Shown here in pieces: positions 1 through 64,000 of a stretch of 64,000 nt of DNA (the stretch's first letter is position 1; each line of letters opens with the position of its first letter). The notes under the pieces are model-generated. The model was not told where the DNA came from and did not search any database. It saw nothing but the letters and a program-made list of their open reading frames with translations. The position numbers were made by a program, and so were the translations under genes. This DNA comes from Candidatus Micrarchaeota archaeon (lineage in GTDB: Archaea; Micrarchaeota; Micrarchaeia; Norongarragalinales; Norongarragalinaceae). Where the stretch lies: positions 116,609-180,608 of the forward strand of contig JACPGT010000013.1 of NCBI GenBank assembly GCA_016188965.1, in the 5' to 3' direction.

Positions 1-365
1 AACGTGCCAATTGGGTTCAACCCTAAACTTTTTGCTGCGCTGCGGGCCGGAGCCTCGTCGATGCAGACGACGGGGAGACGATTTTCCAAAGCCAACGCCA
101 AGACCGAAGATTCACCCGCATCTAAAAAGGGCAACTCCAAGCGTTTTTTCACTTTCCGGACTTGGATGGACTTGCGTTGGACGGCCGCATCGATGACGCG
201 GGCATCCGGCTCCTTCTTCTCAAGACCCATCGTGACGGCTTCGTCGTAAACCGCCGGGGGAATCCATAAAGGTGTTTCAAACGTGTCCAAAAGCCAGTCC
301 AATTTTTTGGACTTGGCGAAGGTAATGAGGACGGATGAGTCCGCCACGGCGCGGACCTTATGCAT
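1..365 (-). CDS. PIN-domain toxin (DUF3368-like), 3'-partial at window edge
   Basis: Reverse-strand translation from ATG at 365 gives MHKVRAVADSSVLITFAKSKKLDWLL...CIDEAPARSAAKSLGL with no stop before position 1. Acidic residues and the D-rich core are typical of the PIN partner of UPF0175. The start overlaps the upstream antitoxin stop by 8 nt. Confidence 0.5.
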   Translation of the reverse strand, partial: MHKVRAVADSSVLITFAKSKKLDWLLDTFETPLWIPPAVYDEAVTMGLEKKEPDARVIDAAVQRKSIQVRKVKKRLELPFLDAGESSVLALALENRLPVVCIDEAPARSAAKSLGLNPIGT

Positions 366-678
366 GCAGGTCCTCCTCCAAATCAGATTGGCCGTAATGT
401 AAAGAGACGCCGCGACGGGCCAGTTCCGCATTCATCTCCCGCAGGCTCAAGCCGGCGATTTCGGCAGCCTTGGCGGTCGTGGCCCGGCCGTTGACGTATT
501 CCTCAATCGCCTTTTCCAGCAAAGCCTTGGACAAGCCTTTTTCCAAGACGTAACGGAAGACGAAACTTGAATCGGTCGCCGGCAGGAAACCCTTGACTTT
601 TTCCAGACGCGCCAATTGGGACTCTTCCAACCGCAGCGAAACAGTCTTCATGAAAAACCACCAAGTAATACGATGCAA
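358..678 (-). CDS. UPF0175-family antitoxin (HTH), paired with the downstream PIN gene
   Basis: 106-aa ORF ending ...LSLREMNAELARRGVSLHYGQSDLEEDL. The size, C-terminal HTH-like segment and overlap with the PIN gene are typical of UPF0175/DUF3368 pairs. Confidence 0.55.
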   Translation of the reverse strand: MHRITWWFFMKTVSLRLEESQLARLEKVKGFLPATDSSFVFRYVLEKGLSKALLEKAIEEYVNGRATTAKAAEIAGLSLREMNAELARRGVSLHYGQSDLEEDLHA

Positions 679-797
679 TAATTGGTATTAAATCGTTGGC
701 AAACCGGTACTCTGCCATCCATGAACTCGGAGCGAAAAACCTTCCGCAAACGGACGTCCGAACCATTTATTTCCTCGCAAAGCGTAATGAGCCCATC

Positions 798-1922
798 ATG
801 CGCATCCTCATGCTGAACTTGTTCTTTCCGCCGTACGAAGGCGGCACCGAGAAGCACGTGTACGAAGTCAGCCGACGGCTGGCGAAAAAGCACGACGTGA
901 CGGTGCTGACGGCGCGGCTGCCCGGCACCAAGAAAGAAGAAACCGTGGACGGCATCCGCGTGGTGCGCACCCCCGCATGGGTGCTCAAAGATTTGCCCGG
1001 CCCCCTGCCGCCGCCGGTGCCCTTGATGCCCGAACACGCCGCCGACGTCCGACGGCTCCTGAAACAACACGACGTCCTGCACGCCCATAACCGATTCTTT
1101 TACGGACTTGACTTGGTCAACTGGACGAAGAAAGCCAAAAAGCCGCTGTATTTGACGTTGCACAACGCACGCCCCGACGGCATCGACTTTTCCACCGATT
1201 TTTGGGGCCAGGCGTACGACGACACCATCGGAAAGACCATCATGAACGCCTGCACTGGTGTGCTCGGCGTTAGCCGAAACACGCTGGACGTGACGCTGCC
1301 CAAGAAGTTCAAAGGCAAGACCGCCGTGGCGTACAATGGCGTGGACGGCACCGTTTTCCGGCCCCAGGCAAGCGGCGTGAAAGACCGCCTCGGCATCGAA
1401 CGCATGGTGCTCTGCGTGGCGCGCTTCGTGCCCCAAAAAGGCCTCGAATACCTGCTGGACGCCATGGCCGACGTGGACGCCGATTTGGTGCTCGTCGGAC
1501 GCGGACCCTTGGAGAAAAAACTCAAAAACCAGGCCAAAAAGCTGAAAATCGAAAACCGCGTGCACGTATTGACGCAGAAGATTACAAACAAAGAACTCGC
1601 GACGTACTACGCCGCGGCCGACGTTTTTTGTTTGCCGTCGTTGTGGGAGCCGTTCGGCATGGTCGCCGCCGAAGCCCTCGCTTGCAGCGTACCCGTCGTC
1701 GCTACGCGCATCGGCGGATTGCCGGAAGTCGTCCGCGACCCAAAAGACGGATTCCTCGTTCCTCCCAAAAGCCCCCACGCGCTTTCCAAACGCATCCAAC
1801 ACCTGCTGGACGACCCCAAAAAAGCGCGGAAAATGGGCCAAAGCGGCCGCGCGCACGTCCTGAAGAAGTTCACGTGGGAGAAAACCGCGGAAGCGTACGA
1901 AAAAATGTACCGGAACCGCTGA
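798..1922 (+). CDS. Glycosyltransferase family 4 (GT-B, 'group 1')
   Basis: MRILMLNLFFPPYEGGTEKHVYE N-terminal domain and the classic C-terminal EPFGMVAAEALACSVPVVATRIGGLPEVV motif. ATG at 798 is chosen inside the longer ORF 696..1922. Confidence 0.85.
   Translation: MRILMLNLFFPPYEGGTEKHVYEVSRRLAKKHDVTVLTARLPGTKKEETVDGIRVVRTPAWVLKDLPGPLPPPVPLMPEHAADVRRLLKQHDVLHAHNRFFYGLDLVNWTKKAKKPLYLTLHNARPDGIDFSTDFWGQAYDDTIGKTIMNACTGVLGVSRNTLDVTLPKKFKGKTAVAYNGVDGTVFRPQASGVKDRLGIERMVLCVARFVPQKGLEYLLDAMADVDADLVLVGRGPLEKKLKNQAKKLKIENRVHVLTQKITNKELATYYAAADVFCLPSLWEPFGMVAAEALACSVPVVATRIGGLPEVVRDPKDGFLVPPKSPHALSKRIQHLLDDPKKARKMGQSGRAHVLKKFTWEKTAEAYEKMYRNR
1711..1922. repeat. Copy A of a repeated segment: the native 3' end of the GT4 gene (model for copies B and C)
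   Basis: ggattgccggaagtcgtcc (1718-1736) and gaagaagttcacgtgggagaaaaccgcggaagcgtacgaaaaaatgtaccgg (1863-1912) recur in degenerate form at 3196-3245 and 4904-4995. Confidence 0.6.
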
Positions 1923-1949
1923 AACGAAAAAAATGGCGAACGGTAAAAA

Positions 1950-3086
1950 TCAGGGCGTCCGAGGTCCGGCCAGCAGCCATTCTTCGACCGTCTTGCACTC
2001 CGCACCCCGAGGCAAAACGGCGTCCACCGGTCTGGCCGTCAAAAGAAGGCCGCGTTCCGCCATCTTCATTCCGGACTGCAGGCCCTCCAGCTCGCGTGAA
2101 GGAAGCGAATCCCCGGAGAATACTTGGACTGCAAGCCGTGCCTTGCCGGGAGCCGTCGCGACAAAATCACACTCTGCCGTCCCGCCCAGGTATGCCAGGT
2201 CATAACCGCGGCGCGCCAATTCGACCGCCACCACGTTTTCCAGACGGCGGCCGAAATCCGGGCTTTCCGAAACGCTCACCGACTTCTGCAAACCCGTATC
2301 CCAGGCATAATGCTTGGTATCGGCCACCAACCGCTCACGAGGAGAGCGGACTAACGGAGGCACTCGCAACACCAAAAACGCGTCGACCAGTCCGTCCACG
2401 TACGACCGCAGGGTCGGCTGGCTTATGCCCAAGGCATCCGCCGTCTTTTTCGACGAGATGACTTTGCCGCTTTCCGACAGCAACAAGATGGCCAGGTCCT
2501 TCAACGAGTTGACTTCCCGAATGCCCTTGCGCGCCGCCACGTCTCGCAAGACCGCCAACTCGAAATACAGCCGATGCAAGGTGGGCGCATCATTCGTGCG
2601 CAACACGCATTCCGGATAACCCCCCACGCGGAGGTATTGCTCGAACGAGTTCAGGCCCCACGCCCGGGCATTACGGAACGACAAGGGCAACACATGCTGG
2701 GGAACGGCGCGGCCGGCCAGGATGGTGCTGATTTCCTTGGATAGAAGCGACGCGCTGGAACCAGTCACCAACACGTGGTGTCTGCCATACTCGATTTCTT
2801 CCCGCACCAGGCGCTCCCAACCGGACAACGTCTGGATCTCATCCAGCACCAGCAAACCGCCTTTGGGTACGGCCTTAACCGCGTCAGCCAGTGCCGGGAC
2901 GGAAGACGGAGCGCCGGTCTTTTCCAAGTCAAAATACTGCCCCTGGCCCCCTTTAGACTGCCACGCATCCAACAGGCGCAACGCCAGCGTGCTTTTGCCC
3001 GCCCGTCGCGGCCCGATCAAAGCTAACGCTTCCTTCCAGGACAATTTCCCGAAAAGGCCCAATTCCTCCTCCCGCGGCAACGACAT
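1950..3086 (-). CDS. AAA+ ATPase with C-terminal DUF4143-like domain (COG1373-type)
   Basis: Walker A GPRRAGKSTLAL near the N-terminus and Walker B LLVLDEIQ. TATA-like TTTATTTATA lies about 25 nt upstream of the ATG in an AT-rich spacer (3087-3200). Confidence 0.8.
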   Translation of the reverse strand: MSLPREEELGLFGKLSWKEALALIGPRRAGKSTLALRLLDAWQSKGGQGQYFDLEKTGAPSSVPALADAVKAVPKGGLLVLDEIQTLSGWERLVREEIEYGRHHVLVTGSSASLLSKEISTILAGRAVPQHVLPLSFRNARAWGLNSFEQYLRVGGYPECVLRTNDAPTLHRLYFELAVLRDVAARKGIREVNSLKDLAILLLSESGKVISSKKTADALGISQPTLRSYVDGLVDAFLVLRVPPLVRSPRERLVADTKHYAWDTGLQKSVSVSESPDFGRRLENVVAVELARRGYDLAYLGGTAECDFVATAPGKARLAVQVFSGDSLPSRELEGLQSGMKMAERGLLLTARPVDAVLPRGAECKTVEEWLLAGPRTP

Positions 3087-3195
3087 AATGAAAACATGAT
3101 TTCAGCACATATAAATAACTATCGTATAAATAAAAAATACTTAAATACAGTGAAAGTAGAGGGAGGCATTCAAGTACACAGACAGTCGCCAGCAC

Positions 3196-3245
3196 GCTTG
3201 AAGAAGACCATGGGACAAGACGGCAAAAGCGTACGAAAAGATTTA
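3196..3245. repeat. Copy B: degenerate duplicate of the GT4 3' end
   Basis: tgaagaagaccatgggacaagacggcaaaagcgtacgaaaagat aligns to GT4 1863-1910 at about 75-80 % identity. It abuts the AbiEii stop codon. Confidence 0.55.
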
Positions 3246-4040
3246 TTCGTTTTGAAGCAAGGACAGGACGGACGCGACGACTTCGTCGGCGATCGGCCCG
3301 AATTCCGGGGGACTCTTCATCAAAACGCCCAATTCAGAACGCCATATCTTGGCTTTGGATTGGACGGCAGATGCGAATTCATCGCGAGCGAAACGAACAT
3401 CGTAATACTTCAATTTCTTGTTCACCGAATCCAAATCCGTCCGGACGCCTTTTCGCAGCAAAAACCATGCGTCGTAGACATCGCGCGCCTTGTCCCGTGT
3501 CAATAACGCCCGTATTTTTTCCGACAGAATCTCCGCGGAATCCAAGGCGTAAACGGTGTACGGCCGGATGTCGTCATACGGAGGCACGACCCTTCGCGCC
3601 TGCGCAGGCAAAAGCGGTTTCTCGCGAAGACTCAATTCCAACGTCAGATGCTGCATGCTTTTGGCCTCGCCGTTGAAAAGAGGGCCCGCTAGCTGGACTT
3701 TGAAGGATGCGGAACGCTCATCCGTGAACCTGCGGGATAAGCGCGGCTTGAAATCGTCAACGGTGGCCAACGCGTGTTCAACCCACTCAAGCGGGCTTCT
3801 ATCCGCAGAGACCGTGAAATCCAAATCCTCCGAAAAACGGTCCAGACCCATCGTTTTCTGCAAGCACGTGCCGCCTTTGAACACGAATTCCGTCGTGGTC
3901 TTTGAATAGACGGCCCGCAGCAACTGGTGCTGCAGGTAATCCTTCTCCGCTTGGTACAAGTGGAAGCCCAGCGTCCTTGCTTTTCGCGCCAACTCCTCCC
4001 GCGTAATCATTCCATCGCCTCGTTCACCAGGATGCGCCAC
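3243..4040 (-). CDS. AbiEii/AbiGii-family nucleotidyltransferase toxin (DUF1814)
   Basis: MITREELARKARTLGFHLYQAEKDYLQHQLL...FVFKGGTCLQKTMGLDRFSEDLDF is the hallmark N-terminus of AbiEii nucleotidyltransferases. Alternative start at 4010. It overlaps the upstream AbiEi gene. Confidence 0.8.
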   Translation of the reverse strand: MAHPGERGDGMITREELARKARTLGFHLYQAEKDYLQHQLLRAVYSKTTTEFVFKGGTCLQKTMGLDRFSEDLDFTVSADRSPLEWVEHALATVDDFKPRLSRRFTDERSASFKVQLAGPLFNGEAKSMQHLTLELSLREKPLLPAQARRVVPPYDDIRPYTVYALDSAEILSEKIRALLTRDKARDVYDAWFLLRKGVRTDLDSVNKKLKYYDVRFARDEFASAVQSKAKIWRSELGVLMKSPPEFGPIADEVVASVLSLLQNE

Positions 4041-4720
4041 GCCGCGTTCTTGCTGCCGCGGGAAGGCAAATTCGGATTCAACAAGCCATAGGACGGGGTC
4101 ACGAGCTTCCTCAAACCCGATGCATCCAGACCGGCCCGCTCCATCAGGAAACCCAGGCGCTTGGCCACGATCGGCGAATCGAACCGCTTTGCATACTCCA
4201 CCAATTTGGACGCGTCCAACTGCCCGACTGCGGACGCTGCCTCGGTAATGGGTAAATGCTCCGGTAGGTACAAACCGTCCAGCACCGCCTTTTCAGGCTC
4301 GGCCACCGTTACCGAGCCATACCGCTTGAACCCGAAATAGCGGAAAGCTGAAAGACGGATGAAAACAAAACGCGCGGATCCCACCGTCGCCGTCTTTTTC
4401 GGTTTTGGACAGGCGAGTTGGAGGGTGCGCGGCAATTGGGACGTCAAACCGTGGAATGACAACGCCGACAAGAACGACACGTACCCCACACCAAAGGCTT
4501 CAGCGATTTCGAACGGGGTGCGATCGGCGAGGACGAACTTGCCCCGCTCGACGCGGGCGATGGCTCCTCGTTTGATTGCTCGGGCCAGGAACAATTTGAC
4601 GTACTCCGGCTTTTTGCGCATCACGCGGGCGGCATCTGCAAGGGTGAACGACGTCAAGCCCAGTCCGGATAATTCCTTCATGAATTCGAACAACTTCACG
4701 ATTCCACACCCTACCTCCAC
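4007..4720 (-). CDS. AbiEi-family antitoxin/transcriptional regulator (type IV TA)
   Basis: 237 aa with an N-terminal wHTH-like segment (TSFTLADAARVMRKKPEYVKLFLARAIKRGAI), located immediately upstream of and overlapping AbiEii. Confidence 0.7.
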   Translation of the reverse strand: MEVGCGIVKLFEFMKELSGLGLTSFTLADAARVMRKKPEYVKLFLARAIKRGAIARVERGKFVLADRTPFEIAEAFGVGYVSFLSALSFHGLTSQLPRTLQLACPKPKKTATVGSARFVFIRLSAFRYFGFKRYGSVTVAEPEKAVLDGLYLPEHLPITEAASAVGQLDASKLVEYAKRFDSPIVAKRLGFLMERAGLDASGLRKLVTPSYGLLNPNLPSRGSKNAAWRILVNEAME

Positions 4721-4903
4721 ACCGGATTAGTTCATAAGTTAATAAAGATATCTTTTTTGATATCTTTAAGCATACATAAACACAAACTCGAAGTATTTTG
4801 TGAAACCACAACGGCCGAAAGCAGCGAAAACGAGAAGCCCGATTCGGGATTAGCAGGGTGAAAAACAAAAGAGCATTGTCGAAAAACCGGGACGGAATCC
4901 GAC

Positions 4904-4995
4904 AGCAAAATCAGCGGGTTGCCGGAAGTCGTCCAAAAAAAGCTCAAAAAAAAGGGGGGACAAGACGGAAAAAGCATACGAAAAAATGTATCATG
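4904..4995. repeat. Copy C: degenerate duplicate of the GT4 3' end with an internal deletion
   Basis: cgggttgccggaagtcgtcc matches 1714-1736 (22/25). ggacaagacggaaaaagcatacgaaaaaatgta matches copy B and the GT4 terminus. Confidence 0.55.
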
Positions 4996-5110
4996 CGGCA
5001 GCTTAGCTTCGCGGGTCGAGCCGCCGGCACCGCAACGGTCCGACAAAAACCGGCAGCCGACGGACAAAGCCCGGCGCGGGGTAGGCGTGCGGGCAAGCAC
5101 GTAAAGGCAC

Positions 5111-6715
5111 TCACTTCGCGAGGTGTTCGCCCATCAAGCGCATTTTTTCCGACGTCAGCGTCCAAGGCGAAACCTTGTTGCCCGGTTCAACCAAGGTATT
5201 TGGAACGTCGGAAAAGTTGAGGTATTTCCATCGCTCGGAAATGCGCGGGTCTTTGAAACGCTTGAGGGATTCTTCGAACGGTTTGGCGCCGCGCGCGGCA
5301 AAGCCATCCAGGCCTACGAACGGCACGTGGTGGCGTTTGAGCACGTCGGCATAATGGTTCAAACCGTCCACGCTTTGCAAAGAATTCGGATAAAACAAGC
5401 CGCCGGCGCCGGAAACGTACGGCTTGACGGTTTGCGCCAGTAGCGAAATCTCGTCGGCTTGCGCGGAAAAAAGCGCCGGGTCGTGCGGCAACAAAGGCGA
5501 GAACACGACCGAGACGTTCGCCTTGCCTCCGAACGCCGCGTGCACCGAGCGGAAAGCCTCGCGCACCGCGCCCAAGGGCTGGACCAAATCCTTATTCTCT
5601 TTCCAATAATACGGGGAACGCGGAGAATTCAAGCCGGGGGCGAATTGCAGCGTGGCGGGCCCGAATTCGGAGACGTCTTTGGCAATGGAATCCAGCGTGG
5701 CGTGGTACTTCGGGACGTTGTACAGGCCTTCCGTCGGCTCCAGCACGAAGTGCGGCCGCACGCCGGCCTGCACCATGGCACGCAAGTCGTCGCGCTCCTC
5801 CGGCGTGAAAAAACCGTTCCCGGGCTGGCGCATCCAGCGTTGTTGCGAGTCCTGGTTAAGGCGGATGAAGACGGAGTTGCCGGAAAAACGCACGCCGCTT
5901 TTGTGGCCCAAATCGGCCAACGCCTCGTGCGGCACGAAATGCACCGGCGTTTTGGGAACCGGCCCGACGACTTCCCGACCCTGCGATTGACGCCAGGACG
6001 CCAACGGGTACGCGCCGATGGCGACGCGTTGCGCGAACGAAGACGCCGCCTTGTCCGAAAAGGGCCCTTCCGAAAGGAAGCGGATCAGACGCATGAAAGG
6101 GTTGGTTCCGGCCAAACCCACGGCAGCGGTGGTGACGCCAGCGGCTCCCACGGCCGCGCCACCGAGGAACTTGCGGCGGGAAATCGGGCGCTCCCAGAAC
6201 GGCAGTTTCTCGACGGCAGGATCAACGACTTGGAAAGTATGGCGGCCAATCTTGAATTCCAGGTCGTGTTGCAGAACGATCCGATCTGATGGCGTCAACA
6301 AACGACTGCGGAACGCTTCGGGCTCCCGCACGTGCACATCGCCTTGACGCCTGAACAAAACATATTGACCCGAAGCCAAACGCTGGATAACGGCATGACG
6401 CAGTTTGACGTCACTGGATTTCGGCAAGTGAAAACGAGGGCCGGGACGGTGGCCCAAAGAAACGGCATCACCGGCCTTGAGCGACAAGGATTCTTCTTGA
6501 AATGCACCCGGACGTGGGCGACCGATTCGACGAATGATAAAATCCATATCAATCCTTTTCGCATAACGGAATAAATATAGCCCGCGCAGGCCCACAAGAA
6601 GACGGGAGACGGTGGACAAAAAATGCAGACCAAAAGAATTCACCTCGAACGTGTGAAATTGGCCATCCAAAGAAGAAAACCCGTATCTATATGCGTGGTG
6701 TGCGGTGCTAACCAA
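5111..6715 (-). CDS. FHA-domain protein with a single TM (twin-Arg-like SRRKFLGGAAVGAAG) and a large extracytoplasmic domain of unknown function; probable true start near 6547
   Basis: FHA-like stretch SSDVKLRHAVIQRLASGQYVLFRRQGDV...RIVLQHDLEFKIGRHTFQV, then a hydrophobic helix, then about 320 aa that could be hydrolase-like (unverified). Confidence 0.5.
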   Translation of the reverse strand: MVSTAHHAYRYGFSSLDGQFHTFEVNSFGLHFLSTVSRLLVGLRGLYLFRYAKRIDMDFIIRRIGRPRPGAFQEESLSLKAGDAVSLGHRPGPRFHLPKSSDVKLRHAVIQRLASGQYVLFRRQGDVHVREPEAFRSRLLTPSDRIVLQHDLEFKIGRHTFQVVDPAVEKLPFWERPISRRKFLGGAAVGAAGVTTAAVGLAGTNPFMRLIRFLSEGPFSDKAASSFAQRVAIGAYPLASWRQSQGREVVGPVPKTPVHFVPHEALADLGHKSGVRFSGNSVFIRLNQDSQQRWMRQPGNGFFTPEERDDLRAMVQAGVRPHFVLEPTEGLYNVPKYHATLDSIAKDVSEFGPATLQFAPGLNSPRSPYYWKENKDLVQPLGAVREAFRSVHAAFGGKANVSVVFSPLLPHDPALFSAQADEISLLAQTVKPYVSGAGGLFYPNSLQSVDGLNHYADVLKRHHVPFVGLDGFAARGAKPFEESLKRFKDPRISERWKYLNFSDVPNTLVEPGNKVSPWTLTSEKMRLMGEHLAK

Positions 6716-7261
6716 GTGCGCAGCCCGTTGGCCGAATTTTTATTGCACCAATGGTTTCAAGATCAACGCCATCCGCAAACCGGCAAGAAGTTGGATAACG
6801 TCCGCGTTTCTTCACGCGGCATGCGAGCAATCTCCGGAGAGGCACTACCGAAAAACGTGCGAGCCATGCTGTTGGAACACGTGCACGCTCAAAATCCAAT
6901 CTACGTAACCCGACGCGCCGAAATGTTTCGCACGCAGGACTGCCAACCCCCGCGCCGAGTGTTGGCCCAACACCATCTGATACTCTTTCTGGAACCGGCC
7001 GACCGCGATGCATTCATCAACCAATTCTCAGAACCTGAATCACGCGCCGAAGCTGTGCGAAAAGCTTGGACGCTTAAGGGCTTGGCCTTGAATCAAGAAG
7101 ACCGATCCGACTCGGATTCGAATCACGTTCCGGATCCAGGACGATTGCACCAAACCGGAAATCGGTGGCAGAAAACCATTCTTCGCCAAGTTCGAAACCT
7201 CTGTAAACTTGCATTCAACCGGGTGATCGAACCGAACAGCAGCACGCCGATCACACCGTAA
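6623..7261 (+). CDS. Low-molecular-weight protein tyrosine phosphatase / ArsC-fold phosphatase
   Basis: P-loop ICVVCGANQVRSPLAE (CX5R-S) plus downstream SRG...YVTRRA pattern. A GTG at 6653 is an alternative start. Confidence 0.55.
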   Translation: MQTKRIHLERVKLAIQRRKPVSICVVCGANQVRSPLAEFLLHQWFQDQRHPQTGKKLDNVRVSSRGMRAISGEALPKNVRAMLLEHVHAQNPIYVTRRAEMFRTQDCQPPRRVLAQHHLILFLEPADRDAFINQFSEPESRAEAVRKAWTLKGLALNQEDRSDSDSNHVPDPGRLHQTGNRWQKTILRQVRNLCKLAFNRVIEPNSSTPITP

Positions 7262-7413
7262 TCCCATCCCAGCAAATCGAGGAAAACAACTAACGCGGCC
7301 ATGCTGAATCGTTACGTCAGAAAATAGCCCGGAAAAAAAACGTGAATTCAAAAAAAAACGGAACGTTTTAGCGTCCAGCACAACACGTCACGGGCCCTGT
7401 CGGCCAATATGAT

Positions 7414-7425
7414 GGTATAAAAAGG
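7414..7425 (+). promoter_or_regulatory. Archaeal TATA box (GGTATAAAAAGG) centred ~27 nt upstream of ATG 7446, implying a leaderless mRNA
   Basis: seen in sequence. Confidence 0.55.
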
Positions 7426-7445
7426 CAGAAGAAAAAAAACCACTC

Positions 7446-8879
7446 ATGGAATTGGTTTTACCCCGTCCCCGCGCCGAGGAAGGAATCCGATGGCGTTGGC
7501 CGGATTCCGGCATCATCCGAGACTTATTCCAACGAATAAGTCCACGGGAACGAATCACCGATCCTCGTGTCGCTGCACAACACCACTATTTGGAACAATT
7601 GGGTCAACAAGATCGCGCGCGCTCGGCGTCTTGGACAAAAACGCTCTATCGATTAACCGGGGGCCGGACCGGCTACCTTCAGGAATTGAACCGTTTCAAC
7701 CGAAGCCTGCCATCCATGCACAAGGATTGCAAGATGAGTGTCGTCATCGCGGCGGCCAACGAGGAACAGAACATTACCCGAACGTTGGAAGGCTGGACCA
7801 CGCGCCAACATCGGGTCAATCCAAACGATTACGAAATCGTCGTGTTGGTCAATAAGCCAAACGCGGCAGCGAAATGGGACAAGACGGCCGATCGCGTGCG
7901 CGAATTCCAACGCAAGAATCCCCGGTACAGAATCCGACTGGTCCAAAAAGAGTTCAATTTTCCCGAACAGGACATCGGCCTGAACGGCCAGAGAATCACC
8001 AAAGGCGTGCACATGGGGCTTATATTCAAATTCGCATCCGACCTATCATTGTTGCGCAACCTGAACAGGAAAAGCACACAAAAAGCCAATCACATGATCA
8101 TTACGTCTGGCGGAGACGTGGTCGCGCGGCACCCCAAGCTTGTTCGCTGGCTCCTGGCACAAGGACAAAAGGAACCGGGAGCTGACTTCTTGAAAATCGG
8201 TTACGGCTTGGCTCCGTCCGTAGCCCGACGAGTGCCGTTGTATTGGGCGTTTCATAATTACCGCAACGCGTTTTCGGACGTCTACAACGGTACGCGCCCC
8301 CGAAGGCATGGCGCATTCCGCGCGGCCGCGTATGCTGGCGTAGGGGGGTTCAATCCCGATCGCAACGTCGCGGAGGAAATCGAGTTTGGAAAGCGTTTGA
8401 CGGATGCCGGCGCGGTTATTTCAGAGCCCGAATTCATTGGAGTCTTGGACAATCCCCGCCGAAGCCTGCACACGCTTCTGGCCAACCGCCCGATGGTCGG
8501 AGAGTACCGTAATTTTGATGCGGACGAAGCGCTCAAAGACATGGGGGAAGGCCATCTCAGACAAATTCCGCCATGGGCTTTGCTGAACGCTCAAAACCTG
8601 TCGCGGGAAGTCTCGTCCCATTTCAACGCGTACATGCAACGGATGCGTCAGATGCGTACGCCGGGTTGGTTTACCAAAACACAGCGAATGCTGGCGGCCG
8701 GCATGGAACAAATCGGCTTGACGCCGGCGGATTACCGCGTGCAAGTCCAGCAGACACCGACGGGACGTATCACGGGAGCGCGCGTGCAAATACTGAATGT
8801 GGAGAAAGTCTGGCAAGCTCACCGGCAAAGCCTCCAAAGTCAGACGCATTCGTGGGTGCGCCAGGCACCGATGTTCTAG
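7446..8879 (+). CDS. Glycosyltransferase family 2-like protein with an N-terminal extension
   Basis: MSVVIAAANEEQNITRTLEGW...YEIVVLVNKPN resembles the GT2 N-terminal signature (SVVIPxYNEE...EIIVVDD). The start is supported by TATA at -27. Confidence 0.4.
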   Translation: MELVLPRPRAEEGIRWRWPDSGIIRDLFQRISPRERITDPRVAAQHHYLEQLGQQDRARSASWTKTLYRLTGGRTGYLQELNRFNRSLPSMHKDCKMSVVIAAANEEQNITRTLEGWTTRQHRVNPNDYEIVVLVNKPNAAAKWDKTADRVREFQRKNPRYRIRLVQKEFNFPEQDIGLNGQRITKGVHMGLIFKFASDLSLLRNLNRKSTQKANHMIITSGGDVVARHPKLVRWLLAQGQKEPGADFLKIGYGLAPSVARRVPLYWAFHNYRNAFSDVYNGTRPRRHGAFRAAAYAGVGGFNPDRNVAEEIEFGKRLTDAGAVISEPEFIGVLDNPRRSLHTLLANRPMVGEYRNFDADEALKDMGEGHLRQIPPWALLNAQNLSREVSSHFNAYMQRMRQMRTPGWFTKTQRMLAAGMEQIGLTPADYRVQVQQTPTGRITGARVQILNVEKVWQAHRQSLQSQTHSWVRQAPMF

Positions 8880-8963
8880 AGGACGCGCCAAAAAGGCGGA
8901 GACAATAATAATATACTCGGCCTTATCTCGAAATATGAGACTCACATTCAGGAGGAGAGAGGC

Positions 8964-9791
8964 ATGCAACGGCTGAACGGTTTTGAGCGGGAACTTTTGG
9001 AAAAAGAGCAGCGTGCCCAGCCTCAACTGCGGGAATTCAAACAGACCGTGGCCGGCCACGTCCGGGATGAGATGCGGGGACAGCACACGTACGATTTTGA
9101 ATTGCGTGCCGGCGTTCACGGACAGGAAACGGCATTTGATGTAACACACGTTAACGAAGCCTCGGCCAACGCATATCGCGGACGCATCAACGCCGCGATC
9201 AAAAAATACGAACAGGCTCTTGCTGATGCTGGCTGGAACGTAACGACTGAGCACCGGAAGTACGAGTCCGAAGTTGCGGGGCCAGTGCACCACACCATCC
9301 TGCGCATGAGCGCATATGGAACCGCCAGGCCCAGCAACGCACCGGCTGAGTTCGGGCAGGACCTTCACGAAACGGCCCAGAAGTCCCAGAAACGATCCTC
9401 TCGGCCGAGCATTCCAGCGGTGTTGCGCGACTTGGAGTTGTTCCAGCAGCGCGTGCAGCGTGCAATCAAAGCCGCGAACAAAAGTCTCGGCGCATATGGG
9501 CCGCTTGGAACTGGTAAAAAATTCAATATAGGTATCTTGACTCAGAACAGCAGAGAGGCGGCCTTACTACACCGACGGATTTCGGACATCGCGGCTCACC
9601 ACCAGTCATCATTGAACGCCGCGGGGTGGAGAGTAAAACTTACGCCCTGGAAGTTTACGGGAAAAGCTGTTTGGTTGGACATTGAACATGCAAGAGCCAA
9701 GCCATGGCACTGGCTTCCGGCCGCCCAGCCGGAAGGCCTGCGCAAAGCGCTCAGCGAAATCAAGCAAACTGTAATTCCAGATTCCCGATAA
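8964..9791 (+). CDS. Hypothetical protein
   Basis: Clean 275-aa ORF preceded by TATA-like AATAATAATATACT and an SD-like CAGGAGGAG 8 nt before the ATG. Confidence 0.5.
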   Translation: MQRLNGFERELLEKEQRAQPQLREFKQTVAGHVRDEMRGQHTYDFELRAGVHGQETAFDVTHVNEASANAYRGRINAAIKKYEQALADAGWNVTTEHRKYESEVAGPVHHTILRMSAYGTARPSNAPAEFGQDLHETAQKSQKRSSRPSIPAVLRDLELFQQRVQRAIKAANKSLGAYGPLGTGKKFNIGILTQNSREAALLHRRISDIAAHHQSSLNAAGWRVKLTPWKFTGKAVWLDIEHARAKPWHWLPAAQPEGLRKALSEIKQTVIPDSR

Positions 9792-9893
9792 GCCGTGACA
9801 ACTGGAATGAATCGCGAGCGGACGCTTGGAGTTTAGAAAAAGCCGCTTTTCGAACGCAGCACTCCGAAAAGCGAATTGTCCAAAGGGGCGGTT

Positions 9894-10331
9894 TCAGGCG
9901 AATCGCAGCAGCGACACGGAGAGGGCTTCCTTGCCGCGCTGGGGCGGCAGGCTGGCCAAGGCGTGCGAGTAGATGGCGGGGAAGTTTTCGAAGGCCTGCG
10001 TCAGGCTCGGCAAGCGGGATTGCTTTTCAAGATATGCGCCGACTTTCTTGCGGATGCCGCGGTCGTCGCCCAACGCGATGAGCAAGGTGACGACCAGGGA
10101 GTGCAGGGCGGGCAGCTTGGCGTGTTTGGCGAAGTTGGCGTCGCGGATGGATTGGAAGAACGCCTTGAGGAACGCCTGGGCGTCGCGGTACATGGCGGCT
10201 GTGGCCTTGAAGGGCTTCTTGAGGTACTTGGTCTTGGATAAAAGTTCCATCTGGGCGATTAGGCGCGAGCGGACCAGCGGGTTTTCGGACCAGTGCTTGA
10301 TTTTCTTGGATAAATCGGAACTCAACGACAT
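9894..10331 (-). CDS. Hypothetical all-helical protein, last gene of the His-rich protein operon
   Basis: 145-aa ORF 25 nt downstream of the 927-aa gene, on the same strand. Confidence 0.5.
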   Translation of the reverse strand: MSLSSDLSKKIKHWSENPLVRSRLIAQMELLSKTKYLKKPFKATAAMYRDAQAFLKAFFQSIRDANFAKHAKLPALHSLVVTLLIALGDDRGIRKKVGAYLEKQSRLPSLTQAFENFPAIYSHALASLPPQRGKEALSVSLLRFA

Positions 10332-10356
10332 GTACGGGTTTCACCTCAATTCGACA

Positions 10357-13140
10357 TCAATGTAAGCGGACCGTGCGGCGCTCCATCACGCGGGCGGCAT
10401 GTTCGTACGGCATCGCGGAACCGTATTCATGGATGGGGGCACGTTCTCCGCCGGCGTGGCCGTACACGCCGCTTTCGGCCAAGGCGCGGCTGACGGCGCC
10501 GGGCAGGTGTTCGTAGGGGGCTCCGGACATCGACGGGTGGGCCATCATGCCGGCCAGGCCGTGCAGAGCTTGTTTGTTGGCGGAAAAGTAGGATTCGTAC
10601 GTGCCGTGTTCTTCGTGGCCCAGGGCGTAAGGCGCAGGAAAGTGGCCGCGTTCGACCAAGCGGTCCAACGCACGGCCGACGAGTTTGCGTGCCTTGCGGG
10701 AGCTGCGGATGGCCGGCTGTTCCAAGGACTGTGGCAATTCGGATTGGTATGGCGTGGCCGTTTCCGCTTGGGGGGCCGGCGCTCCGTAGGCGTGGGCGTC
10801 TTGGGGGCCCATGTGTTCGTAGCCTTCTTCGTGTTCGTACGGCTCGCCATGTCCGTAGGGTTCTTCGTGCCCGTAGGGGTGTTCCGCTTCCGGCTCGTGC
10901 GCGCCGTAAGGCGCTTGCTCTTCCGACGGCTTGCCTTGTTCTCGGGGCCCGTATTTTTTCATCCATTCGGCAGCGTAGTGGCCCATCCATTCATGCATGT
11001 GGTCTTGCATCTGGCCCCAGTGGAATTGGGGTGCGAAGTTGAATTGCGGCGCGAACATGTTGTACATCGGAGGCATGGCGGCGTGCGGATATCCTACTCC
11101 GGCAAAAGCGTGGGCGCTGGCGTACGCGTGGGCGTCGTGGAATCCGGGACCGAAGGCCACGGGGGCCGCGTGTCCGAACGCCATGGGGCCGAACATGCCC
11201 GCTCCGGCGGCTGCCACGGGCGCCATGGGCATGCCGTGGCCGGCGTATGCGGAAGCGTGAGCATACGCTCCCGGAAACATCATTGGGCCAAAGCCTGCGT
11301 GGGCGGAAGCGTGGGCGAAAGCGCCTGGGTACATGGCGGGTCCATATCCGGCGTAAGCCGATGCGTGGGCAAAGGCACCGGGAAACATGACCGGCGCGGC
11401 GTGGCCCAAGATCATCGGGTGCGGCACGCCGGGGGCGATGTGCGGGTTGTAGTGGAAAGGCGCGTAGTTGAATTGGCCCATGAAGATGGGTCCGAACTGG
11501 GGGTGGAATCCGGCAATGGGAGCGGGCCGCTCAAACGGGGTAGGCCGGGTCTTGGAACGCCGGGGCGTACGCCGAACCGGTTCTTCCGCGGGCTTCGGAA
11601 TCTCGTAGGACGGCTCGATGACGCCGGGTTCTTCATTCGCCGTGTACGGAGTTTCGTACGGAGTGTCCCCGGTTCCGTAAGGGTCTTCGTAGGGTTCGAC
11701 GATTCCTTCGTGTCCGGGCGGCAGTTGGATTCCGGGAAGCGTCTTGGGATCGGCGCCGGTCAGCAGACCTAAGATGGCGGCCCAACCCGGATGCACGGGG
11801 CTTCCGGCAGCGGCCAAGGCGGCTTGGTTTTTCAATTCACCCAACAAGGGGCCGGCATTGCCCCAGTCGACGTGGGCCGTGACGCTTTTGACAAAGGGGC
11901 TGTATTGCGCCAATGCATGGATTTTTTGGACAAGAAGGCCTTGGTGGGCGGCGATTTGGGCAGGGGAGAGGGAGTCCATGGAGCCGAATTGTGTGTGGGC
12001 GCCTTTAGTCAGAAAGCCGGCGGCCAATTGCGGGTCGATGTTGCCGCGGCTGAGGATGCCTTGCAGGTGGATTTTGTTGCCGACCATGGCCGCGCCGGTC
12101 TGCGTGTCCAGCCGGATGTTGAGGTTTTCGTGGATGGACTGGAATAATTCATTGTGCTGCTGTACGGCGTTGCGTAGCGCATCGATCTGGGCTTGCTGCG
12201 CGCCGTGGCCCAACTGCCCGTCGGCATATCCGGCCAGTCCCATGGCCAATGCGCCGCCGAGGATTTTGTTGAACGAACCGGCGGCGCCCATGTCGGCGTC
12301 TTTTTGCGCTTCCAAGATGTGGAACAGAAAGTCTTTTTCGTTCTGGGCCAGGCCGCTGGGTTCGATGATGTTCTTGGCGAACGCTTCCTCGCGGGCGCGG
12401 TTGCCTTTGAGGGATTGGTAGAAGCTCTTGCCGGAGGCGCTTCCGTTCTGTAGGAGGGTGCCGATGCCGTTGTCAACGGCGTGCGCTTCGGTATGCATGC
12501 GGTTGCGGCTCCAGTGATCGAGGAAAGCCAAGCCGAAGAGGCTGGACAATTCCGCTTTCTCGTGTTGTTCCAGTTTTTCGACTTGTCCGTTCGCGGGGTT
12601 GACCCAGCGGTCCTGGAGCGCATCCGTCAGGATGGCCCGGACGTTGTCGCGGTGCGTGTCATTGTTGACCAACGCGGTAATCTGGCCCAGGTTGATCGCA
12701 CCGCCGCCTAAACCCATGCCGGCGAACAAGGTGCGCACGGTGCTTTGGCCTTCTGAAGAGAGGTTGAGGTTGCCGTACTTGCGGGAAAGGGAGCCGCCGA
12801 GGGCGTGGTCCAGAAGTTCGGCGGAACGTTTGTGGCTGGAGATGGATGAAACGCCTTGGCCGAAGTTGATGAAGCCCTTGGCGCCCACCAAGGCGGCGGG
12901 AAGCGACCAGCCGCCGGAGAGGGCGCCTACCATGCCGAGCGCGCCGGCGTTGGCAAATGCGTTGCGGACGAAGTCGCCCATGTCGGCTTTGGGGCCGCGG
13001 GATTTGGATTTGGAAATCTTGAAGCCTTGGCGGATGTTGTCGTAGAAACGACGCCGGATGTATCCGGGTCCGCCCGGCATGTCGGCGTCATGCCCGCCGA
13101 ACCAAGAGTCCCATATGGCCATAACCAAAGTTACCATCAA
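10357..13140 (-). CDS. His/Ala/Tyr/Pro-rich largely low-complexity protein (927 aa) with tandem 18-aa repeats; unknown function
   Basis: Ordinary N-terminal ~550 aa, then ...FPGAFAHASAYAGYGPAMYPGAFAHASAHAGFGPMMFPGAYAHASAYAGHG... and PYGHEEPYGHGEPYEHEEGYEH. No signal peptide. TTG/ATG start. Confidence 0.6.
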   Translation of the reverse strand: MMVTLVMAIWDSWFGGHDADMPGGPGYIRRRFYDNIRQGFKISKSKSRGPKADMGDFVRNAFANAGALGMVGALSGGWSLPAALVGAKGFINFGQGVSSISSHKRSAELLDHALGGSLSRKYGNLNLSSEGQSTVRTLFAGMGLGGGAINLGQITALVNNDTHRDNVRAILTDALQDRWVNPANGQVEKLEQHEKAELSSLFGLAFLDHWSRNRMHTEAHAVDNGIGTLLQNGSASGKSFYQSLKGNRAREEAFAKNIIEPSGLAQNEKDFLFHILEAQKDADMGAAGSFNKILGGALAMGLAGYADGQLGHGAQQAQIDALRNAVQQHNELFQSIHENLNIRLDTQTGAAMVGNKIHLQGILSRGNIDPQLAAGFLTKGAHTQFGSMDSLSPAQIAAHQGLLVQKIHALAQYSPFVKSVTAHVDWGNAGPLLGELKNQAALAAAGSPVHPGWAAILGLLTGADPKTLPGIQLPPGHEGIVEPYEDPYGTGDTPYETPYTANEEPGVIEPSYEIPKPAEEPVRRTPRRSKTRPTPFERPAPIAGFHPQFGPIFMGQFNYAPFHYNPHIAPGVPHPMILGHAAPVMFPGAFAHASAYAGYGPAMYPGAFAHASAHAGFGPMMFPGAYAHASAYAGHGMPMAPVAAAGAGMFGPMAFGHAAPVAFGPGFHDAHAYASAHAFAGVGYPHAAMPPMYNMFAPQFNFAPQFHWGQMQDHMHEWMGHYAAEWMKKYGPREQGKPSEEQAPYGAHEPEAEHPYGHEEPYGHGEPYEHEEGYEHMGPQDAHAYGAPAPQAETATPYQSELPQSLEQPAIRSSRKARKLVGRALDRLVERGHFPAPYALGHEEHGTYESYFSANKQALHGLAGMMAHPSMSGAPYEHLPGAVSRALAESGVYGHAGGERAPIHEYGSAMPYEHAARVMERRTVRLH
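11240..11401. repeat. Three tandem imperfect 54-nt repeats inside the 927-aa gene, encoding the AFAHASAYAG(Y/F/H)GP(A/M)M(Y/F)PG units
   Basis: ccggcgtatgcggaagcgtgagcatacgctcccggaaacat / cctgcgtgggcggaagcgtgggcgaaagcgcctgggtacat / ccggcgtaagccgatgcgtgggcaaaggcaccgggaaacat. Confidence 0.8.
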
Positions 13141-13203
13141 GGAGGTTTAAAAATGCTCGCGTTTATGCGGGGGCATTCGCGTGGAAAAATCAAGCGGTTG
13201 CGC

Positions 13204-14937
13204 TCAACGGTACATGCGACGCGCCAGGCTGATGAGCCGGGTGTGGACTTCGTGGTGGCTGGCGCCGGGGATGGCGGCGCTGGTGGGGCGGATGGAGTGG
13301 ATGGCGTTGCGATACTCGTTGCCGAAGCCGTCGCCGCCTTCCATGATGTGGTCGCGTACGGCATTGATGCGGCCGCCGTGTACGGCGTCGTAGGCGTTTT
13401 TCAGTCCGCCCTCTTGGAACCGGACGTGCTTCTCGAGGGCGAGTTGGTTGAATTCGGATGCGACGTAGTTGGCGCGCCGCGGGTCGGTTCCGGCGTGGTG
13501 CAGGACGCCGCGCAACAGGGCCGCATGCAGGTGTTCGGCGACGTCGGCGGGCATGGCCGGATGCGCCAACGTGCGCACCACGTCCAGCAGGTTGGCCTTG
13601 CGCCGGGACAGCGCTTCTTCGAACGTTCCGCTTAATTGCTTGTCGGAAAAACCGAAGGGGTTCAAACCGGGCAGTCGGCCTTCTTGTTTGAGCGCGTCCA
13701 ATTCGCGGCCCAATGTGGCGCGGGCCTCTTTTGACGTGAAGATGTCCTTGTGCAGGAGCACCTGCATCAGTTCGGTCGCGTGTGGAGTCCGGGGTTCGGC
13801 TACCGGCGGTGTGCGGAACGGGTCGGAAGGACGGAATGCGTCCTCATGCGTGGAACCGTATGGATGCTCGGAGGGAGCCTGGCCGGGCATGAATCCATGC
13901 AGGCCCATCTGTTGCCAGTGTTCCGGCGGCACGTGCGCCAAGTGGGGGGCAAACCACGCGTATTGCGGAGCCCAGCCCGGATGAGCGGCGCCGAGAAGCG
14001 GACCGGCGTGGCCGCCTGGAAAAACGGGTGCGCCGTGGCCCGCCGGCATCACGGGGGCGTAGGGAAACGAGTGGTACGGGCCGTGGCCGAACATGGCCGG
14101 CTCGAAGGTGGGTCCGACGTGCGGCGCTTGAGGCGAAAAATGCGAGGGATGCATGCCGGGAAACAGGTACGGTCCGGCTTCGGGGCCCAGCCACGACGGG
14201 TGGGGCACGCCGTACGGCATGGACGGGTCGAAATGCGGAGGGAAACCGTAGGGCCCATAGGGCATGGCGCCGTATGGCGATCCGCCGGGAAAACCGGGCG
14301 GTCGTCCCGTTTGCGGACCCGTCCGCTCGCCGGGTCGTTGCGAACCAGGAGTGTTCGCACCGCGTTGCGTTCCGGGCGGCCTATCCGGTTGGCGCGAAGC
14401 GTCATGCGCCTCGGAGGCGGCGTGGTTGATGAGGTTGAGGAATTGGTGGAAGGGGTTGTTGGGGTTGTACCCGTTGAGTTCGCCGTAGGCCGCTTGGCTT
14501 TGAAGATGGGTGAAGAAGGAATCCAGGTTTCCGTGCCAGTCCAGAGGCTGGCCGCGTTTGTCGCTAAGTACGCCGGCTAAGCGGGCTTTGAGGGTGGCGT
14601 GTTGGGGGTCGTTGACGAGTTGTTCGACGGCGCGGGCAAGCAGGGCGTGGTTGTCGCCGAATTTTCCGACCATGGGAAAATCGGGGTCGTAGTCTTTGTG
14701 GCCGGGAAGGAGTTTCGAGGCGGGAACGTCGTTGACCGTTGCGAAGGATTTGCCGGACGGAAGCTTGTCTAGCCGGATGCGGTGCCGGACTTGGAAGAAT
14801 GAAGCGGGCAACAGTTCAGAGTGCAGGACGGCGGGTGCTTCCTGCATTTTTGGCAAAGGGCGAGCGTGGGTCGGTCCGCCTTCGTCGAGTTCTTCCTCGC
14901 CTTCCTCCGCATGAGCATGGTCTGACATGGGTGACAT
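13204..14937 (-). CDS. His/Pro/Gly/Tyr/Phe-rich low-complexity protein (577 aa), probable paralog of the 927-aa protein
   Basis: ...PYGPYGFPPHFDPSMPYGVPHPSWLGPEAGPYLFPGMHPSHFSPQAPHVGP...PPEHWQQMGLHGF. It shares GVPHP and HW.QM motifs and a similar C-terminal tail with the 927-aa protein. Confidence 0.6.
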   Translation of the reverse strand: MSPMSDHAHAEEGEEELDEGGPTHARPLPKMQEAPAVLHSELLPASFFQVRHRIRLDKLPSGKSFATVNDVPASKLLPGHKDYDPDFPMVGKFGDNHALLARAVEQLVNDPQHATLKARLAGVLSDKRGQPLDWHGNLDSFFTHLQSQAAYGELNGYNPNNPFHQFLNLINHAASEAHDASRQPDRPPGTQRGANTPGSQRPGERTGPQTGRPPGFPGGSPYGAMPYGPYGFPPHFDPSMPYGVPHPSWLGPEAGPYLFPGMHPSHFSPQAPHVGPTFEPAMFGHGPYHSFPYAPVMPAGHGAPVFPGGHAGPLLGAAHPGWAPQYAWFAPHLAHVPPEHWQQMGLHGFMPGQAPSEHPYGSTHEDAFRPSDPFRTPPVAEPRTPHATELMQVLLHKDIFTSKEARATLGRELDALKQEGRLPGLNPFGFSDKQLSGTFEEALSRRKANLLDVVRTLAHPAMPADVAEHLHAALLRGVLHHAGTDPRRANYVASEFNQLALEKHVRFQEGGLKNAYDAVHGGRINAVRDHIMEGGDGFGNEYRNAIHSIRPTSAAIPGASHHEVHTRLISLARRMYR

Positions 14938-14950
14938 TGGGTTTGGGCGG

Positions 14951-14960
14951 AAATAAAAAA
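14951..14960 (-). promoter_or_regulatory. TATA-like box (reverse strand TTTTTTATTT) upstream of the His-rich operon
   Basis: About 28 nt upstream of the second in-frame ATG (14928), consistent with a leaderless transcript. Confidence 0.45.
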
Positions 14961-15138
14961 GAGGCGGCTTTGGGCGTTTCTTGATTTCCGGGAGGAAACG
15001 GCTGCGACCGGCATCTCGGCGGGAAGTGTTGCCGGAAAGGGAGAGCGGAGAATAAAAAGAAGGCAGTGCGGTTCCGGCGGAAAATGAAAAAAAAAAAGAG
15101 AAAAAAGTTTGGAAGAAAAGGATGTGCGTCTTTTTGAA

Positions 15139-15723
15139 TCAGGAAGTCGGCGTGGATGGGCCGCATTTCGCCGAGTAGAGGCTGTAGTCGGCGAGGGAAA
15201 TGTCGTCCTTGAGGGATTCGGGGATGGAGGCGACGAAGTACAGCGAGTAATCGCCGCAGGGCACGAGGCCTTGCACCATGTGGAGGGTTTCGCCGAATTC
15301 GTCAGGCGCGATGCGGTACTGCAAGCGGAGGATGCGGCGTCCGTCGACGGTCTGGACGGTTTCGGAATCAGGCGGGACGGCCAATTCGTCAAACGCGATG
15401 TCCTTGAGTTCTTCCAGCGTATACGTGCCGTTCACGACTTGGAAGACGAACGTCTCGGATAGGCCGGAGGGGCCGGGGGCGAAAAAAAGGGCGGTTTTGC
15501 CGTCTTCGACTTCCAACGGGTAGCCGACGGGGTAGCGGATGGAGTAGCCGCGCACGGCGTCGGTGAAAGCCAAGCTGTGCGACTCGTACTCGTCTGAATA
15601 AGAGACGGTCGTGGAAGCCGGTGAAAGCAACTCGGATGACCACGGGCCCAAGTCGGTGAAGAAGTAAGCGAACAAAACGGCGGCGGCGAACACCAGGGGT
15701 AGTGCGAGCGAGCGCAGGTTCAT
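15139..15723 (-). CDS. Small secreted or membrane-anchored protein, co-transcribed with the 3349-aa gene (4-nt overlap)
   Basis: Signal/anchor MNLRSLALPLVFAAAVLFAYFF. Confidence 0.55.
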   Translation of the reverse strand: MNLRSLALPLVFAAAVLFAYFFTDLGPWSSELLSPASTTVSYSDEYESHSLAFTDAVRGYSIRYPVGYPLEVEDGKTALFFAPGPSGLSETFVFQVVNGTYTLEELKDIAFDELAVPPDSETVQTVDGRRILRLQYRIAPDEFGETLHMVQGLVPCGDYSLYFVASIPESLKDDISLADYSLYSAKCGPSTPTS

Positions 15724-18700
15724 GGTTTGGATCCTCCGGTCTGGCCTTTGGACAGCAGGCGGGTCAAGGCCTGGTCCGCGGCGGACAGTTTGGCGGCGCC
15801 TTCGGCGTCTTTTCCTGCCCGGAATGCGGCAATGGCCTGGTTGGCAAGGGCGATGATGGAGCGGCGGTCGGCATCGGACAGGGAATTCTTGAAACCGTCG
15901 GTGTTGACCTGGTCGATGAGGGCCTGCGCCGCTTGGATCTGCACTTGGCGGGCGGTGACTTTCGGATTCTCGGCCGCGGGCTGGTATTCCTTGAACCCGA
16001 CGGCGGGCAACGGCGCATAGTCGATGGACGAGCCGGGCGGAAGTTTCAACAGCTGGAGGTCAGCGGGCAGCAGGGGGGCTTCCTCCGGCAGGAAGATGGA
16101 GCCGATGAAGCGAGGGTCGACCAGCGCGTCGTCGTTGAATCCGACGACGAGGCCGTACGCTTGGGATTGGCCGTCGGGCCACTGCAACAAGCGGAAGCAG
16201 GTGCCCGAATTGCCGCAGAGCTTCGAGACGCTGATGACGTTGCCGGACTCGCATAAGCCGGACGCGCCCTTGATGCAGATGCTTTCGGCCGACGGCTTTC
16301 CTTTTTCGGTGTGGACGGCGATGACGTGACTGCCGCTGGAGTCGGCCGACACTTGGATCTGCACGGGCCGAAAATCGGTGTTGAACAGGAAGGCCGAAAG
16401 AAATGCCGCGAATGCGCTGGCGCCGCGGGCGAGGCGGGCGCGTCCGTCGGCGTTCAGTAGCTTGCGGGCCGCGGCTTGCTGGTCGGCCAGCGTTGCTTCC
16501 GCATCCGCCAACAACGACGGCGTCAACTTGGCGGGTTTTCCGTCGCGGTCGTACAGCTGCAAGTCGGCCAGCGCTTTGGCTTTCTGGGCAGGAGTCTTGG
16601 CGCCTTTAAGGAATCCGGTGGAGTCAAGACGGTTGGCACCGACCTCGGTAACCGACGCCACGCCTCCGAATGACGCGCCGATTTCGACGCCTTGGCGTCG
16701 GAACGCGTCGGAAAGATCGGTGAAGCTCAGCGCACCGTCTTCGAATCGTTTGACAATCGCCGCGCCGGTTTCGCCTGCGGCATTCGGGAATTTTCCGGTT
16801 TTGACGATGTCGTTGATGGCCGGCGCCAAACCAGTGCCCACGTCGGCAGATTGGATGAGTTGCAGGTAGCGGCTTTCCTTCTTCAATTGATCCAATAGGA
16901 CCTTGTTCTGCGCCGCGGTGCGTTTGCCTAAAGCGGTAACCACGTCAGCATCCGGAGCCGTATCCGGCAGGCTCAATTTTGTGCGCAAGAGTACGCCTGC
17001 TTCTTTTTCCAACGGCTCGAGGGCTTCGCCCATGAGGTTGGTCCGCATCGCGTTGCTGGAATGGATTAGAAACTTGGCGCCGCTGCCTTTTTCACTCGTG
17101 ACAATCAGGAATTTGGATTTCTCACCCGTAAGCTGTTCCAGCAGATACTCCTGGTTGGCCGCGGTCTGGAAGTAGTTCAGTCGGTCCAATTCAGCCATGC
17201 ATCCGGCGGGATTGCCACTGCAGCGGGTGAGCACACCCGCTGGAATCTTGTTCGTGGACCCTTTCAGTACTTCAAAAGTCTGGGGGCCGAATTCCGGCGA
17301 CTGCATCAGGGCCGAAAAAGTGGAGCGAAGGCGCGCCGTCAACGCATCGCCTTGCAAGCTGGCGGGGCCGGCGAGGCCCAGGTTTTCGACGAAGAACTGG
17401 CGGGCGGCAACGGGGTTTTCCTTGATTAGGTTGGTGGAAACCATGGCGTAACCTTGCTTGACTTTCGCCGGGTCCTTGCTGCCGATGAGGGCCGCGGCTG
17501 CCTTCTTGTCATCCGGCGACAGAAGCGCCATGCCGTGGAACAACGCATTGCTGAACGCATTTTCAGGTTTTCCGTTTCCGGCGTCATAGAACGCGCGGAC
17601 GGCTTGTTCCGTGGTGCGGCGGCCTTGCGCGCCGAAGAAGCCTTGGGCGGCAAAGGAGCTGGTCGCGGCTTGTATGTTCTTGCGATACGACTCGCCGGGC
17701 ATGAGGTTGATCATGTAGGAGCGGGCCGCGACTCCGCCGCTGTAGACTTTGTTGGGGGATAAGCCTTGACGCAGGACTAAAGTGATGGGAACAACTGGCG
17801 GCGTGGCGGTGACGTCGGGGCCGGCCAGATTCTCCAGGTACGCGACCGTCGCGCCGCCGACGATGCTCTGCAGGGCGAACGAGCCGACGGCGGAGCGCAT
17901 GGCGGTTCCTGTCAGGGTCGAACCGAGGGTCGTCGTGGACGTGGCGCGGAGCAACTGGGCTTCGGCGGCCAGGGGCTTCCAACCGCCGAAGAACGGATTG
18001 GCCATTTCGACCATGCCGGCTAATACCGACGAAGTGCAGGCTTCCAGGGCGCGGCAGGACAAGACGCTTCGGCCTTGGAAATATTCGGCCACGGCGCCGG
18101 CGCCGCAGCCGGATGCGGCGGTGATGAGGCGGTAGTTGGTGATGAAGGAGCGGACTCCGACGAGAAAGGAGGATCCGCCGGTGGCCGTGACGGAGGCGGG
18201 GTTGGCCGCTGCGATGGCTTGGAGGAGCGCCAGGCCCGTGACGGTGAGGCCCAACTTCGTCAGGACGGGTCCTCCGGTGCGCCAGCAGAAGTTCGCGTTC
18301 TCGTACGGAATGGCAGGACAGGGCTTGTCTTCGAATCCGGGTTTGTTGCAGTACTTGATTTTCGCGTCTTTGGCGTTGGCGCCGAACGCGGAGGCGTACG
18401 TCATCTTGACGGCGAGGGCGTCCTTGTCGTTGGCGTCCGAGCCGTACGTACCTAGCACGCCTTGGCGGAGGCGGCCCACGCTTTCCAGCATGGCGGCGAC
18501 TTTGCCTTTGTCGCCGGAGTTGACGGCGGATTGCGCCAAGCCGCCGACGGCGTTGAGCGTGTTCCAGGAAAAGACTTGCTTGACGGCGCCGATGACGCTG
18601 CCGGTGCCCAACTGGTTGCCGGCGTACGACACGGGCGTGTCGGCCGTCAGAAGCGCCGCGTTGGCCAAGTTGACGGGGCATTCCTGGAGTTTTTCGACGT

Positions 18701-21700
18701 TCAGCTCGACTTGCATGTGGCCCATCCATTCGGACACTGAACTTCCTTGGATGCCGCAGGCGGGGTCAAGGCGGGCGGTGAGCCGGTAGATGCCGCAGCC
18801 GTTGAACAGGATGCGGCCGGAGCCGGAGGATTGGACGACGACTTGGTTGATTTCGGGGAAGAACTGCGTCTTGATTTGTGATTCCCACTGCAGGGACTGC
18901 GCTAAGGTGTCATCGCCGGACAAGGCGCCTTCCGTCAATTGCAGGACCGTGGATTTCTGGAATTGCTTTCCGCTGTCGAGGGACTGGCAGAACGCCGAAA
19001 GGCCGGAAAGTTCGGTGGCTTGGCCGTTGTTGTTGATGCGTTGGTTGACCAGTTCGCGGAACGTGCTGGCGAACGAATAGACGGCGCGTTCGGCCTGGCC
19101 GCTGGTGCAGAAGAATTTCTTGCAAGTGCGGAAGTCCAGAAGGTTCTGGTACGCCTGCGTGCGGGCTTGCGCTTCGGTCTTGCGTTCCGCTTCCTTCTGT
19201 GCTGCGGACTTTTCCGGTTCCGGCGGATTCGCCGCGGCGGCTTCGGCCGCGGAAGGCGTCAGAGCCGGCGGCGCGTTGGCGGACGGCGCGTCGGCAAAGG
19301 CAAGCGTTTCGTAGGACGCGAGGCCCATCTGGCCTTTCTGCTTGGGCGTCGCCGTGCGGGGGTCGAAGAAAGGCACGGCTTTTCCGATGGGCGAGTACGG
19401 ATAGAGCGAAGAGGAGGGTCCGGGATTCCAGACGTGGACGTTGATCGTCTTGGTGGGGTTGAACGAATCGCCCAGAAAGTCGATGATGTAAGGGCCTTGT
19501 TTTCCTTGGCTTCCGGGGTTGGACACGCAGGAAAGCAGCATCACGTCGGCCGGCTTGATTTCCGCCCCGGTCTGCAGCTGGAAGGTCGTCTTGGACCCGC
19601 CTTCCACGCGCGTGCACGTCATGAGTCCGGCGCCTGCGCCCGAGATGGACTTGACGCGGACGGGCTTTTCCTCGTTGTTGACGATGGCGAAGAACAATTC
19701 GTGCCCGGCGCTCTTGAAGTACAGCTTGTCCGCGCCGGTGCCGCCGGCGATGCCGGCCAGTTCCGCCGTGTCGTAGTTGACCGATACGGCGTTCAAGTCG
19801 ACGAACTGCTTTTGATCCTGGTAGGCCTGGCAGTCCGACTCCTTGGCGTCGAAAATCATCTTGACGGGCAGGCGGTGTTTTTCGGATTCGGAAACGGGCT
19901 CGCCGTTGACGTCGTTGAACTTGAACGCGTACCGGCCTTCCATGGACGGCGGCACTTTGCTTGCCGAAATGCATTTGTCTTTCCAAAGCACGTCCGGCGG
20001 TAGGCTGAATTCAAGGGTGAAGGCGCGGCAGTTGGACTGGCCTTCCACGGACGGCTCGACCGCGAGGCGTTGGCGCTTGCCGTAGGCGCTGGGTTCCGAG
20101 AAGTAGGCGCGTTCGGAAGGCACCTTGGAATCCGTCGAATCGGCTCCGGCGATGGCTTGGAAGATGGGCTTGTGTTCAGCGGACACGGCTTGGGCCGGCT
20201 CGGACGTGACGGCGTCCAGGATGATGCTCTGTTTGCCGCTGTTGAACAGGCAGATTTCCTTCTTCTGGGTGAACAATTCCGGATTCTTGTTGCTGAACGT
20301 GATTTCCAGCACGCCCATCTTGCCGTCCTTGTCCAAAGCGGCAAAAACGTCTTCCGCCGTGATGGACACGTCGAGGCGGCCGGATCCTTTCTCGCATACG
20401 GGCAGGAAGGAAAGCGACGAGCCCTTGGGCATCAGAAGGCCGGAACCGGAGTACTGGGGCGGCATGGCGGCCTGGATCTTCTGGCCGTTTGGATGAAGCG
20501 TGATTTTCTTGGCGCTGCCCAACTGCGTCAACGAGCCGGATTTCGAGCCGAACGAGATCGGCGTCAGGACGCCCAGGTCCACGTCGGCCTGGTTTTCCTT
20601 GAAACTGGCCAGGACGCGCTGGGGCATGGATACCACCGATTTTTCGGCGAAGGACACCTTGGCTTCCTTCAGCGTGTCGGCGACGTCCTTTCCGGCAGCG
20701 TCCTTGAGGCACGCCGTCAGCTCGACGGCATCCGACGTGCGGATGCTTTTTTCCTCGGCGTCCGACGCGTCGCCTACGGTGAACTCGCTGTCGGTCGAAA
20801 AAACAATTTTCTTGACGGCCGGGCTATGGAACACTTCGGCCGTCCCCGAGCCGCCGCTGACGGAGAATACGAGGCGGGCCGAATCGTCGCAGGCCGGCAG
20901 GATGGCTTCGTACCCTTTCGCCGTCTTCTGTACCGCCGTTCCGGTCGGCAGGGTGAAAGCCACGGAGTCCGGAGGCGCGTACGTGAAGGAACACTTGGCC
21001 ACTGAAGCCGGGTCGTAGGGAATGCGGGCGTGGGCGCCTTTGAGGTAAGTCAAGGCGTTGTCGCGGGCTACGCGCAGCACGTTCTGGCTTAGTTGTTTGG
21101 ACACGCTAAGCGTCCAGGATGCCTCGACCACGGCGTCGTCGGAAAGCTTCAGCGCGTTGCGTCCGTCCTGCGTCTTGAATGCCTTGGGCGAAGGGCCATG
21201 CACGCTCAAGGCGTAGGACAGGGGCATGCGCAGTTCGAACGCCTCCTCGATGGGCAAATCCTTGACGGCACTGACGCGCGCACGGGAGACGAACAAGGAC
21301 GTGCCGGACGGCAGCATGAGCGTGCCTTTCTGAACGTCTAAAGCGGCGCCGTCGCCGAAAGCTAGGCGTTCGCCTCCGGGCAACTGGATGGCCTTGAGGT
21401 TCTGCAAGTGGGCATCGGACTGCGGTTTGGAAAGGTAAGACAACGAATTGGCGGCGTTGGGCGTCTTGGGCTGCACATTCTTGCGTTCGACCGTGCCGGG
21501 CAACAAGTCGAACTGCGCGTCGGTAGGAAGCTTGATCTCGACGGAGTCCGGCGGCAGCAGGTTCTGCAACGCATCGTAGTTGAAGGGAATACGGCGGAAC
21601 GTGACCGGCTGCAAAGGCGGCACGCGCACGCCGGCGGCGGAGAGCCGGGCGTTGCCCTGCGCCTGCGGCGTTTGCACGCCGGGCGGCAGGATGATCTGCG

Positions 21701-24700
21701 CGTTGTCCAGCGTGACGAGCATCTGTCCGGACGCGCCGAAGGGCTGGTAGTCGGCATCGGACGGCAGGTTGAGCGTCACGCCCAACGGGAACGAAATGGT
21801 CCAGCCGCCTTCCGGCAAGGCCTGCACGTAGCGGCGGTCCAGGACGAACGCCGTGCCTTGCGGCACCTGGGCGTCGATGGGTGTGACGGACGCGCCGGTG
21901 CCGAACCACAGCAATTCACGCGTAGGCAACAAGACCGACGTGCTGCCGTCCGGGTTGGACTTGCTGCGGGCGTTGGCCAGAAATTCCATGCGTACGTCCA
22001 CGGGCAACGTGAGGCGGTAGCCGTTGGGAGGCTGGCAGGCCAAGCTGGCGGTGGAGACGTCGAGGTTGACCGAAGCCGTCTTCTTCGAGGACAGGCCCTG
22101 GAACGAACCGTATACGGTCAGAGCGCCTTTTTTCTGCAGGTCTTCGCTGAAGCAGTCGATTTCACGCGGCAGGAAGGCCTTAATGGTGAACGCGTCCTGC
22201 GAGCCGGGCGGCAGAGTGAGCGACGCCGGCTGGATGGAAAGGCCCAGGGTCTGCTCGACGTTGAACACCATCGGGTACGCGCCCGTATTGGACACCGTCA
22301 TCTGGACGGACTGCGTCTTGTCCTTCGGCGGCTCCAGGTTGAACTGCAGCGCGTCCGGCGAGACGGACCACGACTCGTCGATGGCCGTCTGCGAAAACAC
22401 CGCGTCAACGGTGAACGGCACGTCGAACGACTCGGAGTAGCCTTTGCCGGACACGCGGACGTGCACCGTGCCCCGCACTTTTTCCTTCAATTGGCCCGCT
22501 TTCTTGGCGATTTCCAGGACGGATTCCTTGATGGCGGCCTTCAGGTCGAACGACGCCGTGCCGCTTGCGGCCAAGGACAGCGACGTCGTCGAAAGCGTCA
22601 CGTCGGTAATCTGGCCGCCGGCGTCCAGCGAAACGCTGATGGAGGCACGCAGCTTGTCGGCAAGCCGGTTGGACAATTGGACGGACGCCGAAGCGGGCTC
22701 CTTGGAATCCACGCTGATGACCAACGCTGGAGGCGTGATGTCAACGGCCTGCTCCGGCGGTTGCACGGCAATCGAGCCGGAAAACGGCCGGTAGCCGTCC
22801 TTCGTCACTTCGAACGAAATAGGCGCAAGCGAGTCAGGCTCAATCTCGTCCACGACGTAGACGCCGGACGCGTTGCCCGATTCGACGGCCTCCCGATCAT
22901 CGACGCTCACGCGGGCCCCCGTCACGGACTGGCCCAGCGTGTCCTTGACGGTGAACACCAATTTCGACACGCTCAAGGCCTCGACGCGGTCCGGACGCAC
23001 CGATACGACCAGCCCGGGCGTGCCCGGAGAAAAGACGCTCACGAAGGCCTCCGTCTCGAAGAGAACCGATCGGCCGTCCGAGACGTTGATCGACAACGGC
23101 GCGTCGGCTGACAGGCGGACGGCTTGGAACGAGAACTCGGCCGAACTGCGACCAGCGTCGGCCCGGATGCGGGCCGCCGAAGGCGTCAGGGATGCGACGC
23201 TGGAATTGCTGCGGCCGGAAAGAAGCACGATGGCCGGCGTGCCGGACGACACGCCAAGGACGCCGTCGGATGAGAGGCCGAAGACGTTGACGACCAACGA
23301 CGCCTTCTGTCCCCACGGCAGGTCGAGGCGCGAGCTCTTGCGTCCCTTGTACGAAAAATGCCACTGCACGCACACGTTTTCGGTGCACGTGCCGGAAAAC
23401 GAGACGGACAGGCGGGCGGATTCGGTCAGGCCTTCCGCCGGCGAACGCAGCGTCTCGACGGGAGTGAAGAAAGCCGAACGGTGGGAAAGCACGACGGTGC
23501 CGCTGGAAGGCGTCTTGAAACGCAAGCTAAACTGGCGCGAGCCGTTGAACGGCCCGTACTCGAACAGCACGCCGGTCGCTTCCTGGACTTCGACGGCCGC
23601 CGGCGCAAGCACCGTCACGAAGCCGGACAACTCGGGGTTGCGCATCGACTTGAACGAAAAGCCGCCCACTTTGTTGAACACGACCGAACGATTCTGGCCG
23701 TCGGGAATCGTGACGCTCTGACCGTCGTCGAAAACGATGAAATGCGTCACGTTGTCCTGGTTGACGAACCAGACGGACCCGCCTTGCGTCACTTCGAAAG
23801 AGGGCTGGGAAAAGCCATCCGGACCGATGTCGACGGGCGGCACGTCGGGCAACGCTCGGTTCTCCGCCGAGCCTTTCTTGGAAACCCGCGCGCCGACGCC
23901 TTGGCCACCCAGCACGGCCGCGCCTTCGAGGGCCACTTCACCTTCGGCTTTCGAGAACGAAACGCCGGGCGACACGATGGCGTAACGCGCCTCGTACTCG
24001 CTCAACGGCGAGAGGGAATGGACCTTGCGGCCGGAAACGTCGAAAACGCCGTCGAAACGCAGCCTCACGTTCTGCGCCACCTGGCTGGACGTCAGTTCGA
24101 ACGTCAACGGCGGCATGCCGGCATACACGGGCAGAGGGGAGGCATCCATCGACGAGTAGCCGTCCGCGCTGACGTGAAACTGCGCGTCCTCGCTTTCAAG
24201 GACGGCGATGGAACAGGCGCCTTTGGAATCCGTCTTGCACGACGCGTTGGACCACGAGACTTTGGCATTGGCAAGGCCGTTGCGCGAAAAATGGTCCACG
24301 ACGGACACTTTGACGCCCACCGACACGGGCGGGAACTGCAAGTCGACCTGCGTCTCGTTGGAGTCTGCATCGAGCGCGACGGAGCCGCTGGAAACCGAAC
24401 GCACGCCGTCGGATGCCACCACTTGGATGACGCGGAGCGGCACGTCGTCGAACACCTGCACGCCGTCCTCGCCCGTCAGCCGCACCGGCAAGCCCAACGG
24501 CTTGGACTTTTCGTCCAGAAGAAAGACGGACACGCGCGACGCGTCAGTGCCTCGGCGGTCCGTCACGTGCACGCGGACGCGGGTCGATTGGTTGTCGGAA
24601 TCTTCCAGCACGACCAACTGGTCCTTCTGGATGGACGGCACGTACTTCGGCAGGAAGCCGGCCTTGTAGACGGAGACGGCCAACGACGACGAATGCGACA

Positions 24701-25769
24701 CGTTGAAAATCGCGATTCCTTCCTCGGGGAACGACTCGCCGGCCAGCTTCGCACCCACATACAGCCGCACCAAGGGCGAATAGACGGCGTTGCCCGCAGA
24801 ATCCTTGACCGTGACGCGCACGCCGGAGAACGCCGGCGGCAACGCCGAAAGCGCCACGGACACCGTCTCATCCGGCCGCGTCACGTTGACGTCTTCCGAC
24901 GCTTCGGAAAAACCTTCGGCCGACACCACGACCCGGACAGAACCGCCCAGAGGCACGTCCAACGCCGGCGCCGAGCCGTCTTCCGACGTTTCCGCCGTCC
25001 TCAACAAGGCATCGGCCTGAAAGACGCGGACCGACGCGTTGGCCACCGGACCGCCGCCGACTTTGGCCTCGACCACGCGCACGTGAAGACGCGCGTCCGT
25101 CGCCTGGTCTTTCTTCATCGGCACCAGCATGACGTACCGGTTCGACTCGCCGACCTGCACGCGCTGCTCGTCCGGCGTGAAGCCCTCCTGCTCGGCCTTC
25201 ACGACGTACTCGGAATTCTTGGGAACCGAAAACGAGAACGACGTCTGCTTCGCCACTTGATCGATGACCTTGCCGTCCGCATCCGACAGCGTCAGCGTCG
25301 GCGCGTCCGCCGCCTGCACGTCCACCACCAAGCTGACGCCTTGCGCTTCCTGGAGGCTGGCCGACACGCTTTTGCGCGACGTCTGGCCCGCCTTGACCGT
25401 CAGGTCGAAATTCGGCTCGGAAAACACGGCGGACGACGAGAAGACGTTGACGTTGACTTTGCCTGCCGGCACTTGGTCGAAAGACGCCTTGCCTGACGCG
25501 TCGGTCGACGCCGACGCTTTGAAGGACCCGGAATCCGTCAGCGTGACGGACACGCCCGGCAAAGGCTCGCCGGCGAAACTGGACGCCGAAACGACGACCG
25601 AACCCGTCGATGGGCCTTGGTTGAAAAACACAAACGCTATGCCCGCGATCAAAAGCAGGGCAATGACAAGCAAGGCGGCCGGCGGAATGCCTTTTTCCTG
25701 CAAGGCGTCTGCCCAGCTGCGGAAAGGCAAGCCCTGCTCGTCCGACCACTCGAAAAACGATTCAAACAC
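15720..25769 (-). CDS. Giant (3349 aa) membrane-anchored surface protein with many CarboxypepD_reg-like/Ig-like beta-sandwich repeats and a large non-repetitive C-terminal half
   Basis: GTG start. N-terminal ...ALQEKGIPPAALLVIALLLIAGIAFVFF anchor. Repeats of the type GVSVTLTDSGSFKASASTDASGKASFDQVPAGKVNVNV. TATA-like CCCTTTTTATTCC about 40 nt upstream. Confidence 0.85.
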   Translation of the reverse strand: MFESFFEWSDEQGLPFRSWADALQEKGIPPAALLVIALLLIAGIAFVFFNQGPSTGSVVVSASSFAGEPLPGVSVTLTDSGSFKASASTDASGKASFDQVPAGKVNVNVFSSSAVFSEPNFDLTVKAGQTSRKSVSASLQEAQGVSLVVDVQAADAPTLTLSDADGKVIDQVAKQTSFSFSVPKNSEYVVKAEQEGFTPDEQRVQVGESNRYVMLVPMKKDQATDARLHVRVVEAKVGGGPVANASVRVFQADALLRTAETSEDGSAPALDVPLGGSVRVVVSAEGFSEASEDVNVTRPDETVSVALSALPPAFSGVRVTVKDSAGNAVYSPLVRLYVGAKLAGESFPEEGIAIFNVSHSSSLAVSVYKAGFLPKYVPSIQKDQLVVLEDSDNQSTRVRVHVTDRRGTDASRVSVFLLDEKSKPLGLPVRLTGEDGVQVFDDVPLRVIQVVASDGVRSVSSGSVALDADSNETQVDLQFPPVSVGVKVSVVDHFSRNGLANAKVSWSNASCKTDSKGACSIAVLESEDAQFHVSADGYSSMDASPLPVYAGMPPLTFELTSSQVAQNVRLRFDGVFDVSGRKVHSLSPLSEYEARYAIVSPGVSFSKAEGEVALEGAAVLGGQGVGARVSKKGSAENRALPDVPPVDIGPDGFSQPSFEVTQGGSVWFVNQDNVTHFIVFDDGQSVTIPDGQNRSVVFNKVGGFSFKSMRNPELSGFVTVLAPAAVEVQEATGVLFEYGPFNGSRQFSLRFKTPSSGTVVLSHRSAFFTPVETLRSPAEGLTESARLSVSFSGTCTENVCVQWHFSYKGRKSSRLDLPWGQKASLVVNVFGLSSDGVLGVSSGTPAIVLLSGRSNSSVASLTPSAARIRADAGRSSAEFSFQAVRLSADAPLSINVSDGRSVLFETEAFVSVFSPGTPGLVVSVRPDRVEALSVSKLVFTVKDTLGQSVTGARVSVDDREAVESGNASGVYVVDEIEPDSLAPISFEVTKDGYRPFSGSIAVQPPEQAVDITPPALVISVDSKEPASASVQLSNRLADKLRASISVSLDAGGQITDVTLSTTSLSLAASGTASFDLKAAIKESVLEIAKKAGQLKEKVRGTVHVRVSGKGYSESFDVPFTVDAVFSQTAIDESWSVSPDALQFNLEPPKDKTQSVQMTVSNTGAYPMVFNVEQTLGLSIQPASLTLPPGSQDAFTIKAFLPREIDCFSEDLQKKGALTVYGSFQGLSSKKTASVNLDVSTASLACQPPNGYRLTLPVDVRMEFLANARSKSNPDGSTSVLLPTRELLWFGTGASVTPIDAQVPQGTAFVLDRRYVQALPEGGWTISFPLGVTLNLPSDADYQPFGASGQMLVTLDNAQIILPPGVQTPQAQGNARLSAAGVRVPPLQPVTFRRIPFNYDALQNLLPPDSVEIKLPTDAQFDLLPGTVERKNVQPKTPNAANSLSYLSKPQSDAHLQNLKAIQLPGGERLAFGDGAALDVQKGTLMLPSGTSLFVSRARVSAVKDLPIEEAFELRMPLSYALSVHGPSPKAFKTQDGRNALKLSDDAVVEASWTLSVSKQLSQNVLRVARDNALTYLKGAHARIPYDPASVAKCSFTYAPPDSVAFTLPTGTAVQKTAKGYEAILPACDDSARLVFSVSGGSGTAEVFHSPAVKKIVFSTDSEFTVGDASDAEEKSIRTSDAVELTACLKDAAGKDVADTLKEAKVSFAEKSVVSMPQRVLASFKENQADVDLGVLTPISFGSKSGSLTQLGSAKKITLHPNGQKIQAAMPPQYSGSGLLMPKGSSLSFLPVCEKGSGRLDVSITAEDVFAALDKDGKMGVLEITFSNKNPELFTQKKEICLFNSGKQSIILDAVTSEPAQAVSAEHKPIFQAIAGADSTDSKVPSERAYFSEPSAYGKRQRLAVEPSVEGQSNCRAFTLEFSLPPDVLWKDKCISASKVPPSMEGRYAFKFNDVNGEPVSESEKHRLPVKMIFDAKESDCQAYQDQKQFVDLNAVSVNYDTAELAGIAGGTGADKLYFKSAGHELFFAIVNNEEKPVRVKSISGAGAGLMTCTRVEGGSKTTFQLQTGAEIKPADVMLLSCVSNPGSQGKQGPYIIDFLGDSFNPTKTINVHVWNPGPSSSLYPYSPIGKAVPFFDPRTATPKQKGQMGLASYETLAFADAPSANAPPALTPSAAEAAAANPPEPEKSAAQKEAERKTEAQARTQAYQNLLDFRTCKKFFCTSGQAERAVYSFASTFRELVNQRINNNGQATELSGLSAFCQSLDSGKQFQKSTVLQLTEGALSGDDTLAQSLQWESQIKTQFFPEINQVVVQSSGSGRILFNGCGIYRLTARLDPACGIQGSSVSEWMGHMQVELNVEKLQECPVNLANAALLTADTPVSYAGNQLGTGSVIGAVKQVFSWNTLNAVGGLAQSAVNSGDKGKVAAMLESVGRLRQGVLGTYGSDANDKDALAVKMTYASAFGANAKDAKIKYCNKPGFEDKPCPAIPYENANFCWRTGGPVLTKLGLTVTGLALLQAIAAANPASVTATGGSSFLVGVRSFITNYRLITAASGCGAGAVAEYFQGRSVLSCRALEACTSSVLAGMVEMANPFFGGWKPLAAEAQLLRATSTTTLGSTLTGTAMRSAVGSFALQSIVGGATVAYLENLAGPDVTATPPVVPITLVLRQGLSPNKVYSGGVAARSYMINLMPGESYRKNIQAATSSFAAQGFFGAQGRRTTEQAVRAFYDAGNGKPENAFSNALFHGMALLSPDDKKAAAALIGSKDPAKVKQGYAMVSTNLIKENPVAARQFFVENLGLAGPASLQGDALTARLRSTFSALMQSPEFGPQTFEVLKGSTNKIPAGVLTRCSGNPAGCMAELDRLNYFQTAANQEYLLEQLTGEKSKFLIVTSEKGSGAKFLIHSSNAMRTNLMGEALEPLEKEAGVLLRTKLSLPDTAPDADVVTALGKRTAAQNKVLLDQLKKESRYLQLIQSADVGTGLAPAINDIVKTGKFPNAAGETGAAIVKRFEDGALSFTDLSDAFRRQGVEIGASFGGVASVTEVGANRLDSTGFLKGAKTPAQKAKALADLQLYDRDGKPAKLTPSLLADAEATLADQQAAARKLLNADGRARLARGASAFAAFLSAFLFNTDFRPVQIQVSADSSGSHVIAVHTEKGKPSAESICIKGASGLCESGNVISVSKLCGNSGTCFRLLQWPDGQSQAYGLVVGFNDDALVDPRFIGSIFLPEEAPLLPADLQLLKLPPGSSIDYAPLPAVGFKEYQPAAENPKVTARQVQIQAAQALIDQVNTDGFKNSLSDADRRSIIALANQAIAAFRAGKDAEGAAKLSAADQALTRLLSKGQTGGSKP

Positions 25770-25922
25770 GGATTCTTTGACCCTAGTCTACGAGGGCAAG
25801 GGGGAATAAAAAGGGATGGCGGCTGCGGGCTTGAAAACCACAGGACGAAACCCGACACGGAGGCAAACGAAGCAGTAAAAAGGCCGGAAACAGAAAAAAC
25901 GTAAGAAGAAAAGGCAAACCGT

Positions 25923-26204
25923 ATGGACGTAAAAACCATCAAACGTAAAATAGCATCCATCCTCCAGCGGCACCACGTGAGCCGCGCAGGTGTGTTCGGA
26001 TCCGCTGCCCGTGACGAAATGCGCAACGACAGCGACGTAGACATACTGGTCCGATTCAAAAAAAACATCGGCCTGCTGGAATTCATCGCTCTCAAACTAC
26101 AGCTTGAAAAGGCGTTGGGATGCAAAGTCGACCTCGTGGAATACGACTCGCTCAAGCCGGCCCTCCGGGAAAAAGTCCTGGCTCAAGAGGTCCGCCTCGC
26201 ATGA
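25923..26204 (+). CDS. Minimal nucleotidyltransferase (MNT) antitoxin of a HepT/MNT pair
   Basis: GVFGSAARDEMRNDSDVDILV nucleotidyltransferase motif. The stop overlaps the HepT start (ATGA). Confidence 0.8.
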   Translation: MDVKTIKRKIASILQRHHVSRAGVFGSAARDEMRNDSDVDILVRFKKNIGLLEFIALKLQLEKALGCKVDLVEYDSLKPALREKVLAQEVRLA

Positions 26205-26560
26205 AGCGCGACATCGGAGTCTACCTCGACGACATCCTGGAGAGCATCCTGCTCATCCGCGAATACGTCCGAGGAATGGACCGGGACGACTTCAACGCCA
26301 ACATGCAGACGAAAGACGCCGTCTTGCGACGGCTTGAAATCATCGGCGAAGCCGTCAAAAACATCCCCGAATCCATCCGCGTCCAGCACCCCAAAATGCC
26401 TTGGAAGGAAATCGCCGGCATGCGCGACATCCTGATTCACGCGTATTTCGGCGTCAACATGGACCGCGTGTGGACCACCATCAACAAAAACATCAACGAA
26501 CTGGAAGCCACGATTTATAAAATCAAGATAACCGGTTCGAAAAAAAAGCCAAACCCGTGA
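26201..26560 (+). CDS. HepT (DUF86) RNase toxin
   Basis: MKRDIGVYLDDILESI... and the Rx4HxY motif (RDILIHAY). Confidence 0.8.
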   Translation: MKRDIGVYLDDILESILLIREYVRGMDRDDFNANMQTKDAVLRRLEIIGEAVKNIPESIRVQHPKMPWKEIAGMRDILIHAYFGVNMDRVWTTINKNINELEATIYKIKITGSKKKPNP

Positions 26561-26755
26561 CGACCTCGCGGTCACCTAACACGCCGAAAGAAAGCGAAGA
26601 CGCCAACGTCAGGGGCAGGTTAATCTTGCCGGAATGCATCCGCCCATCCGCGAAAAAGGCACCCGCCCTTCTCATCCGACCAACTCGAAGAAAGGCTCAA
26701 ACACTACGCTATAGCAAACCAAGAAAGTAACCCGACTCAATAGTCTTGGTTTCCG

Positions 26756-26912
26756 CACAAATTGTCCGGCAATTTGTGGGACATCACAAAACCGCTACGG
26801 TTTTGTGTGGCCTTGCGGAAGTATCCGCAAGACCCGCAAGTCTTGGAAAGACTTGCTAGGTGCTATCTAGCAAAGCTTGCCAAATAGTCGTGAAACATGC
26901 AAGCTTTGCTAT
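26756..26912. repeat. Five consecutive inverted repeats (hairpins) in a convergent intergenic region
   Basis: CACAAATTG-TCCGG-CAATTTGTG (26756-78); CACAAAACCG-CTA-CGGTTTTGTG (26785-807); TTGCGGA-AGTA-TCCGCAA (26813-30); GCAAGTCTT-GGA-AAGACTTGC (26836-56); CTAGCAAAGCTTGC...GCAAGCTTTGCTAT (26867-912). Confidence 0.7.
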
Positions 26913-26974
26913 AAACCCCCGTTCTACGAGGGAAGAAGGAAAAAAGGAGTGCGAATGAAATTGAAAATTCAAAA

Positions 26975-29932
26975 TTACCCATAGCATTGGTTAGTTGCGG
27001 TGCTAGGAAAGCCAGTGCATAGAGCGTATTTACCTAAACTGCCGCACTGCGACTGGGGCACGTAGTAGTCGCCCGACATACAACTGCATTTTATTATGGG
27101 TTGTACGCTGCAGCCCCTTCTGTTAGTACAGTCAGAAGTTGAGATGCTGCTGCAGGCCAAACCTTGAAATGCCGAATCCGAATAGGCAACCGCGCAACAA
27201 GTCAACCCCGCTTGGCAGACGAAGTTGCCGTTGCCTTGGAAGTTTTTCGTCTGATAACACTGGCTGTTGGCCAAACACCTTCCGTTGGTCCTGGTCGGCG
27301 TCAGACTACAGGGAGAACCTTCGCCAACAGTAGTTGGTCCGGAGCCTACGCGAGGGGGTTGAACTCCAGGCGGGGCGCCCTGGGGGAGGGGGGGCGAAGA
27401 GACAACACAACACTGAATATTGGAAGCTGAATACTGCGTGCAAGTTCCACCTTGGCTTGACGAATACGAAGTACCACCTTTCTGCGTACAGGCATTAGTA
27501 GTTATACATGTCCCTTTCTTTCCGCCGGCAGTACAGGCCTGACCCGGAGCGGGATCTTTTCGTGGTTCACCACCGCCGGAGGATTGGGGCCCTCCGCTTG
27601 GAGCACCGCCACCGCTGCTGCGAGGGGCGTCCCCGGAATCTACGCGTTCAGGTGTTCGAACGGGTTCCGACTCGACTTGCTTGAATTCTTCCAAGCCCTT
27701 GACGTCGAACGGCTTGGCGGGCTTCGCGCCCAAGTCCTTCAAAGTCGTTTGGTCCAGCGGGGTGGAGCAATACACTTTTTCAGGCGTGGTCGAGGCGGGG
27801 CTAGTGTCGGCAGCCGGCTGGGTTTGACTCGTCGGCGTGCGGGTGAACCATTGGTGGACGAATACCTTCACGGCGACGGCTTGTCCGAAACCGACGTTGA
27901 ACGCCTTCACTACAGGGTTGGAAACCGCGTCGGAACTCGTGAATTTATAATAGTTGAATCCGGAAGCCGTCGTCGCTGTCTTGAGCGCAGTCGGTGACTG
28001 GAGGCCGTTGACAGGCACGCCGGAAACCGACTCTGCCGTCGAAGGCGGGCCGTCGTTGTCGACGAAAAACAATCCGGCTGCGACTGGCTCGCCGTAGTCG
28101 ATGGAAGAATACGGCGCAGAATATACCCGCCCCCAGATATCGTCGCCATTGGCCCGGGTCGCCGGCAAATCACCATTCGTCGGGTTCCTATCGGGTTTGG
28201 CCGGCTTTTCTTCTTTCTTCCTTTCGGCGGCAGGCACCTTGCCTTTCATGCCAGCGACTTTGATTTTAAGGTCTTTTTCCAAGTCCAACGAGAGGGGAGT
28301 CTCGGCCTTCAACGCGGCTTGTAGGGCTTTGTAAATAGGGCTATCGGGCTCAACTTCGTTGCACGCTTTGTCTTTGTCCGTCGCGCCAAAATTCTTCTTG
28401 CCCTCACCGGCATTGACGCAATACTTGCTCCATAACGCCCCGGGCCAAGCGGGCACCCAATCGTCGAAGTTGGCGGGTTTGCCGCCTTCTTTGAGTTGGA
28501 CGGACTGCAACGAAATGCTGAAGAACACGGCGGGCGCCGGTTGGGCCCCTGAAGCTGGAGCTGAACTGGCGGCACTTGACGCCGTGCCGGTTGCAGCCGG
28601 AGGCGTGCTGACCGGGGCGTTTTTCAGCTGGATGGTGAAATCGATTTTGCCGCCTTTGCCGTCAAAAGAACCGGGTTTGACGTTGACTTTGACCGCACTG
28701 ATGCACGTCAAGTCCAAGCCTTGGCGCTCGGCCTGTTGCCTGAGTTCGTGGCCTAGTTGCTTCGCGTCCGTCAACACGCGGGACGGCGAGGCCTGTGCGG
28801 GGTGGCCGCCGGTGGCGGTTGGCGTAGTGCCGTCACAAATCGCGGAGGCTTGTTTGTCGCCGGTTTGGGTCAGTTTGCATTTTTTGAGTAATTCGGTTGA
28901 ATCGCGGCCTTCGTCGAGGACGTACGCCAGCAATTCTTGGGTGTATTTCTGTTGTTCTTCGCAAGACGCGGGCCGCGTGGAACCCGCAGAAGATGACGCG
29001 TCACTCGATATGGTCGGTCCGCTTTGGCAGTAGGTTTGCGCGGATAGCGTGGTTCCGGATAATTTCAGCAAGGAAAACGAAGCGGATGAATCCGGGTACG
29101 ACGCGTCGATCGTCACGCCGTCTTTGGGCGGCAACCCGTTTTCGACTGGGATATATTTGCCTTTGACTTGCGCTTCGATGTATTCCTTGAAGGGTTTTTC
29201 TTCCGCTTCCGGATTGGCAAACCCGACGGGCCACTTGTTCAAGTTGTACAGCGTCATGCCGGAAGTCGAGACGGCGGAAGGCGACGAAGACGAGGACTGC
29301 ATTTGGGTGGTGCCAACAACCGGGGTGAAGGCCTGAACAACAGAGGAGGGGGGTCGTGCAGCCACCGCTGCGGGTCGAATTCCCCCTGAACCGGGATCCG
29401 AAACAGAATCGGGAGCGGGTTCGGCTGGAGGGCGGGAACCGGAGGAGCCGGTTGGTCCAGAAGCGACGGCAGTACCCGGAGAACCACCCGCGCGTTTGGC
29501 GGCTAACCACGTTTTGAATCCGGCGATATCTTCGGTGCCAATAGTTATCAGAGCGGTTAGTAAATCGGGGTCGGCTTTCAACGTCTTAAAGCAATCCGCT
29601 CCAGAAAATTGATAATTACGGCTGAGGCGACCATAAACCGCCGTGTTGTCAGCAAATATTTTCTTTTGGGTAGACCCAGGAAAAACTTCTACGGGCGCTT
29701 GTTCTTGCGCGTACTCGCGGTCGCAAATATTGTTTTGTACGGGTAATCGAAAAGCATTTCCGGAGTCATAGTCCACGTTGGCACCAAAATCGAAAGAGGC
29801 AGTACCCGTTTCAAAATTTAGCGTATTTCCGACGACCAACCCGGTCATGACGCGGTCGGGTCCGGCGGCAAATAAGGCCGCGGCGACGAGGGCGGCGAAG
29901 GCGACGGCGGCGATGAAGTTTTGGGAAGACAT
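26975..29932 (-). CDS. Secreted 985-aa protein with Ser/Thr/Pro-rich linkers and a Cys-rich C-terminal module
   Basis: Signal peptide MSSQNFIAAVAFAALVAAALFAAGP. More than 30 Cys in the last ~200 aa (CTAGGKKGTCITTNACTQKGG...CSVQPIIKCSCMSGDYYVPQSQCGSLGKYALC). Confidence 0.75.
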   Translation of the reverse strand: MSSQNFIAAVAFAALVAAALFAAGPDRVMTGLVVGNTLNFETGTASFDFGANVDYDSGNAFRLPVQNNICDREYAQEQAPVEVFPGSTQKKIFADNTAVYGRLSRNYQFSGADCFKTLKADPDLLTALITIGTEDIAGFKTWLAAKRAGGSPGTAVASGPTGSSGSRPPAEPAPDSVSDPGSGGIRPAAVAARPPSSVVQAFTPVVGTTQMQSSSSSPSAVSTSGMTLYNLNKWPVGFANPEAEEKPFKEYIEAQVKGKYIPVENGLPPKDGVTIDASYPDSSASFSLLKLSGTTLSAQTYCQSGPTISSDASSSAGSTRPASCEEQQKYTQELLAYVLDEGRDSTELLKKCKLTQTGDKQASAICDGTTPTATGGHPAQASPSRVLTDAKQLGHELRQQAERQGLDLTCISAVKVNVKPGSFDGKGGKIDFTIQLKNAPVSTPPAATGTASSAASSAPASGAQPAPAVFFSISLQSVQLKEGGKPANFDDWVPAWPGALWSKYCVNAGEGKKNFGATDKDKACNEVEPDSPIYKALQAALKAETPLSLDLEKDLKIKVAGMKGKVPAAERKKEEKPAKPDRNPTNGDLPATRANGDDIWGRVYSAPYSSIDYGEPVAAGLFFVDNDGPPSTAESVSGVPVNGLQSPTALKTATTASGFNYYKFTSSDAVSNPVVKAFNVGFGQAVAVKVFVHQWFTRTPTSQTQPAADTSPASTTPEKVYCSTPLDQTTLKDLGAKPAKPFDVKGLEEFKQVESEPVRTPERVDSGDAPRSSGGGAPSGGPQSSGGGEPRKDPAPGQACTAGGKKGTCITTNACTQKGGTSYSSSQGGTCTQYSASNIQCCVVSSPPLPQGAPPGVQPPRVGSGPTTVGEGSPCSLTPTRTNGRCLANSQCYQTKNFQGNGNFVCQAGLTCCAVAYSDSAFQGLACSSISTSDCTNRRGCSVQPIIKCSCMSGDYYVPQSQCGSLGKYALCTGFPSTATNQCYG

Positions 29933-29942
29933 GACAAACGGC

Positions 29943-32900
29943 CTAACTCGATGAAGCTATGCATCGGCAAATTACCTTGCCGTCACTACCAGGAGTCTTC
30001 CCAGGAGGCGTTAGTAAATCCAAATTGGGACCGCATTTTCCGTTTCCGGATTGGCTGCGGTCGGACGCCATACTGCACGTGAACGACATATCGGCCTTCT
30101 GTCCGCGGCATCCTCCAATAGACTCGCTGCTGCACGTGGAATCGTCTCTTGTCGCTTTGGGGGCATGTGACAATTCTTGGGCCTGAGTGCTGACGGGCGC
30201 GTTGCTTTGGGTGGTGGTCGCGCCTTTGGGCACCCAGTTTTGGATTTCGTATTTCTTGCCGTCGGCGGAGAGTTTGAGGTAGGGAAATCCGCGGTACTCT
30301 TCCTTCAAAGTCTGCGAGCCTTTCGGCCGGTTGGCGGATGGCGCGTCGGATGCTTGCGTCCAGAGGCGCGGGTCGTATTGGGCAGGGGTGGAGGACATGC
30401 GGTCGAAGCGTTCGAATTCGACGTTGTCGCCCGTCTGGCTTGCGCCGGTCAAGTCGGCTTTGATTTGGTAGACTTTGATGCCGCCGGAGTTTCCGGCTTC
30501 TTTGACGGGCAGGGCGATGACGGGTTGCAAGTCGGCGATGACGGGTTTGCGGTTGGAGTAGACGCCGCGGCTGTAGCCGTACCATTGCTGTTGTTGCTGC
30601 ATGAACGGGTTGAAGTATCCGGTGTTCAGTTGGCCTTGGTATTGGAAGGCGTTGAGGATGTCCGAGTGGCAGCCGGCTTGTTGCCATCCTTGTCCGAAGG
30701 CGTCGCCGAAGCTTTGCTGGATGGTCGGGTCGTTCACGTAGCCTGGGTAGTAGCCTTGGCCTGGGTAGAAGTTGGACTGGTACGGGTTGTAAGGCACTTG
30801 TCCGCCGCCGAGCGCGGGGTTGACGGCCGCGCCGCCGCTGATTCCGCCACCGTAAGGATTGGCGCCGCCGTAGGGGCTGCCGTAGGGGTTGTAGCCGCCG
30901 CTGAATCCTTGCTGGTCGTAGTATCCCGGCGTGTTCTGGTTGTAGCCGTAGATGGGCGCGATGCCGCTCTGTTGGCATTGTTGGCGCGTCTGGGCCAAGG
31001 GATCCTGTCCTTGCCGGATGCAGGCTTCGTATTGTGAACGCAGGGCCATGTATTCGCGCAAGGCGTCCTGCATGGCTTGCTGGTATAAGCGTTGGTACGC
31101 CTGTCCGTCGCCGCCGTTGAGCCCGAGGGGGTCTTCGTAGGCCAGCGTGTCGACGGAGGCGAGGTATTGGACGGCAAAAGCGTTCAGCGCGGTCTTGACG
31201 GTTTCAAGATAAGCCGTGGCTTGTTCCGGCGTGCAGTAGTTGGCGCCGGAGCATGAATACGCGCCTTCGCTTGCGCCGACGTTGCCGACGATGTCGTATT
31301 GGTCAAGTCCGACGGGTGCGGGCTGGATCGTCACTTGCAGGGGCAATTCGGTGGCGGTCGTGGCCGTGGCGCCGGATTTCAAGGTGAGTTTGTCGTCTTT
31401 CTTGAGCGTCAGCGTGGTGGCGCGGGCGTCGGTGCCGGCTACGACGAAGTTGGTCAGGCCGGCGCCGTTGAGGATGAACTGGACTTGTTTGGATTGGATG
31501 TTGTTGGCAAAAACGGCGGGTTCCTCGAAGCTTAATCCGGTTTTTCCACGCAGGGTGATGGCGCCGGAGGGCATGGCGATGAAGGCCAAGTGATCCGCTT
31601 GGCTTTGCGCGGTTTGGACGGCGAAGTGGACGATGTAGTCGCGGGCGTCGAGGTTGACGCCGGTGCCGAATGGCTTGAGTTTGACTTGGAAGCCGTCTTT
31701 TCCTTTGCCGATGGGTTCGACCTTGATTTGGCCGTCTTGTCCCGCGGTGTATTGGACGCATTGGGCGCGGGGACGGAAGGTCACGACGAAGGTGCGCGTC
31801 TGGCGGGTGAGGAGGCCGACTTGGGACTGCAGGTTCTGTTTGATGTCGGTGAAGATGTCGTTGACGCCGGAGAACTTGCCGACTTCCTGGATTTCGTAGC
31901 AGGGATTGTTGTACTGCGTCAGGATGTCGACGGTGTTGAACAGCTGGTTCTCGACGCTGAAGGCCAAGGCGTTGTACGGCACGATGGGGAAGATGGGCTT
32001 GGTGCAGGAAATGCCGCTGGCGGACGGCGTGCATCCGTCGCCGGCTTTCTTGAGCGCCACGCCGCGTTGCGTCGCCGTCAGTTGGGTGGGTGCTGACGCG
32101 GCGGTGACTTGCTGGGGATAGTTGCCCAGCGTTTGGGCGCCGAGGTAGTAGCCGAGGTATTTGGAGAAGATGTTCTGGAAGTTGAAGTTAGGCGCTTGGC
32201 AGACTTGCGACACGGGGATGCAGCATTGCTGGCCTTCCGCGCATACGGCGGCGGTGGCGGAGGGAGTAGGCGTGGGCGTGCCGTAGGGGTTGGGTGGATT
32301 TTCCGAGAAGTAGGGCGGAAGCCCCGTGTTGTACGGCGATGGGCCGTATGGGTAGCCGGGGACGTTGGAGTATGGCGTGTAGCCGGTGGGCCACGTGGGC
32401 GAGGATGGCTGGTACGTGGACGGGATGAAGCCGTTGGGACAGGATTGGCCCAGCGCGACGCATTGGCCGCCGCGGGCGGCGCAGTCCGCACCGGGTACGG
32501 GCGTGGGCGAAGGCGAGGCGTTGCCCGGCTGGGGCGAAACGGTTGGCGTGGGGCTGGCAGACACGCCGCATTGTGAGGATAGGACGGCAATCGAGCTGCC
32601 GAGTGCTTGTCCGTTGACGGTTTCGGCGTTGAACGCCAGGAAGCATTCCCCGTCCGTCGTGGGCGTGAGGAGGATCCGGGTGTCTTTTCCGGGCTTGACG
32701 CGGAAGTTGGCGGACGACGAGCCGGACGCGCCGTGTACCGGCGGGGTAGTCGTGGCCGTGGTGCTCAAGACGCGCATGGAGGCACAGGCCGTTCCGGCGA
32801 ACGAGGCGGCGACTTTCAGTTCGGCGTTGACGCGCGAGGACACGGTCAGGGTGGTGGGGTTCTTGCAGTCGAGTTCGACGTTGGAAATGTCGGAGCCAAA

Positions 32901-35900
32901 TTCGAGCGGTTCGGTGGCGTTGGCCGCGACTTGGGCTTCTCCTTCCTGGAATCCGTCACGCGAGGCGACGACGGCGAACAGGCCGGGCGCGTGGGGCCGA
33001 AGTTTCTTGAACTTGTAGATGCCGTCTTGCCCGTTGTCCTTGGAGCCGTCGCCTTGGAGGGTGATGGGCTCGTTGGGGAATCCGTCAAAAGGCGAGCCCT
33101 GCGTTTCCTTCAAGGTGAGGCGGGCGTCGGTGACGGGAACGTTGCGGTCGGACTTGACGTCGACCGTCAGCGTGTTATCCTGTAGCGTTTCGATGGCCGT
33201 CGGTGAGGGCACGATGACGAACGTGCCGGTGCCTTGGACGACGACGAAGCGGTTCACGTCGAGGATGGCGCCGGGCGTGTCGGAAAACGCAAGATTGAAG
33301 CGGGAACTGGCCGTCGGCAGCAGTGCTTTGGCAAAGAGGGTGCCGTTGGTGCGTTGGAAGAACGACAAGGGGATGCTGACGGTGGTGGAAGCAGGGCTGA
33401 CGGGCGTGAGCGTGCCGAAGTCGTAGCCGGTGATTTGGACGGACGGGCTGGTCGTGATGCTCAAGCGGGGCGCGTCAAGGGCTTCGAAGGCGCGCAAATC
33501 GATGGAGACGTTGAACGTCGAGCCAGCGTCTACGCGGAGGCCGTTGGCCGCGCTGGCCGTGGCCGAGTAGAAGCGGGTGGAGAGGCAGGCGCGGTCGTTG
33601 CAGTCGCTCTTGCCGTCGATGACGGGCAGCTTGATGGTGACGGTCTGCGCATAGCAGGAATCCAAATCGGCGGTCTTTTCTAGGCCTCCGAAGCGGGGGT
33701 CTTCCGGCTTGCGGAGGTTGATTTCGCCGGCCTGGGCATAGAGGCGGTAGTGCAGCACGACTTCGTCGCGGGGCTTCGCGTCGGGCTTGACGAATACGTC
33801 AGCGGCCACGGTGCCGGCGCCGAATTGCGAGGAATACGTCCAGTCGATCCATTGGATGGGGCCGTTCTGGTCGCCCAAGTCGTCGGTGCAGGACGGGCCG
33901 GGGTTGAAGCGGCCGCCCTTGACGATTTCGGCAGCCGAGGGTTGGGAATAGTCGCCGAACGTCGCAATGGATTGTGCCGCGTCGGCCTGCGTGCCGACGC
34001 GGAGGAACACGCCGGCTTTGCGGGCGTTGGACGGCAGGTTGAACGAGACGGCGAAGGAGTAGATGCGGCCCTTGTCCAGCGCCGTGACGTTGCGGCCATT
34101 CTCGTCCAGGACGGCGTAACTCAACACGGTCAACTGGTTGGCCAGCGACGAGGGCAGCAGGTAGAGTGACTTGTGCATGGTGGCGCTAGGCTCGACGGAG
34201 AATTCCTCGGACGACAGTCCGACGTAGCCGGAGGCGTTGGCGTACAGCACGAGGTTGCGGTTCGCCGGTACTTGGATGGAGCAGGCCGTGCCGTTGCTCT
34301 GGCACGTGCCGACGACGCGGTTGGTCGACGAGAGGGCCGCGGTGAACGTGGCGGACATGGCCGAGCGGTTCGCCGCGTCGAATGCTTTGGCCGAGACGAA
34401 CGCCGTGGCCGGTTGCAGCATGATGCGCATCGATTTGGGTTCCAGGCCGATTTCGACGATGTCGCTTTGTCCGCTTTGGGCGCCGTACACCGCGGTGGCC
34501 TTGACGCGCTTGAGCGGCAGGTTTCCAAAGACGGTGGCGCCGTCCAGTTCCGTGTCTTGAGCCGGCAGGCCCAGGGGGAATCCATCATGCGTCTGCAGGG
34601 TGACGGTCGCGCCGGAGACGGCCGCGCCGGTGTCATCGATAACGGAGACGTTCAGAGAACCGTGGTTGCCCACCAGCACGCGGTCCAGCACTTGTTGCGT
34701 GAATTCGCCGCCCGTCAGCACGCGCGTGGTGGCCGGCAAGTAGCCTTCGGCCCATACCGTGGCGTATACGCGGGCCGACGGCGCGATGTCGAAACTGACT
34801 TTGCCGTCGTCATCGGTAAGCGTCATGTCGGACACGGCGCGCAAGGCCGCTCCTGACAGGTAGAGCCGCACTTGGGCGCCTGGAATCGGGGATTTAGCCG
34901 AGTCGACGGCTTGGAGGGAGACTTTCGAAAAGTCCGTTCCGCCGCCGGTGGTCGTCTTTTTGGGCAGTTGGACGAAGAAGTCGGTGTCCGACGCGGTGAC
35001 TTTCGAGTCGAACGTGTGCAAGCTGAAATCGTTGCTGTCCGGGTCGAACGTGGCGTAGACTTCGACGCCCAGCGGGACGTTGTCGAAACGCGCCACGCCT
35101 TGGGAATCCGTCGCCGAAGAATCCAGAGTTTCGGCGTTGTCGTTGCGGTACAGCGTCACGAGGCCGGACAGGCCGTTGCCCTGCAGGTCCAGTACTTCGA
35201 CGCGCACCGTCGCCGAACCGGGTTGGACGGATGGATTGGGAGTGACCGTTCCGCCGCCTCCGCCTCCAGAGGAGTATAGCGTGACGGAGCAGGAAGAGCT
35301 GCTCGTAAGGCAGGACTGCGTCGTGCTTTCGTAGCCGTCATGTGAGACGGCCAGCGTCACGGCCGGGGAAGAAGGCGGCACGGAAAGCGTGACGCGTCCT
35401 TGGGCGTCGGTCTGTCGGGTGACGAATTCGCCGGTCAACGGGTCCTGGAAACGCACTTCGGCGTTGCTCAAGGGGAATTGGTTGTCGTCGTTGACGAAGA
35501 GCACCAACGAGCCGGACCCGCCGGCGGAACCGCCCGCGGCCTCCAACGAGATGGAAAACGTGGCCGACGACTTGCCGGACGGCAAGGGGAATTCTTTGGA
35601 GAAGGCGTTGTATCCAGCAGCCGCGTCGATGCGGATGGTAATCTTCTTGGAGTAGGGCACTGATTCGAAGTTGGCCACGCCATTTTTCGTCTTGGCGGAC
35701 AACTCGTCGTCGCCGGAGGAAAGCCTGACCAGGATGCTTTCAAGGTTGACAGAATCCGGCCCCGTGACCTTGACGGCCACGTTGACGGCGCCGGAATTGC
35801 CAAGCGGCGGAAAACCGCCACCCAGGACGGACATGGCGGCGAACGCGCCAATGCCGAGGATGAGCAGGACTCCGAGGAAGAAGAAAGGCATGGAAGGCAT

Positions 35901-36020
35901 GCCGCGGTCTTCGAGGGGATTGATGAACCATTCATAGACCTTGATGCCGGAATTCTCAAGGCCGTCCATGAAGCGGTAATACGTGTCTTCCAACGATTGG
36001 TATAACTCGTTCAAGCCCAT
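29943..36020 (-). CDS. Giant (about 2025 aa) membrane-anchored surface protein with Ig-like/CarboxypepD_reg-like repeats, a Q/N/Y/G-rich low-complexity segment and a Cys-containing C-terminus
   Basis: Start taken at MGLNELYQSLEDTYYRFMDGLENSGIKVYEWFINPLEDRGMPSMPFFFLGVLLILGIG (ATG 36020), because of the TATA box TTTATATAAG at 36049-36058 and homology to the 1804-aa N-terminus. The ORF-tracker extension to 36284 is probably untranslated. Confidence 0.8.
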   Translation of the reverse strand: MGLNELYQSLEDTYYRFMDGLENSGIKVYEWFINPLEDRGMPSMPFFFLGVLLILGIGAFAAMSVLGGGFPPLGNSGAVNVAVKVTGPDSVNLESILVRLSSGDDELSAKTKNGVANFESVPYSKKITIRIDAAAGYNAFSKEFPLPSGKSSATFSISLEAAGGSAGGSGSLVLFVNDDNQFPLSNAEVRFQDPLTGEFVTRQTDAQGRVTLSVPPSSPAVTLAVSHDGYESTTQSCLTSSSSCSVTLYSSGGGGGGTVTPNPSVQPGSATVRVEVLDLQGNGLSGLVTLYRNDNAETLDSSATDSQGVARFDNVPLGVEVYATFDPDSNDFSLHTFDSKVTASDTDFFVQLPKKTTTGGGTDFSKVSLQAVDSAKSPIPGAQVRLYLSGAALRAVSDMTLTDDDGKVSFDIAPSARVYATVWAEGYLPATTRVLTGGEFTQQVLDRVLVGNHGSLNVSVIDDTGAAVSGATVTLQTHDGFPLGLPAQDTELDGATVFGNLPLKRVKATAVYGAQSGQSDIVEIGLEPKSMRIMLQPATAFVSAKAFDAANRSAMSATFTAALSSTNRVVGTCQSNGTACSIQVPANRNLVLYANASGYVGLSSEEFSVEPSATMHKSLYLLPSSLANQLTVLSYAVLDENGRNVTALDKGRIYSFAVSFNLPSNARKAGVFLRVGTQADAAQSIATFGDYSQPSAAEIVKGGRFNPGPSCTDDLGDQNGPIQWIDWTYSSQFGAGTVAADVFVKPDAKPRDEVVLHYRLYAQAGEINLRKPEDPRFGGLEKTADLDSCYAQTVTIKLPVIDGKSDCNDRACLSTRFYSATASAANGLRVDAGSTFNVSIDLRAFEALDAPRLSITTSPSVQITGYDFGTLTPVSPASTTVSIPLSFFQRTNGTLFAKALLPTASSRFNLAFSDTPGAILDVNRFVVVQGTGTFVIVPSPTAIETLQDNTLTVDVKSDRNVPVTDARLTLKETQGSPFDGFPNEPITLQGDGSKDNGQDGIYKFKKLRPHAPGLFAVVASRDGFQEGEAQVAANATEPLEFGSDISNVELDCKNPTTLTVSSRVNAELKVAASFAGTACASMRVLSTTATTTPPVHGASGSSSANFRVKPGKDTRILLTPTTDGECFLAFNAETVNGQALGSSIAVLSSQCGVSASPTPTVSPQPGNASPSPTPVPGADCAARGGQCVALGQSCPNGFIPSTYQPSSPTWPTGYTPYSNVPGYPYGPSPYNTGLPPYFSENPPNPYGTPTPTPSATAAVCAEGQQCCIPVSQVCQAPNFNFQNIFSKYLGYYLGAQTLGNYPQQVTAASAPTQLTATQRGVALKKAGDGCTPSASGISCTKPIFPIVPYNALAFSVENQLFNTVDILTQYNNPCYEIQEVGKFSGVNDIFTDIKQNLQSQVGLLTRQTRTFVVTFRPRAQCVQYTAGQDGQIKVEPIGKGKDGFQVKLKPFGTGVNLDARDYIVHFAVQTAQSQADHLAFIAMPSGAITLRGKTGLSFEEPAVFANNIQSKQVQFILNGAGLTNFVVAGTDARATTLTLKKDDKLTLKSGATATTATELPLQVTIQPAPVGLDQYDIVGNVGASEGAYSCSGANYCTPEQATAYLETVKTALNAFAVQYLASVDTLAYEDPLGLNGGDGQAYQRLYQQAMQDALREYMALRSQYEACIRQGQDPLAQTRQQCQQSGIAPIYGYNQNTPGYYDQQGFSGGYNPYGSPYGGANPYGGGISGGAAVNPALGGGQVPYNPYQSNFYPGQGYYPGYVNDPTIQQSFGDAFGQGWQQAGCHSDILNAFQYQGQLNTGYFNPFMQQQQQWYGYSRGVYSNRKPVIADLQPVIALPVKEAGNSGGIKVYQIKADLTGASQTGDNVEFERFDRMSSTPAQYDPRLWTQASDAPSANRPKGSQTLKEEYRGFPYLKLSADGKKYEIQNWVPKGATTTQSNAPVSTQAQELSHAPKATRDDSTCSSESIGGCRGQKADMSFTCSMASDRSQSGNGKCGPNLDLLTPPGKTPGSDGKVICRCIASSS

Positions 36021-36048
36021 AGGTCCACCAGAGAATAGTTTCGCACTC

Positions 36049-36058
36049 TTATATAAAC
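36049..36058 (-). promoter_or_regulatory. Canonical archaeal TATA box (TTTATATAAG on the reverse strand), ~27 nt upstream of the TSS and ~6 nt leader to ATG 36020
   Basis: seen in sequence. Confidence 0.6.
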
Positions 36059-36231
36059 GTAAACAATTGCCCGCGAGGGAAAAAGGACGCGGGTTTAAGA
36101 AAAAAACAGGAGAAAGAAGCCCGGGTAAATGAAGCAAAAACGCGGGCCGCCGGCCCATCCGCGTCGCGTCACCGGCCAGCACCCGGGCAAACGCTGAAAA
36201 ACCAAGGACCGAATCAGAAGTCCGAACCGTC

Positions 36232-36660
36232 ATGAACTGGTACCAGCATTTCGCCGTCTCGCTTGCGGCCTGCCATCTGCTCAACGTGGCATCCGCGACG
36301 CCGTGGACCGGGCCGTTATTGGCCGCCGCCGCGCTGGGCGCGTGGCTTCCCGACGTAGACCATCAGAAAACCCGCATCTTCCACTTCGCACTCGCCGTCG
36401 TCTTCGCACTCGCTTTTTCATTCGTTTTCCTGACGGTCAACTTCCCGTTTTCCGCGAAGGTCTTCGCCGCCACGGCCGCAGGCTTTGCATCGGCGCTTTT
36501 ATTGTGGCTCATCAAGCCGCGTCACCGCGGCGTCACGCACCATGGGCTTGCCGCCGCCGTCTTCGGAATGCTGGTCTACGTCGTGAGCCAGAACGCGTCC
36601 GTGGCGGTCAACGGTTTCCTGGCGTACGGCATGCATTTGGTTGCGGACTGGGTTTCGTGA
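36232..36660 (+). CDS. YdjM-like membrane-bound metal-dependent hydrolase (DUF457/COG1988)
   Basis: Four predicted TM helices and the conserved WLPDVDH motif. It is the only plus-strand gene embedded in the giant-gene block. Confidence 0.55.
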   Translation: MNWYQHFAVSLAACHLLNVASATPWTGPLLAAAALGAWLPDVDHQKTRIFHFALAVVFALAFSFVFLTVNFPFSAKVFAATAAGFASALLLWLIKPRHRGVTHHGLAAAVFGMLVYVVSQNASVAVNGFLAYGMHLVADWVS

Positions 36661-36791
36661 GAAGAACTAGCGTATAGCAATATCGATGCGCCCCAGGACA
36701 AACAACGCGACGGCGTATTTATTCCGAAAAAAGCCTGCGGGCCGATGAAAAAAAGAGGATGCGTAAGCCGAAAGAAATGGCGAAAATACGC

Positions 36792-39700
36792 TTAACCGAT
36801 GTAACCGCCGGAAGGCCCGCCGGATAAGCTGCCTGGTCCGCCCAAGTTGTCTTTGCTGAAGTATCCTTGGGCGCCGTTGCACGAGCCGCCCGTGGCAAAG
36901 GACGCCATCATCGCGTAGGGGCCGAGGGATTTCATCACGGTGTTGGCCACCATGCTCTTGGCTAGATCCTGGGCGGCCGTCTTGGAGAACGGCTGGCAGT
37001 CGGAAGACAAACCGAGGTGGATGACTTGCGTGAATTGCCGGCCTGATGGGAACGACTCGACACACGCAGGCTTGGGTTTGCAAAGGGCGACGCAGCCTTT
37101 GGCCGCCAAAGCCTTGGCGTCGGCAATTTGCTTGTCCAAATCCGCGCCGAAGTCGGCGCCGTATTCCGACGCGACGTCAAGGGCTTTTTGAGTCGCGAGC
37201 TTTTCGGCCTCCAATTTAGCCGCTTCCGCTTCGTAACGGTCGGACGTAGGGCAGGCGAACTGCGACTGCTGGGGCCAGAGGCCGAACGGAATCTCGAAAA
37301 GGGGAGGACGCATGGCGTTGCACTTTTGTTTTGTGGCGGCCAATTGCTGAACGTCCTTGTCATAAGCCAAACGCGTTTGAGTCACGGCTTGTGCAGCGGT
37401 CTTAGCCAACGCAAGCGCGGCGGCGGTTTTAGTCTGCGCCGCGCTTGCAAGGCCGGATGATTCAGCAGCAGCAGCAACGGCCGCAGCGCTTCCTGCATCG
37501 GTCGCAGGAGGATTGGCCGCCTGAAGTGCTTTAAGGGCGGACTGCCGAGAAGTCTCCACTGCACCAATGTCAATCGTGAATTCCGCTTCCAGCTTTTGAG
37601 CGGCGGCAGTTGCAGGCCCGGGCGAAGATGCGGCAGGTGACGGGAGAGCAGTCGTTGACGTTTCTTCAGGTAGATTTGTCTGCGCGATAGCTTCAGATAA
37701 GGCCGTTTTCGCATTGAATAGGTTCAAGCGGGCGGCGCCATCAGCAGTGACGGCTTGCCCATTGGGTGCAATCGCGCCGTCATAGCCAGGAGCACAGCCC
37801 ATTTTGGCGCAGGGGACGCAGACTCCTTCGGTACAGGTGTAGGCCGGCACTTTTGAATTCGTTACACTGGACGACTTTGCGCCCTTGGACGCCGCTTCCG
37901 CAGCGATAGCTACGTTCACTCCGCTTTGAAGCTGTGTGACAGCAGCCTGGAGAGCCGTTCCAGCCTGCTTCAAATCAGCCTTTTCCGCAGCAATCTTCTT
38001 CTGAAGCGTCACGACTTGGTTGCCCAGCGCTTCGCATTGTTGTTTGTAGACGGGGGCTAACGTGAAGATGGCGAGTTTCGTGTCGGGTTTGGTGTGTTCT
38101 TCCGACGCCTGGTTCTGCGAGGGAAGGGCCGGGTTCTTGCCGGTGACGACTTGGTTGCCGGCGGCGTGGAGGAAGCCGCAGAGCAGCAGGCCTTGTCCGC
38201 GGCCGTCGAAGCTCTGTTCGAGTTTCATGGCTTGCGCCGAATAGGTGAACGTGTTGCCGTCGAGGCTTGACGCGGTGACGTGGTACACGCCGGGCAGTCC
38301 GCCGCATCCGGCTCCGACGCGTTGCACGCCCAAGATGTCGAAGGCCTTGTCCGCGCCTTCCGTCAGTTGCATGACGGTGGAAAAGACGAAGGGTTCGCGG
38401 GTGATGGGAGGCGTAGTGGCGAAAGACAAAGAAGAGCCAAAGGACGGAGCAACGGAGTCGGGGCGGTTTTCGAACGATGCCGCAACGCCGTCGGAGTCCG
38501 CGGAGGCGGCCGGAAGAGCCGTCCAGCTGCCGAGGAGCTGGACTTGCACCGAGCGTTGTGATTCTGAATCGGACCACGTGATGGCGGTGACTTGGAAGCG
38601 CAAGCCGTTGCCTTCGTAAAACTCGCCTTGCTGTTTGGAAATCGCGGTCAGCACAGTGCCGGCGGGGGAGCGGATGTCGAAGCCGGCATACGTCGTGCCG
38701 GAGGCTTGCAGGATTTCGGTGAGTTTGATCTGGTTGCCGTTGGCCGCGGTCTTGACGTCGTTGACGTGCAGGGTGACGGGGGTCGAATCCGCGGATGCCG
38801 ACGGAGTCGGCGTGGGAGTGGATGTGGCAGACGGCGTGGGAGTCGGGGTGATGAATGCCGTGGCCCTGGCCGTCGCGGAAGGAGTGGGAGTAACCGACGC
38901 GGTGGCGGAAGGCGACGCGGATGCCGACGGAGTCGGCGTAATGGAAGGAATGGCGGTGGGAACCGGCGTGGGTTGTGCCGAGGGAAGGGCCGTGTCTTGG
39001 CCGCGGCGGAACATGGTGGCGACGGCCGTGTTCTTGGCCGCGGTCTGGAAATGGCGCAATGCCTGCAAGGCGGCCTGGCCCGAACACCATCCTTGCGCGC
39101 AGGACAAATAGTCGGAGGCGGTTTCGACGCGGGGGCCCATGGTGCCGATGCCGTCGAAGTAGGCCGGGGCGTTGTTGTACGTCCATTGGCCGACTTGCGC
39201 GTCGCCGTCGAGCAACGTGAGGGTGCCGGGGCCGGACCAGGAAAAAGCGGCGGCTCCTTGGGCGGCAACGGCGATGGAGCCGGATGCCCCCAGCGGTGTC
39301 AAGGTGCGGGTGCCGGCCTGTTTCTGGTTGATGACGTATAGCAGTTTGGCGGTTTTTTCGCCTTCGTCAAGCGTGGCCGGCGCGGTGTTGATGGAGGTGG
39401 CGGATTGGGCGTTGATGCGGATGGGCAGTTTGATCTGGCTGTTGGGCGCGCAGATGGCAGCCAAAATGAGGTTGGCGTCTCCTTGGGGTAGGATGACTTC
39501 GTTGGCTTTGACGGAAGCCGGGCAATCGGGGCGGTAATCCTTCGCTTCGAACGCCAGCGACGTGCGGCCGAGCTGGTAGCAGCCGGAGTGGGTGGCTTCG
39601 ATGCGCGTCTCGATGGCGCAGGACGGCTCGTCGGTGATGCGCAACGGAACGCTGTCTCGGGGGTAGATGGGGTCGACTTGCAGCGTGATTTCGGTGGCGT

Positions 39701-42206
39701 CGGCCTCGACTTTTCCGGTGGCGGGGTTGTAGTGGATGTTCACGGACGTCGTAAAGGTGCCTGCCGTGGGCAGGACGGTGGGCGTGGCGGGTCCGGGCGT
39801 GGGCGTCGGCGTGCCCTGGAGCGTGCCGCTGATGCCGCGCACGAGGGGTATCTTGTATTCGTACGTGCGGGGGTAGCAAAGCGCGGCCTGCGCGTCGGGC
39901 GGATCACGGGCGGAAAGCAGGCCGCTGTTCGTCTGCGTGGCGAAGTAGAGGGACAATGGCTGGTTGGAGCGGGCGTCGGGTTTGATTTGGAGCAGGAAGG
40001 TGGCGATGCGGACGGCGGGTTGGTTGAAGCGGAGTTCGACCCATTTGTAGCCGTCGGAGTTGGACACCAAATGGGAAGCAAGGTCCTGGCAGTTGGCCGA
40101 AGGGTTGTACGTAGAGCTGCGCAGGACGGCATCCGCGCCGGTGTATTCGGCGATGTAGGCGTCGTCGGACTCCATGTCCGCTTTGCTTCCGACGCGCAGG
40201 TAGATGCTCTGGTTCGTGGCCGACGCCGCGGGCGTGGCGTTCAGTTCGACGACGTATTGCTGGCCGGTCTTAAGCTGGCTGACGCGCTGACCGGACAAAT
40301 CGCGGATCTGTACGAGCCCGACTTGGGCGCCTTGCGTCGCGCTTTGGGGGATGAGTACCGCGGGCAATACGCGGTTTTCGCCGTCCAAAAGCACGAGGTC
40401 GGCCACGAAGGGGACATGTTCGGCTTTGGTCAGGATGACGTGCGTCTGGACCTGGGCGGGAACGTCGGAAAAGCGGGAGGAGCCGTTGGTGTCGGTGGTG
40501 GCGTCGGCAAAGGCCTGGCCTTGGCTGTCCACGTGTACGGAGACGGACGCAAGTGCCGCATTGTCCAGAGCGGAGACGGCGCTGACGCGCAAGGCGGCGC
40601 GGTGGATGGTCAACTGCAGCCGCAGACGGCTTCCGCCTTGTTCGATGCTGACGCGGGCCGTCGCGTTCTGTCCGGCATGCTCGGCCAGCACGTCGTAGGC
40701 CGAGAGGGAAAGCTCGCTAAAGACGGCCGAGCCGGAAAAGTCCGTGGATTGGGCAGGGGAGGCCAAGCGGCCGTTCTGGAAGAGCGTGACGCGGGCACCG
40801 GAGAGCGCGGCGCCGTACTCGTCCTGTACGGCGACGGTGAGGGCGGCCGAGTTGAAGGCCGTGGCCTTTTCCAAGGTGAAGACGTTGTCTTTGCCGGCCT
40901 GCAAGTCGGCCGTCTTGGACAGGTAGCCGTCGGAGTCAAGATAGACGTAGTACGCGCCGGGCTGCACCTGCAGTTCCCAACGCTCGCCTTCATACGTGGC
41001 CAGTTCGATCAAGGGAGCTTTGATGATGCGCGCAGAGAACGGAAGCGGGTTGCCTTGCACGTCCTGGGCGCGGATGACGGTGTCCAATGCGTTGCCACCA
41101 CCGGAGCCGCCGGACGCGTCCAGCGTGATGAGGATTTGGGTGTCTTCCGTCACGGTCTGGGGGCGCGACGAGCCGTCGTAGAGGGGAAAGTTGGCGACTT
41201 GCGCGGTGACGAACACGCTGGAGCCCATTTCGGCGGAAAACGCGGCTGCACCGGCAACGGTGTCGCTTTCACCCAAGAGCGTGCCGCCCGCGCCATAGAG
41301 ACGGACGTGGCCTTCCAAAGGCCCAGCGCTGGAAGACAGTTGGATGGTGACTGCGCCGAACGTGGCCAGCTGGGTCGAATTGCCGTCGCCGCCGCCCGCG
41401 CCGTTGCCGCCGGAACCGGAGCCGTCGCCCGAACCCCCCGAGCCGACGTCACCGCCGCCGAAGAAGGACCCGCTTAAGGACTTCAGAAAGACCGTGGTCT
41501 GTCCGCCGTCGCGCACGGCCAGCGTCTCGGTCTTGTAACCTTCCTTGCTGACGCGGATGTTCGTCAAAGCCGCTTTGGGCAAAACCGCGCGCCCTTGTTC
41601 GTCCGTGGCCTTCGTTCCGCTGCCGTCCTCCGACACGTACAACACTTGGGCCGCCGTCACGGGTTGTTCCGACCCGGCATCCAGCACCACGACGGTCAGC
41701 ACGTTGTAGTCGACGGAGCCGGGATCCGGCAGGTCCTCCGTGCCCGGCGGCGTGGACTTCAGATCGGCTTTAAGCGTGCTTTGCCCCGCGCTGGCCTTGA
41801 GCGTCAACGTCTTGAAGCCGGACTTGCTGACGCGCACCGTCAAGGCGGAGCCAGGCAGGCCGTCGAACGTGATTTTTCCTGCCTTCGTCTTGCCTTGGGC
41901 GATGATGGAGTCTTGGAAGAGGATTTGCACGTCGGCGCCGTCCACGGCCTGCCCCGCGGACTGGACCGTGATGGAAAGACTACGCGTGCCGCCGTCGGCC
42001 TGCGACGTCAACAGCACAAGCGCGCCGCCGACAAGGGCCACGAAGAGGAGGATAAAGACGGGAAGCGACGGGATGCCGCGGGCCTCGATGGGCGTGACGA
42101 AGAAATCCATGAAGGGCACGCCGGCGGTCTGTAGGCCTTCGGCAAAGCCGTAGTACGCCTCCTCGATGGAATCGTAGACGGCCTTGAGGGAATCGAAAAT
42201 ACCCAT
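36792..42206 (-). CDS. Giant (1804 aa) membrane-anchored surface protein with beta-sandwich repeats and an Ala/Gln-rich coiled-coil-like C-terminal region
   Basis: N-terminus MGIFDSLKAVYDSIEEAYYGFAEGLQTAGVPFMDFFVTPIEARGIPSLPVFILLFVALVGGALVLL. TATA-like TTTTTATCC at 42228-42236 (reverse), ~25 nt upstream. Confidence 0.8.
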   Translation of the reverse strand: MGIFDSLKAVYDSIEEAYYGFAEGLQTAGVPFMDFFVTPIEARGIPSLPVFILLFVALVGGALVLLTSQADGGTRSLSITVQSAGQAVDGADVQILFQDSIIAQGKTKAGKITFDGLPGSALTVRVSKSGFKTLTLKASAGQSTLKADLKSTPPGTEDLPDPGSVDYNVLTVVVLDAGSEQPVTAAQVLYVSEDGSGTKATDEQGRAVLPKAALTNIRVSKEGYKTETLAVRDGGQTTVFLKSLSGSFFGGGDVGSGGSGDGSGSGGNGAGGGDGNSTQLATFGAVTIQLSSSAGPLEGHVRLYGAGGTLLGESDTVAGAAAFSAEMGSSVFVTAQVANFPLYDGSSRPQTVTEDTQILITLDASGGSGGGNALDTVIRAQDVQGNPLPFSARIIKAPLIELATYEGERWELQVQPGAYYVYLDSDGYLSKTADLQAGKDNVFTLEKATAFNSAALTVAVQDEYGAALSGARVTLFQNGRLASPAQSTDFSGSAVFSELSLSAYDVLAEHAGQNATARVSIEQGGSRLRLQLTIHRAALRVSAVSALDNAALASVSVHVDSQGQAFADATTDTNGSSRFSDVPAQVQTHVILTKAEHVPFVADLVLLDGENRVLPAVLIPQSATQGAQVGLVQIRDLSGQRVSQLKTGQQYVVELNATPAASATNQSIYLRVGSKADMESDDAYIAEYTGADAVLRSSTYNPSANCQDLASHLVSNSDGYKWVELRFNQPAVRIATFLLQIKPDARSNQPLSLYFATQTNSGLLSARDPPDAQAALCYPRTYEYKIPLVRGISGTLQGTPTPTPGPATPTVLPTAGTFTTSVNIHYNPATGKVEADATEITLQVDPIYPRDSVPLRITDEPSCAIETRIEATHSGCYQLGRTSLAFEAKDYRPDCPASVKANEVILPQGDANLILAAICAPNSQIKLPIRINAQSATSINTAPATLDEGEKTAKLLYVINQKQAGTRTLTPLGASGSIAVAAQGAAAFSWSGPGTLTLLDGDAQVGQWTYNNAPAYFDGIGTMGPRVETASDYLSCAQGWCSGQAALQALRHFQTAAKNTAVATMFRRGQDTALPSAQPTPVPTAIPSITPTPSASASPSATASVTPTPSATARATAFITPTPTPSATSTPTPTPSASADSTPVTLHVNDVKTAANGNQIKLTEILQASGTTYAGFDIRSPAGTVLTAISKQQGEFYEGNGLRFQVTAITWSDSESQRSVQVQLLGSWTALPAASADSDGVAASFENRPDSVAPSFGSSLSFATTPPITREPFVFSTVMQLTEGADKAFDILGVQRVGAGCGGLPGVYHVTASSLDGNTFTYSAQAMKLEQSFDGRGQGLLLCGFLHAAGNQVVTGKNPALPSQNQASEEHTKPDTKLAIFTLAPVYKQQCEALGNQVVTLQKKIAAEKADLKQAGTALQAAVTQLQSGVNVAIAAEAASKGAKSSSVTNSKVPAYTCTEGVCVPCAKMGCAPGYDGAIAPNGQAVTADGAARLNLFNAKTALSEAIAQTNLPEETSTTALPSPAASSPGPATAAAQKLEAEFTIDIGAVETSRQSALKALQAANPPATDAGSAAAVAAAAESSGLASAAQTKTAAALALAKTAAQAVTQTRLAYDKDVQQLAATKQKCNAMRPPLFEIPFGLWPQQSQFACPTSDRYEAEAAKLEAEKLATQKALDVASEYGADFGADLDKQIADAKALAAKGCVALCKPKPACVESFPSGRQFTQVIHLGLSSDCQPFSKTAAQDLAKSMVANTVMKSLGPYAMMASFATGGSCNGAQGYFSKDNLGGPGSLSGGPSGGYIG

Positions 42207-42538
42207 GCAGAAGGGACGAGGAGGCCGGATAAAAAGGTTTAGACGGCAGGAGAAGCGGAAAAACCGGGAAAAGCAAAAAGAAGGGAGAGAAAAAGAAAAA
42301 CCGGGAAAAGAAATACGGAAAAAAAAACCGAAGGAAAAAGTGGTTGAGAAAAAAAGAAAGCCGCATCAGATGAAGAAAGACGGTAAAAGAAAACGAGAAA
42401 AAAAGAAGGGAAGAAAAAAAGTGAAAACAAAGAAAAAGAGGAAGGAAAAAACCGGAAAAAATATGAAACCTGGGAGAACCGGCACCGGAAAATAGGGGAA
42501 AAAAGGAAGAGCGCGGCGGCGTTTGAAAGTGAAGCCGC

Positions 42539-43204
42539 CTATGCCGTGTATTCTTCCTCGAACTTGACGGACGTGACGCCATCCAGCACGGAAAACGCCT
42601 GTTCGATGAAGCGGAATTTCTTCAGCACCACGTCGGCCGCCATGTCCCGCTTGAGGGCCAGTTTGACCGACACGGAACCGTCCTTGAACGACGCCTCCGC
42701 CGACAACAACTTCCGCCCCAAGGCTTGGGCCTTGTCCTCGGCGGACCGGTACACCTTCTTCACCGTGAAATCGTACTGCACCGTCTTGCCGGCCAAGTCG
42801 GAATTGAAGTCGACGCGCACGCGGCCGCCATCCACGCTCTGCACTTTCGCCGGCCGGCCATCCATCTCCAACACCAAGCCGGGATAAGGATCGATCTTCT
42901 GTTCGCGGAACGCCGCCAGCGGCACCAAACGCACCAAATCCGGATTGCGGTTGCCGAAAGCCTTCTCCGGCGGCAGCTTGACGCTCTGCGCTTTTCCTTC
43001 CTCGGCACCCTGCAACGCATCATCCAAGCCTGGAATGACTTGGCCCTTGCCCACGGCGACCAGAACGGGGCCGTACGCGGCTTTCTCGTTGAAGATGCCG
43101 GCGGTCTTCGCCGCATCCGCCGACGTCGTGTCGAACAATTGGCCCTCGGCCTTCGCCGAGTACTCCAATTCGACCAAATCATTCTTCGAAACGTTCAAAG
43201 CCAT
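42539..43204 (-). CDS. Long-type archaeal FKBP peptidyl-prolyl cis-trans isomerase (FKBP + IF domain + C-terminal domain)
   Basis: MALNVSKNDLVELEYSAKAEGQLFDTTSA...GKGQVIPGLDDALQGAEEGK...VDFNSDLAGKTVQYDFTV. Start ATG at 43204 inside the longer listed ORF. Confidence 0.85.
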   Translation of the reverse strand: MALNVSKNDLVELEYSAKAEGQLFDTTSADAAKTAGIFNEKAAYGPVLVAVGKGQVIPGLDDALQGAEEGKAQSVKLPPEKAFGNRNPDLVRLVPLAAFREQKIDPYPGLVLEMDGRPAKVQSVDGGRVRVDFNSDLAGKTVQYDFTVKKVYRSAEDKAQALGRKLLSAEASFKDGSVSVKLALKRDMAADVVLKKFRFIEQAFSVLDGVTSVKFEEEYTA

Positions 43205-43227
43205 AGTATTCAAACCACCTGGAAAAA

Positions 43228-43962
43228 TCATTGGGAAGCGTTCGAACCGGACGCGACGGGCGAAGCAGACGCCGAAGCGTTGCCGGCCGACGCGTTGACC
43301 GAAGGCTCCGGCGACGCGGACGCACCCGCCGCAGGCGACGCCGTGCCCCCCCACGCGGACAGGACGTCCGATTCGAGCTGTTGGGCCGTGACGGACACGA
43401 ACTGGTTGTCCTGCACCACGACGGTGACGGACAGCTCCGCCTCGTCGCCCACGTCCAGCGAAGGCGAGACGAACGCCTGAAAACCCGCAAAGCCCTGATT
43501 CGAGAAATACGCGTCCAACTGGCGCGCCGACACGTCCTGCGAACCGGTCGACGTGTTCAACTCCAACTGCGCCGGAATCAAGTCCATGCCAGCCGAGCGG
43601 AACAGCGGCGCCTGGCAGGCGTCCGCCACACGCGATTCGACGAAGTCCAACGAAGCGTTCTTTTCGAACTGGATGGCCAACACGTCCGGCGAGGCGAACA
43701 AGGCATTGCGCACGCCCGGATAGGTCCGCAGTTCCTCATCCAACTTCGTGGCCGCACCGCACACCGCCAAACCGGCGTAACCCAGCTGAAGCACCTTGCC
43801 GCGCACCTGCGCGGTTCCCGAGAACGACAACGGCGTCGGACTCGGCCCGCCGTCGGCATCCGACGAACGCGCGGTGGAAAGGCCCAAAAAGACCGTCTCA
43901 CCCACGAAGACGACGATCAACAACAACGCGCCGTACTTGAGCAACTGATCGCGAGAAACCAT
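43228..43962 (-). CDS. Membrane-anchored hypothetical protein with a Ser/Ala/Asn-rich C-terminal tail
   Basis: MVSRDQLLKYGALLLIVVFVGETVFLGL anchor. C-terminal ASPAAGASASPEPSVNASAGNASASASP carries several N-x-S sequons. Confidence 0.5.
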   Translation of the reverse strand: MVSRDQLLKYGALLLIVVFVGETVFLGLSTARSSDADGGPSPTPLSFSGTAQVRGKVLQLGYAGLAVCGAATKLDEELRTYPGVRNALFASPDVLAIQFEKNASLDFVESRVADACQAPLFRSAGMDLIPAQLELNTSTGSQDVSARQLDAYFSNQGFAGFQAFVSPSLDVGDEAELSVTVVVQDNQFVSVTAQQLESDVLSAWGGTASPAAGASASPEPSVNASAGNASASASPVASGSNASQ

Positions 43963-44177
43963 GATTCGTTCACAACCACAACGCCAGCCTCGGTCCATCC
44001 GGACAGCCGGGCGGACAAACGGCGGACTAAAGACTACATGACCCAGAAAGCCGGCGCATTAAAAGGCGGCAGAAAAGGGAATCGATACGCAAGACTCTGG
44101 AAAAAAACCTATAAAAAGACTCGTCTGGTCCTTCGGAAACGCCCGAAGAACCGTCATCCGCAAAAAAACGGTGCCGT

Positions 44178-44846
44178 TCAATTGGGACAGGCATCCGCCA
44201 ACGTCAGCATGACGCTGGGACCCAAGGTCCGGCGGTACTGCGCACTGCCATTGATATGCGTATAATCCAACAACGTCAATTCCACGTCGTAACGCGCATT
44301 GAAGCACTTCATCGTCAACGCGTACTTGTAATACGGACCCGTCTCGCCTTCGGTAAGCGACACGCGTTTTTCCGTGCCATTGGCGCCAACCACCGTGCGA
44401 ACCGTGTCGAACGCGCCGAACGCGTTTCCTTTGGACGGCCGGATGAAAATAGTGTACTGGTACGCCGCCTGGGTGTCATCCACCACCCACACGTTCTCCG
44501 CACTCTCATACGCCTTGCGCGAATCGTTGAACGCCGCATTCACCGCCACGTTGAACTCCGCCGCGAACTTTGCCAACGTAGGCACGCCGGCAGGCGCGGC
44601 GGTCGACACAGGCTTAGCCGAAGGCAACGTCGTCGGCTTGGCCGACGCGATGTACGGGATGCGGGCCGTCGGACTGGCTGACGCTGCAGCCGAAGGCGAT
44701 GCGGCCGCCACCGTCACGGACGGACTAGGCGACGCCGCGACCGAAGGCAACGCCGTAGGCGACGCCAACGGCGCGGAAGGCTGCGTACAACCGGCCAACA
44801 ATAAGCCGAACACTACCAAACCGTAAACCAGATTCTTGAAATCCAT
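44178..44846 (-). CDS. Lipoprotein (lipobox LLLAGC) with a Pro/Ser/Ala-rich linker and a globular C-terminal domain
   Basis: MDFKNLVYGLVVFGLLLAGCTQPSAPLASPTALPSVAASPSPS... Confidence 0.6.
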   Translation of the reverse strand: MDFKNLVYGLVVFGLLLAGCTQPSAPLASPTALPSVAASPSPSVTVAAASPSAAASASPTARIPYIASAKPTTLPSAKPVSTAAPAGVPTLAKFAAEFNVAVNAAFNDSRKAYESAENVWVVDDTQAAYQYTIFIRPSKGNAFGAFDTVRTVVGANGTEKRVSLTEGETGPYYKYALTMKCFNARYDVELTLLDYTHINGSAQYRRTLGPSVMLTLADACPN

Positions 44847-44919
44847 GACCAGAAAACACCCACTATAATGACTCCGAACAAAGATAAAAACCGAACGCCC
44901 CGCCCGCGACGCCGGCCCG

Positions 44920-45000
44920 AGCTGGCGCTGAAAAAAACAAACGGGAAAGAAAAAGGGAAAAAAGAAAAAAGGGAAAAGGGGTCTTTCGACCCCCTTTTTC
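44920..45000 (-). terminator. Hairpin (GGGGTCGAAAGACCCC on the reverse strand) followed by a long pyrimidine/T-rich tract, immediately 3' of the S-layer-like gene
   Basis: Plus strand 44978-44993 ggggtctttcgacccc preceded by an A/G tract at 44920-44977. Confidence 0.55.
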
Positions 45001-45005
45001 AGAGC

Positions 45006-47843
45006 TTAGCGGCCCTGCAGGCTGTCGGCATTCTGCGACAACCAGGCGATCAGGCTGTTGGCAGCCGACGTCGTGTCCGACGCCGAGTAGCCGTAGACCA
45101 GGATCTTGTCACCCTGGACCTTGACCACCGGTTCATCCGAAGCCGAGGCAGCCGGAGCACCCGAGAGCGCCGAAGCGGCGACCGAGTTGACCAGCGGACC
45201 ACCGACGACGATCAGCGGCTGAGCACCAGCCGAGGCATCCGTCACGACCAGCGGAGACGCGGCCGTGTCCAACGGCGTGACCACGAAGGCCGTCTCCTGC
45301 GAAGGCTTCAAGCCGTCCGCGCCGGAAACTGAACCACCCGTCGAGCCACTCGACGCGCCCGCAGCCGTGATCGTCTTGACCACGACTTTGTAGCCGTTGT
45401 TGTCCAAAGCGGTTTCGCCCGCCTTGAAGTCCGTCGTCGCCTTGTTGGCGCCCGTGTCCGTTCCTGCCGTCGACAGCGTCGTCAAAGCATGAGCCAGCGT
45501 CGTCGCGTACTGAATTTCCGCGTTCGTCAAGCTCAAGGCCGCCAACTTGCTGCCACGAGGCGAGATGTAGCCCACTTCGTACAGCGTCGGCGTCGTAGCC
45601 GTCGTCGTGTACGTAGCCGCACCCAACGCCGTCAGCGGGAAGTAACCACCCGTGGCCGTGCCGCTTTCCAGCGACAAGTGAGGCGTGCTCGAGCTCGCCT
45701 GGCTTACACCCAGCGAGAAAGCGCCCTGCACGGAGTCTTCCGTCGTGACGTACTCGGGAACGAACAAACCACGGCGGATCGTCGTCATGTCACCCGCTTC
45801 GAAGCCAGCCGGCGTGATACGCAGGTAGACGAAGTTCGGTCCGTAGTTGTACTTCACGAAGTTGCTGCCCACGTTGTAGGACACACCCGTCGCGCCCTGG
45901 CCCGGCGTAATCGTGCCGTTCCAGTTCTCGAAGTTGATGCGCACCGTACCGGCGGCCAGACCCATCAGGGTGCCGTCAACCGTGGCGTTGCCGTTCGCGT
46001 TCGTCAGGACGATTCCCGAAGGCGTCAAGCGCGCGGCCGAAGCCGTCACGTTCGAAATCGCGGCTGCCGGGAACGTGGCTGCCGTAGCGAAGCCCGTGTC
46101 CGTACCGAAGGTCCAGACGCCCGCCATCATCGTCGAGTTGGCGGCCGTGTTGTTCGTGAACCGGGCACCCGTGCCGAAGTCGTAGACTTTCGCGCCCGTA
46201 CCCGTGCTGATGCGCACGTTGGTGGCGGACGTCGTGTAGGCCGCACCGGCCAGCACCATGGTGGTGCTGTAGTACGGTACGAAGTTCGACGTCGTCGGGT
46301 CACGGAAGAAGACCGTACCCGCAGAGCCGTTGCCAGCCGCCGTGGCGTCCGAGATGATGTAGAATTCACGGGCGTTGGTCGGGGCCGAAGCGGCGTCCGA
46401 GAAGTCGAACGGCGAGGTCAGCGTCGACTGTGCCAAGATGTAGGACAAATCGACGGTCGTCGTGTCCGTGGCGCTGGTCTGGAAGCTCTGCGAACCCGTC
46501 GCGAACGTCAGCTTGTCGTAGGAGACGTCGGCCAGGCCGTTGTACGTGAGCTTCATCAGGGCAGGCTTGTCCAGGAAGTTCAGCGAGTCGCCCTTGTTCA
46601 GGTCCGACGCGACCGAGCGCGTCAGTTGGACGCGGGCCAGCGAGTGACCGTAGGACGTTCCGCCTCCGACGAGGTTGACGCGCCAGTTCGTGTTGTCCGT
46701 GCTGACCGAGCTGGATTGCTGCAGGGCCAACTTGTCGGAAAAGACGCTGACTTGCGCGTAGCTGGTCTGACCCAGACCGGCGAAGACCTGGAAGACGCGG
46801 ATGACGATACCATTCTTGTTGTATTCGCCATCTTGCTGCAGCGTCGTCGTGTCGATCACGTTGCCGTTGGCATCGCTGACTTCGAACGAAACGGACAGCA
46901 ACTGCGCCGTACCGGTCGGGACGGCCGAGATGTCCTTGAGCTTGGCGGAAATGCCGTTCGGGGACGTGACAGTGTCACCGATCTGCATGAACTCCTTGTA
47001 GGAGACTTCCTTACCCAGCGTCAGAACTGACGTGGCAGGCAGGGCCGTGTCCGAGTTGAAGTTGTCCATGCCGACGATAATCCAGTCCGCGCCCAAAAGC
47101 TTGACCTTGACGCGGTGCTTGGTCGTCTTGTAGGTGTCCGAGCAGGTCGAGTCGTCCGGCGTGAATTCCGTACAAACCTGGATGGGGTTCGTAAAGATGG
47201 ATTCGTACGCGACTTGCGGGTTCTTGGCCTTGACCGTCTTGGTCGAGGCGTCGTACTGCGTCTTGGAGTAGACGTAGTAGCGTTCCTCCTGCGTGTACGA
47301 CTTGGACACTTGCGAGTCCGTAATCGCGCCCTTGAAGGCCAAAGCCGATTCCGAGGACGTGATCTTGCGGCCAGCGCTGGCGAACGGAGACGTTCCGCCC
47401 AGGATGGTGTTGGTGCCCGTCAGGTCGTTGACGCGGTCATCCGTCGTGTTCGTGTCCAGGAAGCCTTCGACGTAGGTCTTCATCTGGTAGGCCACGTTCG
47501 GGTTGACGCCCGGCGTCGTGATTTCCAAGGAGACTTTGTCATCCGTGGAGGTCGTGCTGGCCGTACCGCCCGAGCAGGACAGCAGGTCAGCGCCCAGGAC
47601 GGTGATGTCCTGCGACGTGTAGGCCATGTTGCCGATCATAGCGGCAATGTTGGCTGCGGCGACGGCGTCCGAGGGTTGGGCCTGGGAGCCGACGACGATC
47701 TTCAGGTTCGGAGCACCGTTCGAGAAAAACGGGAAGTTGCTCAGACCGCTGGAGTCCACTTGGACTGCGCCAGCAAAAGCGGCGCCCAGCAATGCAGCGC
47801 CGGCAGCAGCCGTCGCGATTTTCTTGACGTTCAAACTTTTCAC
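45006..47843 (-). CDS. S-layer-like major surface glycoprotein (945 aa)
   Basis: GTG start preceded by SD GAGGTGG (47848-47854, reverse). Signal peptide MKSLNVKKIATAAAGAALLGAAFAGAV. Thr/Ser/Ala/Gly-rich, very low Cys, dozens of N-x-S/T sequons. A strong terminator follows. A TATA-like TTTAAAAACC lies about 150 nt upstream. Confidence 0.6.
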   Translation of the reverse strand: MKSLNVKKIATAAAGAALLGAAFAGAVQVDSSGLSNFPFFSNGAPNLKIVVGSQAQPSDAVAAANIAAMIGNMAYTSQDITVLGADLLSCSGGTASTTSTDDKVSLEITTPGVNPNVAYQMKTYVEGFLDTNTTDDRVNDLTGTNTILGGTSPFASAGRKITSSESALAFKGAITDSQVSKSYTQEERYYVYSKTQYDASTKTVKAKNPQVAYESIFTNPIQVCTEFTPDDSTCSDTYKTTKHRVKVKLLGADWIIVGMDNFNSDTALPATSVLTLGKEVSYKEFMQIGDTVTSPNGISAKLKDISAVPTGTAQLLSVSFEVSDANGNVIDTTTLQQDGEYNKNGIVIRVFQVFAGLGQTSYAQVSVFSDKLALQQSSSVSTDNTNWRVNLVGGGTSYGHSLARVQLTRSVASDLNKGDSLNFLDKPALMKLTYNGLADVSYDKLTFATGSQSFQTSATDTTTVDLSYILAQSTLTSPFDFSDAASAPTNAREFYIISDATAAGNGSAGTVFFRDPTTSNFVPYYSTTMVLAGAAYTTSATNVRISTGTGAKVYDFGTGARFTNNTAANSTMMAGVWTFGTDTGFATAATFPAAAISNVTASAARLTPSGIVLTNANGNATVDGTLMGLAAGTVRINFENWNGTITPGQGATGVSYNVGSNFVKYNYGPNFVYLRITPAGFEAGDMTTIRRGLFVPEYVTTEDSVQGAFSLGVSQASSSTPHLSLESGTATGGYFPLTALGAATYTTTATTPTLYEVGYISPRGSKLAALSLTNAEIQYATTLAHALTTLSTAGTDTGANKATTDFKAGETALDNNGYKVVVKTITAAGASSGSTGGSVSGADGLKPSQETAFVVTPLDTAASPLVVTDASAGAQPLIVVGGPLVNSVAASALSGAPAASASDEPVVKVQGDKILVYGYSASDTTSAANSLIAWLSQNADSLQGR

Positions 47844-48251
47844 GGAACCACCTCGACGAACATCGTTCGTCTAGTTACCAAAACAACTTGCGGCCGTAAC
47901 CCGACGGACGTTGCTTTTCATTTCCCAAACCCCGGGAACAACGACAGTCCGTCCGGCCTTTAGCCGAAGCGGAATACTTATCGGAACCCGGTTTTTAAAC
48001 CTTTCCAAAACCTTACGCTGTTTGACGAATAGCCCTCGGACAGGCCAAAACAGGCCGAAAAGGGGTCGAAAATCCGACGTTTGTCGAAAACCGGACGAAA
48101 CAGCGGCCATGCGCCTCACCCTCCCCTTTGCCTCGGAGCCCCCCCCACCGGCCGGCACGCGGTTTGGAATTGCTGGAGATTATTAGGATTTTCGTCATAT
48201 ATAATATAGGCGAAGCCAAACCCAAATGGCGAATATGTTACTACCAACAAG

Positions 48252-48260
48252 TTTATAAAT
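48252..48260 (+). promoter_or_regulatory. TATA box (TTTATAAAT) for the small membrane-protein gene cluster
   Basis: Centred ~27 nt before the inferred TSS, with a 12-nt leader to ATG 48295. Confidence 0.5.
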
Positions 48261-48294
48261 AATGATTGTGAGTAATATAGCAGGCGAAAAAAGC

Positions 48295-48678
48295 ATGGCG
48301 CATGAATTCAACTCCCAACAAATCAAGCAGGTCGTCTCGGCCAACAAGGCCAAGTTCACCGGCGAGCACGGGCACGGACCGAAGGAATTCGAGCAGACGA
48401 CCATGTTCATCCCGGTGGCCACGGAAGGAAAAGCCGTCATCAACGTGCAGACGCGTCAGAAATTCCTGACAACGGGCATCACGAACTGGCGTATGTACCA
48501 CTTCCACCGCGCGGCGGCCATCATGGGCGCCGTGGCGGCCGTGTGGCTCATCTTCATCAACCCGTACCTCTCGGCGGCAGCCGGCATGGCCTCGGCCTGG
48601 AGCTATGGCGAGTACCTGAAGAAGGATTTCACGATCAACCACATCTACAAGAGCCGTCACCTGCTGGAAAGCACGTAG
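48295..48678 (+). CDS. Small membrane protein, paralog family member 1
   Basis: MAHEFNSQQIKQ...TNWRMYHFHRAAAIMGAVAAVWLIFINPYLSAAAGMASAW. One or two TM helices. Confidence 0.45.
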   Translation: MAHEFNSQQIKQVVSANKAKFTGEHGHGPKEFEQTTMFIPVATEGKAVINVQTRQKFLTTGITNWRMYHFHRAAAIMGAVAAVWLIFINPYLSAAAGMASAWSYGEYLKKDFTINHIYKSRHLLEST

Positions 48679-48709
48679 GCGGAAGGAAAGGAACGAGGAT
48701 TCGTAAAAC

Positions 48710-49156
48710 ATGAGTGGACATGGACCCGTGGACCCGCGCGACCACCTGCTGCACGACATCGAGTCGACGGCCACGCCGGCGCACCACGCGGCGGAGGACG
48801 TCGAACACGCCATGCACGAGGCCCACGAAGAGCACGCGCAGGGCATCAGCACGGCGGACCACCCCCCGCACGTGTCGTACATGCCCATGGAAGTGGACCG
48901 CACGGTCCCGCCCAACCTGCGCCAGTTCACGCGGTGGGAATACCTCTCCGAATACGTCGAATGGTGGCGCCAGGGCGTCACGTCGAAAGTGCAGTCCGTG
49001 GTCTTTTTGGGCCTCGGGTTGCTGACGCTGGAAACGTTTCCGCCCGGCGCGTTGTTGATGTTCGCCTTGTCGGCGCGCCATCAGGACCTGGCCTGGATGT
49101 ACGACTTCATCGCCAAGAAGTTCGGCGCCTCCCGTACCTTGACGCTGGTCGATTAG
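48710..49156 (+). CDS. Small His-rich membrane protein, paralog family member 2
   Basis: His-rich N-terminus (HAAEDVEHAMHEAHEEHAQG). LRQFTRWEYLSEYVEWWRQGVTSKVQSVVFLGLGLL is similar to the 50227 ORF. Confidence 0.45.
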   Translation: MSGHGPVDPRDHLLHDIESTATPAHHAAEDVEHAMHEAHEEHAQGISTADHPPHVSYMPMEVDRTVPPNLRQFTRWEYLSEYVEWWRQGVTSKVQSVVFLGLGLLTLETFPPGALLMFALSARHQDLAWMYDFIAKKFGASRTLTLVD

Positions 49157-49301
49157 GAACGAAGAAAAACCTCTTTCATTTTTTTCAAAAAAACGAAAAA
49201 ACCCAAAAAAAAGGGAAAGCACGCGACACGGAAAAAACCGGAAAAGTCGCGAAAAAAGCCGAAAAACCTCGAAAAAAACCAACCAAACGTGAAACCGAAA
49301 A

Positions 49302-49508
49302 ATGGCGGAAGAAATCTACGAAGAAAAGGACGCGCCGTGGGAGACGCACTTGATGTCCTTCCTGGAGGACATGGGCCTAGTCAAGATCATCGACGGCCCG
49401 ACGGACTTCAAGACGGGCATGTTCGACCACGGATTCATCCTGCCGGATTGGATCATCAACGCCATCGTGGTGCTGACGGTCCTGTACTGGCTCTTCACGG
49501 TGAAATAA
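49302..49508 (+). CDS. Small (68 aa) single-TM protein
   Basis: ...ILPDWIINAIVVLTVLYWLFTVK. Confidence 0.4.
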   Translation: MAEEIYEEKDAPWETHLMSFLEDMGLVKIIDGPTDFKTGMFDHGFILPDWIINAIVVLTVLYWLFTVK

Positions 49509-49509
49509 G

Positions 49510-49983
49510 ATGGCCATGACCAACTACACAAGCTCGCACCTCGTCGAGTACGTCGAGAAGACCGGCGCCGCCAAAATCGAGGGGAAGGCTCAAGGCGGGC
49601 ATGACGCCCACGGCCAGAGCGGCCACGGAGGCGGCGACCACGGACGCCAGCTGCACCACATGTACGTGCCCATGAAGCAAGTGGGCCACATGATGGAAGG
49701 CGGCAAGAAAGTGCCGGTGCACAACCTGCACGTGCACACCCGTGCCCAGTTCCTCTCGGGTTTGGTGGACAGCGGCTTCCGCACGGGCGCTCTGGGTACG
49801 GCATACCGGTCGTACTTCTATGCCATCGTGTTCTTCGTGCTGACGGTGCTGACGTACAACGTCAGCCTGTACGTGGCCGCGGTGTTCGCGTACATGGCGG
49901 GCCTGCACTGGTCGCGCCGTCTGATCGAGCCGCCGTGGTCCGTCACCTGGTTCAAAGGAAAGGCCCTGTACCACACGAAGTAG
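49510..49983 (+). CDS. Small His/Gly-rich membrane protein, paralog family member 3
   Basis: GGHDAHGQSGHGGGDHGRQLHHMYVPMKQVGHMMEGG, then two TM helices. Confidence 0.45.
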   Translation: MAMTNYTSSHLVEYVEKTGAAKIEGKAQGGHDAHGQSGHGGGDHGRQLHHMYVPMKQVGHMMEGGKKVPVHNLHVHTRAQFLSGLVDSGFRTGALGTAYRSYFYAIVFFVLTVLTYNVSLYVAAVFAYMAGLHWSRRLIEPPWSVTWFKGKALYHTK

Positions 49984-50226
49984 AAAACGACCATTCATTT
50001 CTTTTTTCATTTATCCAAAAAAAAGCAAATGCAAAAAAACCAAAAAAAAAACAAAAAACGCGAACGAGAAAAACGAAGGAAAACCGGATCGGAAAAGAAA
50101 GAAAACGAACGAAAACGCGAAGCAAAAAAAACAAAAAAAAGGAAAAAGCTGAATCCGCAATACGCGGAAAACGAACAAAAACAGGAAAAAAGCAAGCCAA
50201 CTTCGAAATAGCGAAGGTGTGAAAAG

Positions 50227-50532
50227 ATGAGTTCCGATATCGAGCACAACCCCGGCGTCGTCGTGTCCATGGGTATCACCGAAAGCAAGGTACCCATGCT
50301 GCGCGCCACCACGCGGTGGGACTACGTGTCGCGCTTCTTGGCCGTGTGGAAGGAGTACGTCCGCTTCCAGATCTACTACGGCGTGCTGCTCATTTTGGGC
50401 ATCTACCTGCTCTTCGTGCAGCCCGTGCTGGCCGTGCCGGCGCTGGCGGGTGCCGCGTACTTCTACCAGCTCAAGGAGTTCCGAAAAGAGCGCACCCTGC
50501 GATCGAAACGTACCGTCATCATCGGACACTAG
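50227..50532 (+). CDS. Small membrane protein, paralog family member 4
   Basis: LRATTRWDYVSRFLAVWKEYVRFQIYYGVLLILGIYLLFVQ parallels the 48710 ORF. Confidence 0.45.
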   Translation: MSSDIEHNPGVVVSMGITESKVPMLRATTRWDYVSRFLAVWKEYVRFQIYYGVLLILGIYLLFVQPVLAVPALAGAAYFYQLKEFRKERTLRSKRTVIIGH

Positions 50533-50831
50533 GCGCAGAAGGCCCTAAATAGGGTCGAAAATGCCGAAAGGACGAAACAACGTACGGAAACGGAAAGGCA
50601 CACCGCCGAAAAAAAGACGCACAGTGCCTTTTCCCTCTTTTTGCATTTTTTTCCAAAGCAGCCGGTGGGCCAATGCCGACGGATGCGTCTTTTTCATCTT
50701 TTCCAAGGCCCAGCGAAGCATCGTTCCGCAAAAGCCCGCAACCCCAACCGAACCGTTAAACGGATGCGCCGCAAAGCCGCGGAACGAACGCGCCTAGACT
50801 AGTCGGCCGGACCGTTGCGAAGGCTTCCCGC

Positions 50832-50842
50832 AACCCTTAAAA
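50832..50842 (+). promoter_or_regulatory. Promoter motif AACCCTTAAAA (TATA core CTTAAAA), ~28 nt upstream of ATG 50867
   Basis: The same 11-mer recurs at 54839-54849 and 55342-55352. Confidence 0.45.
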
Positions 50843-50866
50843 TCCTCTGGTATCAACCATTCAGCT

Positions 50867-50944
50867 ATGCGTCTTGAACAGCTGGAGAAATTGTTGCAGC
50901 GCCAAGTCCGCGCCCACGCCAGCAAGCGCATCATCAATAACTAG
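50867..50944 (+). CDS. Putative leaderless 25-codon leader ORF MRLEQLEKLLQRQVRAHASKRIINN ending in tandem Asn codons (AAT AAC TAG), 9 nt upstream of tRNA-Asn
   Basis: ATG lies 28 nt after the TATA core. The last two sense codons are Asn. The stop codon is 9 nt before the tRNA 5' end. Confidence 0.3.
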   Translation: MRLEQLEKLLQRQVRAHASKRIINN

Positions 50945-50953
50945 TTTTCAGAG

Positions 50954-51067
50954 GCCCTGGTAGCTCAGCCGGTAGAGCGGCTGACTGTTAGCTTTTTTGG
51001 CGGCGGTTTTTCAAAGCCAAGAACGCCAGACATCAGCAGGTCGTTGGTTCGAGTCCGACCCAGGGCG
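50954..51067 (+). tRNA. tRNA-Asn (anticodon GTT) with a ~41-nt intron at the canonical 37/38 position; no encoded CCA
   Basis: Acceptor GCCCTGG/CCAGGGC+G; D-arm GCTC-AGCCGGTA-GAGC; anticodon arm GCTGA-CTGTTA|intron 50991-51031|A-TCAGC; T-arm GTTGG-TTCGAGT-CCGAC. Mature length 73 nt. A T-rich tract follows. Confidence 0.8.
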
Positions 51068-51135
51068 CTTTCATTTTTTCAGTTCTTCATACATTATTTT
51101 TTCCAGTCGTCTGAAAGTCGTTCGTCGTGTGTGCC

Positions 51136-51417
51136 ATGGAAGTGCGGAAGGTTCTGGAAAAAATCGCGGCCGCCCAGCGCGTGCCGTTGGACGAGAGGGA
51201 AAAAGAGACGTTCAGCCACCAGATTAGCCAAGTGTTGGCGGCGTTTGACCGGCTTGACCAGGTCGACACAAAAGGCGTGCCGCCGTCATACCACCCCGTC
51301 GACATCCCGGCACAATTGCGGCCCGACGAAATCGAGCCGTCACCGGCGCCGGTGGCCAACGCCCGCCGCACCGAGAAAGGCTACATCAAAGGCCCGAGGA
51401 TGATGAAGACGGCATGA
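51136..51417 (+). CDS. gatC: Asp-tRNA(Asn)/Glu-tRNA(Gln) amidotransferase subunit C
   Basis: About 94 aa, MEVRKVLEKIAAAQRVPLDEREKETFSHQISQVLAAFDRLDQVDTKGVPP. Overlaps gatA by 4 nt. Confidence 0.75.
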   Translation: MEVRKVLEKIAAAQRVPLDEREKETFSHQISQVLAAFDRLDQVDTKGVPPSYHPVDIPAQLRPDEIEPSPAPVANARRTEKGYIKGPRMMKTA

Positions 51418-52715
51418 CGGACCGCTTTGAAACTCTGGAAAAGGTGCGCCGCGCCGATGCCAATTTTTCCTGCATGGCATTCGTGCCCGAGTCGTTGGGC
51501 CAGCCGGCTGGCGGTCCGCTTTCCGGCACGTTCTTGGGCATCAAGGACAACCTCTGCGTGCAAGGCATGCCAGCGCAGGCCGGCTCGAAGATATTGGAAG
51601 GCTACATGCCGCCTTTTTCGGCCACGGCCGTCTCGCGTTTGCAGCAAAAAGGCGCCACCGTCGTGGGAAAAACAGTGATGGATGCGTTCGGTTTCGGGAC
51701 GTTCAACGCCAACACGTACAAGGTTCCTAAGAACCCGCACGACGTGTCACGGGCGGCGGGCGGCTCGTCCGGCGGATGCGCCGTGCTCACCGCGGCGACC
51801 GGCATTCCGTGCGTGGCGGAGTCGACCGGCGGAAGCATCAGCGCGCCGGCGGCCTTTTGCGGCGTGGTGGGCGTGACACCGACATACGGCAAAGTCAGCC
51901 GGTACGGCCTCATCGATTACGCCAACAGTTTGGACAAGATCGGTTCCATGGCCGCAACAGTGCGCGAGGCGTTCGATTTGATTGACGCCATGGCCGGTCC
52001 GGATGCGTTGGATTCCACTTCGCTGGTGCCGGCGCCGATGAAAAAAATCCAAGGCAAAGTGGCCGTGGTCAGCGAGTTGTTTGAAAAAGCCGAGGCCGGC
52101 GTGCGCACGGTTGCGATGCAAGCCGTGGAAAAACTGGAGCAGACCGGCGTGGCCGTCGAGGAAGTCCGGCTGGAGCACACCGAAAACGCTTTGTATGCAT
52201 ATTATATTCTGGCCATGGCCGAAGCGTCGACAAACTTGGCCAAGTTCGTGGGCCTGCGCTATGGCCAACAGCCGGCGCCGGAGGAATCCGAGACGTATAC
52301 CGATTATTTCACGCGCGTGCGCGAGCTTTTCGGACCGGAGGAGAAGCGCCGTATACTGTTGGGCAGTTTCGCCCGCACCGCCGGTTACCGCGGCAAGTAC
52401 TACGACAAGGCCGCGCGCGTGCGGACCTTGGTCATCCGCGAACTCAAAAACCTGCTGGAAAAATACGATGCGTTGTTGATGCCATCCATGCCGTGCGTGG
52501 CCCCTCGGTTTTCCGACATCGAAAAATTGTCGCCGTTGGAGCATTACGCGATGGACGTGTGCACCGTGCCGGCGAATTTGGCCGGATTGCCGCATGCCAG
52601 CGTGCCGGTCGGCACATCGCAAAGCATGCCAGTGGGCTTGCAGATCGTCGCGGATCATTTCCAGGAAGGCATCGTCCGCCATTACGGCGAGGCCGTGGAG
52701 GGGCAACGCACATGA
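51414..52715 (+). CDS. gatA: Amidotransferase subunit A (amidase-signature family)
   Basis: Amidase signature GGSSGGCAVLTAATGIPCVAESTGGSISAPAAFCGVVGVTPTYGKVSRYGLIDYANSLDKIG. Confidence 0.9.
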   Translation: MTDRFETLEKVRRADANFSCMAFVPESLGQPAGGPLSGTFLGIKDNLCVQGMPAQAGSKILEGYMPPFSATAVSRLQQKGATVVGKTVMDAFGFGTFNANTYKVPKNPHDVSRAAGGSSGGCAVLTAATGIPCVAESTGGSISAPAAFCGVVGVTPTYGKVSRYGLIDYANSLDKIGSMAATVREAFDLIDAMAGPDALDSTSLVPAPMKKIQGKVAVVSELFEKAEAGVRTVAMQAVEKLEQTGVAVEEVRLEHTENALYAYYILAMAEASTNLAKFVGLRYGQQPAPEESETYTDYFTRVRELFGPEEKRRILLGSFARTAGYRGKYYDKAARVRTLVIRELKNLLEKYDALLMPSMPCVAPRFSDIEKLSPLEHYAMDVCTVPANLAGLPHASVPVGTSQSMPVGLQIVADHFQEGIVRHYGEAVEGQRT

Positions 52716-54139
52716 ACGCCCCCGCCGCCCTACAGGCCGAAGATGACGGCCTCAAAATCGGGCTTGAGACGCACGTGACGCTTAACACCAAGACCAAGTT
52801 GTTCTGCGGTTGCAACGCGAAGGCGCCGGCGGACGCGTTGCCAAACCAGTACACGTGTCCGACGTGCCTAGGCCTTCCGGGATCCAAGCCGCGGCTGAAC
52901 GGAAAAGCGGTGGAATTGGCGGTGCGGGCGGCGCAGGCGCTCACTTTCGACATCGATTTGGACAGCCGTTTCGCACGCAAGACGTACTATTACCCGGATT
53001 TGTCCAAAGATTACCAAATCACGCAGTACGATCGGCCGCTGGGGTTGCGCGGAAAACTCAAGGTCAGCGAAAACTCCGTAGACCTCACCCGGCTTCACAT
53101 CGAGGAGGATCCGGCGCAGATCGTGTATCCGCATGGCAACATGGCCAACAGCACGTACAGCCTGCTGGACTACAACCGATCAGGAATGCCGCTGCTGGAA
53201 ATCGTGACGGAGCCGTGCCTCAAGAGCCCTATGGATGCCAAAGCCTATTTGGAGGAATTGTTCCGCCTCTTGGCGTATCTGGGCGTGATCGACGCCAAAG
53301 CCGAGCGCGTGATGAAGACGGATGCGAATATATCCATCCGCGGCGGCCAGCGCGTCGAGATCAAGAACATCACGTCGTTTGCCGCGGTCGAAAAAGCGTT
53401 GCAGTCCGAACGCTTCCGCCAGAAAAAAATGCTACAGACCGGAAAAACCATCGAACGGCAGACGCGGCTGTATTCCGAGGAGACGGACACCACGCTTCTG
53501 ATGCGGACGAAAGAGCAGGAAGAGGATTACGGCTACATCGTCGAGCCGGACCTGCCGCCCTTGACGCTTTCGCACGAGTACGTCGAATCCGTGCGTGCCG
53601 CGACCAAGGAGTTGCCGGAAAAGGCCATCACACGCCTGGCAGGCGTCGTTCCGGCGCAATACGCACCCATCCTGGTGTACCAGGGATTGCTGCCGTACTT
53701 CGAATCCTCCAGGACCGCGGACAAGAACCTCTTGGCGCGCTGGACGTGCGGCTACTTGTTGAAGGCCATGAACTACAATGACATCGACGCGCCGGATTCG
53801 GCGTTGCCGGTTGCCGAATTGGACGCATTGCTTGCCGCCATCCAAAGCGGAAAAATCACGGAACGCGCCGCCATGGAGTACATCAAGCGCATGGTGACGG
53901 AGAAGAAGACTTTTGCGGCCGTCATGCAGGCCGGAAGCGTCGGATTGGCAGAAAGCGGCGCGCAAACGGCGGCCGACGCGTTGGTATTGAAGATCATCTC
54001 CGAAAACGCGAAAGCCGTGGCGGAATACCGCGCCGGCAAAGCCAAGTCCCTCGAATTCCTGGTAGGTCAGTTCCTGCGGCAGAACCTCGGGCTTCATCCC
54101 AACGAAGTCCGGGAATTGTTCAGGAAAAACATGGCGTAA
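52712..54139 (+). CDS. gatB: Amidotransferase subunit B
   Basis: MNAPAALQAEDDGLKIGLETHVTLNTKTKLFCGC... (ATG overlapping the gatA TGA) and the GatB/YqeY-like C-terminus. Confidence 0.9.
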   Translation: MNAPAALQAEDDGLKIGLETHVTLNTKTKLFCGCNAKAPADALPNQYTCPTCLGLPGSKPRLNGKAVELAVRAAQALTFDIDLDSRFARKTYYYPDLSKDYQITQYDRPLGLRGKLKVSENSVDLTRLHIEEDPAQIVYPHGNMANSTYSLLDYNRSGMPLLEIVTEPCLKSPMDAKAYLEELFRLLAYLGVIDAKAERVMKTDANISIRGGQRVEIKNITSFAAVEKALQSERFRQKKMLQTGKTIERQTRLYSEETDTTLLMRTKEQEEDYGYIVEPDLPPLTLSHEYVESVRAATKELPEKAITRLAGVVPAQYAPILVYQGLLPYFESSRTADKNLLARWTCGYLLKAMNYNDIDAPDSALPVAELDALLAAIQSGKITERAAMEYIKRMVTEKKTFAAVMQAGSVGLAESGAQTAADALVLKIISENAKAVAEYRAGKAKSLEFLVGQFLRQNLGLHPNEVRELFRKNMA

Positions 54140-54233
54140 CGCCAACGTTGTTTCTCCTCTTTTTTAGTCAGGGTTGATTTTCCTTCTACTCAACATTTAT
54201 ATTATAATGTATATGATAAACGCGGTGAGGTGG

Positions 54234-54446
54234 ATGCAGGTCGTGTTTGAAGCGGAAATTCGACAAGTGGGGACATCTCTCGGCGTACTGATTCCGGCCA
54301 AAATAGTCCGACAGAAGCACTGGAAAAAAGGGACGCGGGTATTCGTTACGTTTCTGGATATCGACGAAAAGGCCATAAAAAAAGGATTCGGAATGGGAAA
54401 AGGGATGAAGCCGTACCAGAAAGTAAAATGGAGCAAATGGGAATAA
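54234..54446 (+). CDS. VapB-type antitoxin (AbrB/SpoVT-fold)
   Basis: MQVVFEAEIRQVGTSLGVLIPAKIVRQKHWKKGTRVFV. Preceded by an AT-rich box TTATATTATAATGTATATG and SD GGTGAGGTGG. Confidence 0.6.
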   Translation: MQVVFEAEIRQVGTSLGVLIPAKIVRQKHWKKGTRVFVTFLDIDEKAIKKGFGMGKGMKPYQKVKWSKWE

Positions 54447-54447
54447 C

Positions 54448-54822
54448 ATGCTACTGGACTCTTCCGCGTGGATCGAATACTTCCTTGCAACGGCTAAGGG
54501 AAAAAAAATCCTCCAATGGCTGACCGGCGGTCCTGCCTACGCCAGCGCCATCAGCTATGCCGAAATCACCCGGTGGGCATTGCGGTCAGGGCAATCGCCG
54601 GAACCTTTCATCCACCAGATGGAAAAGGTCGCCCGCGTTCTGCCAATGGAAAAAAACACGCTGGTCGCGGCCGGATACATGACTGCCGATCGCAAAAAAA
54701 CCCATGAAAAGTGGGGCTTGGCGGATGGGATCATGTATGCTACAGCCCGAAAACATGGCCTCGAATTGCTGACCGTGGATCACGATTTCAAAGGCCTTGA
54801 AAACGCCATCATCATCGAGTAG
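54448..54822 (+). CDS. VapC PIN-domain toxin
   Basis: MLLDSSAWIEYFL...AEITRWAL...TVDHDFKGL. Begins 2 nt after vapB. Confidence 0.75.
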   Translation: MLLDSSAWIEYFLATAKGKKILQWLTGGPAYASAISYAEITRWALRSGQSPEPFIHQMEKVARVLPMEKNTLVAAGYMTADRKKTHEKWGLADGIMYATARKHGLELLTVDHDFKGLENAIIIE

Positions 54823-54878
54823 GCGGACCCCCGCCCCCAAACCCTTAAAACCCCCTTTTGTCACTACTGACGGGTAGT

Positions 54879-55250
54879 ATGGGTTTTTTTGATTGGGCGT
54901 ATTCGGCGAAAGACGAGACGCTATGGCTTCTCGGCCTGCTCGTGGCCACTTTCGTCTTTCTAGGCATGGGTTCCGCCGGCTGGGGCACCGGAGCGTCGTT
55001 CAACGCCTGGGGCGCTTTTTTGGAAGTGTTCAAGGTCGTCATCGGCATCCAACTGGTCTTCGGATTCATCGCGTTGCTCTTGAGCCTGCTGCCGTTGGTG
55101 GTCGTCGTGCTCATCGGCCTTCTGGGCGCGTATTTGTTCAACCGCCTGGTCGGCTCCGTCAGCCTGACGGAAGGCATGGCGGCTCTGACGGGCGGCACGT
55201 CGTTGCAGAGCATCGTCGTGTTCGCCCTCATCGTGCTGCTGCTACTGTAA
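54879..55250 (+). CDS. Integral membrane protein (hypothetical)
   Basis: Three or four TM helices. ATG 54878-80 lies ~30 nt after the AACCCTTAAAA motif (leaderless). Confidence 0.4.
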   Translation: MGFFDWAYSAKDETLWLLGLLVATFVFLGMGSAGWGTGASFNAWGAFLEVFKVVIGIQLVFGFIALLLSLLPLVVVVLIGLLGAYLFNRLVGSVSLTEGMAALTGGTSLQSIVVFALIVLLLL

Positions 55251-55460
55251 AACGCAAACCGGCAACATCGCGACACGAAGGAAAAACCAAGAAAAAACTC
55301 ACGCACGGATGGCGGCGGCAGAGAAAGTCCGCCTCCGCAACAACCCTTAAAAACCTTCAACCCGTAAATCCATTCAGGCACGAATTTTTCGCCCGTTTTT
55401 GGTCCAGAGGCCTCCATTTGCGTCGGAAGGTTGCCGGGCCGGAAGAAAGGGAAAAACCAC

Positions 55461-57128
55461 ATGACGCCGAAAAAGCCGGAATCCGAACAGGAAGCACTCA
55501 TCAAAAGCCTGGCCAAGAAAACGGACGAGCACGAGTTCTACACGCCCATCCCCAAGAACTACCAATTTGGCAAGACCAAGTACGTGTTCGTGACCGGCTC
55601 CGTGATTTCCGGCGTGGGAAAAGGCATATTCTCCGCATCGTTATCCAAGCTCTTGAAGGACCAGGGCCTGCACGTGGAGGCCATGAAGTTCGACGGCTAC
55701 CTCAACGTGGATGCCGGCACCTTAAACCCCTACCGCCACGGCGAAGTGTTCGTGCTAGACGACGGCACGGAATGCGATATGGACCTCGGCACGTACGAGC
55801 GCTTCTTGGACCAGGACATCTCGAAAGACAACTATTTGACGGCCGGAAAACTCTTCTCGCAGATCATCGCCAAGGAACGCGCCGGCGAATACCTAGGCCG
55901 CGACGTGCAGTTCGTCCCGCACGTGACCGGCGAAATCAAGGCATTCATCCGCCATTTGGCGCTCAAGACTGAAGCGGACGTCGTCGTCATCGAAGTCGGC
56001 GGCACGGCGGGCGACATCGAATCGGCCTATTTCCTGGAAGCCCTGCGTGAACTGGCGTATGAAGAGGGCGCGGGCAACAGCTGCTTCGTCAACGTCACCT
56101 ACATCCTGAAGCCCTCCGCTTTGGGCGAACATAAGAGCAAGGCGGCACAACTGGGCATGCGCACGCTGATGAGCCTAGGAATCCAGCCGCAGCTGATCGT
56201 ATGCCGCTCGCGCGAGGCCATACCCGAGAAGATCCGTGAAAAACTATCCATCTTTTCCAACGTCCCCGTCGACCGCGTCATCGGTCTTGAGGATTTGCAA
56301 AGCATCTACCAGGTACCCTTGAAACTGAAGGAATGCAAAGCCGACGAAACGGTGTGCGACATCCTGCAACTCAAGGGCAAGCTCAAGGCGCAGGAAAAGG
56401 CGTTGGCGCTTTGGGAAGAATTCGAAAAGAAGATGCACGAAGCGAAGAAGGAAGTTCACGTGGCCATCACCGGCAAATACACCGGCTTGCATGACGCGTA
56501 CGCGTCCATCCTCAACGCCTTGGAGCACGCCGGCGAAGCGAATCGCGCGCACGTCAACGTGCACTGGGTAGACACCACCAAAATCGAGACGCTGAAAGAA
56601 GCTTCCGAGGCGCTCAAGGGCATGGATGGCGTCATCGTGCCCGGCGGATTCGGCGCCCGCGGAGTGGAAGGCAAAATCCTCTGCGTCCAACACTGCCGCG
56701 AAAACTCCGTGCCGTACTTCGGCTTGTGTTATGGATTCCAGATGGCCGTCATCGAATTCGCGCGCAACGTCTGCAGCATCAAGGGCGCGCACACGACGGA
56801 AGTCGAGCCGGAATGCAAGGACGACGTCATCGACATCCTGCCGGAACAGAAGGAAAAGGAAGGACTTGGCGGCAACATGCGCCTCGGCGGGCACAAAGTC
56901 GAGATCAAGAAGGGGACGCTGGCCGAGAAATTGTACGGCGATTCGTCGGCGCACGAGCGCTTCCGCCACCGCTACGAATGCAACCCAAAGTACATCGACG
57001 TCTTGGAAAAAGCCGGCCTCGTGTTTTCCGGCAAAGCGCCGCACCACCCCATCATGCAGATTCTGGAGCTTCCCGAATCCAAACACCCGTTCTTCGTGGG
57101 GGTTCAGTTCCACCCCGAATTCACCTCC
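55461..57128 (+). CDS. pyrG: CTP synthase, with a ~30-aa N-terminal extension and lacking the last ~25 residues (no in-frame stop until 57890)
   Basis: KYVFVTGSVISGVGKGI P-loop, the glutaminase triad region GLCYGFQ, and ...FFVGVQFHPEFTS, after which the frame runs into an unrelated gene. Confidence 0.85.
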
Positions 57129-57129
57129 C

Positions 57130-57813
57130 GCCGGCATCGGCGCCGCTTGCGCCAAGGCGTTCGCCGACAAAGGGGCGCGCGTGGTCATCCACTACAAGTC
57201 GGCCAAGACCAAAAAAGAAGCCGAAAAAATCGCCAAACAGTGCAGGGCCGAACGGTGCGTGCAAGCCGACGTCGAGTCGTTGGACGAATGCAAGAAGCTC
57301 ATCGACGCCGTGGTGAAGAAATGCGGCCGCATCGACGTCTTGGTGAACAACGCCGGAATGAACACGCCTACACCCGTCGGCAAGACGGACGCGGCCACGT
57401 GGGAAAAAATCGTCAACACCAACCTCCGCGCTCCCTTCTTCCTCGTCCAGTACGCGTTGCCACACCTGCCCGCCGGCTCGGCCATCGTCAACCTAGCATC
57501 CATCCGCAGCTTCCGCACCCGGCCCAGCGTCGCTGTGTACTCGCTGACCAAAGCCGGCGTCAAGTCGCTGACGGAGACGATGGCCAACGAACTGGCGCCC
57601 GGCATCCGGGTGAACGCCATCGCGCCAGGCTACGTCGACACCGACATGTTGCGTGCTTTTCCACCGGAAAAAATCGAACAATTCCGACAAAGCGCGGCAC
57701 TGAAGCGGATCATCCGACCCGACGAAATCGCCCACGCAGCCGTCTTTTTGGCCGAGAACGACGCCGTCACCGGCCACACCCTTGTCGTGGACGGCGGCTA
57801 TTTGATCCAATGA
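57130..57813 (+). CDS. Short-chain dehydrogenase/reductase (FabG-like), missing ~12 N-terminal residues and its own start codon
   Basis: Frame +1 relative to pyrG: (A)GIGAACAKAFADKGARVVIHY...NNAG...YSLTKAGVKSLT (S-Y-K catalytic residues)...VDGGYLIQ*. Confidence 0.8.
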   Translation, partial: AGIGAACAKAFADKGARVVIHYKSAKTKKEAEKIAKQCRAERCVQADVESLDECKKLIDAVVKKCGRIDVLVNNAGMNTPTPVGKTDAATWEKIVNTNLRAPFFLVQYALPHLPAGSAIVNLASIRSFRTRPSVAVYSLTKAGVKSLTETMANELAPGIRVNAIAPGYVDTDMLRAFPPEKIEQFRQSAALKRIIRPDEIAHAAVFLAENDAVTGHTLVVDGGYLIQ

Positions 57814-57891
57814 CTCGCTGGGGGCCAAAAACAAAAACTCACCGGCCAGTTCGTCCAACGATTTTTATCCCGCATTCGGCACCGCTGTAGC

Positions 57892-58680
57892 ATGCTCATC
57901 GTACGACAATACTATTCGGCCGACTTCGTGCCGGTGCTGCAAGCCGAAGGATGCGACATCGTGCTTTCCAATGGCGCGACCGTGAACCTGGCATTGTCCA
58001 CAGACGTTTACTGCTTAGGCTACACGCAGCAAGGCGCGCGCCATGACTGTCCGAAAAAAGCGACGGGCAAAAAGCAATGCGCGACGTGCGCCAAGGAAGA
58101 TGATTTCCTATCGTGCCTGCGGTGCGACGGCGCCACGTGCCTACAGTTCACGCCGCAATGGAAGGAGGATTGCTTCGGCAAGGATTATACCGTGTACCTG
58201 GCCAGTTTCGGCGACAAAGTCAAAGCGGGCGTGACCCAGACTGCGCGCGTGCGCAAACGGTGGGTCGAACAGGGCGCCGATTATGCCGTGCGCGTCTTTT
58301 CCGGCCTCAACGGCCAACAAGCCCGCGTCATCGAATCCGCTTTGGTGCGTTCCGGTTACATCGGGCGGCACACCACGGCGGAAAAACTTCAGTTGCCGAC
58401 GCCGGTGGAATCCGCCATCCAAGACGAGTTGGAAAGCGATTCAATCCGCCGAGTCACGAAGTTGTTCCAGAAGAACGCTTTGGAGCCGAAAATCGAGAGC
58501 ATGCAAAGCCACTACCCGGCTATTACCACGGCAAAAAGCACGGATTACCTCAACGGCACGGTGTTGGGGGCCAAAGGACCCGTGCTGTTTTTGGAGCAGA
58601 ACGGCGCCGACCGCGTCTTCGGCCTGCCGAACGCCGTGGGCCGCAAGGTCCTGACGCACACGTTGTCCGCATTTGCCTGA
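57892..58680 (+). CDS. Hypothetical protein with Cys cluster (CPKK...CATC...CLRCDGATC)
   Basis: Clean 262-aa ORF; possible zinc-ribbon. Confidence 0.45.
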   Translation: MLIVRQYYSADFVPVLQAEGCDIVLSNGATVNLALSTDVYCLGYTQQGARHDCPKKATGKKQCATCAKEDDFLSCLRCDGATCLQFTPQWKEDCFGKDYTVYLASFGDKVKAGVTQTARVRKRWVEQGADYAVRVFSGLNGQQARVIESALVRSGYIGRHTTAEKLQLPTPVESAIQDELESDSIRRVTKLFQKNALEPKIESMQSHYPAITTAKSTDYLNGTVLGAKGPVLFLEQNGADRVFGLPNAVGRKVLTHTLSAFA

Positions 58681-58916
58681 TTTCCTGGAAAAAAGGGCGC
58701 AACGCGACGGCTCTGTTGAAAGAGTCAAAGAAGCAACGGATGATGCCATGGCGGAAGGCAACTGGAAAACGAAAGCAACGACAAATTCCTTCGGCAACTG
58801 CAAACGCCTTTCATTTATTTTGTTTCAAACCAAAACGCTTTTTTTCCTCTTTTTCCGATTTTCAACAAGACCCAACGCAGCGCGGGATTTATTAATTTGG
58901 CACCGCCTACAGCACA

Positions 58917-59399
58917 GTGATGAACGTCTTGATCGTGTATGAAGGCGCAGCCGTGAAACCGTTGGCCGACGCCATCGCGCAAGGCGCGCAGGAATTGAAT
59001 GCGACGGTGGCCGTCAAGACCGCAGCGGAAAAACCGCCGTGGGCAGGTTGCGACTTCGTCTTCGCCGGCGGGATGCTGGATAAAGGATTCTCCGTCCAGA
59101 AATACCTGGAAACAAAAGACGTCTCCAAGACCAAGTTGGCGCTTTTCTGCGTAAAGAAAGGCGCCGGCAACCTCGACTTGGCCGTCCAGACGCTGCAGCA
59201 GAAAGGGGCGCAAGTGGAGAGGAACACCTTTTCCGCCCAACTGCAGGGACCTCTGTCCTTCGTCGGCGTGGGCAAGCTGAAGGATGCCGACTTGATTCGT
59301 GCCCGCGGATTCGGCGAACGCACGCTGAACGTGGCATTCAGCTTGGGCATCGCGAAGGATACGGAAAAAGCCGACAAAATCAAGGGCTACGTCAAATAA
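58917..59399 (+). CDS. Hypothetical protein, possibly flavodoxin-like fold
   Basis: MNVLIVYEGAAVKPLADAIAQGAQ resembles a flavodoxin-fold N-terminus. TATA-like TTTATTAAT lies ~25 nt upstream. Confidence 0.35.
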   Translation: MMNVLIVYEGAAVKPLADAIAQGAQELNATVAVKTAAEKPPWAGCDFVFAGGMLDKGFSVQKYLETKDVSKTKLALFCVKKGAGNLDLAVQTLQQKGAQVERNTFSAQLQGPLSFVGVGKLKDADLIRARGFGERTLNVAFSLGIAKDTEKADKIKGYVK

Positions 59400-59499
59400 A
59401 CGAAAAAAAGAAGAATCCTTCAAAAAAAGCAGTGGCGAAATCCGAAAAAAGGACGGGATCGTTGCACAAGTCGCCTTTTTGCAAAGCGTTGACTTCTTT

Positions 59500-60069
59500 T
59501 CAAAGCGTCCGGATGGTGGGCAAAAGCCGTCCTTCCAAGGCATGCCGCTCAACGCGCAGGTTCAACTCGTGGAACTTGCGAGTGAGGTACTTGCGCACGC
59601 GGAACTCCCACTCCGGATGGATGCTGAACACGCCGTTGTCCGACAGCTTGACCAAGCAGATGTTGAGGCGGCCTTCGTGGTCCTTGTACTCGGTGAAGCG
59701 TTTGGCGTTCTGGTGGAAGAATTTCTGCACCTGTTCCTCGGAAAAGAGGCTCTTGGAATCCGACGCGCCGGGAAAAAAGGAGAAAGGCGCCAAAAGCGCG
59801 TTACCGGCCTGTTGCGCCAGGATGGCGCTTTCCGCCGCTTCGTCCATGTGACGCAGGCGGCCGAGGGCCGACGTCTTGAGCGAATCGACCAATGCGTCCA
59901 GTTCCTTAGAGTCACGCTTGCCGGCCACCGCGCCCTGCACGTACACGTAGACGTCTTCCGGCGTCTCGGGCCCGTTGACCAGGCAGTACAACGCCAACAG
60001 GTGCAGCTTGGAGATGCGGCTCCAGCGGTAGGCGTCGTCCAACAGGTTCAGCAGTTCTTTCTGAAGCAT
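59500..60069 (-). CDS. Hypothetical helical protein
   Basis: Start MLQKELLNLLDDAYRWSRISKLHLL chosen inside the longer ORF. Confidence 0.45.
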   Translation of the reverse strand: MLQKELLNLLDDAYRWSRISKLHLLALYCLVNGPETPEDVYVYVQGAVAGKRDSKELDALVDSLKTSALGRLRHMDEAAESAILAQQAGNALLAPFSFFPGASDSKSLFSEEQVQKFFHQNAKRFTEYKDHEGRLNICLVKLSDNGVFSIHPEWEFRVRKYLTRKFHELNLRVERHALEGRLLPTIRTL

Positions 60070-60230
60070 GGGGAGTGAACCGCAGATACAACGTGGCGAT
60101 GTAATATTAGGCTTGGGAAACAGTGGCGGCGAAAAAAGCCGAAGACTCAAAAGGAAGCGAAGGCAAACCCCCCAAAAAGAAAAGCTAGGCGCCCCAAAAG
60201 AAAAGCAGAGTGCGCGCGAATCGGAGGGAA

Positions 60231-61730
60231 TCACTCATACCGAATCGTCGCCGGCGGCTTCTGAGAAATATCGTAAAAGACCCTATTGACGCCTTCGACT
60301 TCGCCCAGAATGCGCGAAGCGACTTTCTGCAAGAGCTCCGGCGGCAGACGAACCCAGTCCGCCGTCATCACGTCCTTGCTCTCGACCGCCCGCAGCACGA
60401 TGGGGTATTCATACGAGCGTTCGTCGCCCTTGACGCCGACGGTGCGCACCGGCAGGATGGCGGCGAAAGCCTCGAACATCCTGTCGTACCATCCGGCTTT
60501 CCGCAATTCGTCGATGAAAATGTAATCCGCCTCGCGTACGGCGTGCAACTTGTCCGGCGTGACTTCCCCGACGACGTTGATGGCCAAACCAGGACCGGGG
60601 AACGGGTGGCGCTTGAGGATGGCCTCCGGCACGCCCAATTGTTTTCCAAGTTGGCGGACTTCGTCCTTGTACAATTCGGCCAAAGGCTCCAACACCTTCC
60701 ACTTCATCTTCTCCGGCAGAGTCAGGTTGTGGTGGCTCTTGATCTTGGACGTGGCCTTGCCGCCGGCGGCCGCGCTTTCCACGCGGTCAGAAAAAATGGT
60801 GCCCTGCGCCAAGTATCCGACGTCGGGGACGCTCTGCGCCGCCTTTTCGAACGTTTCGACAAAGAGGTGGCCGATGATCTTGCGCTTCTTCTCCGGATCG
60901 CTCACGCCCTTGAGCGCGTACAGGAATTCCTTGGACGCATCGACAAAGACGAAGTGGTCGAAGTCGTTGAAGAATTCCTGGATTTCTCGAGTCTCGTTCT
61001 TGCGCATCAGGCCGGTGTCAACGTAAATGGGAAACAATTTTTTGCCGACGGCTTGCCGCAGCAGGAAGGCCGCGACGGTAGAGTCCACGCCGCCGGACAC
61101 GCCGATGACGACGTTCTGCGAACCCACGCGCTGGCGCATCTCGGCGATGAGCGCGTCCTTCGAAAACGTGCCGGGCGTTTTTTTGGCTTTGCAGATGGTA
61201 AACGCGAAGTTCTGAAGCACCGCGTTGCCGCAGGGCGTGTGGTGCACTTCCGGGTGGAACTGAAGGCCATAAATCGAACCCTTGGCGTAGGCCGCGATCG
61301 AGTCGCCGCTTTTGGCCAGGACTTCAAAGCCGGAGGGAAGCACCAACACGCTGTCACCGTGCGAATACCACACTTTTTCTTTAGGATGCAATCCGTCCAG
61401 CACGCCTTCGGCCTTGACCACGTCCAGTTCGCGTTCGCCGTACTCACGCGTGGCGCGCTCGACTTTCCCGCCGAAATGGTTCGCGATGAATTGGTGGCCA
61501 TAGCAGAGGCCGAGGATGGGAATGCCCAGGTCGAAGACCTTCGAATCGGGCCGGGGCGCGTTCGAAGCATAGACGCTGGACGGACCTCCCGAAAAGACAA
61601 TGCCCTGCACGCCGGCAATCTCGGCCGCTGGCACGTCGTGGGCAAAGAGGCGGACCGGCACGTGCAAGTCGCGCAGGCGCCGCGCGATCAAGTGCGTGTA
61701 TTGACCTCCGAAGTCCAGTACGGCAATCAT
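60231..61730 (-). CDS. guaA: GMP synthase (glutamine-hydrolysing), fused GATase + ATP-PPase form
   Basis: MIAVLDFGGQYTHLIARRLRDL..LGLCYGHQ...VIGVSGGVDSTV...IRYE (C-terminal). Confidence 0.9.
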   Translation of the reverse strand: MIAVLDFGGQYTHLIARRLRDLHVPVRLFAHDVPAAEIAGVQGIVFSGGPSSVYASNAPRPDSKVFDLGIPILGLCYGHQFIANHFGGKVERATREYGERELDVVKAEGVLDGLHPKEKVWYSHGDSVLVLPSGFEVLAKSGDSIAAYAKGSIYGLQFHPEVHHTPCGNAVLQNFAFTICKAKKTPGTFSKDALIAEMRQRVGSQNVVIGVSGGVDSTVAAFLLRQAVGKKLFPIYVDTGLMRKNETREIQEFFNDFDHFVFVDASKEFLYALKGVSDPEKKRKIIGHLFVETFEKAAQSVPDVGYLAQGTIFSDRVESAAAGGKATSKIKSHHNLTLPEKMKWKVLEPLAELYKDEVRQLGKQLGVPEAILKRHPFPGPGLAINVVGEVTPDKLHAVREADYIFIDELRKAGWYDRMFEAFAAILPVRTVGVKGDERSYEYPIVLRAVESKDVMTADWVRLPPELLQKVASRILGEVEGVNRVFYDISQKPPATIRYE

Positions 61731-61747
61731 GAAAGCATTCCTTCGGG

Positions 61748-62845
61748 CTATCGCTTAGCGTAGTTGGCCGTGTCGTCAAAGTCCATCAACGAATGCGGGT
61801 GGCTCTCGGTGAAACCCGACGACGTGATGCGCACGAAACGCGCTTTCTTTTGGAATTCGTCAAGATTCTTGGCGCCGACATACACCATGGCCTTGCGCAA
61901 GCCGCCTTCGAACTGCGTGATGACGTCCTCGACCGAGCCGCGGTACTTCGTCAAACCGGAGACGCCTTCCGGAACATGGCTTTTCTTGAACGCGTCATAC
62001 CGGTTGGCATGGTTGGCCTTAAGCGATTCGACCGAACCCATGCCTCGATATTTTTTGTATTTCTGTCCGTCGACCTCGACCAATTCACCCGGCGACTCGT
62101 CGCAACCGGCGAAGATATTGCCCATCATGCCGCACGACGCACCGGCGGCAATGGCTTTGGCCAAATCGCCGGAGTACTTGATGCCTCCGTCGGCGATGAC
62201 GGGAACCTTGTGTTGGGAAGCAACGTCGGCCACTTCGCTCACGGCCGTCAATTGCGGGACACCAATCCCAGTAACTACCCTCGTGACACATATACTACCG
62301 GGCCCAAGACCAGTTCGGAGTCCGTCGGCTCCAGCCGAAATCATCTGCTCGGCCGCTTCGCGGGATACGATGTTGCCAGCCACCACGTCGGCACCCATCT
62401 TCTTGTACCGCTTGACAGCCTCGATGACGCTTTTACGGAAGCCATGCGCCGTGTCGATGACCAAAAAGTCGACTTCCTTGGCCAACAAGGCCGAGACGCG
62501 TTCGTCGTCCTGCGGTCCCACGGCGGCGCCCACAGGCAGTTCTTGGGCCTTGACGTAAGCCACGTGCTCGACTTGCTTGGCAACCGGGATGTTGTAGTGA
62601 ATCACACCGATTGCTCCCCGTTTGGCCATGGCAACCGCCAATTTACCCTCGGTGACGGTGTCCATGGGCGAAGAAACGATGGGGACCTGGATCTTGAGGT
62701 TGCGCGTAATATGGGTGGACACATCGATGTCGGCGATGGCGACTTCCGAGTAGCCGGGTTGCAGAAGGACGTCGTCAAACGTGATGGCTTCCGGCGCGTC
62801 GGTCAGCTTCTTGGTAAATCCAGTCGATCCGGCCATGTAAACCAC
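61748..62845 (-). CDS. guaB: IMP dehydrogenase-family protein lacking the CBS subdomain (365 aa)
   Basis: ITFDDVLLQPGYSEV...VSSPMDTVTE...GIGVIH...ADGGIKYSGD...GSICVTR. Confidence 0.8.
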   Translation of the reverse strand: MVYMAGSTGFTKKLTDAPEAITFDDVLLQPGYSEVAIADIDVSTHITRNLKIQVPIVSSPMDTVTEGKLAVAMAKRGAIGVIHYNIPVAKQVEHVAYVKAQELPVGAAVGPQDDERVSALLAKEVDFLVIDTAHGFRKSVIEAVKRYKKMGADVVAGNIVSREAAEQMISAGADGLRTGLGPGSICVTRVVTGIGVPQLTAVSEVADVASQHKVPVIADGGIKYSGDLAKAIAAGASCGMMGNIFAGCDESPGELVEVDGQKYKKYRGMGSVESLKANHANRYDAFKKSHVPEGVSGLTKYRGSVEDVITQFEGGLRKAMVYVGAKNLDEFQKKARFVRITSSGFTESHPHSLMDFDDTANYAKR

Positions 62846-62978
62846 TCGCGATGTTCTTGAAAAAAACCGTCCGGGCTGGAGGGGAAAAAAAGTTCAAGCA
62901 CGCAAAAGTGCTTTCTTTTTTAATTGGTCGAATCAGGTTAAAAAGGGTTGCGAGGGCATGGTTCTGTTCAGTTAACGG

Positions 62979-63371
62979 TTGGTCGGAAGTGCCGTTCGGT
63001 TGGTGTTCAAAACGGTTGGCGCAATGGAACCTCAAAACAAACAGCCAAATGCAGACAAAACGGGCATTAAAAGACCGGAACCTAACTACCTAATGGATAA
63101 AGTTTGGGCGAATTTAACAACAACTTTATTCCTTTTTGTAGTGGCGCTAAGCCTAATCGTACCCCTATTCTTTCATAACTTTGTTGGAAACTATTTTTCT
63201 GACCTGCTTTCAGTTTTAAAACTAGTTTACGATTTGGCCGCAACCACCAACTTCGCCCCGATTCAAAGGGCATTAGCCTTAGCCCTTTTCGCAATAATCT
63301 ACCTTTTCTCGGACAAGACCAGAGCCTACGAGCCAATGCAAAAGTTTGCACAAAAATACATGGGGCTCTAA
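62979..63371 (+). CDS. Hypothetical membrane protein in the low-GC tail
   Basis: GC about 40 %. TM helices LFLFVVALSLIVPLFF... An ATG at 63024 is an alternative start. Confidence 0.35.
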   Translation: MVGSAVRLVFKTVGAMEPQNKQPNADKTGIKRPEPNYLMDKVWANLTTTLFLFVVALSLIVPLFFHNFVGNYFSDLLSVLKLVYDLAATTNFAPIQRALALALFAIIYLFSDKTRAYEPMQKFAQKYMGL

Positions 63372-63812
63372 ATGAACGGCTTTGAAAGCGATAAAATAGT
63401 AAACGCAATTGACGAGGGTTCAATAGACCAGTTGTTGTTAGGGGCAACATTGGCCGCAGGCGCTTTACTGCTCGGATTCAAAGAATACTTCAAAGACAAC
63501 CTACAAGCCACAGTAATATTCTATCTAATTTTAGCACTCCTACTGATATTCGTAGTACGCGCCACCGGAATTCTATTCAAGCGACCCTTATTGAAAAACT
63601 TGTCAAAGTTTTTGTTCTCGATACTATTGTTCTTTTTCTGGCTTGTGGCAATTTACTTCACTATTGCCGCAGTCATCACTCCGGCCATTTTTTCGCTACT
63701 CAACGCAATCTACCTCAAGGGCATAGCCGTCCTGATTCAACCCTATTTCGCCATCGTGCAAGAACTCATCGCATTTTATATTTTTATGAAACTTGAAGAA
63801 CTCACACAGTAG
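63372..63812 (+). CDS. Hypothetical membrane protein in the low-GC tail
   Basis: Four predicted TM helices; starts at the upstream stop. Confidence 0.4.
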   Translation: MNGFESDKIVNAIDEGSIDQLLLGATLAAGALLLGFKEYFKDNLQATVIFYLILALLLIFVVRATGILFKRPLLKNLSKFLFSILLFFFWLVAIYFTIAAVITPAIFSLLNAIYLKGIAVLIQPYFAIVQELIAFYIFMKLEELTQ

Positions 63813-64000
63813 CCGCAAGACTAGCGTTGAACGTTTCCCCAGCATTTTTGTTCGAATCGGCATCCGGCGCATTTTCGCTTGTTCGTGACTTTTTCAGTTA
63901 AATCTCTAACCGTGAGGCACTTGTGCATTGCAAGAAGCTTTCCCTCAATAACGCGGTCAATTTCTTTCGTATAGGGTCGTCGCCAAAAAATCTCTCCCGT

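Follow-up and report, generated by a model that had tools for sequence, protein, structure and literature searches.

Candidate defence cassettes downstream of a Micrarchaeota glycosyltransferase gene: a probable tandem array built by serial insertion

The 3′ end of a family-4 glycosyltransferase gene (GT4) of a Candidatus Micrarchaeota archaeon recurs twice downstream of the gene, each time beyond a gene or gene pair of defence type. We have analysed the locus in a stretch of 64,000 nucleotides (the window), and in relatives designated below by L numbers. The features are as follows.

1–678, minus strand: toxin–antitoxin pair upstream of GT4, consisting of a UPF0175 antitoxin-like gene (358–678; Pfam UPF0175 8e-14) and, cut off by the window start, a DUF3368 PIN-like gene of which the 3′ part is present
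798–1922, plus strand: GT4, an intact family-4 glycosyltransferase gene and proposed integration target (Pfam Glycos_transf_1 2e-47, Glyco_transf_4 6e-23)
1690–1910, plus strand: repeat copy A, segment H of the working GT4, from about ..ATRIGGLPEVV to ..AYEKMY, which recurs as relics (alignments)
1911–1949, plus strand: left junction of cassette 1, comprising the cassette-specific GT4 tail RNR, the stop codon (1920–1922) and a 27-nt spacer to the ATPase stop codon (alignments)
1950–3086, minus strand: cassette 1 cargo, an AAA_14 + DUF4143 (COG1373-type) ATPase (Pfam AAA_14 5e-23, DUF4143 9e-18; PADLOC PDC-S01 1.2e-70)
3087–3190, minus strand: AT-rich promoter spacer of cassette 1 (31.7% GC, against 59.2% for the window)
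3191–3255, plus strand: relic B, ~57 nt from the very end of a GT4 gene, with the tail YSF-stop (alignment and frame)
3243–4010, minus strand: cassette 2 cargo, the AbiEii nucleotidyltransferase toxin (Pfam AbiEii 1.6e-30; PADLOC AbiEii 3.6e-70)
4007–4720, minus strand: cassette 2 cargo, the AbiEi antitoxin/regulator (Pfam AbiEi_1 1.6e-6; PADLOC AbiEi 5e-45)
4744–4767, no strand assigned: perfect inverted repeat AAAGATATC-N6-GATATCTTT in the AbiEi promoter, kept in L103 and present in two copies in L076
4800–4909, no strand assigned: non-coding right arm of the AbiE cassette (sliding identity to L103 80–90%)
4910–5006, plus strand: relic C, a GT4 3′ end that has lost two internal segments (alignment and frame)
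4910–4934, plus strand: 5′ piece of relic C, 25 nt, SGLPEVV (92% identity to 1710–1734)
4933–4951, plus strand: remnant of the PKKA codons in relic C (79% identity to 1815–1833)
4957–5006, plus strand: 3′ piece of relic C (aligned part 4957–4991)
5111–6715, minus strand: downstream chromosomal gene of 534 aa without a Pfam family, flanking the array on the right (orthologues in relatives)

The repeat copies and the cassettes between them

Copies B and C are homologous to the 3′ end of GT4, with z = 7.7–13.8 relative to shuffled sequence. Alignment of B with 1853–1910 scores 46, where shuffles give a mean of 16 (sd 2.2; z 13.5) and none of 1000 equals it. The 26-mer GACAAGACGGMAAAAGCRTACGAAAA common to B and C occurs exactly twice in the 64 kb and in none of 100 shuffles. 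Translated in the GT4 frame, relic B reads WDKTAKAYEKIYSF and relic C DKTEKAYEKMYHAAA, each followed by a stop codon; that of B (3253–3255) overlaps the stop codon of AbiEii. The homology of the relics, segment H, starts ~20 nt upstream of TTGCCGGAAGTC and ends right after a TAY codon. No GT4 homology was seen upstream of this 5′ edge, and beyond the conserved Y the tail is different in all 11 copies compared. B and C are 89% identical over 35 nt and each is 77% identical to A, because B and C lie near the family consensus (WDKTA...) while A has a derived WEKTAEAY..MY tail that is common only to L072.

The initial annotation had recognized both additional copies, the upstream GT4 piece kept in C and the closer likeness of B to C, all of which hold; its placement of the copies was about right, with the limits now corrected to those listed above. 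It had called the copies degenerate. They do not carry many substitutions in that sense, and are better described as diverged alleles from which internal or 5′ segments have been deleted. Relics and resident end differ with dN/dS of 0.12–0.35 and pS of 0.4–0.7, a divergence under selection, and the relics were diverged alleles already at joining, rather than local duplicates that decayed. The partial target duplication that had been proposed is imprecise, the copies being diverged alleles like icd and icdC at e14. Relic B itself appears to be the former working GT4 end of the AbiE cassette, with its 5′ part deleted.

GT4 is 100% identical in protein sequence to an NCBI Candidatus Micrarchaeota protein, and its orthologues are 76–85% identical. 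The assignment of an AAA/DUF4143 ATPase and an AbiEi/AbiEii pair to the minus strand between the repeats is borne out by Pfam and PADLOC, as is the AT-rich spacer beside the ATPase by its composition. By family both cargoes are candidates for defence, an abortive-infection toxin–antitoxin pair and a PADLOC PDC-S01 candidate defence ATPase. The ATPase has orthologues in L076 and L095 (82–86% aa); homology to L095 starts at 1949, and the spacer can be aligned to both only as far as ~3117–3124. AbiEii and AbiEi are respectively 86% and 90% identical to the L103 proteins, and their genes overlap by 4 nt. The true start of AbiEi is probably a GTG giving 230 aa, as called in L103, and the inverted repeat in its promoter is the probable AbiEi operator. 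The right arm of the AbiE cassette is conserved with L103 to the same degree as coding sequence. Each insert is 1.3–1.7 kb long with one or two genes, and the inserts are stacked.

The UPF0175/DUF3368 pair is a variable neighbour, outside the array: orthologous pairs are called in L062, L067 and L072, and the pair adjoins GT4 in the window, L072 and L099, lies elsewhere in L067, and is absent from L070 and L076. The downstream 534-aa gene has orthologues in L066/L067 (564–585 aa; 65% aa identity) and in L072 (19368–21128). It had been annotated as an FHA gene, a label that we withdraw, as no FHA domain is detectable in this ORF.

The same site in related genomes

The content found between the repeats varies among relatives. 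The site is empty in L070/L071/L081, and there is no relic in L066/L067. In L072–L075 a different AbiE pair on the plus strand is followed by a relic. L103/L102 have GT4, the AbiE cassette of the window alone and an intact relic of 75 codons. L076 has GT4, AbiE, relic, ATPase, relic and another AAA gene, that is, the two cassettes of the window in reversed order, and L099 with L095 has GT4, a small ORF, an ATPase, a relic and two more ATPases. L100 (GT4 62%) has a DUF4143 ATPase downstream with no detectable relic. Because the site may be empty, differently occupied or occupied in reversed order, we conclude that the 3′ end of GT4 is a real insertion hotspot.

The GT4 reading frame is intact in every relative compared, and its last codons vary with the adjacent cassette. 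Where an AbiE cassette adjoins the working gene the tails are KIYSS-stop (L103) and KVYSC-stop (L076), converging on and overlapping the AbiEii stop as relic B does; the three copies (win_B, L103_A and L076_A) have the form ..EKIYS(F/S/C)-stop. The tail of relic L072_B resembles that of the empty-site gene in L070. All relics point the same way, and each comes immediately after a cassette. Four (win_C, L076_C, L095_R and L103_R) share one 5′ start despite different cassettes and allele types; L076_B and L072_B have no recognizable 5′ 30 nt. Open frames are kept in L076_B, L072_B and L103_R, the last being full-length, with its 75-codon frame intact at the position orthologous to relic C.

From its counterpart in L103 the AbiE cassette has diverged less than the gene beside it. 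Positions 3211–4934 are 86.2% identical to L103 over 1726 nt, against 76.7% for GT4, and dS is 0.32 for AbiEii and 0.44 for AbiEi against 0.97 for GT4. The stretch of high identity runs from within relic B, ~40 nt short of its stop codon, to a point in the 5′ piece of relic C. These differences show horizontal transfer of the cassette as one unit of 1.7 kb, with the repeats as its limits. In comparison with L076 the ranking is the opposite, dS being 2.2–2.6 for AbiE and 0.83 for GT4. For the ATPase cassette, comparison of the window with L076 shows no conserved tail linkage, and as its dS is roughly congruent with that of GT4 this cassette may be old and vertically inherited.

In the closest pairs with at least one cassette carrier, synonymous divergence of H in the working gene exceeds that of the gene body (0.69 vs 0.46, 0.58 vs 0.39 and 0.74 vs 0.51), an excess not seen in the cassette-free pair L066–L067. 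L103_A and L103_R are 92% identical in the middle 110 nt and 70–80% at both ends. Such near-identical patches, shared by copies within a genome, indicate that gene conversion has blurred the history; the phylogeny of H is noisy, and the crossover point cannot be mapped from copies patched in this way.

Proposed serial insertion and its alternatives

We consider it probable that the locus consists of two minimal cassettes integrated in tandem at a conserved Micrarchaeota GT4 3′ end, an array built by successive Campbell-type (single-crossover) insertions. The incoming DNA would have carried cargo with its promoter, together with its own last ~230 bp of GT4 (segment H, ..IGGLPEV.. to ..AYEKxY), a private tail and a stop codon. 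A crossover within H would leave GT4 intact with a new 3′ terminus, and push the previous 3′ end beyond the cassette, where it would stay as a relic. Copy A would then be the working end, B an earlier working end brought by the AbiE cassette, and C a still older resident end, or else the H copy of the AbiE donor, B and C having later lost segments by deletion.

The degree of belief just expressed belongs to the serial insertion model as a whole, and to neither of the options for the enzyme, which we infer. We favour a history in two stages. Elements with a dedicated recombinase would have founded the site, with crossover near the fixed 5′ edge of H, compare e14 and phage 21 at icd; integrase-less cassettes would then have spread and been reshuffled. 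Spread by a recombinase supplied in trans and spread by plain homologous recombination between the GT4-derived repeats seem to us equally credible, each a little short of an even chance. The initial annotation had found no integrase in the window, and we find no recombinase among ten mid-size window ORFs, five of which have no Pfam match. Within and beside about eight cassettes in five lineages there is neither a tyrosine nor a serine recombinase, and no free or viral element with a GT4 3′ fragment was found. The serial site-specific integration proposed at the outset withstands the two tests that the initial annotation set for it, as the alignment scores are far above those of shuffled sequence and the genes between the repeats vary among relatives. 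Seriality is supported by the relatives; a site-specific mechanism is one option, as those cassettes lack an integrase and the outcome could be the same after homologous recombination between GT4 segments of ~230 bp.

A dedicated recombinase might never have been needed for spread, the GT4-derived repeats acting as portable homology arms. An H–cassette–H fragment, or a circle excised between repeats, would enter the GT4 3′ end of another cell by host homologous recombination. We regard this as a serious possibility, if the less likely course. The lack of integrases across the lineages is in keeping with it, and the shared segment of ~230 bp is far above typical archaeal att cores (reported median 17–45 bp; PMC6563490). 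The near-identity patches within one genome point to homologous recombination or gene conversion acting on the repeats, and the AbiE cassette crossed lineages as a minimal repeat-bounded unit. However, H differs by 24–30% between lineages with perfect-match runs of only ~15 nt, a poor substrate for homologous recombination; the origin of the first duplication is left unexplained, and the common 5′ edge after different cassette types is poorly explained unless there was one founding event. We note that this scheme is a sub-variant of serial insertion, differing only in the enzyme step.

It is unlikely that the cassettes were never mobile, and are what is left of large integrase-bearing proviruses or plasmids that decayed independently, in place, to the defence or addiction genes kept by selection. 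The small, streamlined genomes of DPANN archaea and the resistance of toxin–antitoxin genes, as addiction modules, to loss would suit such a history. CIMEs do arise in this manner, the most decayed lying furthest from the target gene (PMC7563491). Yet the AbiE cassette, although younger than the host split (dS 0.3–0.4 against 0.97), is bounded at the same points on left and right in the window and L103, so it was already minimal when it moved. Moreover, the spacers of 100–220 bp are free of pseudogene debris, and a larger element survives at this site in none of the lineages.

Very improbable, and largely refuted, is the idea that the relics are decayed tandem paralogues of the whole GT4 gene, with defence genes in a generic variable island whose content is swapped by double crossover through the conserved flanks. 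A second GT4 does lie nearby in relatives (~4–6 kb away in L066/L067, directly upstream in L076), and synteny around GT4 is unstable. Against this, the common internal start of four relics with no GT4 likeness upstream, their uniform orientation right after a cassette and the variation of the working-gene tail with that cassette are not what such decay would leave, and the relics match this GT4, with only 33–41% aa identity to the paralogue C-terminus. Finally, chance similarity is ruled out by the shuffles, and a chimera, conceivable in a metagenome-assembled genome (MAG) whose repeats can misjoin contigs, by three independent Logan assemblies from different runs that are 100% identical across the junctions and by the same architecture in four other lineages from other studies.

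Comparison with known systems

A close parallel to serial insertion is e14 or phage 21 at icd, where insertion in the 3′ part of a gene likewise supplies a surrogate 3′ end and leaves the gene intact. In E. coli e14 supplies the last 165 bp of icd; the displaced copy icdC (92.7% nt, 96% aa identity) lies on the far side in the same orientation, differing from the working end mostly at synonymous sites, as the relics do. However, e14, a prophage of 15 kb, encodes an integrase and an excisionase of its own (intE, xisE), in contrast to the small stacked inserts seen here, and the repeated segment of the array is longer, far more diverged (70–85%) and in an archaeal host.

Integrase-less CIME and microCIME arrays, and the streptococcal ICE/IME accretion arrays (3′ end of fda, tRNA-Lys), are also tandem, with flanking att repeats that originate in the target gene 3′ end, and variable in order and content among strains, with adaptive cargo that includes phage resistance (PMC7563491). 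CIMEs differ in being defined as ICE/IME deletion derivatives and found beside functional mobilizing elements, whereas the GT4 array has no known parent or helper and no conjugation genes, and has ~230-bp gene segments in place of short att cores. Archaeal elements integrate in the 3′-distal parts of protein genes, supply the stop codon and re-use the site in tandem arrays (PMC6563490); these are multigene, with a tyrosine recombinase or casposase and att/TSD of 8–69 bp, none of which is present in the array, nor are the terminal inverted repeats and Cas1 of casposons.

Integron arrays too are one-directional stacks of small, mostly single-function cassettes at one site, with a recurring recombination-site-like repeat and an order that differs between relatives. 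The GT4 array has no IntI, attI or attC-type imperfect palindromes; its cassettes have their own promoters and either orientation, and a piece of the adjoining host gene serves as the repeat. The AbiE type IV toxin–antitoxin/abortive-infection system and PADLOC PDC-S01 are strongly matched by the cargo proteins; the 4-nt gene overlap and the inverted repeat in the AbiEi promoter are further points of likeness, and DUF4143 is listed in a survey of the PD-(D/E)XK superfamily (PMC3424549); these likenesses, drawn from sequence, describe the cargo and not the array. The array as a whole is like e14 at icd/icdC and the integrase-less CIME arrays, but made of minimal recombinase-less cassettes in an archaeon (DPANN, Micrarchaeota).

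The array behind the glycosyltransferase gene

The family-4 glycosyltransferase gene (GT4) is followed in the window by two cassettes on the opposite strand, with a shortened copy of the GT4 3′ end behind each. The genes are:

798-1922, plus strand: GT4, family-4 glycosyltransferase
1950-3086, opposite strand to GT4: ATPase of the AAA_14+DUF4143 type (cassette 1)
3243-4010, opposite strand to GT4: AbiEii (Pfam AbiEii 1.6e-30; PADLOC AbiEii 3.6e-70; cassette 2)
4007-4720, opposite strand to GT4: AbiEi (Pfam AbiEi_1 1.6e-6; PADLOC AbiEi 5e-45; cassette 2)
5111-6715, minus strand: gene of 534 aa without family assignment, downstream of the array

The initial annotation had taken two short stretches, B and C, for copies of the GT4 end (A), and alignment bears this out, with B placed at 3191-3255, C at 4910-5006 and A at 1690-1910. 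Local alignment of the GT4 end against 3150-3260 scores 46, where dinucleotide shuffles give a mean of 16 (z = 13.5); against 4880-5010 the z value is 7.7. B and C are also related to each other (z = 13.8), and the A-B, A-C and B-C scores were matched by none of 1000 shuffles. A 26-mer common to B and C occurs twice in the 64 kb, and in none of 100 shuffles. C does keep a piece from further 5′ in GT4, a 25-mer at 4910-4934 that matches 1710-1734 with 92% identity. The working end of GT4 reads ..IGGLPEVV...PKKARKMG...KKFTWEKTAEAYEKMYRNR before its stop codon. In the GT4 frame B reads ..WDKTAKAYEKIYSF with a stop at 3253-3255, and C reads SGLPEVV.., a PKKA remnant and then ..DKTEKAYEKMYHAAA with a stop at 5004-5006. 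Both are therefore pieces of the C-terminal coding sequence of GT4 from which segments have been deleted. Three independent Logan assemblies show the arrangement without a single base of difference, ruling out an assembly artefact. GT4, the ATPase and AbiEii each match a protein of a Candidatus Micrarchaeota archaeon with 100% identity, which places the source among the DPANN archaea.

AbiEi and AbiEii are adjacent in one operon, overlapping at 4007-4010, and by these family matches the cargo of cassette 2 is an AbiE type IV toxin-antitoxin system. The ATPase of cassette 1 matches the PADLOC candidate PDC-S01 (1.2e-70), and DUF4143 (COG1373) is listed in a survey of the PD-(D/E)XK superfamily (PMC3424549). 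NCBIfam gave nothing specific for the cargo. The spacer preceding the ATPase is AT-rich, as had been described (31.7% GC, against 59.2% for the window). The promoter region of AbiEi contains a perfect inverted repeat at 4744-4767 (AAAGATATC-TTTTTT-GATATCTTT) that is kept in the related contig L103 and found twice in another, L076 (2900-2930 and 2977-3003). This is probably an operator for self-repression of the operon by AbiEi. We note that a second motif, (T/C)AGCAGGGT(G/T)(A/G)A, lies in the right arms of AbiE cassettes (window 4852-4866; L076 3058-3072; L103, on the reverse complement, at about 2461-2475), and once more in L076 at 4838-4852, 3′ of the last GT4 relic and just before the next ATPase gene. 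It is a candidate promoter element or recombination-arm site.

The genes adjoining the array are GT4 itself and the 534-aa gene of no assigned function. The latter had been labelled an FHA gene, a label that has to be dropped, there being no FHA match even at E <= 1; the protein offers a single hint, at residues 178-200, where a stretch weakly resembles a twin-arginine signal. Elsewhere in the window a 114-nt tRNA lies at 50954-51067 on the plus strand (Rfam, 57.7 bits); ARAGORN, run in its bacterial mode, did not find it, presumably on account of an intron, which accords with an archaeal source. There are also giant open reading frames, all on the minus strand, at 15720-25769 (3349 aa), 29943-36284 (2113 aa) and 36792-42206 (1804 aa), and several of 900-1000 aa; in relatives, genes of 1472-3242 aa stand beside the GT4 locus.

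The GT4 3′ end in related lineages

GT4 orthologues with 76-85% amino acid identity were located on contigs (given L numbers here) and compared with the window. The site directly 3′ of GT4 is polymorphic, with the content between repeats varying among the relatives, as expected of the island array that had been proposed. It is empty in L070, L071 and L081, where a large chromosomal gene begins 66 nt after GT4 and there is no relic. Nor is there a relic in the two closest cassette-free relatives, L066 and L067, where a transglutaminase-core gene comes next after GT4, and then the orthologue of the 534-aa gene; the transglutaminase-core gene (604 aa; L066 11194-13008, L067 11199-13013) is missing from the window. 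In L072-L075, L079 and L080 GT4 is followed by AbiEi-like and AbiEii genes on the plus strand and a 171-nt open-frame relic (KDKFLLPPKDPSALAEKIRFLLDNPRTAKKMGTAGRLHVMKKFTWDQTAQAYESIYQHATK, then a stop). In L102, L103 and L104 it is followed by the AbiE cassette of the window and a full-length relic of 75 open codons (IDELPEYVRDKKDGFLVPPK...KKFTWEKTAEAYERIYRKNDSID, then a stop).

Two lineages carry longer arrays. The order in L076 is GT4, AbiEii/AbiEi, a relic in open frame (..KKFTWNKTSEAYEKFYSGPN, then a stop), the ATPase, a 205-nt relic with one in-frame stop, and another AAA_14 gene, i.e. the two cassettes of the window in reversed order with a relic after each. L099 and L095, two contigs of the same sample that share 23 nt at their ends and are read jointly, have GT4, a small ORF, the ATPase (86% amino acid identity), a relic reading LPAEI..GKHGFLV, a stop and PKSPHALARKIQYLRDNPKKARQ, and two further ATPases (PADLOC PDC-S27 and PDC-S01). 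Direct repeats from the 3′ end of the target gene thus flank inserts in the window (A, B and C) and, as equivalent relics, in L072, L076, L095 and L103. By their family assignments the cassettes of relatives belong throughout to the same few defence-associated families, and GT4 is full length in every lineage examined. In L100, where GT4 is 62% identical, a DUF4143 ATPase stands behind the gene and no relic could be detected.

Each lineage examined has different genes 3′ of the array, so that synteny, too, breaks at the GT4 3′ end. The 5′ side is variable too, judging by the placement of a UPF0175/DUF3368 (PIN-like) toxin-antitoxin pair. This immediately precedes GT4 in the window (1-678), L072 (9059-9854) and L099 (1768-2560), is absent from L070 and L076, and in L067 (5317-6151) is 4 kb from GT4 beside a second GT4 gene, with three intervening genes that are missing from the window. 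A homologue of the ATPase (66% identical) is found away from this GT4, in a sugar-nucleotide/glycosyltransferase cluster of another Micrarchaeia genome (L096/L097, 8001-9143), adjoining several small unannotated ORFs.

A metagenome-contig search returned only the lineages already known from protein look-ups, and in a genome-contig search the closest species representative for GT4 (L001) was 51% identical and not syntenic. GT4 3′ relics were sought in about 75 more distant GT4 loci, where only full-length paralogues (21-47% identity) were found; among these loci there is no sign of the phenomenon beyond this clade.

Synonymous divergence was compared gene by gene.

dS between pairs of loci, by gene
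Pair: GT4; AbiEii; AbiEi; ATPase
Window and L103: 0.97; 0.32; 0.44; not present
Window and L076: 0.83; 2.58; 2.2; 1.28
Window and L095/L099: 1.16; not present; not present; 1.20
L076 and L095/L099: 1.39; not present; not present; 1.38

The values for AbiE in the window and L103 are lower than that for GT4, and hence the ancestor of this cassette is more recent than that of the host genes. Positions 3211-4934 are 86.2% identical to L103 over 1726 nt with no notable gaps, compared with 76.7% for the adjacent GT4. The stretch of high identity begins roughly 40 nt ahead of the relic B stop codon and ends in the 5′ piece of relic C, taking in both AbiE genes, their promoter with its inverted repeat, and a non-coding right arm (4800-4909, 80-90% identity). 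Since its limits fall at the two relics, the transferred unit is the minimal cassette between GT4-derived repeats. L076 acquired its AbiE cassette separately. The dS of the ATPase is roughly congruent with that of GT4 in all three pairs, and this gene may be old and mostly vertically inherited.

Structure and divergence of the repeat

The recurring segment, here called H, comprises the last 230 bp or so of GT4 and was aligned using eight functional ends and seven relics. Homology sets in some 20 nt 5′ of the invariant TTGCCGGAAGTC, which encodes ..IGGLPEV, and ends directly after the TAY codon of AYEKxY. Upstream of the 5′ edge of the relics similarity to GT4 is no better than in shuffles. The same edge is found in four relics that lie behind different cassettes and have different allele types (CSN-IGG or ATR-IGG), although TTGCCGGAAGTC at this edge is also under protein constraint (GGLPEV), and gene-conversion patches obscure the position of the crossover.

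After the tyrosine every copy has a private tail and stop (RNR, SC, SD, PE, TTQKSRFEK, EKA, SGPN, CRSIR, QHATK, SF, HAAA, SS and RKNDSID). The GT4 tail tracks the cassette to its right. The sequence ..EK(I/V)YS(F/S/C) and a stop always precedes the AbiE cassette, with the stop overlapping that of AbiEii on the other strand, and is seen both on the working end (L103 and L076) and on a relic (B of the window). The tail of the L072 relic resembles that of the gene at the empty site in L070. Together these indicate that the end of the left copy came from the incoming DNA, while the right copy is the resident end with its flank, as results when the gene undergoes one single crossover with DNA bearing its own H. 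For the ATPase cassette (end A of the window against the first relic of L076) there is no recognizable similarity in the spacers of 10-27 nt. Tail excepted, the working end and relic of L072 tie in their closeness to the empty-site allele of L070. The tail motif WEKTAEAY..MY of the window is common only to L072, and not to closer relatives by GT4. Pairwise identity of the H copies is too noisy for mapping crossovers or assigning donor and resident, and gene conversion interferes.

Comparison of the relic with the working end in one genome gives a pS of 0.4-0.7, a pN of only about 0.2 and a dN/dS of 0.12-0.35, and in three relics 57-75 codons are still open. The two sequences therefore accumulated most of their differences while each was in use as a GT4 end, in separate lineages; the relics are diverged alleles held readable by past selection, and not fresh duplicates. 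This excludes both a target duplication of the transposition type and local duplication followed by neutral decay. Of the earlier proposal, serial integration at the GT4 3′ end is supported, but partial target duplication is an imprecise term, the repeats being diverged alleles.

H is also more diverged at synonymous positions than the body of the gene in the closest pairs with a cassette in at least one genome: 0.69 against 0.46 for the window and L076, 0.58 against 0.39 for L072 and L103, and 0.74 against 0.51 for L070 and L103 (67 codons, an excess of about 2.5-3 standard errors by our estimate). The cassette-free pair L066 and L067 shows no such excess (H 0.36, body 0.47). The excess is in line with replacement of GT4 ends by foreign alleles. 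Within a genome, the two L103 copies (reverse complement, 659-875 and 2528-2745) are 80, 92 and 70% identical along H, the 92% extending over the middle 110 nt, and L072 (10949-11122 and 12485-12655) has similar near-identity blocks between working end and relic, with diverged ends. These blocks indicate gene conversion between direct repeats.

Mechanism of insertion and comparison with known systems

We think it likely that the region is the product of serial single-crossover (Campbell-type) insertions, each bringing a surrogate gene end. Incoming DNA would carry its own copy of H, and one crossover with GT4 would insert the cassette together with the surrogate end; the insert would supply the terminal codons and stop of GT4, so that the gene stays intact. 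The enzyme of this step could be a dedicated recombinase or the machinery of homologous recombination.

Action of a dedicated recombinase at H is a real possibility that we rate a little short of even. The 5′ edge of H common to relics behind different cassettes argues for it, as does the close parallel with the e14 element of E. coli, which has intE/xisE inside; moreover, archaeal elements integrate 3′-distally in protein genes and re-use sites in tandem (PMC6563490). Recombination between H copies by homology is plausible to much the same degree. No recombinase is present in about eight cassettes of five lineages, where all ORFs are AbiEi, AbiEii or AAA-type ATPases. An integrase, already remarked upon as absent from the window, was not found among ten mid-size ORFs there (five without any Pfam match), nor did the Pfam lists precomputed for the related loci contain any integrase or recombinase family. 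Homologous recombination would also suit the unusual length of H and the near-identity patches between copies of the same genome, which mean that recombination acts on these repeats; topologically, host recombination can bring an excised circle, or a linear fragment of the form H-cassette-H, into a single H. Against it, the lineages differ by 24-30% in H, and perfectly matching runs extend to only some 15 nt.

A bolder version, which we regard as rather unlikely, makes the cassettes self-sufficient, recombinase-free mobile units, with the GT4 3′ copy as a portable homology arm. Host recombination would then insert, excise and reorder the units, giving an integron-like but integrase-free defence array at the Micrarchaeota GT4, and the repeated swapping of the C-terminal 70 codons of GT4 for foreign alleles would be a by-product.

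DPANN archaea have tiny genomes and a host-dependent lifestyle, and to our knowledge almost nothing is known of how they acquire or exchange defence genes. The locus is a concrete, sequence-defined insertion hotspot whose target is the last 230 bp or so of one GT4 gene. Among related uncultured lineages it is found empty, with a single cassette or with several, and for at least one cassette (AbiE) movement from lineage to lineage is demonstrated. An enzyme of housekeeping type has had its C-terminal 70 codons or so repeatedly swapped for foreign alleles. Excision circles, emptied sites, the crossover position and a recombinase are directly testable in existing metagenome reads, and H is a handle in the search for more cassettes and any parent element in Micrarchaeota. 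If there is no recombinase, this would be a simple, general route to defence arrays in streamlined genomes; if there is one, H would define the att site of an undescribed family of archaeal integrative elements.

In principle, integration at gene 3′ ends that brings a surrogate end is already known, as are tandem arrays and derivatives devoid of an integrase. A limited literature search found no description of this Micrarchaeota GT4 array, whether of the host and GT4 target, the consistent absence of a recombinase and the allelic repeat of about 230 bp, or one- and two-gene units that still move between lineages. Unlike an integron, the array has no intI/attI beside it and no attC palindromes (there are no inverted repeats at cassette ends), and its recurring repeat is a GT4 coding fragment. 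Casposons and transposons differ in having terminal inverted repeats, a Cas1 or transposase gene and a short identical target-site duplication; none of these is found here, where the repeats are long and allelic. Under the names CIME and microCIME, derivatives have been described that have no integrase, are flanked by att sites and form tandem arrays (PMC7563491). The GT4 cassettes are likewise flanked by repeats and devoid of recombination or transfer genes, although a CIME is defined by deletion from an ICE or IME and by cis mobilization by a related functional element at the flanking att sites. Searches of viral contigs with the GT4 3′ motif, a motif pair spanning H, the ATPase and AbiEii gave no match, and no parent or helper element was found. 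In E. coli the final 165 bp of icd are provided by e14, which starts at that point, and the displaced icdC lies on the far side of the element; icd and icdC are 92.7% identical in nucleotide and 96% in amino acid sequence. While elements of the e14/phage 21-icd type and archaeal integrative elements have an integrase of their own (a tyrosine or serine recombinase, or a casposase) that the GT4 cassettes lack, they share with them flanking repeats derived from the target (here GT4), an intact target gene, a stop supplied by the insert, an empty site and an allelic displaced copy.

Follow-up and report, generated by a model that had tools for sequence, protein, structure and literature searches.

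Two large proteins rich in low-complexity sequence (p577 and p927) and a small, probably helical one (p145) are encoded by a three-gene cassette in a groundwater Candidatus Micrarchaeota archaeon (DPANN), within the 64,000-nucleotide stretch of DNA that was analysed (the window). The three minus-strand ORFs are real, selected genes; each large protein consists of a conserved helical N-domain, a low-complexity linker of ~200-330 aa and a helical C-domain; and the cassette is a mosaic between strains. Judged from database and profile searches, the family appears to be an orphan without a recognised family, restricted to a few Micrarchaeota. It is proposed, tentatively and at well under an even chance, that p577, p927 and p145 form a cytoplasmic, membrane-proximal multivalent scaffold cassette that works with the giant surface protein encoded next to it. 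The genes concerned are:

9894-10331, minus strand: p145 (ORF)
10357-13122, minus strand: p927 from its ATG, 921 aa; the mechanical ORF runs to a TTG at 13140 (10357-13140)
13204-14937, minus strand: p577, 577 aa (ORF and ortholog substitution pattern)
15139-15723, minus strand: p194, a small membrane-anchored protein with a TM segment at residues 5-23 and two conserved Cys
15720-25769, minus strand: giant surface protein, 3349 aa (ORF), conserved as the cassette's neighbour on the upstream side

Comparison with orthologs shows substitutions concentrated at third positions of the minus-strand codons (e.g. 38/26/132 at positions 1/2/3) and dN/dS of 0.05-0.4 in every segment. GC3 of the three ORFs (0.74-0.85) resembles that of known genes in the window, and full-length orthologs occur in conserved order in several metagenomes. 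Long overlapping plus-strand ORFs do exist, e.g. 10399-11772 (457 aa), and the first-pass annotation had itself raised the concern that these might be the true genes and the minus-strand ORFs artefacts of GC-rich sequence; that reading is contradicted by each of the above observations, is already refuted and retains virtually no chance of being correct. The ATG at 13122 is probably the true start of p927, giving a 921 aa product, since MA[IF]WDSWFGG opens all sister-clade orthologs and also the homolog P0001, which is 99% identical.

Putative signals for transcription flank the genes as follows:

9835-9873, minus strand: hairpin (CGCTTTTCG...CGAAAAGCG) then a T-run, downstream of p145
13146-13154, minus strand: putative TATA-like box ATTTTTAAA, which precedes the p927 ATG (13122) by 24-32 nt
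14951-14960, minus strand: putative TATA-like box TTTTTTATTT, which precedes the p577 ATG by 14-23 nt
15081-15106, minus strand: archaeal-terminator-like stretch rich in T, immediately past the p194 stop and within the p194-p577 spacer

Equivalent A/T boxes lie upstream of p577 in L001, L004, L006 and L007, and the box before p927 is conserved in the same four loci; a T-run after the p577 stop precedes ATTTTTAAA. p145, which closes the cassette in every case, starts 25 nt past the p927 stop behind a GAGGTG Shine-Dalgarno-like site (a putative ribosome-binding site). On the basis of the two TATA-like boxes and this site the region probably holds two transcription units, a correction to the earlier description of an operon with its own TATA box. 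The hairpin and T-run at 9835-9873 likely mark the end of the transcription unit, and the genes beyond are convergent on the plus strand. The p194-p577 intergenic spacer is 201 nt in the window vs 41-46 nt in other loci.

The two large proteins are divided into the following segments:

10360-10752, minus strand: p927 C-tail (hmmsearch with the C-domain profile E=7.6e-11, profile positions 2-109)
10753-11745, minus strand: p927 low-complexity linker, ~330 aa (composition; dN/dS 0.14-0.16 within clade)
11221-11382, minus strand: three tandem 18-aa repeats, PGAFAHASAYAGYGPAMY / PGAFAHASAHAGFGPMMF / PGAYAHASAYAGHGMPMA, with period-2 Ala alternation
11746-13122, minus strand: p927 N-domain, ~460 aa, predicted all-helical (alignments; dN/dS 0.09)
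13207-13785, minus strand: p577 C-domain, residues 385-577, all-helical (pLDDT 75-92; alignments)
13786-14394, minus strand: p577 low-complexity linker, residues 182-384 (composition, pLDDT <50, PYG count)
14395-14814, minus strand: p577 N-domain, residues 42-181 (AF2: two short beta-hairpins and four helices, pLDDT 64-87)
14815-14937, minus strand: p577 acidic/His N-terminal tail, residues 1-41 (MS..H..HAEEGEEE; alignments; pLDDT <50)

The His/Pro/Tyr/Ala-rich composition reported at first pass is confirmed by measurement (p577: His 7.5%, Pro 12%, Gly 10%; p927: His 6%, Ala 14%, Gly 12%). However, "largely disordered" holds only for the long low-complexity regions, which make up ~35-45% of each protein, the remainder being conserved helical domains. 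In p577 the linker (Pro 22%, Gly 15%, His 8%, aromatic residues 13%) has pLDDT <50 over residues 182-382 of the AF2 model, against 70-92 in the N- and C-domains, and the motif of the N-terminal tail is kept in both clades described below. Its C-domain, a module common to p927-family proteins, is its most conserved part (dN/dS 0.05-0.11), with invariant HLHAA..RG.LHH, RF..GGL and IRP.S.A.P..SH. Segments of moderate hydrophobicity, rich in Gly and Ala, are conserved in the p927 N-domain (Kyte-Doolittle peaks 1.0-1.44), among them NAGALG.VG.LSGGWS.PA.LVGAKGF and FNKILGGA.A.GLA. Its AF2 model has helices only at pLDDT 43, i.e. it is an unreliable model, which is to be counted against the scaffold proposal.

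The paralogy of p577 and p927 is confined to the linker and the C-terminal domain: a BLASTP match (E=1e-22 with composition adjustment) covers both shared motifs noted earlier, GVPHP and HW.QM, but hhalign finds no relationship between the N-domains. The similarity of the C-terminal tails is likewise partial in that p927 of the window lineage has lost the HLH motif and the second half of the shared C-domain; sister-clade p927 orthologs have the complete domain, 42% identical to that of p577.

Linker composition distinguishes clade A (the window, L004 and L007) from a sister clade (L001, L006, P0005 and P0009). Clade-A linkers carry little charge and many aromatic, His and Met residues (His 7-8%, Tyr 4-7%); sister-clade linkers of both paralogs are Arg/Lys/Glu/Ser-rich (K+R 12-17%) with His 0.5-2% and Tyr 0-1.7%; i.e. 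the composition changes in both paralogs together between clades. The PYG motif shows a 10-30-fold enrichment in the remote P0010 as well as in p577 and p927 of clade A; the p577 linker has five where 0.17 would be expected. The joint switch together with the PYG enrichment suggests that the linkers cooperate or share a binding partner, and since His is so low in the sister clade the conserved function cannot depend on His/Tyr chemistry. The p927 linker (Ala 16%, Pro 15%, Gly 12%, His 8%, Tyr 7%, Phe 6%, Met 5%) carries EPY/PYG motifs at both ends and 73 F/Y/W/H residues in 331 aa at a mean spacing of 4.3, with Gly/Pro/Ala/Ser spacers. A.A.A occurs 14 times, compared with 1.4 +/- 1.2 when the composition is shuffled (never more than 7 in 2000 shuffles); L004 also has the 18-aa repeats, L007 has them in reduced form, and the sister clade lacks them.

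The order giant - p194 - p577 - (p181) - p927 - p145 is kept in L001/L002/L003, L004/L005, L006, L007/L008 and L094 and partly in L092, so that the cassette forms a conserved unit in four or more lineages besides that of the window. Pfam, NCBIfam, PHROGs, PADLOC, PDB (sequence and fold) and BFVD yielded no relatives of the cassette proteins, and searching 1.84 billion representatives exhaustively with profiles limited relatives to five clusters, those of the p927 N-domain being only P0001, P0003, P0009, P0010 and P0011; the first-pass annotation was thus right in recognising no family. P0010, a remote N-domain relative, lies within 6 kb of a giant and p194-like pair. The cassette is found in no GTDB species-representative genome, the closest Micrarchaeota included, and is therefore not a core envelope component, an absence that also weighs against a scaffold role.

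The mosaic structure is most evident between L004 and L007, where DNA identity is 87-96% in p194, 50-54% in the p577 N-domain, 98-100% in the linker and 52-74% in p927; L094 is a further recombinant. For the giant and p194 the nearest relatives of the window copy are L001/L006 (~71% aa); for p927 and p145 the nearest is L004 (89-90%). The p577 N-domain is hypervariable and allelic between strains, with 38-49% aa identity across all lineages, L004 vs L007 included, though their flanks are 94-100% identical. Such swapping of deeply divergent alleles between near-identical strains is more typical of proteins that face external partners (host, virus) than of a housekeeping scaffold, and so speaks against the proposal. 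p145 is 80-89% identical within clade and 40-42% to the sister clade (dN/dS 0.14-0.18).

The placement of the cassette beside surface-protein genes is as first described. The giant has an N-terminal TM anchor (residues 31-49, Kyte-Doolittle 3.05) followed by CarboxypepD_reg beta-sandwich domains (Pfam E=5.5e-26), and L001, L004 and L006 have orthologs of 3301-3328 aa in the same position upstream of their cassettes. The start of p194 overlaps the giant stop by 4 nt, which suggests translational coupling; p194 orthologs are 56-71% identical, and in L089 a distant relative of 216 aa (E=1.8e-9) likewise comes after a 2944-aa giant. Directly downstream of p145 and co-oriented are (FHA-)ATP-grasp YheCD-like genes in L001, L006 and L092, while HPr-kinase-C-like P-loop proteins follow it in L004 and L007, with an extra APH-like kinase in L004 only. 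Such modification enzymes are absent from the window copy, a further point against the scaffold proposal. A Transglut_core gene occurs ~10 kb downstream in L001/L006 only and not in the window.

By the proposed scaffold mechanism, p577, p927 and p145 would stay inside the cell. This location is suggested by the lack of Cys and of any TM segment or signal-like hydrophobic N-terminus in the three proteins (by Kyte-Doolittle hydropathy only), as compared to the clear membrane anchors that hydropathy reveals in p194 and all giants: maximal 19-residue means are <1.0 in p577 and 1.44 in p927 vs 2.07-3.05 in the anchored neighbours, which have 1-3% Cys. The earlier statement that signal peptides are lacking is therefore upheld (all means <1.5). 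Gly/Ala-rich amphipathic helices may hold p927 at the membrane, p577 and p927 would associate through the shared C-domain, and the linkers would serve as cohesive, multivalent tethers or as platforms for binding, through which the complex of the giant surface protein is organised or regulated, plausibly where the host cell is contacted. p145 may be a co-translated partner or chaperone of p927, and control of the cassette proteins by post-translational modification is suggested by the kinase-like, FHA and ATP-grasp genes that neighbour related loci. A more elaborate version, a long shot, is a DPANN-specific intracellular apparatus in which the co-evolving linkers would build a cohesive submembrane meshwork at the giant-host contact, perhaps switched by pH, metal or phosphorylation, the p577 N-domain being a strain-specific recognition module that might enter the host via a cytoplasmic bridge.

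Scaffolds of prokaryotic envelopes of the ZipA, TonB and PopZ type combine an anchor, a disordered linker and a globular domain. The cassette proteins resemble these in that a structured or membrane-associated N-part is joined, by an extended flexible linker rich in Pro, to a compact helical domain for interactions at the C-terminus, and in their linkage to envelope genes. However, no similarity to them in sequence or fold was found, and the cassette proteins have no true TM helix and have aromatic/His-rich linkers in place of Pro/Gln- or Glu/Lys-Pro-rich ones. FG-nucleoporins and prion-like domains are aromatic "sticker-spacer" low-complexity domains; the clade-A linkers are comparable by composition (charge-poor, Phe/Tyr/Trp/His every ~4.3 residues, repeated PYG), and their sequence is conserved within the clade despite low complexity, but they are archaeal, without homology to the eukaryotic examples, and the sister-clade linkers are charged. 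Calponin-homology/Hook domains and DinB-like four-helix bundles (conserved His triad) were also weighed as comparison systems.

A rather unlikely alternative is that p577 and/or p927 are host- or competitor-directed effectors delivered through giant-mediated contact without a classical signal peptide, with p145 as a chaperone or immunity-like protein and the variable modules under diversifying or balancing selection. DPANN archaea are episymbionts, and the strain mosaicism (including the L094 recombinant and the shift of the window's nearest relative from gene to gene), the small co-transcribed downstream gene and the adjacent cell-surface apparatus recall polymorphic toxin/immunity cassettes; membrane insertion by the Gly/Ala-rich helices in the N-domain of p927 is also conceivable. 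On the other hand, no toxin, immunity, trafficking or secretion domain is found by Pfam, NCBIfam or PADLOC (an Imm32 match in 2/8 C-domains, E=0.05, is at chance level) and no export machinery is encoded nearby. Moreover, p577 varies at its N-domain and is most conserved at its C-domain, the reverse of polymorphic-toxin logic, and the p927 C-tail (60% identical, window vs L004) does not co-vary with p145 (89%).

The first-pass annotation had offered metal sequestration or a structural material, with cross-linked proteins as the analogy, as a reasonable hypothesis, and neither is supported. Chelation of Zn/Ni/Cu by His/Glu/Tyr-rich linkers, e.g. HEPEAEHPYGHEEPYGHGEPYEHEEGYEH, or its variant in which metal or pH (through His protonation) switches linker cohesion, is improbable. 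Linker His of 7-8% does exceed the 0.3-5.0% of the other 22 window proteins, the acidic-His tract is conserved in L004, and the raised His, Gly, Ala and Tyr and motifs such as AHASAYAG and GHG recall Hpn, HypB/UreE tails, Nereis Nvjp-1 and squid beak HBPs. Dedicated His-rich metal proteins, however, reach ~47% (Hpn) or ~27% His (Nvjp-1) vs 6-7.5% in p577 and p927 as a whole, and the enrichment is absent from the sister-clade orthologs of both, so that the conserved role of the linker cannot be metal binding; L007 retains EPYG in place of His, no DinB-family match is found by Pfam, and no Ni/Zn enzyme maturation, urease, hydrogenase or metal-transport genes are among the neighbours scanned by Pfam in the window and related loci. 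A secreted self-assembling or cross-linked surface matrix, cement or fibre, by analogy with His/Tyr-rich biomaterials, silk or functional amyloid, is similarly improbable. The composition is compatible, the significant Ala alternation of the repeats is suggestive of beta-strands, surface-protein genes adjoin, and transglutaminase-core and YheCD-type ATP-grasp genes lie near sister-clade copies. But the proteins show no signal peptide or TM segment by hydropathy and have folded N- and C-domains under strong purifying selection; the repeats number only three and are not conserved in L007; the Tyr richness belongs to one clade, the sister-clade linkers being highly charged and non-aromatic; and no oxidative or Tyr cross-linking enzymes were found in the window.

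DPANN archaea rely on physical contact with host cells, and to our knowledge the proteins behind this contact are almost entirely unknown. The cassette, being selected, strain-mosaic and tightly linked to a giant surface protein, is a concrete and testable candidate part of such contact machinery. In addition, it offers an example, unusual for prokaryotes, of long low-complexity linkers under purifying selection whose composition switches in concert in two paralogs. Even should the function prove mundane, a tempting but unsupported annotation as a metal-sequestering biomaterial is removed.

Three minus-strand ORFs, named p577, p927 and p145 from the lengths of their products in amino acids, form a cassette downstream of a small gene, p194, and of a giant surface-protein gene. 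They lie in the interval just as the first-pass annotation had them; with the two upstream ORFs the coordinates are:

9894-10331, minus strand, ORF of p145
10357-13140, minus strand, ORF of p927
13204-14937, minus strand, ORF of p577
15139-15723, minus strand, ORF of p194, directly upstream of the cassette
15720-25769, minus strand, giant ORF of 3349 aa, upstream of p194

The end of the giant ORF and the beginning of p194 share 4 nt. Judged by their codon statistics p577, p927 and p145 are genes. GC3 is 0.74-0.85 in the three, which is the range of the recognisable genes of the window, and in codon alignments with orthologs the third positions of the minus frame hold the bulk of the substitutions (38, 26 and 132 at codon positions 1, 2 and 3 for the p927 N-domain compared with the related locus L004). 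dN/dS is 0.09 for the p927 N-domain and 0.14-0.16 for its linker, 0.29 for the p577 linker and 0.05-0.11 for the p577 C-domain, and 0.14-0.18 for p145. The first-pass annotation had allowed that plus-strand ORFs might code better; that comparison favors the minus strand by the codon-position pattern, and a plus-strand gene artefact is ruled out by the third-position substitutions together with the low dN/dS.

A single operon with its own TATA box had been proposed. The box before p577 is indeed present and conserved, but there is a second one:

14951-14960, A/T-rich TATA-like box conserved upstream of p577
13146-13154, A/T-rich TATA-like box conserved upstream of p927

Because both genes are preceded by such a box there are probably two transcription units, one for p577 and one for p927 together with p145. 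Each box follows a T-run after the previous stop, a GAGGTG site lies 6-9 nt upstream of the p145 start, and a hairpin and T-run lie downstream of p145.

Module borders were drawn from sequence alignments and an AF2 model of p577:

14815-14937, minus strand, short acidic/His tail at the extreme N-terminus of p577
p577 residues 42-181, N-domain, pLDDT 64-87
p577 residues 182-384, low-complexity linker, pLDDT <50
p577 residues 385-577, all-helical C-domain, pLDDT 75-92

The ~460-aa p927 N-domain is predicted to consist of helices alone, in an unreliable AF2 model (pLDDT 43); a linker of ~330 aa follows, and then a C-tail that in the window keeps only profile positions 2-109 of the C-domain shared with p577. 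p927 of the sister clade (loci L001 and L006, proteins P0005 and P0009) has the full C-domain, 42% identical to that of p577. Real TM helices are found only in p194 and the giants; Gly/Ala-rich segments of p927 reach Kyte-Doolittle 19-residue means of 1.0-1.44, and peripheral membrane association through them is possible. The first residues of p577, MS(G)..H(G).HAEE and then an acidic run, are kept in both clades despite the hypervariable adjoining N-domain and may serve as a tag for targeting or binding.

Residue counts bear out the His/Pro/Ala-rich composition noticed earlier: p577 has 7.5% His, 12% Pro and 10% Gly, p927 has 6% His, 14% Ala and 12% Gly, both are without Cys, and His is 0.3-5% in the 22 other window proteins. 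The two had also been called diverged paralogs, and this holds in part. BLASTP with composition adjustment aligns them at E=1e-22 over the low-complexity and C-terminal regions, with the motifs GVPHP and HW.QM inside the low-complexity part. hhalign between the cluster's five profiles, each of a domain or a protein, brought no hidden homology to light and showed no relationship among the p577 N-domain, the p927 N-domain, p145 and p194, so that paralogy is limited to linker and C-domain.

The linkers contrast sharply between clade A (the window, L004 and L007) and the sister clade, and those of p577 and p927 switch composition together.

Linker composition by clade
His: clade A 7-8%; sister clade 0.5-2%
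Tyr: clade A 4-7%; sister clade 0-1.7%
Phe: clade A 5-6%
Met: clade A 3-5%
K+R: clade A 2-5%; sister clade 12-17%
D+E: sister clade 10-13%

PYG motifs number 4-6 per clade-A protein against 0.2-0.5 expected, 0-1 in the sister clade and four in the remote relative P0010. The window p927 linker contains three 18-aa repeats with period-2 Ala alternation (A.A.A 14 times versus 1.4 +/- 1.2 in shuffles). Since the sister-clade compositions differ so sharply, the His/Tyr chemistry is a clade-specific flavor of a variable linker, yet one under purifying selection within the clade. That specificity is the main argument by which conserved metal sequestration is disfavored.

The family is tiny. A word-indexed search of 5.8e9 proteins gave five relatives of p927 and three of p577, and the C-domain profile matched only P0006. 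When the p927 N-domain profile was run exhaustively against 1.84e9 representatives, it gave five clusters, three of family members and two remote (P0010 at 5e-24, P0011 at 6e-11). No relative was found in GTDB species-representative genomes or, by tblastn, in phage and plasmid collections, and JGI metagenome contigs held two loci, one already known, L094 being the sole addition. The position of the cassette beside surface-protein genes, remarked on earlier, proves to be a conserved unit: the order giant - p194 - p577 - p927 - p145 is kept in L004/L005, L007/L008 and L094. L001-L003 and L006 have this order too, and there a further gene, of 181 aa, separates p577 from p927; L092 has the p927 - p145 portion. 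The gene of the remote relative P0010 has another giant ~6 kb away, and a p194-like gene (E=1.8e-9) comes after that giant.

Genes beyond p145 vary. The sister clade has ATP-grasp YheCD-like genes directly 3' of it, one with an FHA domain (23.9 bits; cutoff 20.7); L004 and L007 have HPr-kinase-C-like P-loop proteins, with an APH-like kinase also in L004; and P0010 has a true FHA/YscD-like protein in its neighborhood. The window copy is without these modification-type genes, and GT2-like and 275-aa genes converge on the cassette instead. The genes of the related loci suggest regulation by protein modification, perhaps by enzymes that modify the linker proteins. Immediately after the cassette the sister-clade stretches L001:13089-20560, L006:13155-20614 and L092:3430-5004 carry as many as four YheCD/TTL-like ATP-grasp genes, among them an FHA fusion, and a transglutaminase-core gene in addition. 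A 534-aa protein with one weak TM (window 5111-6715, minus strand) is a recurrent cassette neighbor, since L001 has a 51% identical ortholog (20770-22464) lying ~8 kb further downstream than its cassette, and a ~100-aa region is common to it and the sister-clade 181-aa gene. A by-eye reading of the 181-aa gene as an FHA domain is dropped: neither Pfam nor BLASTP nor a PDB search bore it out. FHA-likeness of the 534-aa protein is likewise not supported.

Mosaicism of the cassette is an observation new to this analysis. At DNA level p194 is 87-96% identical between L004 and L007; in p577 the N-domain stands at 50-54% and the linker at 98-100%, and p927 is at 52-74%. For the giant and p194 of the window the nearest relatives are those of L001/L006 (~71% aa), for p927 and p145 those of L004 (89-90%), with identity to L004 jumping near 13200-13300. 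Because segment identities differ so sharply and the closest relative switches, the cassette appears from these comparisons to be exchanged module by module among co-occurring strains; L094 is a third recombinant, mixing L004 and L007 types. The p577 N-domain, merely 38-49% identical across all lineages, occurs as deeply divergent alleles (~50% DNA and 38% aa identity, flanks 94-100% identical; L004:10001-10550 compared with L007:705-1250 and L094:8160-8700), a pattern suggestive of selection, balancing or diversifying, or else of cassettes that are often exchanged. The p194-p577 spacer of the window (14938-15138) is 201 nt long versus 41-46 nt in L001, L004, L006 and L007; it has a long T-rich tract, coincides with the switch point of the window's closest relative and may be a recombination scar.

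Elsewhere in the window, an intron-bearing tRNA of 114 nt (50954-51067, plus strand; Rfam 57.7 bits, missed by ARAGORN) is consistent with an archaeal genome. An archaeal S-layer protein is encoded, and the CTP synthase shares 90% identity with its counterpart in one 'Candidatus Micrarchaeota' groundwater MAG and 78% with that in a second. The CTP synthase ORF of the window (55431-57890, plus strand, 819 aa) has synthase and GATase domains ending near residue 572 and a C-terminal extension of ~245 aa without Pfam match. The stretch of 15.7-42.2 kb is filled by three giant proteins that have a TM anchor and CarboxypepD_reg domains; all three (15720-25769, 29943-36284, 36792-42206) have a common short cytoplasmic N-terminal motif before the TM anchor, ending E[KAD](R)G[IM]P (EKGIPPAALL, EARGIPSLPVF, EDRGMPSMPFF), that may be a targeting or docking module. 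An AbiEii toxin/AbiEi antitoxin pair (type IV TA; 3243-4720, minus strand) adjoins an AAA_14/DUF4143 ATPase (1950-3086), and GC falls to 42.5% at 63001-64000 versus 52-66% elsewhere.

In line with the first reading of the sequence, which recognized no archaeal family of such composition, the family is an orphan with nothing described close to it. Scans of p577, p927, p145, p194 and domain alignments against Pfam, NCBIfam, PHROGs and PADLOC gave nothing above chance level, Foldseek against PDB and BFVD nothing significant, and a literature search no description of the p577, p927 or p145 proteins. PDB sequence-profile search with the p927 N-domain and shared C-domain returned only HrpA (E=0.02, a match of 45 residues) and CLASP (E=1.1), both judged chance matches.

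The metal-sequestering or structural-material role first proposed from composition is weakened: the linker composition is not conserved, a secretion signal is absent, and so are supporting genes nearby, so that metal-binding proteins are improbable and a secreted biomaterial, facing the same three objections, is very doubtful. An effector-like role of the cassette seems unlikely rather than far-fetched, given that the p577 N-domain is mosaic and allelic. The best-supported reading, itself a tentative one, is that p577 and p927 would form a scaffold or tether pair inside the cell, near the membrane, cooperating with the giant surface protein and with p145 as partner.

What the first reader, a model, noticed from the sequence alone, without database searches (positions are those of the whole stretch)
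15139..47843. About 33-kb co-oriented surface-structure supercluster
Gene order on the minus strand, from high to low coordinate:
- S-layer-like protein (945 aa, SD-led, strong terminator)
- lipoprotein
- membrane-anchored protein
- long-type FKBP
- three giant signal-anchored beta-sandwich-repeat proteins (1804, ~2025 and 3349 aa)
- secreted Cys-rich 985-aa protein
- small secreted protein

Only a YdjM-like membrane hydrolase and a HepT/MNT cassette interrupt it, both on the plus strand.

Giant surface proteins are hallmarks of episymbiotic/DPANN-type archaea and of cell-cell attachment systems. The embedded FKBP chaperone and the membrane hydrolase suggest a dedicated assembly/maturation module. 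As an ensemble this looks like an undescribed attachment or envelope apparatus.
Basis: partly seen in the sequence, partly recalled or inferred. Interest (0 to 1): 0.75.

Follow-up and report, generated by a model that had tools for sequence, protein, structure and literature searches.

The report
Micrarchaeal S-layer and giant-protein gene neighbourhood
This stretch of a tiny symbiotic archaeon (Micrarchaeota) encodes its S-layer coat protein next to three huge membrane-anchored surface proteins. It is several separately conserved gene modules side by side, not one machine, and the giants share an N-terminal anchor absent from Pfam and NCBIfam; one giant keeps a membrane-hydrolase gene as neighbour.

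Summary
All listed genes are at the stated coordinates on the minus strand, and the giant ORFs are intact in independent assemblies. The organism is a Candidatus Micrarchaeota (DPANN) archaeon.

The "single apparatus" reading is only partly supported. The region has about seven transcription units and at least four modules with different evolutionary ranges:
1. **S-layer module.** S-layer protein, TM-anchored protein and FKBP26-type chaperone are kept together in 11 of 52 Micrarchaeota species loci.
2. **Giant 2 and YdjM.** Giant 2 (2025 aa) is divergently paired with a YdjM-like membrane hydrolase. The pair recurs in relatives whose giants are only 28-30% identical, in unrelated gene contexts.
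3. **Giant 3.** Giant 3 (3349 aa) is followed by a small secreted protein.
4. **Giant 1.** Giant 1 (1804 aa) is inverted in one relative.

The toxin-antitoxin cassettes are variable insertions.

All the giants carry a ~70-aa N-terminal motif followed by a TM helix (degenerate in giant 3), with no match in Pfam or NCBIfam. It defines a family of at least 539 cluster representatives, mostly 1200-3700 aa, named members being Micrarchaeota or Iainarchaeum.

Only beta-sandwich folds were recognised; no enzyme domain was found. Surface fibres for attachment or envelope scaffolding are the likely function, but this is inferred.

The parts
45006..47843 (-). S-layer protein, 945 aa, N-terminal signal peptide, SD-led GTG start
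   Evidence: PF05124 S_layer_C at 67.8 bits against a cut-off of 23.9. TIGR01564 at 64.1 bits against 25. 101 homologues, those with names called S-layer protein of Micrarchaeota.
44974..44997 (-). Hairpin (10-bp stem) followed by a T-run, directly after the S-layer stop codon; terminator-like
44178..44846 (-). Lipobox (LLAGC) secreted protein, 222 aa, Ala/Pro/Ser-rich linker
   Evidence: Sequence. No Pfam hit. Orthologues sit in the same position in relatives.
43228..43962 (-). N-terminally TM-anchored protein, 244 aa from M13. Member of a family encoded between the S-layer gene and the FKBP gene in several Micrarchaeota.
   Evidence: No Pfam hit.
42539..43204 (-). Long-type FKBP (FKBP26-like), 221 aa, no signal peptide, so cytoplasmic
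   Evidence: FKBP_C at 40.6 bits, FKBP26_IF at 54 bits, FKBP26_C at 21.1 bits, which is below its cut-off of 27.
36792..42206 (-). Giant 1, 1804 aa: N-anchor plus TM, CarboxypepD_reg domains, PT-rich linker, variable Ala/Gln-rich helical stretch (about residues 1400-1600), conserved Cys-containing C-terminus
   Evidence: Own TATA-like box (TTTTTATC) and oligo-T tail.
41997..42206 (-). N-terminal anchor module of giant 1: acidic ~45 aa with the YY, KGIP and PIExRGIPSxPV motifs, then a TM helix
   Evidence: No Pfam hit at E<=1.
36232..36660 (+). YdjM/DUF457-like membrane protein, 142 aa, transcribed divergently from giant 2 across a 211-bp spacer
   Evidence: PF04307 at 40.5 bits against a cut-off of 29. 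Conserved H / PDxDH / HRGxTH / SHxxxD motifs. Conserved adjacency to giant genes.
29943..36020 (-). Giant 2, 2025 aa: N-anchor plus TM, beta-sandwich array, conserved Cys-patterned region with Ig-like domains and helices, Cys-rich tail. The most widely conserved member of the family.
   Evidence: TATA box TTTATATAA upstream.
35811..36020 (-). N-terminal anchor module of giant 2
26975..29932 (-). Secreted Cys-rich protein, 985 aa, starting 10 bp after the giant 2 stop, so probably co-transcribed. Fast-evolving: 37% identity in a relative whose giant 2 is 66% identical.
   Evidence: No Pfam, NCBIfam, PDB or PHROGs hit.
25923..26560 (+). MNT (25923-26204) and HepT (26201-26560) toxin-antitoxin cassette, a secondary insertion
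   Evidence: NTP_transf_2 at 55 bits and HepT at 107 bits. Absent from the same spacer in L094.
25787..25809 (.). Copy 1 of a 23-nt direct repeat bracketing the TA cassette; part of the giant 3 promoter region
26923..26945 (.). Copy 2 of the 23-nt direct repeat
15720..25769 (-). Giant 3, 3349 aa: degenerate N-anchor plus TM, CarboxypepD_reg array (about residues 55-600), long region with no family hit, helical and hydrophobic C-terminal ~1000 aa
   Evidence: Homologue with 26% identity over 2546 aa in GCA_038884755.1, directly after a giant-2 homologue.
15139..15723 (-). Small secreted protein, 194 aa, overlapping the giant 3 stop by 4 nt, so co-transcribed
   Evidence: A weak homologue lies after a fragment resembling the giant 3 C-terminus in L103.

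Best explanation
The region is a chromosomal cell-envelope neighbourhood of a Candidatus Micrarchaeota archaeon. It is built from separately conserved and separately transcribed modules, not from one operon or machine.

**Module A: S-layer.** It comprises the S-layer protein, a lipobox protein, an N-terminally TM-anchored protein and a cytoplasmic FKBP26-type chaperone. I infer that the TM-anchored protein is a candidate membrane stalk or tether for the S-layer. I infer that the FKBP is co-expressed to handle large amounts of envelope precursors.

**Modules B to D: three paralogous giants.** Each begins with a conserved, acidic ~45-aa N-terminal segment and one TM helix. This motif has no match in Pfam or NCBIfam. 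I infer a Sec-dependent, N-in/C-out signal-anchor topology. The N-terminus would stay in or at the membrane. A chain of CarboxypepD_reg and Ig-like beta-sandwich domains would form a stalk long enough to cross the space under the S-layer. Cys-rich or helical distal regions would be exposed at the surface, as attachment fibres or envelope scaffolds.

**Giant 2 and YdjM.** Giant 2 is conserved over almost its whole length across Micrarchaeota. It keeps a divergently transcribed YdjM-like, metal-ligand-bearing membrane protein as neighbour. I infer that YdjM is a dedicated partner acting at or near the giant's membrane anchor, in maturation, release or turnover.

**Toxin-antitoxin cassettes.** These are hitch-hiking insertions.

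**Shown versus inferred.** Gene content, family membership, conservation patterns and transcription-unit signals are shown. Topology, surface exposure, adhesion, and the roles of YdjM and FKBP are inferred.
For: **Identity and gene content**
- Organism and proteins. Pfam and NCBIfam assignments.

**Separate transcription units**
- Each unit has a TATA-like box about 25-40 nt upstream and an oligo-T or hairpin signal downstream.
- Gene pairs separated by 24 bp or less, or overlapping: 256/FKBP, giant 2/985 and giant 3/194.

**Conserved gene order**
- The order is reproduced in relatives with 58-85% S-layer identity.
- Flanking GatCAB and CTP synthase genes are syntenic, so this is chromosome, not an island.

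**Modules have different ranges**
- The S-layer, TM-protein and FKBP triad occurs in 11 of 52 species loci. Giants lie near the S-layer gene in only 3 of those 52.
- Giant 1 is inverted in L010.

**N-anchor family**
- A degenerate DNA pattern gave 24 of 24 true hits, each about 40-110 codons into an ORF of up to more than 3000 aa.
- A profile search of 1.84 billion representatives found 539 at E<=1e-3 and 174 at E<=1e-10. In all but one of the 150 listed hits the match lies within the first ~110 residues.
- 93 of the 149 listed representatives whose sequences were retrieved are at least 1000 aa long.
- 12 of the 20 looked up carry a source name: ten Micrarchaeota or Micrarchaeia, one Iainarchaeum and one plain 'archaeon'.

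**Conservation of the giants**
- Giant 2 is 25-40% identical over about 1700 aa to many representatives.
- Giant 3 has a homologue with 26% identity over 2546 aa, placed after a giant-2 homologue.

**YdjM adjacency**
- All 14 significant YdjM hits in 1.66 Mb of fetched loci lie within 2 kb upstream of a giant's start, divergently oriented.
- This includes L115 and L117, whose other neighbours are unrelated to those in the window.
- The putative metal-ligand motifs are conserved.

**Fold**
- The AF2 model of giant 2 residues 1250-2025 has confident tandem beta-sandwiches and helices. These match Ig, ASH, cadherin, fimbrial-adhesin and S-layer domains only generically.
Against: - There is no direct evidence of surface exposure or adhesion.
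- N-glycosylation sequons are about half the number expected from composition in the S-layer protein and the giants, and 0 against 6.7 expected in the 985-aa protein.
- The N-terminal segment is acidic, which does not fit the positive-inside rule, so the inferred N-in topology is uncertain.
- YdjM is absent next to giant-2-type genes in several lineages: L116, the Norongarragalina type (L003, L100, L108) and L091.
- The loci were selected through S-layer or giant genes, so YdjM copies elsewhere in these genomes were not surveyed.
- The FKBP may be the cell's general chaperone, with its position owed to shared high expression or inherited synteny.
- Most of each giant (more than 60% of residues) has no recognisable domain.
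- The first structure model failed (mean pLDDT 38.7).
Confidence: 0.62

Rival explanations
1. One reading: the whole 33 kb is one dedicated attachment or envelope apparatus. The FKBP and the YdjM hydrolase would be its assembly and maturation factors, co-regulated and acting together.
For: - Eleven sizeable genes are co-oriented on one strand.
- The same order is kept in several relatives with 58-85% S-layer identity.
- All products except the FKBP are secreted or membrane-anchored.
Against: - There are separate promoters and terminators, including a strong hairpin after the S-layer gene.
- Giant 1 is inverted in L010.
- The modules occur apart from one another in other Micrarchaeota.
- The FKBP follows the S-layer gene, not the giants.
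- Toxin-antitoxin cassettes insert between units without apparent harm.
Confidence: 0.12
2. The giants are core structural components of the envelope rather than host adhesins. Examples would be spacers or tethers that set the membrane-to-S-layer distance, or scaffolds for division. The link to symbiosis would then be incidental.
For: - Giant 2 is conserved along about 1700 aa across the phylum, with invariant cysteines. That is unlike fast-evolving host-recognition proteins.
- Its homologues sit among housekeeping genes such as DNA ligase, RtcB and FtsZ.
- In this lineage it lies near the S-layer gene.
- How the Micrarchaeota S-layer is anchored is an open question (bioRxiv 10.1101/2021.04.28.441871).
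Against: - Giant 1 has a hypervariable distal stretch, and the 985-aa partner evolves fast. That fits exposed, diversifying surfaces.
- At 1800-3349 aa, the giants are far longer than needed to span the sub-S-layer space, judged from domain counts; this is my own estimate, not a computed result.
Confidence: 0.3
3. The cluster is a horizontally acquired genomic island or mobile element carrying surface genes. The suggestion comes from its higher G+C and its toxin-antitoxin genes.
For: - G+C is 0.60-0.65 over much of 10-26 and 30-48 kb (several 2-kb windows at 36-38 and 42-44 kb are 0.58-0.59), against 0.50-0.59 in the flanks.
- HepT/MNT lies inside the region; AbiEii and AAA_14 genes are at 2-4 kb.
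Against: - The flanking GatCAB and CTP-synthase synteny and the internal order are kept in relatives down to 58% S-layer identity.
- There is no tRNA gene, and no integrase or phage-family hit among the ORFs I tested.
- The G+C rise tracks the Ala/Gly/Ser/Thr-rich composition of the proteins.
- The TA cassette is a 1.1-kb local insertion with a 23-nt duplication.
Confidence: 0.04

Closest known systems
Micrarchaeota S-layer protein SLP_Mh of 'Ca. Micrarchaeum harzensis' A_DKE (bioRxiv 10.1101/2021.04.28.441871); Pfam PF05124 / TIGR01564 S-layer family
   Same: - The 945-aa protein passes both family thresholds.
- Its size of about 100 kDa and its N-terminal signal or TM segment resemble SLP_Mh, and it has about 100 Micrarchaeota homologues.
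   Different: - I made no direct comparison with the A_DKE sequence.
- That paper does not describe the gene neighbourhood and leaves the anchoring unresolved.
- Here a TM-anchored protein family is encoded next to the S-layer gene in several species.
Giant membrane-anchored surface proteins of Nanohaloarchaeota (SPEARE; SVXNc_0300, BNXNv_0298; PMC10266531)
   Same: - Both are DPANN giants with an N-terminal signal or TM segment, arrays of Ig-like domains and coiled-coil or helical distal parts.
- Both are proposed to mediate host interaction.
   Different: - The window's giants are 1804-3349 aa, against 8880-9409 aa.
- No VirB4/TraG-like ATPase domain or convincing Walker A motif is present.
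- No neighbouring secretion ATPase was seen.
- Their N-terminal anchor motif recurs only in proteins named as Micrarchaeota or Iainarchaeum among those looked up.
- I found no sequence homology to the Nanohaloarchaeota giants.
Bacterial RTX adhesin LapA with its neighbouring protease LapG (own knowledge; RTX adhesins also in bioRxiv 10.1101/2025.09.30.679566)
   Same: This is a working analogy only. In both cases a giant beta-sandwich-repeat surface protein is held by an N-terminal retention element, and a dedicated hydrolase gene lies next to it.
   Different: - There are no RTX repeats and no type 1 secretion signal or genes.
- YdjM is an integral membrane protein unrelated to the LapG cysteine protease.
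- Cleavage has not been shown.
Extended signal peptides of very large bacterial surface proteins (ESPR of autotransporters and TPS proteins; YSIRK-G/S motif) (own knowledge)
   Same: In both, a conserved extra N-terminal segment precedes the hydrophobic core and is found specifically on very large exported proteins.
   Different: - Pfam gives no hit on the N-anchor at E<=1, so it matches no Pfam model, including any for ESPR or YSIRK.
- The motif itself is different (YY, KGIP, PIExxGIPSxPV).
- The domain of life is Archaea, and whether the segment is cleaved is unknown.
Sulfolobales SlaA/SlaB S-layer pair (outer lattice protein plus membrane stalk)
   Same: The S-layer gene is followed by a gene for a TM-anchored protein in 11 of 52 Micrarchaeota loci. 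The A_DKE paper suggests that a stalk protein may exist.
   Different: - There is no homology to SlaB.
- The anchor here is N-terminal, whereas in SlaB it is C-terminal (own knowledge).
- The function has not been tested.

Membership tests
Archaeal S-layer protein family (PF05124 / TIGR01564) | Score above the curated cut-off of the family models | tested here: met
   PF05124 at 67.8 bits against 23.9. TIGR01564 at 64.1 bits against 25.
Archaeal S-layer protein family (PF05124 / TIGR01564) | N-terminal export signal; strong expression signals | tested here: met
   Hydrophobic segment at residues 9-27. SD-like GAGGTGG and a hairpin terminator. Expression level itself was not measured.
Archaeal S-layer protein family (PF05124 / TIGR01564) | Forms the 2-D surface lattice | not testable with these tools
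   Needs EM or proteomics of the organism.
FKBP26-type long FKBP (PPIase plus IF chaperone insert plus C-terminal domain) | FKBP_C and FKBP26_IF domains above cut-off | tested here: met
   40.6 bits against 21.1, and 54.0 bits against 27.
FKBP26-type long FKBP (PPIase plus IF chaperone insert plus C-terminal domain) | FKBP26 C-terminal domain | tested here: inconclusive
   21.1 bits, below the cut-off of 27, at E=3.5e-4.
YdjM / DUF457 membrane proteins (PF04307) | Pfam score above cut-off, with conserved His/Asp motifs in a polytopic membrane protein | tested here: met
   40.5 bits against 29. The H, PDxDH, HRGxTH and SHxxxD motifs are conserved in seven giant-adjacent homologues.
YdjM / DUF457 membrane proteins (PF04307) | Hydrolase activity and substrate | not testable with these tools
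   To my knowledge the family has no established substrate.
HepT/MNT type VII toxin-antitoxin pair | Adjacent MNT nucleotidyltransferase and HepT RNase genes | tested here: met
   NTP_transf_2 at 55.1 bits and HepT at 106.9 bits; the two genes overlap by 4 nt.
Nanohaloarchaeal SPEARE-type giants | VirB4/TraG-like ATPase domain inside the giant, and a VirB4-like ATPase gene downstream (PMC10266531) | tested here: not met
   No such Pfam hit. No Walker A motif except one isolated chance-like match. The downstream genes are a Cys-rich protein and a small secreted protein.
RTX / LapA-type adhesins | RTX nonapeptide repeats, C-terminal T1SS signal, LapG-type protease neighbour | tested here: not met
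   No RTX or haemolysin-type Ca-binding Pfam hits. The neighbour is YdjM, not a LapG-type protease.
Known extended signal peptides (ESPR, YSIRK) | Match to the Pfam models for these motifs | tested here: not met
   No Pfam family at E<=1 for four N-anchor sequences.
N-anchored giant proteins of Micrarchaeota (family proposed here) | The ~70-aa module (YY...KGIP...F[VI]xPIExxG[IVM]PSxPV plus TM) within the first ~100 residues | tested here: met
   Giants 1 and 2 match at E=6e-34 and 4e-27. Giant 3 has a shortened version; its L094 orthologue matches at E=5e-4.
N-anchored giant proteins of Micrarchaeota (family proposed here) | A beta-sandwich (CarboxypepD_reg / Ig-like) array follows the anchor; length above ~1200 aa | tested here: met

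The most novel reading that the evidence does not exclude
The conserved N-terminal module of the giants would be a recognition tag for a dedicated membrane enzyme, the divergently encoded YdjM/DUF457 protein. YdjM would mature, tether or release the giant fibre. This would be an N-terminal protein-sorting or release system of Micrarchaeota, analogous in logic to sortase, archaeosortase or LapG systems. It would also give the DUF457 family its first substrate class.
Probability: 0.2. Interest if true: 0.75.

Novelty: new variant of a known kind. Interest (0 to 1): 0.55.

Why it matters
Micrarchaeota are host-dependent DPANN archaea, and the molecules that build their envelope and touch the host are almost unknown. 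This work yields three concrete targets for proteomics, cryo-ET and binding studies in the cultivated Micrarchaeota co-cultures:
- a phylum-wide family of giant anchored proteins that can be recognised by a simple N-terminal motif;
- a recurrent giant/YdjM gene pair, which offers a testable substrate hypothesis for an uncharacterised membrane-protein family;
- a candidate membrane stalk encoded next to the S-layer gene, which bears on the open question of how the Micrarchaeota S-layer is anchored.

It also shows that the striking 33-kb 'supercluster' is a lineage-specific juxtaposition. Conclusions should therefore be drawn per module.

Tried and rejected
**Searches that found nothing**
- Homologue search with the whole 3349-aa giant timed out. 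Its C-terminal 1200 aa found nothing, not even itself, probably because low-complexity words swamped the prefilter.
- PDB sequence searches of the three giants and the 985-aa protein gave nothing below E=0.03.
- NCBIfam gave nothing for the giants. PHROGs gave nothing for the 985-aa protein or the ORFs at 5-15 kb.
- Self-BLAST found no internal repeats in any giant.

**Structure**
- The AF2 model of giant 1 residues 620-1400, with a 3-sequence alignment, had a mean pLDDT of 38.7 and was not searched.
- The AF2 model of giant 2 residues 1250-2025, with a 10-sequence alignment, had a mean pLDDT of 56.7 with confident beta-sandwich and helical parts.
- The afdb50 library was unavailable.

**Other checks**
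- Pattern extraction from the N-anchor alignment by the search for related loci failed twice. A hand-made degenerate DNA pattern replaced it.
- Sequon counting as a test of extracellular location was uninformative: sequons are depleted rather than enriched.
- The literature hit for 'DUF457' was a false match to DUF4579.
- Papers on Micrarchaeota genomics and S-layers do not mention these giants.
- The genomic-island reading was rejected on synteny grounds.

Full report

Yes.
- S-layer protein: 45006-47843, 945 aa.
- Lipobox protein: 44178-44846, signal ending in LLAGC.
- TM-anchored protein: 43228-43998. Orthologues place the real start at M13, nt 43962.
- FKBP: 42539-43204, 221 aa.
- Giant 1: 36792-42206, 1804 aa.
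- Giant 2: 29943-36020, 2025 aa.
- Cys-rich protein: 26975-29932, 985 aa, 30 Cys.
- Giant 3: 15720-25769, 3349 aa.
- Small secreted protein: 15139-15723, 194 aa.

The only correction concerns order. The 985-aa gene lies between giants 2 and 3.

On the plus strand are YdjM (36232-36660) and an MNT/HepT pair (25923-26560). Each exported protein has a single N-terminal hydrophobic segment. The S-layer gene has a GAGGTGG Shine-Dalgarno-like element. It is followed by a 10-bp hairpin and a T-run.

The giant ORFs are not assembly artefacts. Logan assemblies of four sequencing runs carry them. One 14.7-kb stretch differs from the window at 3 positions and holds all but the first 16 codons of the 3349-aa ORF uninterrupted; the assembly's gene call on that contig is the full 3349 aa.

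**2. What organism, and what are the parts?**

The 1804-aa and 945-aa proteins are 100% identical to NCBI proteins of a Candidatus Micrarchaeota archaeon, on a 197-kb contig.

| Protein | Result |
|---|---|
| S-layer protein | Passes PF05124 and TIGR01564 |
| FKBP | FKBP_C and the FKBP26 IF insert pass; the C-terminal domain is below threshold; no signal peptide, so cytoplasmic |
| Giants | Pfam hits only in the N-terminal third: CarboxypepD_reg, Big_1, Ig-like |
| Rest of the giants, 985-aa, 222-aa, 244-aa and 194-aa proteins | No hit in Pfam or PHROGs (985 aa only); no NCBIfam or PDB sequence hit below E=0.03 for the giants and the 985-aa protein |

No Walker A or HExxH motif suggests an enzyme.

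**3. One operon or several units?**

Several. TATA-like boxes lie about 25-40 nt upstream of the 222-aa gene, giant 1, giant 2 (TTTATATAA), giant 3 and the two genes below 15 kb. Oligo-T tracts or a hairpin follow the S-layer, 222-aa, FKBP, giant 1, 985-aa and 194-aa genes.

Only three pairs are spaced tightly enough to be co-transcribed:
- 244-aa gene and FKBP: about 24 bp apart.
- Giant 2 and the 985-aa gene: 10 bp apart.
- Giant 3 and the 194-aa gene: 4-nt overlap.

**4. Is the ensemble conserved?**

I collected about 100 S-layer homologues and fetched loci in four ways:
- 80 loci from GTDB species representatives;
- contexts of individual homologues;
- 24 metagenome loci found with a DNA pattern for the giants' N-terminus;
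- contexts from independent assemblies of the window's own organism.

In relatives with 70-85% S-layer identity, overlapping loci together reproduce the whole order. It runs S-layer, 222, 244, FKBP, giant 1, YdjM on the opposite strand, giant 2, the 985-aa homologue, then giant 3 (L002, L008, L011, L092, L094, L102, L105, L112). The flanking GatCAB and CTP-synthase genes are syntenic too. The region is therefore ordinary chromosome, not an island.

Further out, the ensemble dissolves:
- In GCA_016207165.1 (58% S-layer identity), giant 1 is inverted.
- Of 52 species loci with at least 5 kb downstream of the S-layer gene, 11 keep the TM-protein and FKBP pair. Only 3 have a giant within 10 kb.
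- Giant-2 homologues with 28-30% identity lie among DNA ligase, RtcB or FtsZ genes, with no S-layer gene within the 9-10 kb fetched on either side.

The toxin-antitoxin genes vary between relatives:
- The window has HepT/MNT between the 985-aa gene and giant 3.
- Relative L094 has a 120-bp spacer at that position.
- In the window, a 23-nt piece of the giant 3 promoter region is duplicated on both sides of the cassette.
- L002 and L008 instead carry VapBC between giant 1 and YdjM, and L010 carries a PIN gene after the FKBP.

**5. An N-terminal anchor with no Pfam or NCBIfam match**

Giants 1 and 2 and their relatives start with an acidic segment of about 45 aa. It carries conserved YY, KGIP and F[VI]xPIExxG[IVM]PSxPV motifs and is followed by a TM helix. 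Giant 3 has a shortened version.

- A degenerate DNA pattern for the motif hit 24 metagenome contigs. All 24 matches lie about 40-110 codons into an ORF of up to more than 3000 aa.
- A profile of four sequences, searched against 1.84 billion cluster representatives, found 539 proteins at E<=1e-3 and 174 at E<=1e-10.
- In all but one of the 150 listed hits the match lies within the first ~110 residues.
- 93 of the 149 listed representatives whose sequences were retrieved are at least 1000 aa long; the shortest are probably contig-end fragments.
- 12 of the 20 looked up carry a source name: ten Micrarchaeota or Micrarchaeia, one Candidatus Iainarchaeum and one plain 'archaeon'.
- Pfam has no match, even at E<=1.
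- The papers I could search on Micrarchaeota do not mention these proteins.

**6. The giants are three different conserved families**

- **Giant 2** is the canonical one. It is 25-40% identical over about 1700 residues to many representatives, with invariant cysteines in the distal half. The Norongarragalina protein first found through giant 1 is in fact of this type.
- **Giant 3** has a homologue of 3037 aa with 26% identity over 2546 aa in GCA_038884755.1. It lies directly after a giant-2 homologue and before a 180-aa ORF, so the giant 2, giant 3, small-protein tandem is old.
- **Giant 1** is narrower in range. It is conserved except for an Ala/Gln-rich helical stretch at about residues 1400-1600. 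That stretch is about 20% identical even between close relatives and is deleted in one.

**7. YdjM is a partner, not an interruption**

In 1.66 Mb of fetched loci there are 14 significant YdjM hits. All lie within 2 kb upstream of a giant's start and are divergently oriented. In L010 and its duplicate L017, YdjM also lies upstream of the inverted giant 1 on the same strand.

The hits cover several lineages:
- the window's clade;
- L115 (giant 30% identical; a rhomboid protease gene is also next door);
- L117/L118 (giant 28% identical; housekeeping flanks);
- the L097/L113 and L101 lineages.

Upstream zones of giants make up roughly 5% of the DNA surveyed. Five independent lineages all falling in that zone is unlikely by chance, roughly 3e-7 by my estimate.

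The H, PDxDH, HRGxTH and SHxxxD motifs are conserved.

The pairing is not universal. L116, the Norongarragalina type, L091 and others lack YdjM nearby. I also did not survey YdjM genes elsewhere in these genomes.

**8. Structure**

- The model of giant 1 residues 620-1400, from 3 sequences, failed with a mean pLDDT of 38.7.
- The model of giant 2 residues 1250-2025, from 10 sequences, reached pLDDT 75-90 over about 380 residues of tandem beta-sandwiches plus helices.
- The recognisable parts therefore look like adhesion or scaffold modules. No catalytic fold was seen.

**9. Most likely mechanism**

What is shown:
- gene content and family membership;
- conservation patterns;
- transcription-unit signals.

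What is inferred:
- The giants are exported with the N-terminal module as a signal-anchor.
- Their chains of beta-sandwich domains form stalks that cross the space under the S-layer.
- Cys-rich or helical distal parts are exposed at the surface.
- YdjM acts at the anchor of giant 2.
- The 244-aa TM protein may tether the S-layer, an open question in bioRxiv 10.1101/2021.04.28.441871.
- The FKBP supports folding or export competence of abundant envelope precursors.

Whether the giants serve host attachment or envelope architecture cannot be decided here. The phylum-wide conservation of giant 2 favours a core structural role. The variable stretch of giant 1 and the fast-evolving 985-aa protein fit exposed, diversifying surfaces.

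**10. Comparison with known systems**

- **Nanohaloarchaeal giants (SPEARE; PMC10266531).** This is the closest concept. Those proteins contain a VirB4/TraG-like ATPase domain and have ATPase neighbours; the proteins here do not.
- **LapA/LapG and ESPR/YSIRK.** These are analogies in logic only. Their defining features were tested and not met.

**11. Verdict**

This is a real and largely unannotated envelope gene neighbourhood of a DPANN archaeon. It is best treated as juxtaposed modules. The parts worth following up are the N-anchored giant family and its recurrent YdjM partner. Novelty: a new variant of a known kind (DPANN giant surface proteins). Interest: moderate.

Noticed in passing
window 10357-13140 (-) and 13204-14937 (-): Two paralogous ORFs of 927 and 577 aa, 30% identical over about 370 aa, extend the minus-strand run below the finding's lower bound. 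They have no signal peptide, TM segment or cysteine, and no Pfam or PHROGs hit. The same order is seen in the independent Logan contigs L004 and L007.
   Followed up: partly
window 25787-25809 and 26923-26945: A 23-nt direct repeat (TCTACGAGGG...) brackets the HepT/MNT cassette. Relative L094 has a single copy in a 120-bp spacer. The cassette therefore seems to have been inserted into the giant 3 promoter region with a short duplication.
   Followed up: yes
window 15720-47843 (secreted proteins): N-x-S/T sequons occur at about half the number expected from composition in the S-layer protein and the giants. In the 985-aa Cys-rich protein there are 0 against 6.7 expected. This is odd for archaeal surface proteins, which are usually N-glycosylated.
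   Followed up: no
window 37400-38000 (giant 1 residues ~1400-1600): An Ala/Gln-rich helical stretch is only about 20% identical between relatives that are 60-80% identical elsewhere in the protein. It is deleted in the L010 orthologue.
   Followed up: partly
window 1950-4292 (-): An AAA_14/DUF4143 ATPase gene lies next to an AbiEii-type nucleotidyltransferase toxin gene, a defence or TA-like pair outside the finding.
   Followed up: no
L115 6632-8113: A rhomboid intramembrane protease gene lies directly beside the YdjM gene, which is divergent from a giant-2 homologue. This is a second membrane hydrolase next to the giant's anchor end.
   Followed up: no
L003 10001-18223 (Ca. Norongarragalina meridionalis): The giant-2-type gene is followed on the same strand by two T2SSF (pilus platform) genes and a gene with a class III signal peptide (pilin-like). 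This hints at a link between a giant and a type IV pilus-like system in that lineage.
   Followed up: no
L045-L087 (many Micrarchaeota S-layer loci): In the more distant Micrarchaeota, the S-layer gene is followed by a same-strand ORF of about 680-740 aa and one of about 150-230 aa, instead of the 222/244/FKBP set. This may be an alternative S-layer accessory module.
   Followed up: no
window 26975-27500 (C-terminus of the 985-aa protein) and 29943-30150 (C-terminus of giant 2): Short Cys-rich knots, with patterns such as C-x-G-x-C...C...CC, recur at the C-termini of the 985-aa protein, of giant 2 and of distant giant-2 homologues such as P0107 and P0190.
   Followed up: no
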